In this document: piece by piece, positions 1 through 32,000 of the stretch
Layout: each line of letters begins with the position of its first letter
Position numbering within the stretch: position 1 is the stretch's first letter
From: Candidatus Saccharimonadota bacterium
GTDB lineage: Archaea; Nanohalarchaeota; Nanosalinia; Nanosalinales; Nanosalinaceae
DNA: 32,000 nt
Direction of reading: 5' to 3'
Assembly (NCBI RefSeq): GCF_029232205.1
Contig: NZ_CP107255.1
Coordinates: 450,001 to 482,000 of the forward strand
Notes under the pieces: generated by a model
Databases searched by the model: none
What the model saw: the letters and a program-made list of their open reading frames with translations, nothing else
Told to the model about the DNA's origin: nothing
Made by a program: the position numbers and the translations under genes

Positions 1-1839
1 ATGGAGGAGAACCCAGGCCTCAGCAAGGAAATGATGGACTCTCTGCTTGCAGATGTCTACGTGGACGATAACGTAATAGCAGAAATGGAGGCAGAGGACT
101 CGCTTGAGGATAAAATGGGCAAGTTCACAGCAGGCTGGAAACACCTCTCAGATTTCTACGGAATCGAAGGCCTTGTAGGTGGCGACGCTGAAGAAATCAA
201 TCCTTTCCTGAACGGAGACGACGCATCAATGGTTGCAGGAGGCCTTGACAGCCTTGAAACAGTGCTTCCAGCTCTGAGAGAAAACATGGGTGAGGAAGAG
301 TGGACGAAGTCTGCTTTAAGGCTCTCTTCGATTGTGGAAAGAGAGCATGGGCAGATTGATGAGGCTGTGGATATGCTGGAAGAGATACATGGCGTCGGAG
401 ACTACGATCAGGAATTTCTAGATAATTCCGCTCAGGTTCTCGAAGATCTTGCTAACTCAAGATTCGAAACCAATTCCGAGCACGGCAAGTTCTACAACAC
501 ATTCATCAGATTCCATAACTGGATGCCATTGAAACTGAAGGAAGATGGCAGAGAAGGAGACCAGTACGACAGTCTCTGTGCGCCTACAGGAGATGGAATG
601 GATAAAATTAAGGATAGATCTGTTCACGCAGATCTCGATGAGATAGGAGACGCCGACAGCCCGAAAGGCCTTGCACTTTCCTGGCTTCTTGACGAGGGAA
701 TAGAGGTCGACGGAGAAACACTCGGCGACAGAGAAGAATTCCAGGACTCAGTTGATGAATGGGAACAGAGAATTAACGAAGAATTAAGCGAAGGCCGCGA
801 AGAATACGCAGAATTCACAATGGACGACCCGGCGATGTACTCCGGACTGGTAGGAGGAAAATGGAAAGGCCTCAAACTGCTTGACGACGCAAAAGAGGCT
901 CTTGACCTCGGCTATGATATAGCTGATGGAAAAGTGGTTTCCTCGGTTGGCGTTGAACAGATGCTGGAAGAAGCCGGCGTACAGGAATTAATTGAACAGG
1001 ACGTCTTTGAAATGGGAGAAGACAGAAGACAGGAGATCGTCGACAGAATCGATGATGTAGATGTCAGCGAGTACGTAGATGACGTAGAAGGCGGCACTAT
1101 TGCCCGTTCCAGTATGTACGGAGAGGATGGAGCCTCGAACTTCGCTGGAACATACGAATCGTTCCATGCAGATGGCTCTCCGGGCCAGGCAGTTAAAGAC
1201 GTAGTTAAAAGCTACTTCTCCGAGAAAGCAGTCAACGCTAGAGAAGACAAAGGCATGACGCACAACGGAGGCATCAGCGTAATCCTTCAGGACGCGATAG
1301 AACACGAAAGAGGAGGTGTAGTGCATCTTACTGATGAAAGCTATTCGATCAGCGAGGCCGAAGACGCCGAGAAAGCTGTAGAAGGAGAAGGCGAGACACA
1401 TACAGCAGAAACAGTGGAAGGCCTGGTAGAGGGCACTGCTATGGAAGGAATGGCACATGATCTTGAAGAACTCCATGAAACCTTCGGCGACATCGATCTA
1501 GAGTACGTAGCAGAAGGCGACGAAGTATACCTTACACAGATGAGGCCTAAACATAGAGCAGTGGATGGTGAAAGGCCTGACTTTGACTCAATGAGTACAG
1601 TACAGCTGGACTCTTTCGAGGATATGTACGAGGCCGAGCTTGATGGAGAAGCACCTTACGTGGTCAGAATGGACTTCCTCGGCCGCGACAATATTATGGA
1701 TAGGGAAAGAGAGATAGAAGAGTTCCTGCGTGAGAATCAGGATAAGATCGGTGGAGTAGAAGGCCACATGCCGGCACCGGCCCACATTCCGAACAATATC
1801 GAAGGCCACTTCAGAATACCTTACAGAGAGGCCTCATAG
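1..1839 (+). CDS. hypothetical, extremely acidic soluble protein (612 aa; may be 5'-truncated at the window edge)
   Basis: Long ORF open from base 1. Its D/E-rich composition matches the other credible genes. Antisense ORFs are S/T/P-rich shadows. I recognise no catalytic motif. Confidence 0.6.
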   Translation: MEENPGLSKEMMDSLLADVYVDDNVIAEMEAEDSLEDKMGKFTAGWKHLSDFYGIEGLVGGDAEEINPFLNGDDASMVAGGLDSLETVLPALRENMGEEEWTKSALRLSSIVEREHGQIDEAVDMLEEIHGVGDYDQEFLDNSAQVLEDLANSRFETNSEHGKFYNTFIRFHNWMPLKLKEDGREGDQYDSLCAPTGDGMDKIKDRSVHADLDEIGDADSPKGLALSWLLDEGIEVDGETLGDREEFQDSVDEWEQRINEELSEGREEYAEFTMDDPAMYSGLVGGKWKGLKLLDDAKEALDLGYDIADGKVVSSVGVEQMLEEAGVQELIEQDVFEMGEDRRQEIVDRIDDVDVSEYVDDVEGGTIARSSMYGEDGASNFAGTYESFHADGSPGQAVKDVVKSYFSEKAVNAREDKGMTHNGGISVILQDAIEHERGGVVHLTDESYSISEAEDAEKAVEGEGETHTAETVEGLVEGTAMEGMAHDLEELHETFGDIDLEYVAEGDEVYLTQMRPKHRAVDGERPDFDSMSTVQLDSFEDMYEAELDGEAPYVVRMDFLGRDNIMDREREIEEFLRENQDKIGGVEGHMPAPAHIPNNIEGHFRIPYREAS

Positions 1840-1848
1840 AAGGATAAT

Positions 1849-2262
1849 CTACCCTTCTGGTTTCTTTTTTACGAATTTCTCTGCGTCTTCTTCGGCGAAT
1901 TCTTTGTTTGAGTATCCGTACATCGGTGTGTCGATCTCTGAACCGAATTTTTCAGAATTAATCGTCCAGAATCCGTTGTCTTTCTTCTCCAGTGATACTT
2001 CGGCCCCGGTCTTGGAATGCTTCCAGGTATCTCCTTCACGGTTCCATTCTCCGACGTCACGCAGATCTTTGCAGTAAGAGGAATAACGACGGTTTCCGGG
2101 TTTGCATACTAGAAGTGCATCTTCCTCCTGGTATATTTCGTATTCTCCTCCTGAAGGCCCTGCAATAAGTACTCTGTCGTCCTCTACTTTTTCGACTGTG
2201 AGAGGAGTCTTTCTTTCGTTGAAAAGTATTTTCTGGCCTTCCTCAAGTTCGCTGTACTTCAT
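1849..2262 (-). CDS. hypothetical protein (137 aa, MKYSELEEGQ...)
   Basis: The track ORF 1849..2427 is trimmed to the internal ATG at 2262. The upstream part is low-complexity and overlaps the divergent promoter. A TATA-like TTTTATA (complement of 2291..2297) lies about 30 nt upstream of 2262. No recognisable domain. Confidence 0.5.
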   Translation of the reverse strand: MKYSELEEGQKILFNERKTPLTVEKVEDDRVLIAGPSGGEYEIYQEEDALLVCKPGNRRYSSYCKDLRDVGEWNREGDTWKHSKTGAEVSLEKKDNGFWTINSEKFGSEIDTPMYGYSNKEFAEEDAEKFVKKKPEG

Positions 2263-2365
2263 CTTTGTAGTATTCGAAGAGGTTCTGAGGTATAAAAGAG
2301 GTGGGAGTTTGTTGCAGACATAGATAATCCAAAGATTTATATATTTGCTATTGTTAAGTAACAAC

Positions 2366-3724
2366 ATGAGTCTTTCTTCCGAGGGTTTTGATGAGGATCC
2401 TGATTTTGGGGAGGGTCTTGACAGCATTGTAGATCAGTATGTCGAAGATGAAGGTCTTGAAGGAGTTGTTATTGAAGAAAATAGACGGTTCGGTGTCTAT
2501 CTCGGAAGAAAGAATGATTCTGTTAGGGTAGGCCTTTCTGAAGAGGCAGTTTCTACTGATAGAATTACTCCTGCAGAACAAAATTTTGTGTTAGCACATG
2601 AACTAGGTCATGATAAGCTTGAATCTAATCACGGTAATACAGAATATAGTAAAGAACATGGGTTGATGGCGAGACTTGAAGAGGGAGCAACTTCTCTACC
2701 TCATATTACACTTTCTGAAACTGTTGCAGAGCTTTCAGCTCTTGAAATGACTGATATGGAGGATGTGCCGGAATTTCTTAACAGAAGTCCTTTCAGAGAG
2801 GAGCATGAGGGTAGCTTCTCGGACTACGATAGGCTGAGTGAGAAACAGCGCGTTGCAAGACAATTAAGGCCTCAGCTGGAAGATCTAAAACAGGCTAGTC
2901 TTGATGAGCCGCATGAAATACTTGATGCTTATGATGAGTCAAGTCTTTCTGAAGGATATCAGTCTAATTTGAATTTTTCTCACTCTTTGAAATCTGACTT
3001 GGACAAGTTTGATTCTCATGTTATGGATGAGGTAGGGCCTGCTAAGGTTCATTATAATCATGGGGAGGATAGACAGTTCCTTTTCTGGACGGACTTTCTT
3101 CAGCAGCTACAGAGGGTTAAGACTGAGGGTATCGATCAGACGAACTTCCTGACTCATTACTGGGCTGATAAGGCGACTTCGTCGGTACCAGGCCCTAGAG
3201 AAGAGCCGCAATTCGAGGTTATTGATTCCTACATTCCCGTTGATAGTGAGGAGTTTGCTGATAAAACTCTGGAGCTTCATACGGATGAGGATATCAGAGA
3301 TTCGTTTACTGATGTTTATCGGGTTATTGATAGTAACTCTGATGATATCTTCAGAGATCTTGAAGAGTTTGTATTTCAGAAGGCTACTGGCGAGATGGAG
3401 GAGTTTGTTGATCGCTATGGTTTTGAACAGGATCTTAATGACGAATCATATCCTGAGATAATTTCTGATCTTGAAAATGGTTCTTACGATGTTGGGGGCG
3501 TGGATTATCCTCACACTGTTGGCTGTACTATGGGTAAAGTGCTTTACGATAATGACGTCGAGGCTGATGACGTGGTCTCGGATATGGGTACTTACAGAGA
3601 TATAGCAGTGCGGGCTATAGAGCTAGCTGCTGAAAAAGGAATAGAGATGGATAAAGGAGTGTCGAATCCTACTCACGAGGATTACATCCGGGAAGTTGAC
3701 AGAATGGTAAATGCCGCTACATGA
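2366..3724 (+). CDS. ImmA/IrrE-like (M78-type) HExxH metallopeptidase domain protein with a long acidic C-terminal region
   Basis: The motif NFVLAHELGHDKL matches the xFxLAHELGH signature of ImmA/IrrE zinc peptidases. It is preceded by a short beta-rich segment (RVGLSEEAV). ATG at 2366 has TTTATATATT (2336..2345) about 26 nt upstream. The remaining ~350 aa are unrecognised. Confidence 0.5.
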   Translation: MSLSSEGFDEDPDFGEGLDSIVDQYVEDEGLEGVVIEENRRFGVYLGRKNDSVRVGLSEEAVSTDRITPAEQNFVLAHELGHDKLESNHGNTEYSKEHGLMARLEEGATSLPHITLSETVAELSALEMTDMEDVPEFLNRSPFREEHEGSFSDYDRLSEKQRVARQLRPQLEDLKQASLDEPHEILDAYDESSLSEGYQSNLNFSHSLKSDLDKFDSHVMDEVGPAKVHYNHGEDRQFLFWTDFLQQLQRVKTEGIDQTNFLTHYWADKATSSVPGPREEPQFEVIDSYIPVDSEEFADKTLELHTDEDIRDSFTDVYRVIDSNSDDIFRDLEEFVFQKATGEMEEFVDRYGFEQDLNDESYPEIISDLENGSYDVGGVDYPHTVGCTMGKVLYDNDVEADDVVSDMGTYRDIAVRAIELAAEKGIEMDKGVSNPTHEDYIREVDRMVNAAT

Positions 3725-3736
3725 TTGCTTCTGATT

Positions 3737-5695
3737 TCATATCTCCTTACTTTTCATCAACTGGGCGTTGAAGGCCACAATCACTGTGCTTAGCGACATA
3801 ATCAATGCACCAACCGCTGGCTGAAGTGTCAATCCAATCGGTGCTGCAACTCCGGCCGCAAGCGGAATTGCAAACGCGTTGTATCCAGTGGCCCAGAAAA
3901 GATTCTGCACCATCTTTGAGTAGGTTACTTCGCTGATATTCATGATCTTCACGATTCCCATCGGGCTGTCGTTCACCAGTACGATGTCAGCTGATTCAAC
4001 AGCTACATCTGTGCCACTACCAATCGCGACACCGATATCCGCTCTTGTCAGGGCTACAGCGTCGTTTACCCCGTCGCCTACCATCATCACTTCTCCATTT
4101 TCCTGTAGTTCACGGACCTCCTCATCTTTCTCATCCGGAAGCACCTCCGCAAACCAGTTATCGATTCCAAGTTCTTCGGCAACGGCAGAGGCCACATCCT
4201 CAGAGTCTCCAGTAATCATAGCTACCTCAACTCCTCTATCATGAAGCTTTTCGATGGCCTCATAGCTTTCCTCCCTGATATGATCTCCTAGAGATACAGC
4301 GCCGAGAACCTCGTCCCTAATCAGATAAACAACTGTGCGGCCTTTACTTCCTTCTTCCTCCGCAAATTCCTCGAAGCTGTTCTCCATATCGAGTTCTTCA
4401 AGCATTTTAGGCCCTCCGGCATAGAAAGCCTCTCCATCTATCTCGGCCCTGACACCTTTCCCTTTGATGGCTTCAAAATCATCTGTCTCCTGCAGTTCAA
4501 GGCCTCTTCTCTCTGCTTCTTCGACAATGGCCTGTCCTATGATGTGTTCGGAGTTTTTCTCGATTGAGGCCAGTTTTGCAAAGTCTTCATCGCTGATCTC
4601 TGTTCTCTCCACTTTCTGCTCTCCCTCGGTAAGTGTGCCGGTTTTATCCAGTGCCACAGTATCAATTTCTCTGGCCTGTTCGATGGCTGTTCTCTGCCTG
4701 ACAACTACTCCATTGCTGGCGCTCATAGCAGTACTTATCGATACTACAAGCGGTATTGCCAGGCCTAGTGCGTGAGGACATGCGATGACAAGTACGGTGA
4801 CTACTCTCTCCAGCGTAGTGATTCCGAGGCCTGTAGCTATAGTCCATGCGATGCCTGTGATGAATGCGGATCCCAGTGCGATGTAGAAAAGCCATCCAGC
4901 GGCCTTATCCGCAAGTAACTGTGTCTCCGTCTTATCTTCCTGGGCCTCGTCAACAAGTTTCATGATGCCGGAGAGAGCTGTATCATCTCCTGTTGCCGTA
5001 ATTTTTACTCGTAAAGCTCCTTCCTTGTTGACTGTGCCTCCGATGACTTCGTCTCCTTCTGACTTGCTTACTGGATCTGATTCTCCAGTAATCATTGATT
5101 CATCGACGGAGGAATCTCCTTCAACTACTTCTCCATCCGCAGGAATTGAGCTACCGGGCCTAACGAGAACTATGTCGCCTTCTTCCAGCTCAGTGACTTC
5201 TACTTCCTCTGTTTCATCTCCATCAACTACCTTTTCTGCTGTGTTCGGTACAAGCTCTTTCAGTTCGTCAAGTGCGGAGGAGGCCTGACGCACAGACCTC
5301 ATTTCTATCCAGTGGCCCAGCAACATGATGTCGATCAGTGTTACTAGTTCCCAGAAGAAGCTGGATGTAGTATTCAGGAAAAGCGATGCCATGCTGTATG
5401 TGAAGGCCACTATAATTGCCAGTGAGATCAAGGCCATCATTCCTGGCTTTCTATCTTCCAGTTCTTCTTTACCCATTTTTAGGAATGGCAGGCCTCCATA
5501 TGCGAAAATTATTACTGAGAAAACTGGCACTATCAGGTTGCTGCCGGTAAAGGCCGGCATTGAAAAGTTGAAAATACTCTGTATGAATGAAGAGTAGAGT
5601 AAAACGGGTATGGACAGTGCTGTGGAGATGAAGAACTTCTCCTTGAACATCATTTCGTGGTGCTTGTGGCTGTGGCCTTCGTTTTCGTCGTTCAC
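3737..5695 (-). CDS. copB: P1B-type heavy-metal (copper) translocating ATPase, CopB-like
   Basis: DKTGTLT phosphorylation motif, GDGVNDA hinge and TGES actuator motif (ITGESDP) are present. The membrane motif is CPH ([10 protein letters not shown]) and the N-terminus is His-rich (EGHSHKHHE). CPH plus a His-rich tail is typical of CopB/P1B-3. The start is GTG. Confidence 0.9.
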
Positions 5696-5719
5696 GTTTG
5701 AACTTACACTCTTCCAGAA

Positions 5720-5727
5720 TTATAAAT
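5720..5727. promoter_or_regulatory. central TATA element (TTATAAAT) shared by divergent copB and the PadR/TRASH regulator
   Basis: This is the only strong AT-rich element in the 53-nt spacer. Its centre is about 25 nt from ATG 5749 and about 29 nt from GTG 5695. Confidence 0.5.
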
Positions 5728-5748
5728 GTGTCAACATATGATATAGTT

Positions 5749-6144
5749 ATGTCGGAGATAAATCTCTCGAATGTTAACAGGCTTCTTACTGTTTTGCTTT
5801 TGAAAACCAAAGAACGGCATGGATATGAGATTATGGATAGGATTGAAGGTGTTACTGGGAAAAGGCCTTCTTCATCGCATATTTATCCGTTTTTGTCAAC
5901 TCTTGTAGAAAATAGTCTTGTTGATGAAAGGAAGGATGGCCGCAAGAAAGTCTATTCTTTGACTGAGGAAGGAGAGCGGTTTGCTGATGAAAAAGTTGAT
6001 TCTTTCGGTCAGATTATTGAGGCCTCAGTGCTTCAGAAGGTCTCGGAGTGTGAGAGCTGTGGATGTGAGATTTACTCTGGGGGTTATGAGGAAGAAGGCA
6101 AACTTTACTGCTGTAGTCATTGTGCTACTGCAAATAATTCATAA
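5749..6144 (+). CDS. PadR-family winged-helix regulator fused to a C-terminal Cys-rich TRASH/YHS-like metal-binding domain
   Basis: PadR signature: ERHGYEIMDRI...SSSHIYPFLSTLVENSLV...RKKVYSLTEEG. C-terminus: CESCGCEIYSGGYEEEGKLYCCSHCA (CxxC...CxxxC, with a YHS-like GKLYCCSHC). The track ORF is trimmed to ATG 5749. It is divergent from copB. Confidence 0.65.
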   Translation: MSEINLSNVNRLLTVLLLKTKERHGYEIMDRIEGVTGKRPSSSHIYPFLSTLVENSLVDERKDGRKKVYSLTEEGERFADEKVDSFGQIIEASVLQKVSECESCGCEIYSGGYEEEGKLYCCSHCATANNS

Positions 6145-6166
6145 ATTTAGCTACCTAATTCCTATT

Positions 6167-6703
6167 ATGTCAGAGGAAACAGCAAGCTTTGCGCTCGGAT
6201 GTTTCTGGGATTCTGATGCTCTTTTTGGAGGCCTTAACGGCGTTATCAGAACCCGTGTAGGATACTCTGGAGGGGAAAAGGAAAACCCTAACTGTCAGGA
6301 AATAGGAGATCATGTGGAAACAGTACAGATAGACTACGATCCTGATGAGATCACTTACAGGGAGCTTCTTGAGAAATTCTGGGAATGGCATAACTACGCA
6401 GAACAAAGTAAGGAGCAGTATGAATCTGTTATTTTCTACCACAACGAGAAACAGAAACAGAAAGCAGAGGAATCAAGGCCTGAAAACGCTGTAACAGAGA
6501 TAAGGCCTATGAAGAAATTCTGGATGGCGGAAGACTACCACCAGAAATACAGGCTTAGAGGTTCCGATAAAATAGAGGAATACAGGGAGATGGATCCAGA
6601 AGATTTCAGAGAATCTCCTGAGGTTGCAGAGGCCAACGCCGAAGCATACAGTAAGATGGATTATAGTTCGGTAGGTTCCGAACAATCAGCCTCCATTATT
6701 TAA
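6167..6703 (+). CDS. msrA: peptide-methionine (S)-S-oxide reductase MsrA
   Basis: N-terminal FALGCFWDSDALFGGLNGVIRTRVGYSGG carries the catalytic GCFW motif. YHQKY is present near the C-terminus. The track ORF 5981.. is trimmed to ATG 6167, 23 nt after the regulator's stop. Confidence 0.9.
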   Translation: MSEETASFALGCFWDSDALFGGLNGVIRTRVGYSGGEKENPNCQEIGDHVETVQIDYDPDEITYRELLEKFWEWHNYAEQSKEQYESVIFYHNEKQKQKAEESRPENAVTEIRPMKKFWMAEDYHQKYRLRGSDKIEEYREMDPEDFRESPEVAEANAEAYSKMDYSSVGSEQSASII

Positions 6704-6726
6704 CCGGTAAAGCACACCTCTAAACT

Positions 6727-8577
6727 ATGAGAACAGAATATCTCGCAATCGCAGGCCTTACACTATTGCTAGCAGCAGGAATAGTTTTCAACCCATTAAA
6801 CAACTCTGAAACTAACTCTCAAAGCTTCAATACTTTTGACTCACAGCAACAGTTTGCAGAATACGTAAATTCCAACGGCGGTACTTCAGGATTCCAGGAG
6901 TACACATCTAACCCAAGAGCATCTCTTGACACAACCACTTCTGAAGGCGCATCAGGCGACAGCTCAACTACGAGAACAGCCTCAACCAACAACCAGGTTG
7001 CAGGAGTACAGGAACCGGATATACTGAAAAACAACGGCGAAAAAATCTTCTACTCGAAAGAAAGCTACTGGAACTCTAATTCAACAGTATTCAACGCAAG
7101 GCCTCCAGAAAACTTCTCAGCGGAAAGAAATATCTCTGCAAGTGGAAGAATGGTTCTTTCAGACAACACATTGATCTATCTCAACAGCCAGAACATCACA
7201 GCATACAACACGGAAAACTATGAACAGGAATGGAATCACGGCCTCAACAACTCATGGATAGAAGCCGCAAGAATGCATAACGACACACTATACGTCGTCC
7301 TGCGAAAAGGATTGACAGATTCGTGCCCTGTAAGGCCTCTAGCATCCACAAGAATAGCGGTGCCATGCAGCAGTATCTACTATCCAGGCCCTTCAGGAGA
7401 GGTAGATTCAACCTACGTCCTGATGAAGATCGACAGCGAAGGAGAGGTACAGGAGAAAAAGGCCTTCCTCGGATCTCCATCCAACACAGAAGTCTACATG
7501 TCTCAGAAAAATATCTACCTGACCTACTCGGAGACAGCTGACGACACACAGGTAACAATCAACTTCCTGAAGGATGAAGGCCTTCAAATGCTTGATCAGG
7601 AGACACGAGATCACTTGGAGAAAGTCTTCGAATATGATCTATCTCAACAGGCCCTTGAAGCTGAAATTCAGTCAACTCTGAGAGATTACCGTTCCTCACT
7701 TTCCAAAGAGGAGAGAAAACAGTTTGAGAAAGATTTTGACAACGCTTTCGGAAACTACACAGATGAGAGAAAGAGAAAACTTGTCAACACATCCATCGCA
7801 AAGTTCGGCCTTGAAAATCTTGAGCTTGAAGCCGAGGGAACTGTTCCTGGCGAGGTAAACAACCAGTTCTCAATGGATGAGAAAGACGACGAGTTCAGAA
7901 TAGTAACTACTGTTGGAAACTCTTGGAGGTTTGACGCAAAGTCAGAGAACGATCTTTACGTGCTTGACAAAGAGCTAGAGATTGAATCCTCTCTACAGGG
8001 TATGGGCCTCGAACAGAGAGTCTACTCGGCAAGATTTATCGATGACAAGGCCTACGTGGTTACATTCAGAAGAGTTGATCCTTTCCACGTGATTGATCTT
8101 TCAGGTGATGAACCGAAACTTGAAGGAAAGCTCAAGCTACAGGGATACTCCTCCTACCTGCATCCAATCAGCGAGGACAGAATTCTGGGAGTCGGAATGG
8201 TCAACAGATCTGTAAAGCTTACAGTATTCAACGTTGAGGACGGCACACCTACAATCTCATCAGAGAAAACACTGAACGAGAGCTACTCGGAGGCCCTCAA
8301 CAACCATCACGCGTTCCTCATCGACAGAAGACACAAGGCCTTCTTCATCCCGGCATCCAACGGAGGCCATATCTACTCCTACGAAAACGGTATCGAGGAG
8401 ATCAAAAAAGTTGACATAGAGAACCCTAGAAGAGCAACCTACATTGGAGACACGATGTACATCTTCTCCGATGAAAAAGCTGTAGCAATCAACGAAACCA
8501 ACTGGGAAACAGTCAGGGAAGTAAAGTTTGGCTCGGAGCAGAGAAGAGTCTACCTTCCTGAACCAGTACTCAGGTAA
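6727..8577 (+). CDS. secreted/membrane-anchored beta-propeller domain protein
   Basis: An N-terminal hydrophobic anchor (YLAIAGLTLLLAAGIVF) is followed by an S/T/N-rich linker. The block YSARFIDDKAYVVTFRRVDPFHVIDLSGDEPKLEGKLKLQGYSSYLHP resembles the conserved core of the secreted 'Beta_propel' family as I recall it. Confidence 0.65.
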   Translation: MRTEYLAIAGLTLLLAAGIVFNPLNNSETNSQSFNTFDSQQQFAEYVNSNGGTSGFQEYTSNPRASLDTTTSEGASGDSSTTRTASTNNQVAGVQEPDILKNNGEKIFYSKESYWNSNSTVFNARPPENFSAERNISASGRMVLSDNTLIYLNSQNITAYNTENYEQEWNHGLNNSWIEAARMHNDTLYVVLRKGLTDSCPVRPLASTRIAVPCSSIYYPGPSGEVDSTYVLMKIDSEGEVQEKKAFLGSPSNTEVYMSQKNIYLTYSETADDTQVTINFLKDEGLQMLDQETRDHLEKVFEYDLSQQALEAEIQSTLRDYRSSLSKEERKQFEKDFDNAFGNYTDERKRKLVNTSIAKFGLENLELEAEGTVPGEVNNQFSMDEKDDEFRIVTTVGNSWRFDAKSENDLYVLDKELEIESSLQGMGLEQRVYSARFIDDKAYVVTFRRVDPFHVIDLSGDEPKLEGKLKLQGYSSYLHPISEDRILGVGMVNRSVKLTVFNVEDGTPTISSEKTLNESYSEALNNHHAFLIDRRHKAFFIPASNGGHIYSYENGIEEIKKVDIENPRRATYIGDTMYIFSDEKAVAINETNWETVREVKFGSEQRRVYLPEPVLR

Positions 8578-9196
8578 GCTCCTCAGGATCAAACCTGTCA
8601 AAAAGCTCCTGAAGGTATATCTCGGCCACACGAGTATTGTTCTCGCGGTCGAAGGCCTTCAGTTTTTTCTCCTTCATTTTTCCTTTCTCAACTACATCCA
8701 GAATATTCTCTTTCTCAGGCCTTGGAACATAATCCACAAGCTGCAGATGCTGTAAATCTTCCTCACTTAACTCTCCGTCTCTGAAAAGTTCAATGCACTT
8801 CTCCTGATAATTCTTTCCAGGTACTTCGTCGTCATCGCTTTCAGCATAGTATTTGACTGCGTCATCAGGATATCCAAGGAATTTTCCTACAGCTTCATCT
8901 GTACAGGTATAGAACTTTCCATGGCTGTCCTCAAGGATCTCAAACCTTTCCTTATCATCTGTAATAAACGCTCCGGGATCAAAGAGATCGTTTCTCTCGC
9001 CCATAAAACGTACTGAAAGATTGAAGTCCTCGCAGAAGTTTTTGACAACATCTTCATCCTCCTTCTGCACGCTCATCAGCAGAACTCCTGATCTATCGCC
9101 TGCTACCAGTGAGAGAAGGGCTCTGCACTCATCGCTTGGAAATATTTCAGGTAAAATCTGCAGAAAGTATTTTTCCAGGTCCGAGTTATCAACCAT
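8570..9196 (-). CDS. hypothetical acidic protein (~208 aa)
   Basis: Clean ORF with acidic composition. The track start is TTG 9217. I prefer ATG 9196 because the TATA-like element 9222..9230 is then about 30 nt upstream. The 3' end overlaps the convergent gene by 8 nt. Confidence 0.55.
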   Translation of the reverse strand: MVDNSDLEKYFLQILPEIFPSDECRALLSLVAGDRSGVLLMSVQKEDEDVVKNFCEDFNLSVRFMGERNDLFDPGAFITDDKERFEILEDSHGKFYTCTDEAVGKFLGYPDDAVKYYAESDDDEVPGKNYQEKCIELFRDGELSEEDLQHLQLVDYVPRPEKENILDVVEKGKMKEKKLKAFDRENNTRVAEIYLQELFDRFDPEELT

Positions 9197-9221
9197 TAAT
9201 TCAGTATTAATCGCCAAACGG

Positions 9222-9230
9222 TTTAATATT
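9222..9230. promoter_or_regulatory. central TATA-like element (TTTAATATT) between divergent genes
   Basis: Its centre is about 27 nt from ATG 9253 and about 30 nt from ATG 9196. The spacer is 56 nt. Confidence 0.4.
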
Positions 9231-9252
9231 CAGCGACAGCCAAAGAATCGAT

Positions 9253-9588
9253 ATGTCAAATCCAATAGACCATGATCACAGACAGGCCGCTAAAGAATAC
9301 AGAGAGGCCTCCGGAGGAAAAGGAGAGAAATTCAGGGACTGGCAGGCACAGGTAGAAGACGAAACCAGCTTTGATGACAAAACCAGAGAGCTCATGATGC
9401 TGGCCGTAGCCTCCGCACTACAGTGCAAGTTCTGCGTTAGCGCACATAGTAAAAAAGCGATAAGACATGGAGCATCCAGGGAAGAAGTAGCAGACGCAGT
9501 ACAGATTGCTTCAGAAGTCAGAGCAGCATCCACAATGGCCTACGGAATGGACGCATACCAGAACTTTGACGACTTCGATGAAGAATAA
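9253..9588 (+). CDS. carboxymuconolactone decarboxylase / AhpD-like family protein
   Basis: It carries the CxxCxxxH motif (LQCKFCVSAHSK) in a small helical protein of typical CMD size. The flanking helices are conserved (TRELMMLAVASAL). Confidence 0.75.
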   Translation: MSNPIDHDHRQAAKEYREASGGKGEKFRDWQAQVEDETSFDDKTRELMMLAVASALQCKFCVSAHSKKAIRHGASREEVADAVQIASEVRAASTMAYGMDAYQNFDDFDEE

Positions 9589-9603
9589 AAAATAAGAACT
9601 TTA

Positions 9604-9619
9604 GAGGCCTTAAGGCCTC
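9604..9619. terminator. perfect 16-nt palindrome GAGGCCTTAAGGCCTC between convergent genes, flanked by T-runs on both strands
   Basis: Read directly from the sequence. It lies 16 nt after the stop at 9588 and 10 nt before the stop at 9629. ATTTTT follows on the + strand and TTATTTTTT on the - strand. Confidence 0.45.
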
Positions 9620-9628
9620 ACAAATTTT

Positions 9629-11053
9629 TCACCTGTTTTCTCTTTCCCATTTTCTTGCGGCTTCGTGGAAGATATGGAATCCTGCAAGCCCGATAATCAG
9701 TGAGAATGATAGGAAACCGATAGATACTACTGCAGGCGCCAGGTGGTACAGTAGGCCTGCTACGAACATCGGCACAAGCACTGCGCCGGCGCTGAACATG
9801 AAGATTGTGAACTTCCATGCATCGAACAGCATCTCGTTAGGCTCAAGGCCTGAAAGATAAGCTGTCACGCCCACAAGGTAGACGGATATTGATGGGAGGC
9901 TGAGTGCTCCTACGATAGCGCCGTCAGCTCCGTAAATATAGGTGTTTGCTGCGATGAATGCCCAGGCTACAGGTACTGAGACAGTTAGGTAGAGGCTGAG
10001 CTTTGCATCAAACACTTCGTGCATTTCAACAGGGAACTTGGTGTATGTGGAAGGCCTGTCATTCAACGTAATCCAGTTATACGTGGAGAGCGAGGCAATT
10101 GAAAGAATCAGCGCGACTACAAGACCTGGTGCTGCTGTTCCTGCTGTCAGGAACGGGATCTGTGACATCATGAATACATAGAATGCGTAGATCAGGCCGA
10201 ACGAGAAGAAAATCTTGATTACTCCTCCGCTACTCCTAAGAAGCTGGATAACAGATTTGGAGACAATTCCTGTCTTGTCGTATCCAAGTAGATCATGCAC
10301 TTCATGGAACTTGTCCTCGCTGGTACGCGACTTTCTACCGCTGGAAGGCCTGAAAATTGCCACGCTGTAGAGAGCCAGTAATGAAAATGGAAGGAATCCT
10401 GTAATGAAGCTGGAGATCCCTGGATTTGAGAAGAATCCAAGAGGGGTCAACTCCATAAGGCCCATGCTAGAGTAGTAGATTGCTCCTGCAAGAGGAATGC
10501 TGAATCCAAGAAGGTAGTTCACGCCAAGATTGTAGAGCGAGGCGAATGCCAGACTCATTGAAACTCCCAGCATAAACATTCCGGAACCTGCAACCCAGGC
10601 CATCAACACTTTCGAAACTGCATAGGATGTGAAGTAGTTGACTGATAGAAGGCCTAGAGTCAGTGGTGCTACGAAAAGTGCTGAGTAGTACAGTAAATCC
10701 TTGAGTATGAATACTGAGACAATCTTTCTCTGCTGGATTGGCAGGGTTCTTGAGGAATATATCAGAAGATTGTTCTCTCCTATCAAGTTCTCGGCTCTAT
10801 CCCGGCTGATGAACCCTATTGAGCCGACGTTGAGACCCAGGAAGAACAACAAGGCAAGTATTCCATACTCTATCTGGCCTACAGTAAATCCTGTGTAGAA
10901 AGATGAGGCCACTAGAAATGCTGAGGCCGCGAGGACTACAAGAGGGAATAATGCGAAGTTTCTGCCTCCGAAAAGTTCGGAGTGCATTCTCCACTCTTCT
11001 TTAATCATTTCTCTGAGCAGACTCAAATCCTTCCACCTCTTCAAGGAACTCAT
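9629..11053 (-). CDS. polytopic membrane protein, probable permease partner of the adjacent ABC ATPase
   Basis: About 12 hydrophobic segments, directly downstream of and overlapping the ATPase gene. ATG 11053 gives a 53-nt overlap. The alternative ATG 11008 gives an 8-nt overlap. Confidence 0.6.
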   Translation of the reverse strand: MSSLKRWKDLSLLREMIKEEWRMHSELFGGRNFALFPLVVLAASAFLVASSFYTGFTVGQIEYGILALLFFLGLNVGSIGFISRDRAENLIGENNLLIYSSRTLPIQQRKIVSVFILKDLLYYSALFVAPLTLGLLSVNYFTSYAVSKVLMAWVAGSGMFMLGVSMSLAFASLYNLGVNYLLGFSIPLAGAIYYSSMGLMELTPLGFFSNPGISSFITGFLPFSLLALYSVAIFRPSSGRKSRTSEDKFHEVHDLLGYDKTGIVSKSVIQLLRSSGGVIKIFFSFGLIYAFYVFMMSQIPFLTAGTAAPGLVVALILSIASLSTYNWITLNDRPSTYTKFPVEMHEVFDAKLSLYLTVSVPVAWAFIAANTYIYGADGAIVGALSLPSISVYLVGVTAYLSGLEPNEMLFDAWKFTIFMFSAGAVLVPMFVAGLLYHLAPAVVSIGFLSFSLIIGLAGFHIFHEAARKWERENR

Positions 11054-11720
11054 CGGTTAGCTCGCCGATCTCATCCATCTCATGCTCGGCAATCAGTTCT
11101 CCCTGATCCAGGACACCGATCTTGGTGCAGACCTCCTGAGCAAGACTCAAAACATGTGTCGAGAGGAATATAGTATTTCCATCCTCCTGATACTCTTGGA
11201 AAAAGGCCTTGACATTTTCCTGAACCAGTGGATCAAGATTGGTCAACGGCTCATCAATGAAAACCAGGCTAGGCTCGTGGATAAAGGCCTGCGTAATCAT
11301 AACCTTCTGCTTCTCACCCTTCGAGAGATCCATGTTCAAAGTATCAAGTTTCTCCTCAAACTTCAGTCTTTCAGCCCATTCCTCAACCTTGTCAGAGACA
11401 TCAACGTTTCTGATCTCTCCGACAAACTGGAAGTACTCTCTAGGCGTCAGAAAGCTTGGAGGATCCTCTCTTTCAGGAAGAATTCCAATCTTCTCCCGAA
11501 CTGTACGCGGATGCTTCTGAGGATCGACCCCCAGAATCTTCGCAGAACCAGAATCAGCTGAGAGCTGGCCTGTCAAAATATTGATTGTAGTAGATTTTCC
11601 AGCGCCGTTAGGGCCGATAAAACCGTAGAGCTCGCCCTCATCAAGTTCGAGATCGAGATCTTTCAAGGCCTCTACGTCTCCAAAACTTTTGGAAAGGCCT
11701 TCTGCTTTGATAGCTTTCAT
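11001..11720 (-). CDS. ABC transporter ATP-binding protein (ABC-2/CcmA-like)
   Basis: Walker A GPNGAGKST, signature LSKGEKQKV, Walker B LVFIDEPLTNLD and an H-loop (STHV). The track ORF is trimmed to ATG 11720 (MKAIKAEGLSKSF). Confidence 0.9.
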   Translation of the reverse strand: MKAIKAEGLSKSFGDVEALKDLDLELDEGELYGFIGPNGAGKSTTINILTGQLSADSGSAKILGVDPQKHPRTVREKIGILPEREDPPSFLTPREYFQFVGEIRNVDVSDKVEEWAERLKFEEKLDTLNMDLSKGEKQKVMITQAFIHEPSLVFIDEPLTNLDPLVQENVKAFFQEYQEDGNTIFLSTHVLSLAQEVCTKIGVLDQGELIAEHEMDEIGELTDEFLEEVEGFESAQRND

Positions 11721-11823
11721 TGTTTTACAAACACCTGTCACAAATTTTGCCAGGCCGCTGTAAATAAACTTGGTTTCCTGGAACTGAGAATACTTAAAAG
11801 AATGAATCAACTTCAACCAATTC

Positions 11824-12453
11824 ATGGGCCTGAAACTACTTGTTACCAGCGATTTCCACGCCAAAGAAGACCTTAAAGAAGGCGCAATTGAAGAGGCAAA
11901 CTCTGGAGACTACGATCTATACCTTAATCTAGGAGACTTTATCGACCCGGATTACGCGGAAGAGCTTTTCGACAGGATCGAAATTCCGGGTCTCGGATGC
12001 ACAGGTAACAGAGATCTATTTGAAGACGAGGAAATGATTGAGAAGGCTCCGGTATTCCACTTTCTGGAGGCCGACGTCGACGATGAATATCTCGTGATTT
12101 TGATTGGAGGAGACTTCCCTGACGATATCAAGGAGCAGGTTACAGAGATAATTGAAGAACACGGCGACTCATCGAAAGTAATAGTAGGTTCTCACTACCC
12201 GCCACTGAAGCTCGGCGACAGAATCCACTCTGGCGACAGGATAGGGTTTGAACAGTTCAGAGAACTTATCCTGAAGCAGAAACCTGCGCTATGGGCTAAC
12301 GGCCATGTACACGAAGACTTTGGAGAAAGAAGCCTTCTTGGAACCACGGTACTTAACGCCGCAGGAGAATCAACGGGCAAAGGCTACGCAGTTACAATCG
12401 GAGACGAAGGCGGAGTAGAAGAGGTAGAAGAAGTAAATCTTCTAGACGAATAA
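11824..12453 (+). CDS. metallophosphoesterase (calcineurin-like) family protein
   Basis: The ordered motifs SDFH, GDF(ID), GNRD, GSH(YPP) and GHVHE are typical of this fold. Confidence 0.8.
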   Translation: MGLKLLVTSDFHAKEDLKEGAIEEANSGDYDLYLNLGDFIDPDYAEELFDRIEIPGLGCTGNRDLFEDEEMIEKAPVFHFLEADVDDEYLVILIGGDFPDDIKEQVTEIIEEHGDSSKVIVGSHYPPLKLGDRIHSGDRIGFEQFRELILKQKPALWANGHVHEDFGERSLLGTTVLNAAGESTGKGYAVTIGDEGGVEEVEEVNLLDE

Positions 12454-12495
12454 CAATTTATAAGATTCAGAGTAAATCTGTTTTCCTACATAGAA

Positions 12496-12569
12496 GGGCT
12501 CTTAGTTCAGCCTGGCGGAACGCTTCCTTGGCAGGGAAGAGGCCGTGGGTTCAAATCCCACAGAGTCCA
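12496..12569 (+). tRNA. tRNA-Ala (anticodon GGC), no encoded CCA
   Basis: Hand-folded cloverleaf: acceptor GGGCTCT/AGAGTCC with the G3:U70 alanine identity pair; D stem GTTC/GAAC; anticodon stem CTTCC/GGAAG with loop TTGGCAG; T arm GTGGG-TTCAAAT-CCCAC; discriminator A. TTTATAA lies about 35 nt upstream. Confidence 0.9.
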
Positions 12570-12616
12570 CTACCATCAATTTTCTGAGAAGGCCCTGTTT
12601 TCTTCATATGCAAAGA

Positions 12617-12874
12617 TTACAGTATTCCGGTCTTTATCCCTGTGTAGGCCTTTACTACAATCTCTTTCAGTACTCTCGTGCTCTGAATATTCATCAGGTA
12701 AACTGCAGCAGCCAGTACGTGCAGAGATATTAGGTAGGTAGCCAGACTGTGAAGGGTGCCGCTTGTTCTCTGTACTATAATACTAATGAGTGCAGAAGCT
12801 ATGTGGATCTGTATAAATGCTGCAGCAAATTTTTCTACACCTGAGCTCTGACCCATGTAGGACTCTCGAGACAT
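12617..12874 (-). CDS. possible small hydrophobic protein (85 aa); uncertain
   Basis: This is the only sizeable ORF in a ~410-nt stretch next to the tRNA. It has two hydrophobic segments but is not acidic, and I recognise no motif. Confidence 0.3.
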   Translation of the reverse strand: MSRESYMGQSSGVEKFAAAFIQIHIASALISIIVQRTSGTLHSLATYLISLHVLAAAVYLMNIQSTRVLKEIVVKAYTGIKTGIL

Positions 12875-12983
12875 TAATTATTATAAAAAAGCCTCAGGCC
12901 GTGGATGAACGTTTCTTTTATAAATATTTTTTCTGGTTCTTTTCGGGATAAACCCTATTAACAACGCGGAAGAAAACACTTTC

Positions 12984-13376
12984 ATGTTAGAAGGCAGAAC
13001 CTTTGAGAAAGGAATTTTTTCAGGCCTTGCAATCTCTGTAGTAGGTTCTCTGATTTTACCTGTGTTTCAGCTGGTTGCTGTGGTAGCAGGAACGATTCTG
13101 GCCGCGGTGATAGCAGCTAAAAACTACAGAGAAGGCCTTATAACAGGATTTGTGACAGGATTTTCTATTGTTTTTATCGCATTGCTAAATCTCTACACAG
13201 GTTCGGGCCTGCCAGTACAGGGCATAATGAGTTCTGCAATGTCTTTTTCACCAGCTAACACAACTATGGGTTTGTTTATCTCGGCCTCCATCATGGTCAT
13301 GGCTCTTTCAACAGTTTCCGGCGCTATTACGGGTTATGTAATTCATGAGGAGGAGTTTGACTACTCTACTGCATGA
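12984..13376 (+). CDS. integral membrane protein (about 4 TM), unknown function
   Basis: Clean ORF with four G/A/I/V-rich hydrophobic segments and an acidic C-terminal tip (HEEEFDY). Confidence 0.6.
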   Translation: MLEGRTFEKGIFSGLAISVVGSLILPVFQLVAVVAGTILAAVIAAKNYREGLITGFVTGFSIVFIALLNLYTGSGLPVQGIMSSAMSFSPANTTMGLFISASIMVMALSTVSGAITGYVIHEEEFDYSTA

Positions 13377-13533
13377 AGAATCTGTCAATGATGATGGCAG
13401 GGCCTCCGATAAGTGAAACCAGCAGCAATATGACTGCAAACCCGAGATCGATCTGCGCAACTAGAACAGCCAGTACCACTCCTGCAATATTGACAACAGT
13501 AAGTGCTGCTACGGCCTTCCAGAATTTTTCCAT
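13366..13533 (-). CDS. unlisted small 2-TM membrane protein (55 aa, MEKFWKAVAALTVVNIAGVVLAVLVAQIDLGFAVILLLVSLIGGPAIIIDRFFMQ)
   Basis: Hand translation. It is below the 60-aa cutoff of the track. Its ATG is 5 nt after the stop of the upstream 139-aa membrane protein gene on the same strand. It forms a hairpin of two hydrophobic helices. Confidence 0.4.
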   Translation of the reverse strand: MEKFWKAVAALTVVNIAGVVLAVLVAQIDLGFAVILLLVSLIGGPAIIIDRFFMQ

Positions 13534-13538
13534 TATTC

Positions 13539-13958
13539 TTACTTCCTCTCAAGCCTGTAGATATCCTCGGAGATCAGTTCTTCGAATACCAGCAGGATGT
13601 TGTATGTGAAAGTTACGTGAGCGCCTATCAGGAATACAAAGGCCATTGAGAAGCTCTCAACATTGGTTACAGCGAGATACGTGATCAGGACGCTGCCGAG
13701 GGATGCGAAAATGTGGATCATCGAGGCCGCAATATGCTGTACTTCTGGAGATTCAACTTCGCGGAAGAAACCTCTGAAGCTGATCGCGGCCAACAATGCA
13801 AAACCTACAACCCCTCCGAATACAAAAGCCAGTATGGCGGAGGGAGTCATTGTGAAATTATTCAAAAGCAAGGCTCCTGAACCCCAGATACTCAAAGTAT
13901 AACCATAAGCCGCTGACTCATCTGTAATATTGTCCTGGATATTGTCAAGGAACCTCAT
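13539..13958 (-). CDS. integral membrane protein (139 aa, about 4 TM), unknown function
   Basis: Clean ORF with an ATG start and hydrophobic segments. An AT-rich element at 13984..13995 lies about 30 nt upstream. Confidence 0.6.
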   Translation of the reverse strand: MRFLDNIQDNITDESAAYGYTLSIWGSGALLLNNFTMTPSAILAFVFGGVVGFALLAAISFRGFFREVESPEVQHIAASMIHIFASLGSVLITYLAVTNVESFSMAFVFLIGAHVTFTYNILLVFEELISEDIYRLERK

Positions 13959-13983
13959 GCATAGGGTTTTAGATTGCTCTAAC

Positions 13984-13995
13984 TTAATAATTTTT
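13984..13995. promoter_or_regulatory. central AT-rich TATA-like element (TTAATAATTTTT) between divergent genes
   Basis: The spacer is 52 nt. The centre is about 22 nt from ATG 14011 and about 31 nt from ATG 13958. Confidence 0.4.
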
Positions 13996-14010
13996 CAAGT
14001 GACTGGAAAA

Positions 14011-14571
14011 ATGGTTGAAGAAAAAGAATTTGAAGAAATCTACATTCTTACAGGCAACTCCGACAAAGTTGAGGCAGCAAGAACAGCCTTTGAAGAATCA
14101 GAAATCAAGCTTAAACAGTTAGATAAAGATATTCCTGAAATCCAGGCCGCTACCAGTATGAAAGTAGCCCGTCACACCGTTGAAGAAGTAATTGAAGATC
14201 TAGAGGGTCCTGTTGTAAGAGAGGATCACAGTATTTTTCTAGATGCTATTCCAGGGTTTCCAGGCCCTTATATGAGCTACTTCGATAAAAATATGCCTGC
14301 AGAGAGATTGCTGGAGCTTCTTGAAGGAGAGAAAAGAACAGGTTATTTTGAGATTTCTGCTGTGTTAGGTCTTCCTTCCGGTCAAATTGAGGAGTTCGGT
14401 TTTCGTGTGCCGATCAAGATTTCGGAGGAGATCAGAGGCAGTCAGAGAAACTGGGATCGGGTTTTAATGCTGAGAGATTCTGAAGAAACGTTTGCAGAGT
14501 CGGATGCGGATTCCAGGAGAGAAATTTTCAACAGGAATTTCCAGGAGATCGCAGAGTTCCTGAGTAAGTAA
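14011..14571 (+). CDS. non-canonical purine NTP pyrophosphatase (Ham1/RdgB/ITPase family)
   Basis: N-terminal ILTGNSDKVEAAR (TGNxxK motif), IPEIQ, then VREDHSIFLDAIPGFPGPYMSYF (the ED...PG.Y motif). The track ORF is trimmed to ATG 14011. Confidence 0.85.
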   Translation: MVEEKEFEEIYILTGNSDKVEAARTAFEESEIKLKQLDKDIPEIQAATSMKVARHTVEEVIEDLEGPVVREDHSIFLDAIPGFPGPYMSYFDKNMPAERLLELLEGEKRTGYFEISAVLGLPSGQIEEFGFRVPIKISEEIRGSQRNWDRVLMLRDSEETFAESDADSRREIFNRNFQEIAEFLSK

Positions 14572-14607
14572 TTCTCTTTTTTATTTATCGAGCCAAAGTT
14601 AGTTCAT

Positions 14608-14826
14608 ATGGATCTAGTTAGTTTTGTAGCAGGAGTTTTCGTAGGAATTGTTGCCGGTATCGGTGGCGCGTTGTTCTATTTGAGATGGAAGATGCGTCAG
14701 CAGCTTGGAATGATGGAAGATCAGATGAGTGACTTGATGGATTCCACGCAGGCAATGACTGAAGGCCTCGGAGATCTTGAAGATATTGAAGAGGTCGAGA
14801 ATAAAGAAGAGGAAAATACGGATTAA
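14608..14826 (+). CDS. small single-pass membrane protein with an acidic C-terminal tail (72 aa)
   Basis: One N-terminal TM (VSFVAGVFVGIVAGIGGALFYL) is followed by a D/E-rich tail. TTTTTTATTTAT at 14577..14588 is centred about 25 nt upstream of the ATG. Confidence 0.5.
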   Translation: MDLVSFVAGVFVGIVAGIGGALFYLRWKMRQQLGMMEDQMSDLMDSTQAMTEGLGDLEDIEEVENKEEENTD

Positions 14827-14835
14827 ATTTCCTTC

Positions 14836-15075
14836 TTATTTTTCTTCGTAGAGCTCGTAGCCGAAGTAGATCTGATACAGTCCGGCAAGGCCTACAAGAA
14901 GATAGATAGCGGCTTCAACCTGTCCTCCGGCAACTCCGCCGAAGATAAGGTTTACAACGTTGTATGCTTCTCGTCCTTCTCCGGAAAGCATTCCCAGGCC
15001 TACTAATCCCCAGTTCAATGCACCGATTACTACAAGGCCTAGAGTCGACCAGTCAAGGTATTTTACATCTGCCAT
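14836..15075 (-). CDS. DUF378-family small membrane protein
   Basis: The sequence LDWSTLGLVVIGALNWGLVGL and a second G-rich TM match the DUF378 signature (ALNWGLVG) as I recall it. Confidence 0.7.
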   Translation of the reverse strand: MADVKYLDWSTLGLVVIGALNWGLVGLGMLSGEGREAYNVVNLIFGGVAGGQVEAAIYLLVGLAGLYQIYFGYELYEEK

Positions 15076-15131
15076 TTACAGTTCACTTAACCACTTTTAC
15101 TGCTCTGAGGATTTTATAGTTTGGGCCTGTT

Positions 15132-15494
15132 TTACTGCTTTTTCTCCAGTTTTTCGGCTGTTCTCTCCATTTCGTTGGAGATGCTTCTAAGCTGGTCGAT
15201 GAAGGCCTCGCTTCTGGCAGAGTATTCTTCCTCTATTTCAAGGTCTCTAAGTGCTGATCTGAGATGTGCTTCCTTGATTTTTGCCATCATATCGCCTTCT
15301 TTCAGAGTTTTTTCGGTTATTTCGTCTAGCATTCTGGATAGAACACAGTTGATTACGTGAGGTACGTCGCCGTCAAGGGTCTGTTCCTCATCCATTCCTT
15401 CCCGAATAATTCTTCTGATTCTTCCCTCGGAAAGAGCAAGATCATCGTTTTCAAGCTGGCCATAATTGTCCGGAATAAGCTTCTCAAGGTTCAT
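15132..15494 (-). CDS. histone-fold protein with an N-terminal extension and a ~35-aa C-terminal helical extension
   Basis: By-eye alignment to archaeal HMfB. RIRRIIRE aligns with PIGRIIKD (alpha1). VPHVINCVLSRMLDEITEKTLKEGDMMA aligns with ARITLAKILEEMGRDIASEAIKLARHAG (alpha2, same length and hydrophobic register). KIKEAHLRSALRDL aligns with KTIKAEDIELAVRRF (L2-alpha3). The C-terminal EIEEEYSARSEAFIDQLRSISNEMERTAEKLEKKQ looks coiled-coil. Start trimmed to ATG 15494. Confidence 0.45.
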   Translation of the reverse strand: MNLEKLIPDNYGQLENDDLALSEGRIRRIIREGMDEEQTLDGDVPHVINCVLSRMLDEITEKTLKEGDMMAKIKEAHLRSALRDLEIEEEYSARSEAFIDQLRSISNEMERTAEKLEKKQ

Positions 15495-15582
15495 AATAAG
15501 GAATATATGCTGCACAAACTACAAAAAATCACTTGGTCCACTGCCGAAATCCACTAAAATTATCAACACCAATCTTTAACCT

Positions 15583-16587
15583 ATGAGAATCAAGGCCCGC
15601 ACCATCCGGTTTTTACTCGCAGTTTTCCTGACAGCTCTCCTGATTCCTGGAGTAGCAGGAGAAACAGTTTTCGAAGACAGAGTTACAGTAAATTCCAACT
15701 CCAGCATGACAGTTTTCGCACAGGACGTAACTGTAGAAAACGTAAACGGCAGCCTAACAGTATTCACACAGAACCTCGATATTGAAGGCCCTGTAACCGG
15801 CAACGTAAAGGCCTACGCACAGAATGTCAATATCTACTCTACTATAGGAGGAGATGCCGAATTTTATACTCAGAGCTTTTCTTTGAAAGATACTGGCCAG
15901 GTTAATGGCACGCTAACTGTGGCTGCGGAAAATACACATCTGAATGGATGGATTAACGATGCAAGAGTTGAATCTGAAAATCTTGTAGTTGACTCTGGCG
16001 CACAGATCAGTGGAACACTACGTTACAGGGCCGAAAGGTTCGAGCAACAGACAAATGTAACCGGCCAGATAGTTGAAGCCCCGAGAGATATAGATCTAGT
16101 TAATACAGCCGATATAGCTAGTGAGGCCGTAATGGAGACTGCAGAGTTCCTGATAAGGATCTTTGCAGGCCTTCTGCTTATTGCTTTCGCGCCAAGATAT
16201 TCGCAGAAGATCAGTGAAGCCTTCCGGTCAAGAACTGCGGCCTCAGGATTCCTTGGATTAATGGCTGCGATTCTTCTTCCTGCCGCGACATTCATCCTTG
16301 CACTGACGATTGTAGGACTCCCTCTAGCAGCAATAACAGGTCTGCTGTTCCTGATTCTTTACCTGTTGGGAACTTTCTACGGGCCTTACAGCCTCCTGAA
16401 GAATGTTGTGGGGACTGAGGAGAGAGGCCATGATTACGCGGCAATGGTTCTGGGAGTTGTCCTCTGGACCTTGCTTGATGCGCTTCCGCTGCTTGGAGAT
16501 ATAGCCCAGTTAGTGATTGCGGTGATAGGTATAGGCGCCTTTATTCTTCCTGGCTGGGAGGGCATGGGTCGAAGGATAAGAAGATAA
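15583..16587 (+). CDS. membrane protein with an extracytoplasmic bactofilin-like beta-helix repeat region and a C-terminal multi-TM domain
   Basis: A signal/anchor (FLLAVFLTALLIPGVAG) is followed by ~18-20-aa periodic repeats (VFAQDVTVENVNGSLT / VFTQNLDIEGPVTGNVK / AYAQNVNIYSTIGGDAE / FYTQSFSLKDTGQVNGTLT ...). About 4 hydrophobic helices follow. Confidence 0.5.
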   Translation: MRIKARTIRFLLAVFLTALLIPGVAGETVFEDRVTVNSNSSMTVFAQDVTVENVNGSLTVFTQNLDIEGPVTGNVKAYAQNVNIYSTIGGDAEFYTQSFSLKDTGQVNGTLTVAAENTHLNGWINDARVESENLVVDSGAQISGTLRYRAERFEQQTNVTGQIVEAPRDIDLVNTADIASEAVMETAEFLIRIFAGLLLIAFAPRYSQKISEAFRSRTAASGFLGLMAAILLPAATFILALTIVGLPLAAITGLLFLILYLLGTFYGPYSLLKNVVGTEERGHDYAAMVLGVVLWTLLDALPLLGDIAQLVIAVIGIGAFILPGWEGMGRRIRR

Positions 16588-16612
16588 ATGCCTCCAACTC
16601 CAAAGAACTTGC

Positions 16613-17143
16613 ATGGAGAAAGTGTTTTTCCTCAGGCATTTCCAGACAGAGGTAGATCCGGATACCCCGGTCTCTGAATGGAATCTTTCAGAAGAAGGCC
16701 TTGAAGAAATGGAGGAGTTTATGCAGGGCGATCTTCCGCAAGTTGAGGCAATTCTAACTAGTCCGGAACCAAAGGCCCAGAACACTGCTGAAAGACTTTT
16801 AGAGCAGATCGGCGAAGAGGTTGTTCCTCTTGAAGAACTTAGAGAGGTTGATAGATCTCGCAGAGGGTTTATCGAAAAACATCATAAGTATGTGGAGACT
16901 GCAAAAGAGTATCTGCAGAACGATTATCCAAAAACGGCCTGGGAACCTAAATCAGAGGTCAAAAGAAGAATCAGAGAATTTATACAGAGAATGGAGGGTA
17001 TGGGCTATGACAGAGTTCTTGTAGTGGGCCATGGCCTGTACTTCAGCATCATGCTTGGTGAGGAGCCTTATTATTTCTGGAGAGAGCTTGAGTTTGGAGA
17101 GTTAATCGAAAAAGATTTCGAGGAATTGCAGCAGTTTAAATAA
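16613..17143 (+). CDS. histidine phosphatase (phosphoglycerate mutase-like) superfamily protein
   Basis: N-terminal FFLRHFQTE (RHG-type catalytic motif variant) and distal VLVVGHG (second catalytic His). The size is typical of SixA/PGM-like small phosphatases. Confidence 0.65.
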   Translation: MEKVFFLRHFQTEVDPDTPVSEWNLSEEGLEEMEEFMQGDLPQVEAILTSPEPKAQNTAERLLEQIGEEVVPLEELREVDRSRRGFIEKHHKYVETAKEYLQNDYPKTAWEPKSEVKRRIREFIQRMEGMGYDRVLVVGHGLYFSIMLGEEPYYFWRELEFGELIEKDFEELQQFK

Positions 17144-17157
17144 TCTTCAGATTTCTT

Positions 17158-18291
17158 TTGTTTCCTGTGAAGAAGAAAATCCAGATAGATGATCGAGAGA
17201 TCACAGTGATAGGAACAGCACATGTATCCCAGGAGAGCAAGGAAGAGGTCAAAAATACTATTGAAGAGGTCAGGCCCGACACTGTATGCGTTGAACTGGA
17301 TGAGAATAGGTTGAAATCTCTCAGAGAGGAGTCGGGATGGCGAGAGCTCGATGTAACAGAGGCCATCAGAAACGGTGATGGAAAACTTCTCTTGATGAAC
17401 CTGGTCCTATCAATATATCAGAAACAGATGGGCCTGGAACAGGACATGAAACCGGGAGAAGAACTTCTACAGGCCATTGATACAGCTGAAGAGAAAGGCC
17501 TTAACTATGCTCTAGTAGATCAGGATATCAATATTACATTGAATAGAGCAATGAGCTCGCTTGGCATCTGGGACAAAATAAAACTGATGGCCTCGCTCAT
17601 GGTTTCCTCAGAGGAAATGAGTGTAGAAGAACTGAAAGAAGACAACCTGATCAACGCTCTTGTCGATGAACTTGACGAAGAATTCCCTCAGCTATCCAGA
17701 GTATTCCTGCACGAAAGAAACACGTACATGGCAGAAAAAATACTTGAACAGGACTTTGAAAAGGCCGTTGTAGTTGTAGGAGCAGCACATATGAAAGGCC
17801 TGATAGAAGAACTTGAGAAAGAAAAGAGAGATACCGATTTCCCTGATGTAGAAGGCTTTCCGTGGATGAAAGCTGTAAGCTACGGCATTCCGGCGTTTAT
17901 ACTATTGGGCCTTGGCTACAGTTTCTTCCAGATAGGTTTTTCCACTGGAATTAACGCTACAAAGTTCTGGATTCTGAGTAATGGCATTCTTGCCATGCTT
18001 GGTGCTATAATTGCGCGTTCACATGTTTCTACCTGGATTGTTTCTTTCCTGGCCGCACCTCTAACATCGCTGGATCCTGCGCTCGGTGCTGGAATGGTTG
18101 CTTCGTATGCAGAGGCCAAGCTTCACCCACCTACAGTTGAGGAGCTGGAATCGATCACTGAAGTTACACGTTACAGAGATCTCTGGGGTAATCAGGTTGG
18201 CCGCATCCTGCTTACATTCGGTTTTGTAACGATCGGCAGTGCACTGGCCACGTTTGTCTCAGCAGGGTATATCGCCTCGCTTATTGGGTGA
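17158..18291 (+). CDS. TraB/PrgY/TIKI-like family protein with a C-terminal 4-5 TM domain
   Basis: ITVIGTAHVSQES...VCVELDENR and a second GxxH (VVVGAAHMKGL) match the paired GxxH/E motifs of the TraB/TIKI fold. The start is uncertain (TTG 17158 or GTG 17167; no nearby ATG). Confidence 0.75.
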   Translation: MFPVKKKIQIDDREITVIGTAHVSQESKEEVKNTIEEVRPDTVCVELDENRLKSLREESGWRELDVTEAIRNGDGKLLLMNLVLSIYQKQMGLEQDMKPGEELLQAIDTAEEKGLNYALVDQDINITLNRAMSSLGIWDKIKLMASLMVSSEEMSVEELKEDNLINALVDELDEEFPQLSRVFLHERNTYMAEKILEQDFEKAVVVVGAAHMKGLIEELEKEKRDTDFPDVEGFPWMKAVSYGIPAFILLGLGYSFFQIGFSTGINATKFWILSNGILAMLGAIIARSHVSTWIVSFLAAPLTSLDPALGAGMVASYAEAKLHPPTVEELESITEVTRYRDLWGNQVGRILLTFGFVTIGSALATFVSAGYIASLIG

Positions 18292-18323
18292 GGTTTTAAT
18301 GAGTCCAGCCCGTAAAGACTCTC

Positions 18324-18848
18324 ATGTCAGAAGAAATAGGCCGTCACAAGGGAACAGTTGAAACACTTCTACACGAGAAGAAAGAGCTTTCCAGAATTCT
18401 ACAGATAGTGGACTCTCAACTTGAGAGACATCTTTCCGCACTGGAAGAGAAAGGAGTGGACACAGACCAGTTCATAAATCAGATACAACAGCAAAGCCAG
18501 CAGAGACAGCAAAAGGCCCAGCAACAAAGCAAAGAAAGAAGCTCACAGAGAAGCCAGGGAAACTCCGGTAGAGGCCAGAGATCTGGAGGAAGCTCTCAGA
18601 ACTCAGGAAGATCACGGAACAGGTCATCTAACTCAGGTAATTCCGGCAATTCCAGAAATTCCAGCGGTAGAAGAAGTTCAGGCCGAAGAAACAGTTCCGG
18701 AAACAGCCAGAGAAACAGAAACAATAGGAGTAGCGGAAGAGGCCGATCACAGGATAATCAGGAAGAAGACGATAGAGACATGGATGACTTCTTTGAGGAT
18801 GAAGAAGAGCAGAGCGACTCAAACAGGAAGGACTTCAACCCTCTATAA
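18324..18848 (+). CDS. protein with an N-terminal coiled coil, a long Gln then Arg/Ser/Gly/Asn-rich disordered region, and an acidic C-terminal tip
   Basis: The ORF has an ATG start. It has about 18 Arg and no acidic residue across a roughly 70-75-aa stretch (RSSQRSQGNSGRGQRSGG...SSGRGRSQ), then DDRDMDDFFEDEEEQSD. The underlying DNA is imperfectly repetitive. Confidence 0.6.
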   Translation: MSEEIGRHKGTVETLLHEKKELSRILQIVDSQLERHLSALEEKGVDTDQFINQIQQQSQQRQQKAQQQSKERSSQRSQGNSGRGQRSGGSSQNSGRSRNRSSNSGNSGNSRNSSGRRSSGRRNSSGNSQRNRNNRSSGRGRSQDNQEEDDRDMDDFFEDEEEQSDSNRKDFNPL

Positions 18849-18851
18849 AAA

Positions 18852-19478
18852 CTACATCATCCATTTTTCTTCCCATCTTCTAATCCTATCTCTCCACTCC
18901 TCTTCTTCTAGATCATTTTCAGAATCTTCCTGCGCCCGTTCCTCACTATTCCTAAGGTACAGGCCTACAGCAGCACCTGCAAACATTCCAAAAAGATGAG
19001 CCTCGTACGCCACATTGTTCTCCGCCCCAAGACCTAGCAAATTCAACGCAATATAGCCCAAAAGCACAACCCACATCGGCGCTGGAACACCAAAAACAAG
19101 ACCGATCTTGTTAGGCCTGTAAACAGCCAGCGCTGCCAGAATTCCAACTGCACCACCAGAGGCCCCGATAATAACCGAGTTAGGGAAGAAAATAAAGGCC
19201 GTAAGATTTCCAACCAGTGCAGAAATAAGGAAGGTTCCCATCAAAGTTTTTTCATCAGTCATCAACTCATAGATGCTGCCAAATAGAGCGATAAAGAAAA
19301 TATTGTTGAACAAGTGCTCAGGCCCTGAATGGCCTAGGAAGGATGTGAAGAACTTCCACAAAGGAGATACGCCGGCCTGAAATCCTGGCTGCCAACCGTA
19401 AACTGTCTGACCTAGAAATACCAGTGCAAGAAAGAACGAAAAAATCAAGGCCGTGAATCTGAACTGTCTGTCTTTCAT
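18852..19478 (-). CDS. rhomboid-family intramembrane serine protease
   Basis: EHLFNN (H..N), GASGG catalytic serine motif (IIGASGGAVGILAA) and AHLFGMFAG catalytic His, in a ~6-TM protein. Confidence 0.85.
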   Translation of the reverse strand: MKDRQFRFTALIFSFFLALVFLGQTVYGWQPGFQAGVSPLWKFFTSFLGHSGPEHLFNNIFFIALFGSIYELMTDEKTLMGTFLISALVGNLTAFIFFPNSVIIGASGGAVGILAALAVYRPNKIGLVFGVPAPMWVVLLGYIALNLLGLGAENNVAYEAHLFGMFAGAAVGLYLRNSEERAQEDSENDLEEEEWRDRIRRWEEKWMM

Positions 19479-20083
19479 TGTACTGGTTCTGCGAGCACCC
19501 AGAAATGGGTTTCCTCTCGGTAATCCTCGGTGTAGGTTGTTATTATTTCGAATCCGGCCTTTTCAAGCAGTTCGACATTCTTTTCAGCGGAGTAAGAGCT
19601 CCATACCATTTCCTGGCCTCCGATCTCTCCCTCAAAATCATCCATCTCATCAGGGCCTAGAGTGATTAAAATAGCTCCCTCATCACTAATCCATTCTCTA
19701 ATCTTCTTGAAGAGATCAAAATGCTCTTCACGCGGAATATGGAAGATAGCATAAAAGCTGACTACTGCATCAAAAGAATTTTCCCCGAAATCATTTTCAA
19801 AGAAGTCTCCCTGCAGAAAATCAGCTTCAGGAACATTTTCACGCGCCATCTCTACATGTTTCTCAGAGATGTCAACGCCTGTGACTTGATGATCTTTCTC
19901 TACAAGAAAACGGTCGAAAGGAAGGCCTGTACCACATCCAAGATCCAGAATCTTGGACTCTGAAGGAATACCGTCAAAAAGGCTCTCCATCAGCTCTCTT
20001 TCCTTCTCTCTGACCTCTCGGCCTTCGCGATAATCGCCTTCATAGTCGCCCTTGTCGTAGCCTTCCTTTACCTTGTCTCTCAT
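19475..20083 (-). CDS. class I SAM-dependent methyltransferase
   Basis: Motif I ILDLGCGTGLP, followed by VTGVDISE and an acidic loop (DAVVSFYAIFH). ATGA overlaps at both ends (20080-20083 and 19475-19478). Confidence 0.8.
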   Translation of the reverse strand: MRDKVKEGYDKGDYEGDYREGREVREKERELMESLFDGIPSESKILDLGCGTGLPFDRFLVEKDHQVTGVDISEKHVEMARENVPEADFLQGDFFENDFGENSFDAVVSFYAIFHIPREEHFDLFKKIREWISDEGAILITLGPDEMDDFEGEIGGQEMVWSSYSAEKNVELLEKAGFEIITTYTEDYREETHFWVLAEPVQ

Positions 20084-21684
20084 TCCTCTAGCTGCCTCAA
20101 AATTTCAGCAGTATCCTCTACCCCGATTGACATGATCAGTCGGGAAAGTCGAGGCCCCTGCTCACGTGAAAGAAGGGTTTTGTAGGCTGCAGTGAAGAAC
20201 TCGCCGGTTCCCAGCGCCGAATCCTCTTTAACATCGAAGATCTTACCGTCAAGATCATCCTGATCCTTGAAATCAGTGGATTCCAGCTTATCAGCAAGCA
20301 GAACCATGGCCTCCTTCTCATCCTCGCTTAGATTATCTCTTATCTCGTGTGTGATTTCTTTATTGATCTCATAGACATAGTCTTCTGGAGCGTAGTCGCG
20401 AGCCCAGTTCTTCGCTCTTTCAAGTCTTTCCAGCACTCTCTCCGCATTTCTCTCGGAGATATCCTCTGGAATATGGCCTGTACGTTTCAAGGATTCAAGG
20501 CCTTTCTCCTCCCACTCTTCTTCAGGTACTGTCTGCGCGATGAAGGCTGCGTGCTGGAAAGGAACTCTTACAGGCTGTTCTTCAGGAATATCGACCATTG
20601 CAATCTCGTAAACTCTCTTCCAGTGTTCTCTCTTTCTATCGTTCTCGACTTCTTCAGGATTGAAGTAAGCGTTCTCAACCTTGTCGAAGTTATCATATCT
20701 TTGGAAGATGTCTTCTGACTGGAAAGGAATCTCGAAGGCCTTGCTTGGCTTCGTATTGGAGAACAGGAATCTGATGATCTCCGGAGAATAAACCTCTTTC
20801 AGTGTGGAAACCGTAAATACGTTTTCTCCTGATGAGGAGGAGATCTTGGCGCCATCTTTTGTAACAAATTCGTACATCTGGTGGACAGGTACATGGCCGT
20901 CAAATACTTCCTGAACAATCTCGTTAGCGGTGTCTCTTGATCCTCCTGAGGCTGAGTGCTCTTTACCAGCAGGCTCAAAGTCAACTCCTTCGTATTTCCA
21001 TCTCATAGGCCAGTCAACTCTCCATGGTGGCTTAACATTTCCTTTCTCCTTGAAGTTAAGCTCTCTTTCCTCTTCACATTCCTCACAGTAGTAGGTAACG
21101 GTGTATTCCCCGTCGTAATCTCGTACTTCTGTGAAGTCTTTCTCACATTCTGTACAGTAAACTCTCAGAGGATAGTAAGGTTCTTCGAGAGGTTCTCTTC
21201 GGTATTTGTCAAGTATTTCTTTGATTTTATCACGGTGCTGAAGGCCTTTCTTGATTAGATCGGCGTACTCTGCTCTCTCAAACATTTCGCTCTGTCTGAT
21301 GAACTCAATGTCCATATGCATTCCTTCAAGCTCTTCCTCAAGTCGAGACTCGAAGTGATCTGCGTAACTGTCGTGGCAGCCCTCTGGGTCTGGTACCTTG
21401 CTGAGTGGAAGGCCTAAGTACTGTTCGAAGTCGTCAGGTACGTTGGCTGGAACCTTTCTGAAACGATCGTAGTCGTCCCATGAGTAAATGAATCGGACGT
21501 TTTCCCCATAGTTCTTCAGTGACTTGACAACGAAGTCTGTAGTAATTATTTCACGGAAGTTACCTGCGTGCACGAGGCCTGAAGGAGAAATTCCCGATGC
21601 ACACACATATTCTTCCTGATCTTCAAATTTTTTCCTGACTCCGAAAGCCAGTTGATCGCTCCAAAATAGCGGTTGATCACTCAC
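20080..21684 (-). CDS. lysK: lysine--tRNA ligase, class I (archaeal type)
   Basis: ASGISPSGLVHAGNFRE (HIGH-like HAGN), a KMSKS-like GAKISSSSGE, and the overall length and order of class I LysRS. The start is GTG at 21684. Confidence 0.9.
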   Translation of the reverse strand: MSDQPLFWSDQLAFGVRKKFEDQEEYVCASGISPSGLVHAGNFREIITTDFVVKSLKNYGENVRFIYSWDDYDRFRKVPANVPDDFEQYLGLPLSKVPDPEGCHDSYADHFESRLEEELEGMHMDIEFIRQSEMFERAEYADLIKKGLQHRDKIKEILDKYRREPLEEPYYPLRVYCTECEKDFTEVRDYDGEYTVTYYCEECEEERELNFKEKGNVKPPWRVDWPMRWKYEGVDFEPAGKEHSASGGSRDTANEIVQEVFDGHVPVHQMYEFVTKDGAKISSSSGENVFTVSTLKEVYSPEIIRFLFSNTKPSKAFEIPFQSEDIFQRYDNFDKVENAYFNPEEVENDRKREHWKRVYEIAMVDIPEEQPVRVPFQHAAFIAQTVPEEEWEEKGLESLKRTGHIPEDISERNAERVLERLERAKNWARDYAPEDYVYEINKEITHEIRDNLSEDEKEAMVLLADKLESTDFKDQDDLDGKIFDVKEDSALGTGEFFTAAYKTLLSREQGPRLSRLIMSIGVEDTAEILRQLEE

Positions 21685-21758
21685 TGCAGATCACCGTTAT
21701 TTTGTTCGAAGAAATTTGATCCTAAATTTCGGCTCCAGAATAAAGGCTGCTCGCTCAT
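21681..21758 (-). other. 25-codon upstream ORF (MSEQPLFWSRNLGSNFFEQNNGDLQ) duplicating the lysK N-terminus
   Basis: Hand translation. Its ATG at 21758 lies about 27 nt downstream of TATAAAAA (complement of 21781..21788). Its TGA stop overlaps the lysK GTG (GTGA). Codons 1-9 parallel lysK codons 1-9. Confidence 0.4.
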
Positions 21759-21780
21759 GAAGGCCTTTTATCTACAGAAT

Positions 21781-21788
21781 TTTTTATA
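21781..21788 (-). promoter_or_regulatory. TATA box (TATAAAAA on the - strand) positioned for a leaderless transcript starting at the uORF ATG 21758
   Basis: Read directly from the sequence. A second TATA-like TTTTTAAG (21811..21818) faces the + strand about 28 nt before ATG 21842. Confidence 0.5.
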
Positions 21789-21841
21789 CCGCTCGATCCT
21801 CAAGCACCAATTTTTAAGCATCCAACCCTTCAAGAAGATAC

Positions 21842-23041
21842 ATGATTGCAGGACTTGAACCACGAGTAATTTTCTCAATAATTTTCCTAGCTGCACTAGC
21901 AGCATTCCTCTGGTACGACAGAAACCAGATACAGAGAGTCTCAATACTTTTCTACAGAAGAACAAAACACGGAATAGACCTGATAGATAGAATAGCCAAG
22001 AAATCACCGCGCTTCTGGAACATATACGGCTGGGCAGGAGTAGCCACAGGCCTAATCAGCATGCCTGCAATCCTCTTCCTGGCAGGATCCGGAATCGCAA
22101 ACCTCTTCAGCAATCCATCCGCAGGAGGAGGCCCAGCACTAATCGCACCAGGCCTCTCAGGAGAAACCACTTTCCAATCAGGAATCTCCTTCATACCTGT
22201 AGAGTACTGGCTTATCTCGATTATGGTGCTCATGGTTGTACACGAGTTCAGCCATGGAATAGTTGCAAGAGCTCAGGACTTCGAACTTAACTCGGTTGGA
22301 TGGCTGATCATGGGAGTAATCCCTGGCGCATTCGTTGAGCCAAAGGGAGAAAACATGCTTCCGGGCGGAGATGAAGATATGGAAGAAGTAAAGGAAAACG
22401 GCGGAATGTGGGACCAAGGAACCTGGACACAGCGACTTAAAGTCCTCTGCGCAGGAAGCTTCGCAAACTATGTCACCGCAGCAGTATTCTTCCTACTGGC
22501 CACAGCAACAGTAATGGGTACAACAATGACTGTAGAGTCAGGATACATAGGGATCCAGACACAGCCATCGGAGCAAGGCCTCCAGTACCAGGCCGTTGAA
22601 GGATTCCCGGCTTACGAGGCTGGAATGAGAAATGGCACTCTGCAATCGATAAACGGCACTGAGGTTAGCAGTGTTGAAGATCTCAGAAACTTCTCCAACA
22701 ACCTGAAGCCTAACCAGACGCTGCAGATAGAGACCAGCGAAGGCGACTTCACGGTTGAGACAATAGAATACGAATACAGAGAGTTCAAGGCCTCAGTTCT
22801 TCCATACGCTGCAGGAATGCTATGGTTCATCAGCCTGTTGAACATGGTAGCATACCTGAACTTCGTGGTAGGATTCTTCAACATGCTGCCAGCTAAACCT
22901 CTTGACGGAGGCCAGGTAGTAGACGCATTCCTCGAAAGATTCTACCCAGATGGCAGAGGCCTTCTAAACTACTGGTCTCTACTGGTCTGGCTACTGCTCC
23001 TGGGATCACTGGCCCTGGGAATATCAGTATCGGTACTCTAA
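21842..23041 (+). CDS. site-2 protease (M50 family) zinc metalloprotease with a PDZ domain
   Basis: HEFSH (HExxH in a TM helix), a distal NMLPAKPLDGG (NxxPxxxLDG) motif, and a PDZ-like insert (EAGMRNGTLQSINGTEVSSVEDL). Confidence 0.85.
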   Translation: MIAGLEPRVIFSIIFLAALAAFLWYDRNQIQRVSILFYRRTKHGIDLIDRIAKKSPRFWNIYGWAGVATGLISMPAILFLAGSGIANLFSNPSAGGGPALIAPGLSGETTFQSGISFIPVEYWLISIMVLMVVHEFSHGIVARAQDFELNSVGWLIMGVIPGAFVEPKGENMLPGGDEDMEEVKENGGMWDQGTWTQRLKVLCAGSFANYVTAAVFFLLATATVMGTTMTVESGYIGIQTQPSEQGLQYQAVEGFPAYEAGMRNGTLQSINGTEVSSVEDLRNFSNNLKPNQTLQIETSEGDFTVETIEYEYREFKASVLPYAAGMLWFISLLNMVAYLNFVVGFFNMLPAKPLDGGQVVDAFLERFYPDGRGLLNYWSLLVWLLLLGSLALGISVSVL

Positions 23042-23069
23042 AATACCTCTCCTCCCCTTCTTTTTCTTG

Positions 23070-23456
23070 ATGAGCTACGAATACGAAGCAGGTTCCTGCA
23101 ACATCAACAGGTACCAGCAAAAAAGAAGATATCTTGCATCAGTAATAGGATTTGCAGCTGCTGGAACAGTAGCACTATTCTCTTACAGCTTTCAGCTACA
23201 TCCTCTAATGACTCTGGCAGTATTCATCGCTACAATGGTAGGATTCGAAGGTCTATACCAGGGAAGATTCAGCTTTTGCACAGGATTCGCCTCCAAAGGA
23301 ATCAGAAGCAAAGGAGAGGAAGCAGAAACAGAAGAAGTCCCCGAAGAACAACTTGAAGAAGACAGAGAAATGGCCCGCAGAATACACTACTACTCACTAC
23401 TGTCCTCAGCATTCGTTACAGCGCTGTTCTACACAGTAACCTATGCAGTCAACTAA
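23070..23456 (+). CDS. small membrane protein (3 TM), possibly DUF2892/YgaP-like
   Basis: Hydrophobic segments with an N-terminal CNINRYQQKRR and a later FSFCTGF, loosely like DUF2892. The ATG at 23070 is preferred to the TTG at 23067. Confidence 0.45.
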   Translation: MSYEYEAGSCNINRYQQKRRYLASVIGFAAAGTVALFSYSFQLHPLMTLAVFIATMVGFEGLYQGRFSFCTGFASKGIRSKGEEAETEEVPEEQLEEDREMARRIHYYSLLSSAFVTALFYTVTYAVN

Positions 23457-23470
23457 AAAACTCATTTACT

Positions 23471-24871
23471 TTACTCTTCTTTCTCAAAGGCCTTCTTCAC
23501 ATCCTCTTCAACTTTCTCAACTTCCTCCTCAATCTCCCTTTCTTCTTTCTCAACATCTCGTTCGATCTCCTCAACCTCCTCTTCAATCTCATCTCTCTCA
23601 AAATAAAAGAACTCGGCAACGAATACAACCGCAAAAATACCTCCAATGTAGTACAGCATATGCTGATTAGTCCTGAAAAGATGCACAATCAACAGTACAA
23701 GTGCAGATAAAGACCCGAGCAAGCCAAAGGCCGGCACCCAGCCATTATTCCTTGATTCTCTATCCTTCAGACAGATGAAGTTCACAATGGCAAATATGCT
23801 GATGAAGGCCACAGATGCGAAGGTTGTAACTTCTTCAAGAGAGCCCAGAAAAGTAAATAATGCAGTAAGGCCTCCAACCACGGCAATGCTATGGGTGGGT
23901 ACTCCCTTCGAGTTTCGGAATGAGAAAAGATCTGGTAGTTCGTTGTCACTTGCAATCCTGTAAGTCAGACGTGAAGTACCGAACAAGGTGGCGTTGATAG
24001 CTGACGCAGTGGAGAAAAGAGCCGCAACTGAAACAAGTAGTACGCTGCCTGTCTGCAGGAAGTAATTATGGAAAATCTGGGAGGAGGCAAAGGCCAGAGC
24101 AGTCTCTTTATGAACAGCAATCTGCTCAGCAGTCATCAAGTTGGTAGTAACAAGAGCAACAAGAACATAGATCAAAGTAGAGGCAATAACCGAGATATAG
24201 GCCGCTTTCTTCAGCGTATCGTGGCCTCCTTCAATCTCGGAATACTCGTAGGTAAGCAACTGAAAACCCTCAAAAGAAACAAAAATAGCTCCAACAGCAA
24301 AGATCGGTGATAGAAATCCGTGCTGCAAAACACCTTCCGCGAAAAACGTCAGCTCAGGCCTCTGAAAAATCATGTACAGCCCGGAGATGGAGAAAAGGCC
24401 TAGGATACAGATCTTGGCATATACAAGCAGATCTTCTGAACTGCCAGCCTTCGAAGGACCCAGAAAGTTAACAAGCACAAACAATCCGATAATTCCAACA
24501 GATAGAACAGGCCTCAAAAGTTCTGAAGTAAAGGGAAGAGCGTTAGCGGCAAATGAACCAAAAGCATAGGAGTACATGGCCATAGTCCCGATATATCCAA
24601 CTACAAGAATCCAGCCAACCATTCCAGCGATATTCTTATTGTCAACGTAATGCTCGAGAAAAGTAAAAGATCCTCCTTCATCCTCAAGGTGCGATGTCAT
24701 GTTAACATACGAGTAAGCAGATGCTAGGGCCACAAAACCAGCCAAAAGATACGCAATAAAGGCAGCATCACCTGCAATCGAGGCCGCAACACCAAGTGCC
24801 GCGAAAATACCACCGCCAATAATTCCTCCGATACCCATCGCAACTGATTCCTTAAGACCCAGATCGCTCAT
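23471..24871 (-). CDS. APC-superfamily amino acid/polyamine transporter with an acidic repetitive C-terminal tail
   Basis: About 12 TM. The N-terminal GIGGIIGGGIFAALG motif is typical of APC permeases. The C-terminal ~45 aa is E/V/I/K repeats (EIEEEVEEIERDVEKEEREIEEEVEKVEEDV). Confidence 0.8.
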   Translation of the reverse strand: MSDLGLKESVAMGIGGIIGGGIFAALGVAASIAGDAAFIAYLLAGFVALASAYSYVNMTSHLEDEGGSFTFLEHYVDNKNIAGMVGWILVVGYIGTMAMYSYAFGSFAANALPFTSELLRPVLSVGIIGLFVLVNFLGPSKAGSSEDLLVYAKICILGLFSISGLYMIFQRPELTFFAEGVLQHGFLSPIFAVGAIFVSFEGFQLLTYEYSEIEGGHDTLKKAAYISVIASTLIYVLVALVTTNLMTAEQIAVHKETALAFASSQIFHNYFLQTGSVLLVSVAALFSTASAINATLFGTSRLTYRIASDNELPDLFSFRNSKGVPTHSIAVVGGLTALFTFLGSLEEVTTFASVAFISIFAIVNFICLKDRESRNNGWVPAFGLLGSLSALVLLIVHLFRTNQHMLYYIGGIFAVVFVAEFFYFERDEIEEEVEEIERDVEKEEREIEEEVEKVEEDVKKAFEKEE

Positions 24872-24944
24872 AAAAACAAAAGAGAACTCTCTAGAACTTA
24901 AACTCTTCCAAACCTATTTGTAACTTTAACCGGCTTCAATCAGT

Positions 24945-25250
24945 ATGACACACAAAATAGAAGTTGTCGACCGCGACGAAGAAGTAGAAGCAGAAGACGG
25001 CCAATCAATACTGCAGGCCCTGCTACACGGAGGAGTAGAATGGATGCACGCATGTGGAGGATTCTGCAACTGCACCACCTGCCGAGTCAAGATAGAGGAA
25101 GGCATGGAAAACGTCAGCGAAATGCAGGAAGACGAAAAAAACACTCTAAGAAGATTCCAGGGAGAAGAAGTACTGGAAGGACCCTTCCGCCTCTCATGCC
25201 AGGTCAAAGTACACGGCGACATCAAAATCTCGGAACCAGAATGGTACTAA
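24945..25250 (+). CDS. [2Fe-2S] ferredoxin (adrenodoxin/ISC-type cysteine spacing)
   Basis: Cys pattern C-x5-C-x2-C-x36-C (ACGGFCNCTTC ... RLSCQV) in a ~100-aa acidic protein. Confidence 0.85.
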   Translation: MTHKIEVVDRDEEVEAEDGQSILQALLHGGVEWMHACGGFCNCTTCRVKIEEGMENVSEMQEDEKNTLRRFQGEEVLEGPFRLSCQVKVHGDIKISEPEWY

Positions 25251-25274
25251 TGAACAAATCTCTGTGATCCCAGG

Positions 25275-26345
25275 ATGAACGACCTAATCATAGTCGGAGC
25301 AGGCCCAGTAGGATCACACCTCGCACAGAAAATGCAGGAAAAAAGCCTCAACGTCCTCGTAATAGAAAGAAGCAATGAAATAGGAAGGCCTCTCGCATGC
25401 TCAGGCCACGTATCGCCCGACATCTGGAACTTCGTACCAGAAGATGCAAGAGAAAGGCTCTACCAGAATGAAATAAAAGGGGCCAATTTTCACACAGAAT
25501 CCGACAAAGAATACACTTTCTACAAAAAAGAGACAGTCTCCTACGTAATTGACAGAGTAGAGCTCGATAAATTAAAGGCGGAAGAGGCCCAGAAAGCAGG
25601 AGCAGAATACCGAATGGGAGAAACAGTCCTGGAAGTAGAAGAGAAAGAAGACAAAGTAATAGTTGAAACAGACAGCGACACATACGAGGCCAGAATGGTG
25701 GCAGGCTGCGACGGCGCATCCTCAACAGTCAGATCCAAAGCAGGCCTCCCTGAACCAGACCATTTCTATCAGGGAATACTCTGCTTCTCCAACGAAAAAG
25801 ACTCTTCAGATCACGTAGACGTATTTCTTGAAGTACCGAAGTTTTTCGGCTGGAGAATACCACGTACAGACTCCGTAGAGTACGGAGCAGCAGTACCAAA
25901 AGGAGAAAACCCGCGAAAATGGCTGAACAAAGTAACAGACGGATACATTACGGAAGAAGAACAGGAAAACATCTGCGCAGGAGCAATACCCATAGGCCCT
26001 CCTGAAAAAGTTACTTCGGAAAGAATTTTTCTGGCAGGAGATGCCGCAGCTCAAACCAAGCCATTCACAGGAGGAGGAATACTTTATGGAATGCGGGCGG
26101 CAGAAAAAGCAGCAGAGACAATCGATGTAGAAGAACCTCCATCTCTTGAAGACTACGAAAAGGCCTGGAGAAAAGAACTTCTCAACGATATCAGAGTAGG
26201 TTCGATCGCAGAATCAGCTTATTCGTGGCCTGAAATAATACAGAGAGCAGGAATGAGATTCTTCGAGGGAGAGATCGGAGTACACATGGACAGGCCAACC
26301 TCGCTATTCAGCATTCAGCAAATTAAGACGTTATTCAAGCGATAA
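25275..26345 (+). CDS. geranylgeranyl reductase family FAD-dependent oxidoreductase
   Basis: N-terminal DLIIVGAGPVGS (GxGxxG), GCDGASSTVR and FLAGDAAAQTKPFTGGGI motifs, characteristic of archaeal GGR. Confidence 0.85.
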   Translation: MNDLIIVGAGPVGSHLAQKMQEKSLNVLVIERSNEIGRPLACSGHVSPDIWNFVPEDARERLYQNEIKGANFHTESDKEYTFYKKETVSYVIDRVELDKLKAEEAQKAGAEYRMGETVLEVEEKEDKVIVETDSDTYEARMVAGCDGASSTVRSKAGLPEPDHFYQGILCFSNEKDSSDHVDVFLEVPKFFGWRIPRTDSVEYGAAVPKGENPRKWLNKVTDGYITEEEQENICAGAIPIGPPEKVTSERIFLAGDAAAQTKPFTGGGILYGMRAAEKAAETIDVEEPPSLEDYEKAWRKELLNDIRVGSIAESAYSWPEIIQRAGMRFFEGEIGVHMDRPTSLFSIQQIKTLFKR

Positions 26346-26388
26346 AGTGCCAAAGACTTGATAAGTTTCTCACCCCAAACTTGATTAG

Positions 26389-27108
26389 ATGGCACTGATT
26401 AATCTGGAGGATGTAGTAAAAGAATATCAGATGGGTGAGAACATTGTACAGGCCCTAAGAGGTTCTAATCTTCAGATAGAGGAAGGAGATTTCGTTGCAA
26501 TCATGGGGCCTTCCGGATCAGGAAAATCTACTCTTATGAACATGGTAGGAGCTCTCGATGTACCTACAAGAGGAAAAGTAACTCTCGATGACAACAATCT
26601 ATCAGATCTCTCGGAAAATGAACTCGCCCGGTTAAGAAGTGAGAAGGTAGGTTTTGTATTTCAGAAATTCAATCTTATCTCCTCAATGACGGCCCAGGAG
26701 AACGTTGCTCTGCCGATGCTGTTCCGTGGCGCATCGAGAAAGGAGAGGATGGAAAGAAGCAGAGAACTGCTGGAAAGGATGGGCCTGGAGGATAGATTGG
26801 ATCACATGCCTTCAGAGCTTTCAGGAGGACAACAGCAGAGAGTATCGATTGCCAGAGCACTGGTAAACGATCCTGAGATCATTCTTGCAGATGAGCCGAC
26901 AGGAAACCTCGATACAGAGACCGGTGACAAAGTAATGGATCTACTGAAAGAACTGAATGAAGAGGAAGGGAAGACAATTATCATGGTTACGCACGATCCA
27001 CACGACGCCCAGTACGCGCAGTACATTGTCGACATAACAGATGGCGTAACAACGAAAAAGGAAAAAGAAGAAAACTATGAATATACAACTCGAGTTGAAG
27101 AGGATTAA
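26389..27108 (+). CDS. ABC transporter ATP-binding protein, MacB/LolD/FtsE-type
   Basis: Walker A GPSGSGKST, Q-loop, signature LSGGQQQRVSIARAL, Walker B ILADEPTGNLD and H-loop VTHD. It is followed by FtsX-type permeases. Confidence 0.9.
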   Translation: MALINLEDVVKEYQMGENIVQALRGSNLQIEEGDFVAIMGPSGSGKSTLMNMVGALDVPTRGKVTLDDNNLSDLSENELARLRSEKVGFVFQKFNLISSMTAQENVALPMLFRGASRKERMERSRELLERMGLEDRLDHMPSELSGGQQQRVSIARALVNDPEIILADEPTGNLDTETGDKVMDLLKELNEEEGKTIIMVTHDPHDAQYAQYIVDITDGVTTKKEKEENYEYTTRVEED

Positions 27109-27116
27109 ATAATACT

Positions 27117-28307
27117 ATGAAACGACTTGCAATAGCTTTAACACTTGTAGCCTTGTTTTCAGGGCTTGCATCATCACAAACACAGACAGCCTCACCGCCA
27201 AACCAGATAGAATTACAGGTAATGTCTACAGAACCTTCGCCTTTACAGATAGGCCAGTACGCCGATGTAAGATTCAAAGTTACCAATGAAAGATCTGACG
27301 ACTTTGACAATGTAACAGTACTTTTCAGAGAAAACTATCCTTTCTCGGTGGATCCAGATAACAAGAAAAGATGGAGGATCGCAAGCCTTGAATCTGGAGA
27401 CAGCTACCAGTTCAGAATGCAGGTAAGAGTCGACTCCAACGCACTACAGGGAGAAGAAACAATGGAATTCAGAGTTGAGACAGCAAACGGAGCGAGAACA
27501 TTTGAAATACCTGTACAGGTAAAAGCTGACGACGACGGCCTCGTCATAAGCGATGTATCGTTCCCGGAAAAAGTAGCGCCAGGAACCTCAAGAACAATGA
27601 ATCTAACAATAGAAAACACGGCAAGAGCCTACTTCAGAAACGTAGAAGTATCCGTCAATCCTGACGCAAGCACACCGGTAGTAACTTCAGGAACATCAGG
27701 AAAGAGAATAGGAAGCATAGAATCAGGAGAAACCGAAGAAGTATCTTATACACTTAACATCGATGAAGGAGCAGAAAACGGAGTATACAGAATCCCTCTC
27801 GAACTCGAATACGAAAACGAAGCAGGAGCATCACTATCCAAATCAGAGACCACAGGAATTGTAGTAGGAGGAAGCCCACAGATAGAGGTAGGCCTTAACG
27901 ACGATGGAGCAATTCCTTCAGGATCCACGGGTACAGTAACCTTCAGATTCATCAACAGAGGAGAAGGAACAGCAAAATTCGTAAAAGTAGAAGTTCTTGA
28001 AGGAGAAAACTACATTATCCGAACAGGAAGCAGCGTATACCTGGGAGACATGAATTCAGACGACTACCAGACAGCAGAATCTGAAATCTACACTTCTCCA
28101 GGCACAGACACAATCAATATTCCTGTAAACGTAACCTACCAGGAAAACGGAGAGGAAAAGACACTTACAGAAACAGTAACAGTGGATGCACTGACATCTG
28201 AAGAAAGAAACCTCTACGGCAGCTCTTCAGGCAGCCCTATCCTTCCCGTGGTAATAGTAATCCTACTGCTGGCAGGAGGCCTCTACTACTGGAGAAAAAG
28301 AAGGTAA
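27117..28307 (+). CDS. cell-surface protein with three tandem CARDB/COG1361-like beta-sandwich domains and a C-terminal TM anchor
   Basis: It has a signal peptide (LTLVALFSGLASS). Three ~105-aa segments share the same alternating-strand pattern (…VRFKVTNERSD…, …MNLTIENTARA…, …VTFRFINRGEG…). The C-terminus is PVVIVILLLAGGLYYWRKRR. Confidence 0.6.
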   Translation: MKRLAIALTLVALFSGLASSQTQTASPPNQIELQVMSTEPSPLQIGQYADVRFKVTNERSDDFDNVTVLFRENYPFSVDPDNKKRWRIASLESGDSYQFRMQVRVDSNALQGEETMEFRVETANGARTFEIPVQVKADDDGLVISDVSFPEKVAPGTSRTMNLTIENTARAYFRNVEVSVNPDASTPVVTSGTSGKRIGSIESGETEEVSYTLNIDEGAENGVYRIPLELEYENEAGASLSKSETTGIVVGGSPQIEVGLNDDGAIPSGSTGTVTFRFINRGEGTAKFVKVEVLEGENYIIRTGSSVYLGDMNSDDYQTAESEIYTSPGTDTINIPVNVTYQENGEEKTLTETVTVDALTSEERNLYGSSSGSPILPVVIVILLLAGGLYYWRKRR

Positions 28308-28313
28308 AGACCG

Positions 28314-29519
28314 ATGTTCGACTTCCTAAGTCTCGCAGTCAGGAACATCAGACACAGAAAGAAACGTTCCTGGCTCACAATCATCGGCACCATGGTAGGC
28401 ATCCTCGCCATAGTCTCCCTACTATCAATAGGACAAGGCCTGGAAAACAGTGTACAGGGCCAGATACAGGAACTCGGAGGAGACAAAGTCTTTGTAACAC
28501 CGGGAGGCAACAGCCTATCATCCCGATTCACATCAAGCACATCAAGACTTACAGATGATTCTCTCAGAACTATAGAAAACACTAGAGGTGTAGCAGAGGC
28601 CGAAGGAATAGTCTCTTCGTCCCTCAGAGTTGAATATACTGGAGAATCAAGATTCACTTCTATAATAGGCCTTCCTACCGAGAGAAACGCTGAACTGGTA
28701 AAAGAAGCCGCGGGTGTAGAAGTAAGCCGGGGCCGCTACCTCAGAGATACGGACCGGTACAGCGTCCTGGTAAGCGAGTCAGCGGCTGAAAACCTGTTTG
28801 AAGATGAAATACGTCTAAGATCCAAGCTCTCAATAAACGGAACAGATTACAGAGTAGTAGGAATTGTAGAATCTTCAGGAACAGCAGGCGGGGGCGTAAT
28901 AATGCAGATAGACGCCGCAAGAACACTGCTAGACAAAGAAGACGAATACGACCAGATAATTGCAAGAATAGATCCAGGATACGAGCCAACAGAAGTAGAG
29001 GAAAACATAAGAAGATCTCTCAGACAGGAAAGAGGCCTCAGAGAAGGAGAAGAAGACTTCACAACTCAGACAGCAGCCGACATCGCAAGCTCATTCCAGA
29101 GCCAGCTCAGCCTGATAAGAGGATTTCTGGTAGGCATAGGAGCAATATCACTTCTCGTAGGAGGAGTAGGAATCATGAACACGATGTACACCTCCGTCAC
29201 AGAAAGAACACAGGAAATAGGAGTCATGAAAGCAGTAGGCGCCACAAACTGGCAAATACTAAGACTATTCCTCATAGAATCAGGAATAATAGGCCTTGTA
29301 GGAGGCCTCCTGGGAGTGCTCGCAGGACTCGGAATAAGCCTCGCAGCCAGCAGAATAATTTCCTCACAGGTAGGCCTTGAAATATCGCCGGGAGTAAGCC
29401 CTACTCTACTCATAGGCTCACTCGGATTCGCATTCGTAATAGGCATGGTCTCAGGCCTGCTGCCAGCAAGAAAAGCATCAAAAATGAAGCCTGTAGACGC
29501 CCTGAGGTACGACAAATGA
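28314..29519 (+). CDS. ABC transporter permease, MacB/FtsX family (paralog 1)
   Basis: N-terminal TM, a ~220-aa extracytoplasmic domain, then an FtsX 3-TM core with GVGIMNTMYTSVTERTQEIGVMKAVGA. Confidence 0.85.
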   Translation: MFDFLSLAVRNIRHRKKRSWLTIIGTMVGILAIVSLLSIGQGLENSVQGQIQELGGDKVFVTPGGNSLSSRFTSSTSRLTDDSLRTIENTRGVAEAEGIVSSSLRVEYTGESRFTSIIGLPTERNAELVKEAAGVEVSRGRYLRDTDRYSVLVSESAAENLFEDEIRLRSKLSINGTDYRVVGIVESSGTAGGGVIMQIDAARTLLDKEDEYDQIIARIDPGYEPTEVEENIRRSLRQERGLREGEEDFTTQTAADIASSFQSQLSLIRGFLVGIGAISLLVGGVGIMNTMYTSVTERTQEIGVMKAVGATNWQILRLFLIESGIIGLVGGLLGVLAGLGISLAASRIISSQVGLEISPGVSPTLLIGSLGFAFVIGMVSGLLPARKASKMKPVDALRYDK

Positions 29520-30721
29520 TAGAATACATCAAAATGAGCTTCAGAAATATCTTCCGCAGAAAGAGGAGAACAGCGCTCACAGTCATAGGAATATTCATAG
29601 GAATAGCCGCAGTCGTATCTCTAGTATCTCTAGGACAGGGCCTTCAAACATCGATACAGGCAGAATTTGAATCAATAGGAGGCAATAAACTATTCATCAA
29701 TCCTGGAGGAGACCAGACACAGGGCCAGTTATCCAGTTCGGCCCGGCTAACACAGGAAGACCTCTCAGTAATCAGATCTGTACAGGGAGTAGACAGAGCT
29801 GACGGTGCAATATTCATGAGTACAGGAGTAACCTACAACGATGAACTACGCTACCTACCTGTCATCGGAATACCAACAGATCAGAACCAGGACCTGATAC
29901 TGGAGAGCTGGGCCATGGAAGTAGGAGAAGGCCGACTCGTAAGAGAGAACGACAGATACAATATAATGGCTGGAAGCAGAATAGCGAGAAACGTATTTAG
30001 CGAAGAAGCCGGAATAAGATCGAAACTCGAGGTAAATAATGAAGACTTCAGGATAATCGGAATACTTGAACCAACAGGCGACCCATCTATCGACACGGCA
30101 GTAATCATGCCAATTTCAGCAGCCAGAGAAACAATGGATAGGCCTGATGGATATGACTGGATATTTGCATCGGTAGAGGAAGGATCAAATGTAACAGAGA
30201 CAAAGGCCGACGTGGAAGAAGCACTGAGAAACAGAAGAGGCCTTAGAGAAGGAAGAGAGGATTTTACAGTATCAACATCGGAAGATCTTCTCGAATCCTT
30301 CAACAGCATACTTGGCGTGGTAACAGGAGTAGTAATCGGAATTGCATCAATATCTCTCTTCGTAGGAGCAGTCGGCATTATGAACACAATGTACACATCA
30401 GTCACTCAGAGAACAAGAGAGATAGGAGTTATGAAAGCAATAGGAGCACAGAAAGAACAGATAATGTTTATATTCCTGCTTGAATCAGCAGCAATAGGAT
30501 TTCTCGGAGGCCTAATGGGCCTACTATTCGGAGCAGGACTTTCAATGGCCGGCGCATTTGCAATCACTCAGGCCGCATCTCTCCAGATATCAGCATACCT
30601 AGGCCCAGAACTACTGCTGGGATCGCTGCTCTTCTCAACCATACTAGGAATTCTGTCGGGAGTCCTGCCGGCAAGAAGAGCCGCAGGCCTAGAACCTGCA
30701 GAGGCACTAAGATATGAGTAA
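29516..30721 (+). CDS. ABC transporter permease, MacB/FtsX family (paralog 2)
   Basis: Same architecture and length (401 aa) as paralog 1, with AVGIMNTMYTSVTQRTREIGVMKAIGA. The start overlaps the previous stop (ATGA at 29516..29519). Confidence 0.85.
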   Translation: MIEYIKMSFRNIFRRKRRTALTVIGIFIGIAAVVSLVSLGQGLQTSIQAEFESIGGNKLFINPGGDQTQGQLSSSARLTQEDLSVIRSVQGVDRADGAIFMSTGVTYNDELRYLPVIGIPTDQNQDLILESWAMEVGEGRLVRENDRYNIMAGSRIARNVFSEEAGIRSKLEVNNEDFRIIGILEPTGDPSIDTAVIMPISAARETMDRPDGYDWIFASVEEGSNVTETKADVEEALRNRRGLREGREDFTVSTSEDLLESFNSILGVVTGVVIGIASISLFVGAVGIMNTMYTSVTQRTREIGVMKAIGAQKEQIMFIFLLESAAIGFLGGLMGLLFGAGLSMAGAFAITQAASLQISAYLGPELLLGSLLFSTILGILSGVLPARRAAGLEPAEALRYE

Positions 30722-30783
30722 ACAGGGACAGATTAGCTTGAATTTAAAAGTCTAATAATCTGAATTCAGATAGGTAGAACAAT

Positions 30784-31449
30784 ATGCATCTAGGAGTTAT
30801 ACCGGATGGAAACCGGAGATACGCAGAGAAAAACGGACTTGCCAAGGCAAAGGCCTACAGAAAGGCAAAGAACGTAATCAAAGAAGTAGGCCAGCAACTT
30901 GAAGACAGAGAAATAGAAGAAGTCACGTTCTACCTTCTTTCCGAGGAAAACCTTGCCAGGCCTGATGAAGAACTACAGGATCTCTACCAGCTACTTGAAG
31001 ACAGTATAGCAGAGGTCGCAGAGGAATTTGGAGAAAGAGATTTTTCATTCAACTGGGCCTCCACCAATCCAGATGCGCTTCCAGAACACCTGCAGGAAAA
31101 ACTTTCAGACCTGGAAGAAGAGTTCAACGACGGAGAGAAACAGATAAATGCACTAATCTCCTACGACGGAAAAGCCGATGTAATGCAGGCCTCCAGCAAG
31201 ATATCAAAGGAATCAGGAGAATTCACCAGAGATGAGATGAGAGAACATCTTCAGATCAAATCTGACATTGATTTCGTTATCAGAACAGGAGACAATCCTG
31301 CGAGAGAATGTCTGTCAGGATTCCCGATCTGGAACGCCAGCTACGCAGAATTCTACCATATCAAGAAGAACTTCCCATCCGTCACACTTGAAGATGTGGA
31401 AGAAGCACTTGACCACTATCAGAAACTTAGAAGAAAGAAAGGCCGCTAA
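30784..31449 (+). CDS. uppS: cis-prenyltransferase (undecaprenyl/di-trans,poly-cis-polyprenyl diphosphate synthase family)
   Basis: N-terminal HLGVIPDGNRRYA (DGNRR[WY]A motif) and C-terminal FVIRTGDN...SGFPIWNASYAEFY (RTxGE...LWQ..YAE-like). Confidence 0.8.
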   Translation: MHLGVIPDGNRRYAEKNGLAKAKAYRKAKNVIKEVGQQLEDREIEEVTFYLLSEENLARPDEELQDLYQLLEDSIAEVAEEFGERDFSFNWASTNPDALPEHLQEKLSDLEEEFNDGEKQINALISYDGKADVMQASSKISKESGEFTRDEMREHLQIKSDIDFVIRTGDNPARECLSGFPIWNASYAEFYHIKKNFPSVTLEDVEEALDHYQKLRRKKGR

Positions 31450-31458
31450 AATAACATT

Positions 31459-31566
31459 ATGGTTGACAGATCATGCTGGAACTGCGGCACCACAATGACA
31501 AAATACGTAGCATGCGAACTTAAATGCATGAACTGTGGCCTAATAAGAGACTGCAGCGACCCTTAA
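31459..31566 (+). CDS. unlisted 35-aa zinc-ribbon micro-protein (MVDRSCWNCGTTMTKYVACELKCMNCGLIRDCSDP)
   Basis: Hand translation. It has two CxxCG knuckles (CWNCG, CMNCG) 13 residues apart. It starts 9 nt after the uppS stop, on the same strand. Confidence 0.5.
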   Translation: MVDRSCWNCGTTMTKYVACELKCMNCGLIRDCSDP

Positions 31567-31811
31567 AAAACAAATACTTCTCTATTTACTCCTCAATAAC
31601 TCTCTGCTTTGCACATCTATTACAGAGACCTAACATAGTTTTTCTACTGCAACCTTCAGCACAGCACTCGTTAAACACCAGAAAAAGATTTACACAAGAA
31701 TATTTAACCTAATCGAACACGAAAAACCGTTGTTATCCTTCGGGAGTTAATCAAAGGCCTCTTATCTGAATAATTAGAGACTTAAAAACTGAAGACAAGT
31801 TTATTCATAAA

Positions 31812-32000
31812 ATGGCCATTTCAAAGATAGAAATCGCTTTCACCTCCGCAATAATTCTCGCGGCATCTCTTGCATTTCTGGGACTAACACAGAAACCCAA
31901 GTTCGGAGTAGCCGACAGAGGAGACTGGAAAACAGCAAACCAGCAAAACGTAACCGTACAGACAGAGGCCTGGATCCAGAACCCGAGCAGAGTAACAGTA
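31812..32000 (+). CDS. N-terminal part of a membrane-anchored protein (runs off the window); possibly LEA_2/WHy-like
   Basis: The ATG at 31812 has TTAAAAA about 26 nt upstream. A TM anchor (IAFTSAIILAASLAFLGL) is followed by VTVQTEAWIQNPS, reminiscent of the NPN strand of LEA_2 proteins. The frame is open to base 32000. Confidence 0.45.
   Translation, partial: MAISKIEIAFTSAIILAASLAFLGLTQKPKFGVADRGDWKTANQQNVTVQTEAWIQNPSRVTV

Follow-up and report, generated by a model that had tools for sequence, protein, structure and literature searches.

Extreme over-representation of the palindrome AGGCCT in a nanohaloarchaeal genome segment, with a tentative explanation by a HIP-like molecular drive

Introduction

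What makes a palindrome of only six bases accumulate to about three copies per kilobase in an archaeal genome? This question is raised by a 32-kb stretch of DNA (the window) belonging to the genome of Candidatus Nanohalovita haloferacivicina BNXNv, a DPANN archaeon in culture that lives as an ectosymbiont of Haloferax. A preliminary description of the window had claimed massive over-representation of the hexamer AGGCCT and considered either a drive by very-short-patch (VSP)-type T:G repair or selection of a recognition motif throughout the genome. Hyper-abundant palindromes, termed HIPs, have been known from cyanobacteria for thirty years without agreement on their origin or function. In Escherichia coli, VSP repair by the Dcm/Vsr system enriches CCWGG-related words, with partial sites affected hierarchically. 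The uptake sequences of Neisseria (DUS) and Pasteurellaceae (USS), bacteria with known uptake machinery, are non-palindromic, comprise 9-12 nt, occur about once per kb and are shared by whole families.

Besides the 32 kb from the window genome, about 20 kb per relative were examined in a survey of ~65 nanohaloarchaeal loci. No prior report of AGGCCT enrichment in nanohaloarchaea was found in the searchable literature.

Results

Abundance of AGGCCT in the window

The window has a GC content of 45.4% and contains exactly 95 AGGCCT sites (2.97 per kb or 2,970 per Mb), making this the top-ranking hexamer by count. The sites start at positions 15, 168, 240, 666, 867, 1419, 1543, 1573, 1829, 2530, 2867, 4500, 4761, 4827, 5281, 5490, 5863, 6020, 6229, 6476, 6503, 6753, 7099, 7333, 7460, 7578, 8048, 8336, 8653, 8717, 9305, 9605, 9613, 9753, 9846, 10052, 10346, 10650, 11204, 11285, 11666, 11695, 12646, 13022, 13133, 14763, 14888, 14996, 15035, 15203, 15809, 16167, 16696, 17496, 17796, 18961, 19113, 19923, 20498, 20736, 21242, 21410, 21575, 21761, 22048, 22150, 22576, 22788, 22957, 23488, 23868, 24356, 24396, 24509, 25386, 25742, 26161, 27890, 28277, 28436, 28667, 29033, 29291, 29303, 29372, 29453, 30140, 30238, 30508, 30685, 30851, 30958, 31187, 31755 and 31966. 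The preliminary description had estimated about 95 sites, and every coordinate it listed matches; its expectation of about 6 sites at a GC content near 45% agrees with the order 0 value of 6.3 (observed/expected ratio, O/E, of 15). At order 1, 8.7 sites are expected, so that the claimed massive over-representation still amounts to about 11-fold, and 100 dinucleotide-preserving shuffles of the window gave a mean of 9.0 and a maximum of 17 sites, none of them reaching 95.

With higher Markov orders the expectation rises to 25.9 (order 2), 54.7 (order 3) and, at the maximal order 4, 94.7, calculated as AGGCC × GGCCT / GGCC (174 × 141 / 259). The preliminary description had proposed such a maximal-order comparison and would have taken a ratio near 1 as refutation. 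The ratio is indeed 1.00, but this is not a refutation because the signal resides in the conditioning words AGGCC, GGCCT and GGCC; all that follows from the test is that, once GGCC is given, A at the 5′ end and T at the 3′ end occur independently of each other. When synonymous codons were permuted inside each gene, retaining the protein and the per-gene codon usage, 300 shuffles resulted in 16.6 ± 3.7 sites (maximum 28) versus 86 observed in coding DNA, an about fivefold excess. Furthermore, relatives of similar GC content lacking the enrichment (n = 18) show 0.25 sites per kb versus 2.97 per kb in the window.

Location of the sites

In the 5′-truncated ORF at 1..1839 (+), encoding a PPDK_N-like domain, nine sites occupy all three codon phases as previously described, with six in phase 2, two in phase 0 and one in phase 1 as calculated from the coordinates. 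Over the whole window, 49 sites were assigned to xxA-GGC-CTx, 18 to xAG-GCC-Txx and 17 to AGG-CCT, in a count that took the four sites at 14763-15035 as intergenic, whereas these lie inside two small ORFs. Genes of both strands bear the motif. The class I lysyl-tRNA synthetase gene lysS (20080..21684, −; TIGR00467, E = 1.9e-151) has sites at 20498, 20736, 21242, 21410 and 21575, and the gene for an APC-family amino-acid permease (PotE; 23471..24871, −), BNXNv_0526 in the published genome description (PMC10266531), at 23488, 23868, 24356, 24396 and 24509. Five sites were confirmed as intergenic, among them the four for which this had been claimed before (9605, 9613, 21761 and 31755). The first two form a 14-bp perfect palindrome, AGGCCTTAAGGCCT (9605..9618), in the gap between the convergent genes at 9253-9588 (+) and 9629-11053 (−). 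The site at 12646..12651 is located downstream of tRNA-Ala(GGC) (12496-12570), that at 21761..21766 between the divergent lysS (−) and an M50 peptidase gene (+), and the one at 31755..31760 is likewise intergenic. Intergenic density is similar to that in coding DNA, and spacing is Poisson-like (coefficient of variation 0.96), hence random and not regular. In line with the earlier claim that an extended flanking consensus is lacking, relative entropy does not exceed 0.13 bits at any flanking position. The signal thus acts on DNA and not on protein level, as previously proposed, since it appears in all phases, on both strands and at similar intergenic density, and exceeds the codon-shuffle null fivefold.

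Half of the sites represent Gly-Leu junctions, and GGC and CTT are common codons, so that the abundance might be suspected to follow from codon usage, preferred dipeptides or base composition, or from copies of a dispersed repeat or mobile element. However, GGC usage is 71% before Leu and 27% elsewhere, AGG usage is 95% before Pro and 13% elsewhere, and 17 of the 22 Arg-Pro pairs in the window are encoded by AGG-CCT. Together with the shuffle result, the intergenic density and the existence of relatives having the same proteins and GC content but not the motif, this means that AGGCCT abundance is not a by-product of protein coding or base composition. Repeats of the REP or MITE type would show conservation past the core and alignable copies, while the flanks are not conserved here. 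These alternatives are refuted by the codon-shuffle, codon-context and flank data and retain practically no probability.

Saturation of silent sites and related words

Where five motif bases are fixed by the protein, the silent sixth base completes AGGCCT in 75-97% of cases in enriched lineages versus about 20% in relatives. Thus, Ala in xAG-GCN-Txx is encoded by GCC at 94-97% versus 21% in non-enriched relatives, Gly in xxA-GGN-CTN by GGC at 75-91% versus 20%, and the four-fold degenerate base preceding GGC-CTN is A at 90-97% versus 32-57%. These values imply odds ratios of ~20-90 at each motif position. Saturation of 75-97% is reached also where the common starting codon requires a transversion (GGA to GGC, GCA to GCC, C/T to A before GGC-CTN), and the force is equally strong whichever of the six positions or types of substitution is considered.

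Among one-off variants, those deviating at outer positions are 1.8- to 4.4-fold enriched while those deviating at inner positions are at 0.73- to 1.14-fold. The words AGGCCG, AGGCCA and AGGCCC, already described as frequent, occur 29, 26 and 24 times in the window versus 4.6, 8.8 and 5.7 expected. Transversion neighbours of AGGCCT are as depleted as transition neighbours. Depletion of the deamination products AGGTCT and AGACCT, for which the preliminary description had suggested a test, is present (15 versus 23 expected in the window) but weak and non-specific. In enriched compared with non-enriched genomes, GGTC/GACC is the most depleted among 136 tetramer classes (0.64), but every GGTN word is low (0.64-0.84).

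These data bear on classical VSP repair, in which an m5C methyltransferase specific for GGCC or AGGCCT and a Vsr- or Mig-like T:G endonuclease or glycosylase would turn GGTC into GGCC. The marked depletion of GGTC/GACC, resulting from deamination of the inner cytosine, the deficit of AGGTCT plus AGACCT and the hierarchical enrichment of partial sites are all compatible with such a process. A transition-only bias, however, would cap a silent position at about 50% if the usual alternatives are A or G, and the depletion extends to all GGTN words and equally to transversion neighbours. Enrichment is therefore not achieved solely via T:G to C:G transitions at a methylated cytosine; since transversion-requiring silent positions are 75-97% saturated, VSP-type T:G repair alone cannot explain AGGCCT. 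As sole cause it is refuted by the silent-site spectra, and the earlier proposal fails as a whole explanation; we accord it a very small probability.

Distribution among nanohaloarchaea

In the ~65 loci, enrichment is patchy, with at least five separate groups at 9- to 20-fold, interleaved on the tree with non-enriched close relatives at about 1-fold. Highest values in related loci are 5,150 sites per Mb (19.8-fold), i.e., up to 5 sites per kb. Besides BNXNv, M3_22, SG9 and VS9-1 count among the enriched genomes, and SVXNc and Candidatus Nanohaloarchaeum antarcticus among the non-enriched ones. Stringency also differs by lineage, from a strict hexamer in loci L010 and L019 via an intermediate state in the SG9/VS9-1 clade to the window lineage, where the GGCC core is favoured without the flanks and GGC reaches 64% in B-GGN-CV contexts. 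Judged from these sequences, the varying stringency behaves like the specificity of a DNA-binding protein.

Between the window and M3_22, 36-60% of AGGCCT sites are shared versus 21% for average hexamers. For polarising gains and losses, M3_22 is too diverged (76% nucleotide identity) and, for this reason, the substitution spectrum is uninformative. The Logan contig L081 is identical to the window except for one indel and hence provides no polymorphism, and the metagenome scan revealed no closer strain, the best LysRS identity being 87-88%. Viral contigs scanned for clustered AGGCCT mostly gave tandem repeats and chance clusters. In other nanohaloarchaea, GGCC is strongly avoided (5 versus 60 expected in L008, 3 versus 21 in L216); in the window, AGGCCT is opposite in sign to restriction-site avoidance. 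The Nanohalococcus occultus locus shows no AGGCCT enrichment, and the cytosine methyltransferase of this species was discarded as a seed for searches, as the examined strain is without that insertion.

Effects on proteins

Gly-Leu and Arg-Pro dipeptides are raised, whereas the reverse-order controls are not. LysRS served both as phylogenetic marker and for testing convergent gains. In enriched lineages, lysS bears 3-8 AGGCCT sites per gene versus a mean of 0.31 in 29 non-enriched ones, and independent clades have gained the motif at identical alignment columns, with parallel amino-acid replacements such as KAM to KGL and TKD to RPK. To create AGGCCT, a force acting at the DNA level has changed silent positions of codons and even amino acids.

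A force overriding the amino-acid sequence of a conserved enzyme could be natural selection acting directly on AGGCCT as a site of binding or recognition throughout the genome. Some abundant protein would then have to find a site every few hundred bases, for instance to organise or segregate chromosomes, to mark self DNA or to control end resection in a Chi-like manner, and selection on each site would hold the density. Equal force at six positions and for all substitution types, conservation of AGGCCT positions above that of average hexamers and a lineage-specific stringency reminiscent of protein binding all fit. On the other hand, the odds ratios translate into effective selection with Ne*s of ~3-4.5 on each of roughly 3,000 sites per 1-Mb genome, and this in an obligate ectosymbiont, for which strong drift is probable. 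Close relatives manage without AGGCCT altogether; the supposed function is therefore dispensable, with at least five origins or losses required. In addition, spacing is random and no candidate protein was identified. We regard direct selection as unlikely but more probable than the other alternatives to the reading favoured below.

Search for a methyltransferase or Vsr gene

Comparison of all window ORFs with Pfam, NCBIfam and PADLOC revealed no DNA-modification gene, i.e., no DNA methyltransferase, Vsr or mismatch glycosylase. Scanning six-frame ORFs of the ~65 loci, representing ~2-4% of each genome, for motifs of m5C and N4/N6 methyltransferases and of Vsr resulted in a single match, in L218, to a type IIG Eco57I/MmeI-like ORF; an enzyme of this kind would not be directed at palindromes. 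In the published description of BNXNv, a type III Mod/Res pair is the one system mentioned (PMC10266531). A small SAM methyltransferase encoded beside lysS (19475-20083) matches PADLOC mad2 but was rejected as AGGCCT recogniser because, by PDB and NCBIfam comparison, it is a class I enzyme of small-molecule type, and because it is missing next to lysS in many enriched loci while present in a non-enriched one. It adjoins lysS in five loci only, four of them enriched and the fifth being the non-enriched L034.

An AGGCCT restriction-modification system of StuI type with AgGCcT methylation, identical in recognition sequence to the palindrome studied here, is documented for Alcanivorax borkumensis SK2 (PMC12128166), which shows that AGGCCT-specific methyltransferases exist and are mobile. 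By calculation, the 1,674 AGGCCT sites of that genome are about twice the composition expectation, which is ordinary and not hyper-abundant. Avoidance of GGCC in L008 and L216, the Alcanivorax system and the methyltransferases accompanying HIPs form a context that supports a recogniser of the restriction-modification type.

Discussion

Among known systems, AGGCCT most resembles the cyanobacterial HIPs, i.e., HIP1 (GCGATCGC) and the alternate HIPs GCsGC, rCCGGy and GGCGCC (Elhai, 2015, PMC4390886; Xu et al., 2018, PMC5861425). These, too, are GC-rich palindromes of a few bases whose frequency, ~0.3-2.7 per kb or more, is tens-fold above expectation; they lie in genes and in non-coding DNA without regard to frame, do not belong to a longer repeat, and are present, absent or replaced in a lineage-specific manner. 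A density of hundreds to thousands per Mb with an O/E in the tens, as is characteristic of HIPs, is found in the 32 kb analysed, and as with HIP1 (Elhai, PMC4390886) one-off variants are concentrated at the outermost positions. For both, drive versus selection is under debate. AGGCCT differs from HIP1 in sequence, in having six instead of eight bases and in occurring in DPANN archaea instead of cyanobacteria. It is denser than HIPs (3-5 per kb) and much patchier, being on or off between near relatives, and its spacing is random whereas HIP1 is reported to be quasi-periodic. A cognate methyltransferase accompanies each of the alternate HIPs (PMC4390886), while none was found for AGGCCT in the sampled loci.

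Our favoured, albeit tentative, reading is a HIP-like molecular drive, that is, biased repair tied to a horizontally mobile protein recognising AGGCCT or GGCC, probably a methyltransferase. A sequence-specific DNA-binding enzyme would recognise AGGCCT, being strict for the GGCC core and more or less stringent, depending on the lineage, for A and T at the outer positions, and would bias the resolution of replication or recombination mismatches. Most probably, this would be a cytosine methyltransferase of the StuI/HaeIII specificity class, either orphan or associated with restriction. Changes creating a site would tend to stay, while those destroying a methylated site would tend to revert, a ratchet proposed by Elhai for cyanobacterial HIPs (PMC4390886). 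With time, all positions left free by protein function would move to the motif and weakly constrained amino acids would follow; a determinant that is horizontally mobile or often lost could give rise to the patchy distribution among Nanohaloarchaeota. Against this reading stand the lack of DNA methyltransferase and Vsr genes, except for the type IIG ORF of L218, in the window and the portion of each genome scanned, and the fact that Elhai's ratchet is itself unproven and predicts saturation at about one site per kb, versus 3-5 here. No part of the sequence evidence tells direct selection on AGGCCT apart from a drive through repair or recombination.

The Dcm/Vsr system is alike in that methyltransferase-linked, sequence-specific mismatch correction inflates the methylase's own and partial sites. 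In E. coli, however, the effect is small and restricted to T-to-C or A-to-G changes, compared with 10- to 20-fold and including transversions for AGGCCT, and Dcm/Vsr genes were found neither in the window nor in the nanohaloarchaeal loci examined, which cover ~2-4% of each genome.

A drive biased by uptake or recombination, of the DUS/USS kind, would spread AGGCCT without benefit to the cell if conspecific DNA bearing the motif were preferentially taken up or recombined. DUS and USS are likewise abundant in genes in all frames, alter peptides and show a graded core-and-flank hierarchy; the inverted pair between convergent genes (9605-9618) and the proposed uptake of environmental DNA by nanohaloarchaea (PMC10266531) would suit this idea, and host DNA at ~65% GC would hold about tenfold fewer sites, as estimated from base composition alone. 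Known uptake sequences are, however, longer, asymmetric, found about once per kb and clade-wide, in contrast to a 6-bp palindrome at 3-5 per kb that is on or off between near relatives, and only a single terminator-like pair is seen in the window. We therefore consider this explanation improbable. Similarly doubtful is a functional role of AGGCCT as a 'self' tag, by which a DNA-scavenging ectosymbiont might separate its own or conspecific DNA from the GC-rich DNA of its host, a haloarchaeon. If true, motif-dense DNA would be taken up, recombined or spared and the remainder degraded as a source of nucleotides, horizontal transfer would carry the determinant from one nanohaloarchaeal lineage to another, and Archaea would have their first described signal system of the uptake or Chi type.

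AGGCCT represents a HIP-type phenomenon that has appeared independently in another domain of life and is stronger per kilobase. The patchy distribution is a natural experiment: carriers and non-carriers of the motif alternate among near relatives in the phylogeny, and a simple comparison of complete genomes for gene presence and absence should lead to the gene responsible. Moreover, BNXNv is in stable co-culture with Haloferax, so that its methylation can feasibly be mapped and assays of restriction, uptake or repair be carried out. In these small genomes, a non-coding force has altered the usage of codons, the frequency of dipeptides and single residues of housekeeping proteins, which affects phylogenetics, codon-based inference and binning by k-mer signatures for DPANN archaea.

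Abundance and Placement of AGGCCT Sites

With exactly 95 sites, AGGCCT is the top-ranking hexamer of the window (GC content 45.4%), and on recount the positions given in the preliminary description were matched exactly. Base composition predicts 6.3 and a first-order Markov model 8.7 sites, while 100 dinucleotide-preserving shuffles gave 9.0 ± 3.0 (maximum 17). At higher Markov orders, the expectation rises to 25.9 (order 2), 54.7 (order 3) and 94.7 (order 4), the last value resulting from AGGCC × GGCCT/GGCC (174 × 141/259). The preliminary description had regarded a Markov ratio near 1 as refuting over-representation. The order-4 ratio is 1.00, yet the enrichment stands, because GGCC (259 versus 73 expected) and both pentamers are themselves inflated; the ratio shows no more than that, given GGCC, the outer A and the outer T are independent of each other. 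That the excess is an artefact of coding or composition has a practically negligible probability, as permuting synonymous codons inside each gene, thus keeping protein and per-gene codon usage, resulted in 16.6 ± 3.7 sites (300 trials, maximum 28) versus 86 real sites in coding DNA.

As described before, genes of either strand and intergenic DNA contain sites. All three codon phases are used over the window (49 xxA-GGC-CTx, 18 xAG-GCC-Txx and 17 AGG-CCT), and density is alike inside and outside coding DNA. Of the sites, five or six are genuinely intergenic (9605, 9613, 12646, 21761, and 31755), and four others, initially scored as such, sit inside small membrane-protein ORFs at 14608–14826 (+) and about 14835–15077 (–), both encoding less than 85 aa and hence under the usual ORF cut-off. 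Spacing is near-Poisson (coefficient of variation 0.96). With at most 0.13 bits of information at any flanking position, the repeated unit is the hexamer alone rather than part of a longer repeat, in line with the lack of an extended consensus already noticed. One fused pair forms the perfect 14-bp palindrome AGGCCTTAAGGCCT (9605–9618) between convergent genes, which may represent a terminator-like hairpin. Codon choice is strongly context-dependent, with GGC used for 71% of Gly before Leu versus 27% elsewhere, AGG for 95% of Arg before Pro versus 13% elsewhere, and AGG-CCT in 17 of 22 Arg-Pro pairs.

By its class I lysyl-tRNA synthetase (LysRS) and other genes, the window belongs to the Nanohaloarchaeota. 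Its amino-acid permease (23471–24871) shows 100% identity to a protein of Candidatus Nanohalovita haloferacivicina, namely strain BNXNv, which is cultivated as an ectosymbiont of Haloferax lucentense (PMC10266531). The other genes serve ordinary housekeeping and transport functions, and no DNA methyltransferase, Vsr or restriction enzyme is found among them. The 127-aa product of 15132–15515 (–) matches the histone fold at borderline level (PF00808, E = 3e-4). Between lysS, the LysRS gene, and a rhomboid gene, a 202-aa class I SAM methyltransferase is encoded (19475–20083, –). Despite a match to PADLOC mad2 (E = 1e-20), it is similar to methyltransferases acting on small molecules. Its lysS-adjacent homologue occurs only in the enriched loci L001, L027, and L028 and in L034, which is not enriched; the otherwise identical Logan contig L081 lacks one base pair of the gene (window position 19935).

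Distribution Among Relatives

For comparison, about 65 nanohaloarchaeal lysS-centered loci from genomes and metagenomes were sampled, covering about 2–4% of each genome. In enriched loci, AGGCCT reaches 9–20 times expectation at 2.4–5.2 sites per kb. Within the window's own clade, L203 is enriched and L001 (strain M3_22, CP046106) more weakly so (4.9-fold). Enrichment is also found in L207/L208; in L010, L210, L211, L213, and L218; in L019; and in L025 (Nanosalina VS9-1, CP180230), L026, L027 (SG9, CP012986), L028, and L223. The remaining loci are near onefold. Ca. Nanohalococcus occultus is likewise not enriched (1 site versus 4.2 expected), and Ca. Nanohaloarchaeum antarcticus also belongs to the non-enriched set. 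In the LysRS tree, at least five enriched groups are interleaved with non-enriched near relatives (L221 by L025, L215 by L019, and L206/L209 by L207), a number that is approximate since the tree is a neighbor-joining tree of a single protein. The window and M3_22, at 76% nucleotide identity, have 18 sites in common out of 50 window and 30 M3_22 sites; background hexamer conservation is 21%. Direct selection for AGGCCT as a binding motif is rather unlikely, as it would require strong effective selection on each of about 3,000 sites of a symbiont, while near relatives are entirely devoid of the motif.

In two loci the pattern is reversed, with GGCC avoided in L008 (5 versus 60 expected) and L216 (3 versus 21 expected), a pattern classically left by GGCC-specific restriction.

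Silent-Site Saturation and Specificity

Enriched and non-enriched loci were pooled for evaluating silent positions at which the other five motif bases are fixed by the protein. Ala in xAG-GCN-Txx is encoded by the completing GCC in 94–97% of cases in enriched clades versus 21% in non-enriched ones, Gly in xxA-GGN-CTN by GGC in 75–91 versus 20%, and the four-fold base preceding GGC-CTN is A in 90–97 versus 32–57%, implying odds ratios of roughly 20–90 at each motif position. Transversions are needed for much of this shift, since GGA and GCA are the commonest alternatives and the outer A takes the place of C or T. Very-short-patch (VSP) repair, proposed in the preliminary description as a possible drive, is therefore insufficient by itself and very improbable as sole cause, since correcting T:G mismatches to C:G cannot bring the completing base beyond about half at a silent position with four states. 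The depletion of deamination products predicted there is present but weak, with GGTC/GACC being lowest among the 136 tetramer classes (0.64), but it is not specific, as GGTN words are low without exception and transversion neighbors are depleted about equally.

Specificity varies between lineages. In L010 and L019, the full hexamer alone is favored, half-sites are at baseline and unflanked GGCC is, if anything, avoided, while the SG9/VS9-1 clade moderately favors half-sites. The window's lineage favors the GGCC core even without either flank (GGC 64% there versus about 21%), which accounts for the abundance of AGGCCV and BGGCCT words, i.e., the frequent one-off relatives noted earlier. One-off variants are enriched exclusively at the outer positions (1.8- to 4.4-fold), those at the inner four being at 0.73- to 1.14-fold, the same restriction to outer positions as described by Elhai for cyanobacterial HIP1 (PMC4390886).

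The motif also affects proteins. Enriched clades have more Gly-Leu, Arg-Pro, and [KEQ]-Ala-[FLSYCW], with no such rise in the reverse-order controls, and an observed/expected ratio for Arg-Pro of 1.2–1.5 in these clades versus 0.64. In the LysRS codon alignment, enriched lineages have 3–8 sites per gene, and 29 non-enriched lineages average 0.31. Independent clades gained AGGCCT at identical columns, sometimes via residue replacement, such as at columns 443 (KAM to KGL, two clades), 828 (TKD to RPK) and 1193 (KAI to KGL).

Other Palindromes and Restriction-Modification Genes

A second, weaker over-representation in the window concerns GTAC (100 versus 52 expected), which is also raised in L025 (75 versus 35.5). 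GTACAGG/CCTGTAC occurs 15 times versus 1.8 expected and CTGTACAG at four sites; examples of GTAC-containing words are at 979, 7006, 7447, 8901, 13215, 18957, 26446, and 27513. In lineages not enriched in AGGCCT, other palindromes are moderately over-represented, such as ACCGGT (L002, 17 versus 2.3; L023, 8 versus 1.1; L031, 9 versus 1.2). CCGG is about twofold in many loci, GATATC reaches 23 versus 4.1 in L009 and GTATAC 12 versus 2.1 in L011. These four excesses may be weaker alternate iterated palindromes. As reported for haloarchaea, CTAG is 4- to 10-fold under-represented in many nanohaloarchaeal loci (e.g., L003, L009, L017, L019, and L036). Avoided are also GATC and AATT in L004 and L024, TGCA in L082, and CGCG in L001. 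Three unrelated IMG/VR viral contigs show a dispersed AGGCCT excess, namely L084 (36% GC, 13 versus 1.2), L165 (52%, 22 versus 4.5), and L190 (65%, 24 versus 4.5); the word repeated in L084 exceeds the hexamer in length (TTAAGGCC...).

The enriched metagenomic nanohaloarchaeal contig L218 encodes a type IIG restriction-modification enzyme (15428–17725, +; HSDR_N and Eco57I/MmeI-like N6 methylase), cut by the locus end. The published SVXNc gene list has a DNA cytosine methyltransferase between the genes for stomatin and pyruvate kinase (SVXNc_0487). This methyltransferase is missing from Ca. Nanohalococcus occultus CP180231.1 (L082, 8355–8504) and thus is a strain-specific insertion.

Discussion

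The data call for a recognizer with protein-like, lineage-variable AGGCCT specificity, a fixing step effective for any substitution type and a determinant often gained or lost. AGGCCT belongs to the standard targets of type II systems, and one system recognizing it, with AgGCcT methylation, is known from Alcanivorax borkumensis (PMC12128166). Restriction directed at GGCC is evidently in circulation within the phylum, given that L008 and L216 avoid this word. In cyanobacteria, each alternate highly iterated palindrome (HIP) is accompanied by a cognate methyltransferase (PMC4390886). Our analysis tentatively favors a HIP-type, methyltransferase-linked drive as best fit. Following Elhai's proposal (PMC4390886), methylation would misdirect mismatch repair so that errors creating a site are kept and errors destroying a site are reversed. 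We consider this possible rather than probable, because no AGGCCT/GGCC methyltransferase gene was found in the sampled loci (2–4% of each genome), the published BNXNv description names a type III system only (PMC10266531), and the density predicted by Elhai's model is below the one seen here. A drive by biased uptake or recombination, of the kind known from uptake sequences (DUS/USS), has some appeal given the DNA scavenging proposed for nanohaloarchaea (PMC10266531); for a motif that is short, palindromic and patchily distributed, however, it is quite unlikely.

Full-text searches of open-access papers and preprints gave no report linking AGGCCT to nanohaloarchaea, nor one describing HIPs in organisms other than cyanobacteria. 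AGGCCT is a HIP-like palindrome that differs in sequence and domain of life and has an unusually patchy distribution. As a carrier is cultivated and relatives with and without the enrichment exist, both the gene responsible and the mechanism can be tested directly.

Follow-up and report, generated by a model that had tools for sequence, protein, structure and literature searches.

Strict coupling by termination-reinitiation (TeRe) has been shown in Haloferax volcanii for gene pairs with an overlap of 4 or 1 nt (PMC6728339). A Shine-Dalgarno (SD) motif within the upstream ORF adds to this coupling without being essential for it; the motif helps reinitiation but not the de novo start of translation in 5' UTRs (PMC6728339). 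The coupling collapses at an intergenic distance of ~20 nt (PMC10666635). Ribosome profiling of H. volcanii has also recorded small ORFs in the 5' regions of mRNAs (Gelsinger et al., 2020, PMC7261190). In mycobacteria, the poly-Cys "ribulon" joins a leaderless small ORF (sORF) to a duplex that sequesters the ribosome-binding site (RBS) (Canestrari et al., 2020, bioRxiv 10.1101/834739). Very few cis-acting translational control elements are known from archaea, and no such element was found for an aminoacyl-tRNA synthetase (aaRS) gene or for DPANN in the literature and in Rfam as searched.

The element described here is a 110-nt 5' leader of the lysK mRNA, conserved in many Nanohaloarchaeota, which probably makes the synthesis of lysyl-tRNA synthetase (LysRS) depend on the translation of a short upstream ORF (uORF). 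It appears to be a conserved structured element, and probably a new translational control element, rather than an error or a scar. The leader accounts for the GTG start of lysK and for its apparently missing promoter in the closed-genome annotation.

The lysK locus and its duplicated start

All features discussed below lie on the minus strand of the window, i.e., the whole 32-kb stretch of DNA that was analyzed. lysK (20080..21684) encodes a class I lysyl-tRNA synthetase of 534 a.a., identical to WEL23375.1/WP_347721284.1, the source of which is Ca. Nanohalovita haloferacivicina BNXNv, a cultured nanohaloarchaeon with a closed genome. The search for LysK homologues returned 4865, with PF01921 recorded for the listed matches; homology to the tRNA-synt_1f family is full-length, the N-terminal FW(S/A)DQ motif is present, and W8, D10, and Q11 are invariant in 29 sequences.

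As the preliminary description had noted, a TATA box (TATAAAAA, 21781..21788), the lysK promoter, has its centre 26.5 nt upstream of an ATG at 21758, which opens a uORF of 25 codons plus TGA (MSEQPLFWSRNLGSNFFEQNNGDLQ, 21681..21758). The annotated GTG start of lysK follows 74 nt downstream of the uORF ATG, and the uORF stop (TGA, 21683..21681) shares a 4-nt overlap with it (GTGA, 21681..21684). The first nine codons of the uORF (copy 1, MSEQPLFWS, 21732..21758) are a near-copy of the working lysK start (copy 2, GTG-initiated (M)SDQPLFWS, 21658..21684). A repeat search returned the two as a 26-nt repeat of 77% identity with a spacing of 74 nt. Over their 27 nt they differ at exactly seven positions, distributed over the codons as first described: five third positions, one synonymous first position, and the start codon itself. 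P0001 and P0002 have LysK N-termini identical to the copy 1 peptide. The lysK start is alone among the ORFs of 80 a.a. or more in the window in having an upstream near-copy with an ATG (at least 16 of 24 nt), and no other gene with its start duplicated upstream was found in the 32-kb window. The duplicated start is beyond chance, because it is unique among these ORFs and recurs in other lineages.

Immediately before the GTG, the lysK frame is closed by stop codons (TAA, TGA), so the GTG is the only start that gives the conserved N-terminus. These stops, together with the lack of a slippery site, also dispose of a frameshift or bypass leading to an extended LysRS. Programmed bypass of the T4 gene 60 type involves matched take-off and landing codons and a stop right after the take-off site, both conserved; here the UGG-AGC codons match, but they are unmatched in four relatives (L003, L008, L166, L168), and no stop codon directly follows the take-off codon. 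An internal promoter for the GTG appears unlikely, as nothing TATA-like is seen ~27 nt upstream of it, in agreement with the earlier reading.

Distribution and conservation of the leader

The recommended comparison of orthologous lysK 5' regions showed that the arrangement of an N-terminal copy within a uORF recurs in other lineages. A homologous leader is present at 11 of 38 distinct nanohaloarchaeal lysK loci, and a twelfth locus (L096) has a degenerate one. The architecture is shared by 11 further lineages, whose LysK proteins are 64-81% identical to that of BNXNv; among them are Nanohaloarchaea archaeon SG9 and the cultured Ca. Nanohalococcus occultus, in which the homologous leader lies at about 435,450-435,523 of CP104395 and for which a transcriptome (strain SVXNc) has been published (PMC10266531). 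The most similar sampled leader is 68% identical to that of BNXNv. All 11 leader-bearing lineages have a TATA-like box 23-29 nt before the uORF ATG, with its centre at 26-29 nt. In the leaderless loci L001, L002, and L084 the same promoter serves lysK directly, and its spacing to the lysK ATG is unchanged.

The uORFs range from 24 to 42 codons and begin with a sequence resembling LysK (MS.Q.PLFW). Beyond the first ~10 residues the peptide is not conserved, and its Trp is replaced in 4 of 11 lineages. The uORF frame is nonetheless open in 12 of 12 lineages, whereas the other two frames contain stops in 12 of 12 and 9 of 12 (product of shuffle probabilities for the open frames, 7e-9). In the 11 clear leaders the distance from the uORF ATG to the lysK start is 71, 74 (four times), 77, 80 (three times), 125, or 85 nt; all but the last are 2 mod 3, as is the 50 nt of the degenerate L096, and the frame is kept across indels in 11 of 12 leaders. 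The uORF stop always overlaps or abuts the lysK start, as NTGA, TAATG, or ATGAGTGA: ATGA or GTGA is found in nine further lineages, TAATG in two, and ATGAGTGA (8 nt) in one. The stop-start overlap is partly a by-product of the Met-Ser-Asp codons, because ATGAGTGA gives TGA in both alternative frames. In L164, where lysK begins ATGGAC, a TAA stop is used instead and forms a TAATG overlap. The termination-reinitiation geometry proposed earlier for GTGA is therefore real, with a stop-start overlap conserved in relatives. GTG starts of lysK occur in 3 of 11 leaders and at none of the leaderless loci.

An SD motif (GGTGA, 21691..21695) precedes the lysK GTG by 6 nt. Motifs of this kind are rare in the window, and the nanohaloarchaeal consensus is GGAGGUGA (PMC10783764). 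Each of the 12 leaders has GGTG[AG] 6-7 nt ahead of the lysK start, and no leaderless locus has it. The SD forms the end of a 23-nt motif (TTCTTCGAACAAAATAACGGTGA, 21691..21713), which spans the 3' end of a first hairpin (H1), a linker, the 5' arm of a second hairpin (H2), and the SD itself. This motif is the sole match in the window (0 expected) and is near-identical in L088, L164, L166, and L167, though it is read in two different frames among the lineages, its A-rich sequence giving Lys in one frame and Gln-Asn in the other. TTCTTCGAACAAAATAACGGTGA also contains the palindrome TTCGAA.

Predicted structure of the leader RNA

H1 (21711..21730) is predicted to pair GAAAUUU (21730-21724) with AAAUUUC (21717-21711) around the loop AGGAUC. 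H2 (21662..21704) would pair CAAAAUAACGGU (21704-21693) with ACCGCUAUUUUG (21673-21662), the latter within lysK codons 4-8, so that its loop or extended stem holds the SD tail, the uORF UGA, and the lysK GUG. An inverted-repeat search gave the H2 arms as 12 nt with 92% complementarity. Minimum free energy (MFE) folding of the BNXNv leader also predicts H1, and places the SD in a paired region of H2 and the GUG in a 5-nt apical loop.

The structure was drawn by eye from the same sequences that were first used for counting; on the MAFFT alignment of these (A4), H1 has 6 of 9 pairs changed on both sides and 88.9% of cells paired, and H2 has 4 of 12 pairs changed on both sides and 90.5% of cells paired. 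For both hairpins together, 89.8% of cells are paired, as compared with 77% in shuffles, and none of 500 shuffles reaches the 10 pairs changed on both sides; when the registers are slid by 1-3 columns, only 40-52% are paired. In five sequences outside the model, 88.6% of H1 and 76.7% of H2 is paired. A model-fitted alignment (A5; 36 matches, of which ~15 have a leader) shows all nine pairs of H1 changed on both sides. A covariance model built from seven sequences finds the remaining five leaders at 42-77 bits, whereas leaderless loci score 13-27 bits and most of them match only over the 42-nt lysK 5' end. Eight G-U cells would be A-C mismatches if read on the other strand, and the structure therefore belongs to the mRNA. 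Missed in the preliminary description was that the locus is no one-off scar: a leader with two covarying hairpins and a conserved SD is found in about a dozen nanohaloarchaeal lineages.

MFE folding predicts, in seven lineages, a stem that contains the SD and a loop that contains the start codon (z -1.3 to -7.4), and the 77-nt H1+H2 segment by itself stands out, in 6-7 lineages only; the folding energy of the whole leader is unexceptional (z -0.95 to +0.45). In L003, L007, L008, L166, and L096, H2 either is weak or takes another register. In H1 the base (CGAAA...UUUUC) is conserved and the top variable, and the H1 loops, which are 3-6 nt in 10 of 11 clear leaders and 12 nt in L166, are unrelated in sequence. 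In Rfam 15, the leader gave at E <= 10 just two chance matches nearby, both far below the gathering threshold, and the whole window gave a tRNA only. A switch in which the 5' arm of H2 would pair alternatively with copy 1 was rejected: in counts made by hand, pairing is better with copy 2, and covariation is seen with copy 2 only (copy 1 vs. copy 2: 10/12 vs. 11/12 here, 8/12 vs. 12/12 in L167, and 6/12 vs. 11/12 in L171).

Probable gain of the leader by recombination

The closest relatives of BNXNv are leaderless, and BNXNv has its promoter in common with L001, L002, and L084. Copy 1 is continuous with the L001/L002-type promoter, and we infer it to be the first nine codons of the resident lysK allele. 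Copy 2 and ~40 nt past it, on the other hand, resemble another lineage; copy 2 matches L003 at 24 of 27 nt and L001 at 17 of 27. Within the first 45 aligned nt of lysK, BNXNv agrees with L003 at 9 of 9 informative sites, while in the remainder of the gene it agrees with L001 at 273 informative sites against 80 (Fisher p = 2.4e-6). Both BNXNv copies encode Ser9 with AGC, whereas L001, L002, and L084 use TCA or TCG. Homologous recombination is thus the most likely way in which the leader was imported into the BNXNv lineage. The imported tract would extend over about 21631..21737 (boundaries approximate) and comprise the end of copy 1, the leader, copy 2, and ~40-55 nt of lysK; the resident start (MSEQPLFWS) would have been left as the start of the uORF, and the foreign start, GTG-SDQPLFWS, brought in. 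No donor of the tract was found among the sampled leaders. The suggested recombination, with the start of a diverged lysK allele left behind, is supported by the site mosaic, the shared promoter, and the Ser9 codon. It had also been argued that the two copies diverged under protein-level constraint, and this holds as well: copy 1 is the resident start, with the same peptide as in the closest leaderless relatives, and copy 2 that of another lineage, and the differences between them are "synonymous" because these are the lysK starts of two lineages, probably joined by recombination.

The homology between copies 1 and 2 suggests how the leader could come and go: a deletion from one copy to the other may remove it, and recombination with the DNA of a leader-bearing relative may bring it in. 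L104 shows the reverse event. As for direction, retention in BNXNv with two losses in its relatives is equally parsimonious on the tree; against it stand the Ser9 codon and two downstream sites only. No residual similarity was found that would mark the leader interior as a tandem duplicate of lysK nt 28-74 (summed local-alignment score 161 vs. 152 +/- 8 shuffled; 76 of 500 shuffles as high), though this does not disprove such an origin. Lineage-specific concerted evolution of the copies found no support in the 18-nt core (own-copy identity 134 vs. 132 +/- 3.9, P = 0.35). Anecdotally, L088 alone shows a concerted likeness of copy 1 and copy 2, in the first five codons.

A model of coupled translation and its alternatives

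Transcription is proposed to start at or next to the ATG at 21758, ~27 nt past the TATA box, and the uORF would therefore be translated as a leaderless ORF, probably from the very 5' end of the transcript. Leaderless initiation protects only ~16 nt (PMC7261190), and H1, at +29, would therefore not interfere. In ribosome-free mRNA, H2 would pair the SD region (CGGUGAUC) with lysK codons 3-8 and hold the GUG in the apical loop, and direct initiation at lysK would therefore be poor. A ribosome translating the uORF would unwind H1 and then the 5' arm of H2, terminate at the UGA, which has all three bases in common with the overlap at the lysK GUG, and reinitiate at the GUG, aided by the GGUGA 6 nt upstream. 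A GUG may be tolerated because leaderless initiation does not take place at the lysK start. The element that is modulated is best sought in H1, which is strongly conserved. We infer each of these, the transcription start site, the translation of the uORF, and the coupling, from sequence. An earlier proposal, that a 74-nt insertion had displaced the ancestral ATG and made lysK dependent on coupled reinitiation, stands in so far as lysK now lies behind a leader and is probably coupled.

A broader reading is tentative: the leader may represent an undescribed archaeal cis-regulatory RNA family, in which a leaderless uORF and two hairpins gate LysRS synthesis through a signal at H1 (translational capacity, for instance, or a binding protein, salt, or temperature), and which, its uORF start being a copy of the gene's, forms a recombination cassette through which homologous recombination between lineages toggles lysK between a leaderless and a gated state. 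If true, this cassette would be a case of horizontal spread and loss of a regulatory element without mobile-element machinery.

It is rather unlikely that the leader is a tolerated recombination scar, with independent SD-led initiation at the GTG on a leadered mRNA and an irrelevant uORF. The leader is dispensable, because ~1/3 of lineages carry it and 2/3, the closest relatives of BNXNv included, do not, and it could be nearly neutral; a good SD stands at the right distance from the start, the uORF peptide with its replaced Trp is poorly conserved, and the stop-start overlap follows in part automatically from the ATGAG(T/C)GA codons. Against this, the uORF has stayed open in every one of 12 diverged leaders, indels keep the frame in all but one, a TAATG overlap is retained where TGA is unavailable, and compensatory changes are seen in two hairpins, one of which sequesters the SD. 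In haloarchaea, moreover, SD motifs in 5' UTRs do not bring about de novo initiation (PMC6728339).

Less probable again is a transcription attenuator, in which H1 and its U-rich 3' side would terminate transcription early, unless a uORF ribosome close behind the polymerase blocked H1 and allowed read-through. Oligo-U tracts do terminate archaeal RNA polymerase, no helix of the leader is better supported than H1 (by its A5 covariation), and a pyrimidine- or U-rich run follows or overlaps H1 in all lineages (UUUCUUC here, UUUUCUU in relatives). This run, though, lies mostly within the 3' arm of the stem and not beyond it, and in BNXNv amounts merely to UUU-C-UU-C. A terminator scan found no terminator-like site, there was no support for a mutually exclusive antiterminator pairing of the trp/pheST type, and attenuation would leave H2, the SD, and the stop-start overlap unexplained.

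The chances are slighter still that the leader is an operator at which a protein, LysRS itself or another, binds H1 and turns lysK translation down or up. Bacteria do autoregulate aaRS genes, as in E. coli, where ThrRS binds the thrS mRNA, and the conserved base and variable top of H1 as well as the palindrome in the motif could suit a binding site. The loops of H1 and H2 are nevertheless unconserved, that of H2 holding the start codon, and neither offers a UUU/CUU anticodon-like triplet in a 7-nt loop; nor was a tRNA-like fold found. Mimicry of tRNA-Lys of the thrS type, or membership in a known RNA family, is accordingly rejected for lack of an anticodon-like loop and of an Rfam match.

It is highly improbable that the uORF encodes a lysine-sensing leader peptide, at whose Lys codons ribosomes short of Lys-tRNA would stall and so open the lysK RBS, much as in the mycobacterial poly-Cys sORFs or the pheST attenuator. 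The architecture fits that of a leaderless sORF with an RBS-sequestering duplex (bioRxiv 10.1101/834739), and 6 of 11 lineages have a Lys codon right after W-[ST]-R, some with a Lys-Lys pair, but the uORFs of BNXNv and L166 contain no Lys codon and those of four other lineages just one, which leaves no cognate-codon tract, and the A-rich motif encodes Lys in one of its two frames only. Lys-codon sensing was therefore rejected, and the regulatory leader peptide of the preliminary description finds no support in the form given there, its residues past ~10 being unconserved. That the duplication is an assembly artefact or a two-strain chimera is practically excluded: although the copies resemble the alleles of two lineages and the Logan contig stops 5 nt inside copy 1, an independent assembly (Logan, run SRR26436575, L173) agrees with the window at every position from nt 6 of the uORF through both copies and the 47 nt between them into lysK, the source is a closed genome from culture, and many unrelated samples have yielded assemblies with this architecture, so that this reading is already refuted as far as sequence data allow.

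Significance and comparison with known systems

The lysK leader is a compact, conserved element of ~100 nt that would join leaderless initiation, termination-reinitiation, and an RBS-sequestering hairpin, which have so far been studied apart. Two of its carriers, Ca. Nanohalovita haloferacivicina BNXNv and Ca. Nanohalococcus occultus SVXNc, are in laboratory co-culture, and with the reporter systems available in the host genus Haloferax the model is therefore directly testable. Recombination through a duplicated gene start is, moreover, a simple route by which a leaderless gene can gain or lose a leader, and it bears on the ready interconversion of leaderless and leadered archaeal genes.

Compared with what has been described, the leader is a known kind of system, coupled translation, in a new form. 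It is closest to the TeRe pairs of Haloferax volcanii and E. coli (Huber et al., 2019, PMC6728339; Huber et al., 2023, PMC10666635), with which it has in common a co-directional 4-nt overlap (GTGA, 21684-21681) and an SD inside the upstream ORF (GGTGA, 21695-21691, with a 6-nt spacer); in TeRe pairs, de novo initiation can be blocked by local structure at the overlap, as predicted for H2, and H. volcanii is likewise a mostly leaderless, SD-poor organism. The upstream partner here is, however, not a gene but a 25-codon uORF without a conserved product, which is itself apparently leaderless and whose first nine codons copy those of the downstream gene, and the setting is the 5' leader of a single housekeeping gene instead of an operon junction between complex subunits. 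Mycobacterial leaderless sORF attenuators have, as is probable for lysK, a leaderless sORF as first cistron, and also an RBS-sequestering duplex, for which the predicted H2 (weaker in five lineages) is the counterpart, and in both cases, as proposed for lysK, ribosomes on the sORF relieve the sequestration. The lysK leader differs from them in that it has no run of cognate (Lys) codons, BNXNv having none at all, in that the stop-start overlap implies reinitiation beyond mere unmasking, and in that it is archaeal and precedes an aaRS gene, not a biosynthetic operon. The small ORFs in the mRNA 5' regions of H. volcanii resemble the lysK uORF in kind, but have been catalogued without conserved structure, overlap geometry, or similarity to the downstream start. 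Bacterial aaRS leaders (the pheST attenuator, the thrS operator, and the T-box) similarly place a structured 5' leader before an aaRS gene, and that of pheST includes a small ORF; the lysK leader departs from these in having no tandem regulatory codons, no terminator or antiterminator that could be found, no anticodon-like loop or specifier, and no Rfam match.

The lysK start region

On the - strand, TATAAAAA (21788-21781) lies 5' of an ATG at 21758 that opens an upstream ORF (uORF) of 25 codons, MSEQPLFWSRNLGSNFFEQNNGDLQ. Its stop codon, TGA (21683-21681), overlaps the GTG start (21684) of lysK, which encodes a class I lysyl-tRNA synthetase of 534 aa. The first 27 nt of the uORF (copy 1, 21758-21732) recur 74 nt further on as the first 27 nt of lysK (copy 2, 21684-21658), with 7 mismatches in the largely synonymous codon pattern given in the preliminary description, all of whose elements on this strand were found. 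Because in-frame stops lie directly upstream, GTG 21684 is the sole start that yields the conserved LysK N-terminus. Among window ORFs of 80 aa or more, lysK alone has a near-copy of its start anchored on an ATG further upstream. Most window genes carry a TATA-like box ~25-32 nt before the start and no Shine-Dalgarno (SD) motif, and are thus apparently leaderless. The lysK start is preceded by GGTGA (the nanohaloarchaeal SD consensus is GGAGGUGA; PMC10783764), and SD motifs are otherwise rare: among all gene starts in the window, SD-like motifs occur only at lysK, 25275 and 29516, the last an internal gene with an ATGA overlap.

An identical LysK protein, WEL23375.1, is encoded by the cultured nanohaloarchaeon Candidatus Nanohalovita haloferacivicina BNXNv, whose genome is closed at 1.05 Mb (Reva et al., 2023; PMC10266531). 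An assembly artefact, one of the readings first proposed, is excluded by the independent Logan assembly of SRR26436575, which matches the window base for base from uORF nucleotide 6 through the leader (ATG 21758 to GTG 21684) and both copies into lysK. This contig (L173) ends, at L173:1, 5 nt within the uORF; a break inside copy 1 could reflect the short repeat, or leaderless and leadered variants together in the sequenced culture. The same assembly is one G short in the GCGTG (SAM-binding) motif of a methyltransferase gene (L173:1671-2278; window ~19935). Without that G the 202-aa gene falls into two parts, with products of 60 and 124 aa; the difference reflects either variation in the culture or faulty assembly.

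Distribution and layout of the leader

The comparison covered 38 distinct nanohaloarchaeal lysK loci (L numbers). The nearest LysK relatives of the window, L001 (95% aa) and L002 and L084 (87-88%), have its promoter nearly base for base, with the 74 nt absent: ~23 nt beyond TATAAAAA comes ATGAGCGAGCAACC..., which encodes MSEQPLFWSDQLAF and makes lysK leaderless. A homologous leader is present in 11 other lineages: L003, L007 (Nanohaloarchaea archaeon SG9), L008 (a Nanohalobium MAG), L088, L164, L166, L167, L168, L169, L171 (Ca. Nanohalococcus occultus SVXNc) and, in degenerate form, L096. The window leader is thus a local case of a conserved, structured, uORF-bearing lysK leader in Nanohaloarchaeota, and not the one-off scar considered earlier. 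The patchy distribution of such leaders on the LysK tree fits repeated loss and gain. The shortened leader of L096 (571-683, same as L106) has a 16-codon uORF, MIQIRSPFLHELKVSL, and retains GGTGA and an overlap of the TAATG type. The covariance model described below still gives it 42 bits, and it seems to be decaying.

The layout is shared. The centre of a TATA-like box falls 26-29 nt 5' of the uORF ATG (one reading for L003, L007 and L008 puts it at ~33 nt), and the uORF spans 24-42 codons (16 in L096), begins LysK-like (M[ST].Q..P[LI]F[WR][ST]R) and ends on or adjoining the lysK start (in other lineages NTGA 9, TAATG 2, ATGAGTGA 1), with GGTG[AG] 6-7 nt before that start. The termination-reinitiation geometry noticed in the window therefore recurs. 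In the 11 clear leaders, the uORF ATG lies 71, 74 (four), 77, 80 (three), 125 or 85 nt from the lysK start, 2 mod 3 in all except the 85 nt. The uORF frame is stop-free in 12/12 leaders, while the other two contain stops in 12/12 and 9/12; per-sequence shuffle probabilities multiply to 7e-9, for lineages that are non-independent and leaders only 50-70% identical. In L164, where lysK opens ATGGAC and offers no TGA, the uORF ends at TAA and a 1-nt overlap is kept. L168 (2376-2500) carries a 51-nt insertion after copy 1 that extends the uORF to 42 codons and leaves the frame and ATGA overlap intact; within the insertion are small inverted repeats, CAGCTTCTGACCAGAAGCTG and CAGCTTTTCTAAAGCTG. A GTG lysK start accompanies 3/11 leaders, whereas no leaderless locus has one.

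The divergent M50 peptidase gene and the rhomboid gene are conserved as neighbours of lysK throughout, and the methyltransferase gene that separates lysK from the rhomboid gene is found in only some lineages (L001, L003, L166 versus L002, L164, L165, L167-L171). A window amino-acid permease (23471-24871, -) has a long, extremely acidic, repetitive C-terminal tail (…EEEVEEIERDVEKEEREIEEEVEKVEEDVKKAFEKEE).

RNA structure and the target of constraint

The leader has two conserved hairpins on the - strand. H1 (21730-21724 with 21717-21711) has a fixed GAAA/UUUC base and a freely covarying top. H2 joins CAAAAUAACGGU (21704-21693) to ACCGCUAUUUUG (21673-21662, lysK codons 4-8); the MFE fold prolongs it via GAUC/GAUC, with GGUGAUC all paired and GUG in a 5-nt apical loop. 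The helices were picked by eye from the same sequences used in the first counts. When 7 leaders were aligned by MAFFT, without fitting to any structure, 89.8% of H1+H2 cells are paired (77.0 +/- 1.9% in shuffles), two-sided changes occur in 10/21 pairs (matched by 0/500 shuffles), and shifting the register by 1-3 columns lowers pairing to 40-52%. Built from the same 7 leaders, a covariance model found the five others at 42-77 bits, with leaderless loci at 13-27 bits, mostly matching the lysK 5' end only; in the five held-out leaders H1 is 88.6% and H2 76.7% paired. G-U pairs (8 cells) assign the structure to the mRNA strand. Whole-leader folding energies are unremarkable, and H2 is weak or in another register in L003, L007, L008, L166 and L096; L003 pairs ACGGUGGUU with AACCACUGU, and in L008 the SD pairs with a segment upstream. 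No Rfam family matching the leader was found; tRNA-Ala(GGC) (12496-12570, +) is the sole RNA gene by Rfam or ARAGORN in the 32-kb window.

The H2 5' arm lies inside a 23-nt motif, TTCTKCGAACARRAYAWSGGTGR (21713-21691), which occurs once in the window, is near-identical in the window, L088, L164, L166 and L167, and is translated FFEQNNGD in one lineage set and SSSNKISV in the other. The uORF peptides are unrelated past the first ~10 residues, and their Trp is substituted in 4/11 lineages. By these comparisons it is the RNA of the leader that is constrained, and not the peptide. Lysine sensing through the uORF peptide is rejected because the window uORF has no Lys codon.

Origin of the two copies

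In the closest leaderless relatives LysK begins with precisely the copy 1 peptide, MSEQPLFWS, and copy 1 runs on unbroken from their promoter. From the start of copy 2 to ~15 nt past its end, the sequence is far closer to L003 (81% aa overall) than to L001. Over the first 45 aligned lysK nt the window agrees with L003 at 9/9 informative sites; over the rest it agrees with L001 at 273 and with L003 at 80 (Fisher p = 2.4e-6). Descent of the L001 start from copy 1 would yield part of this mosaic, but is disfavoured by the Ser9 codon, which is AGC in both window copies and in the uORFs of L164, L169 and L088 but TCA/TCG in L001, L002 and L084. At two sites past the repeat, CAA and GCT, the window also sides with L003. 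Together, these observations make leader import by recombination the most economical history, and the recombination reading offered at the outset is supported. The ancestor of the small clade would have been leaderless and later recombined with DNA of an unsampled leader-bearing relative, with a left crossover at ~21737, around TTCTGG, in homology of the donor uORF start and resident lysK start, and a right crossover at lysK nt ~40-55 (~21646-21631). The window leader thus appears to have been reshaped by inter-lineage recombination, and the event was probably an import into the window lineage. The reverse, leader loss, can be seen in L104, which has the L007/L008 promoter, an N-terminus opening like the L007 uORF, and no leader. 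The synonymous pattern once read as protein-level constraint is real, but recombination accounts for it: the copies are starts from two lineages, and selection on the uORF peptide is not needed.

Proposed mechanism and comparison with known systems

The leader most likely works by hairpin-gated termination-reinitiation. The transcript would probably start at the uORF ATG, giving leaderless-mode translation of the uORF; since the footprint of a ribosome initiating on such mRNA is only ~16 nt (PMC7261190), H1, at +29, should be harmless. On naked mRNA, H2 would mask the SD and constrain the start codon. A ribosome translating the uORF would open H1 and then the H2 5' arm, terminate at UGA within the GUGA overlap and reinitiate at GUG, assisted by GGUGA. 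A possible minority reading has H1 bind a protein or promote premature termination. ATGA stop-start overlaps at 20080-20083 and 19475-19478 (-) chain lysK to the genes for a SAM-dependent methyltransferase and a rhomboid protease, so that the whole operon 3' of the leader is probably translationally coupled.

The lysK leader is unusual among archaea and open to direct testing in cultures already established. The proposed mechanism agrees with overlap coupling in Haloferax volcanii, in which gene pairs with a 4- or 1-nt overlap are strictly coupled and the SD assists reinitiation, with no aid to de novo initiation (PMC6728339); coupling is gone at intergenic distances of ~20 nt (PMC10666635). 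Closest in architecture is the leaderless sORF attenuator of mycobacteria, in which a duplex sequesters the RBS (bioRxiv 10.1101/834739), although its defining codon tract is missing from the lysK leader, which represents known mechanisms in varied form and no new principle.
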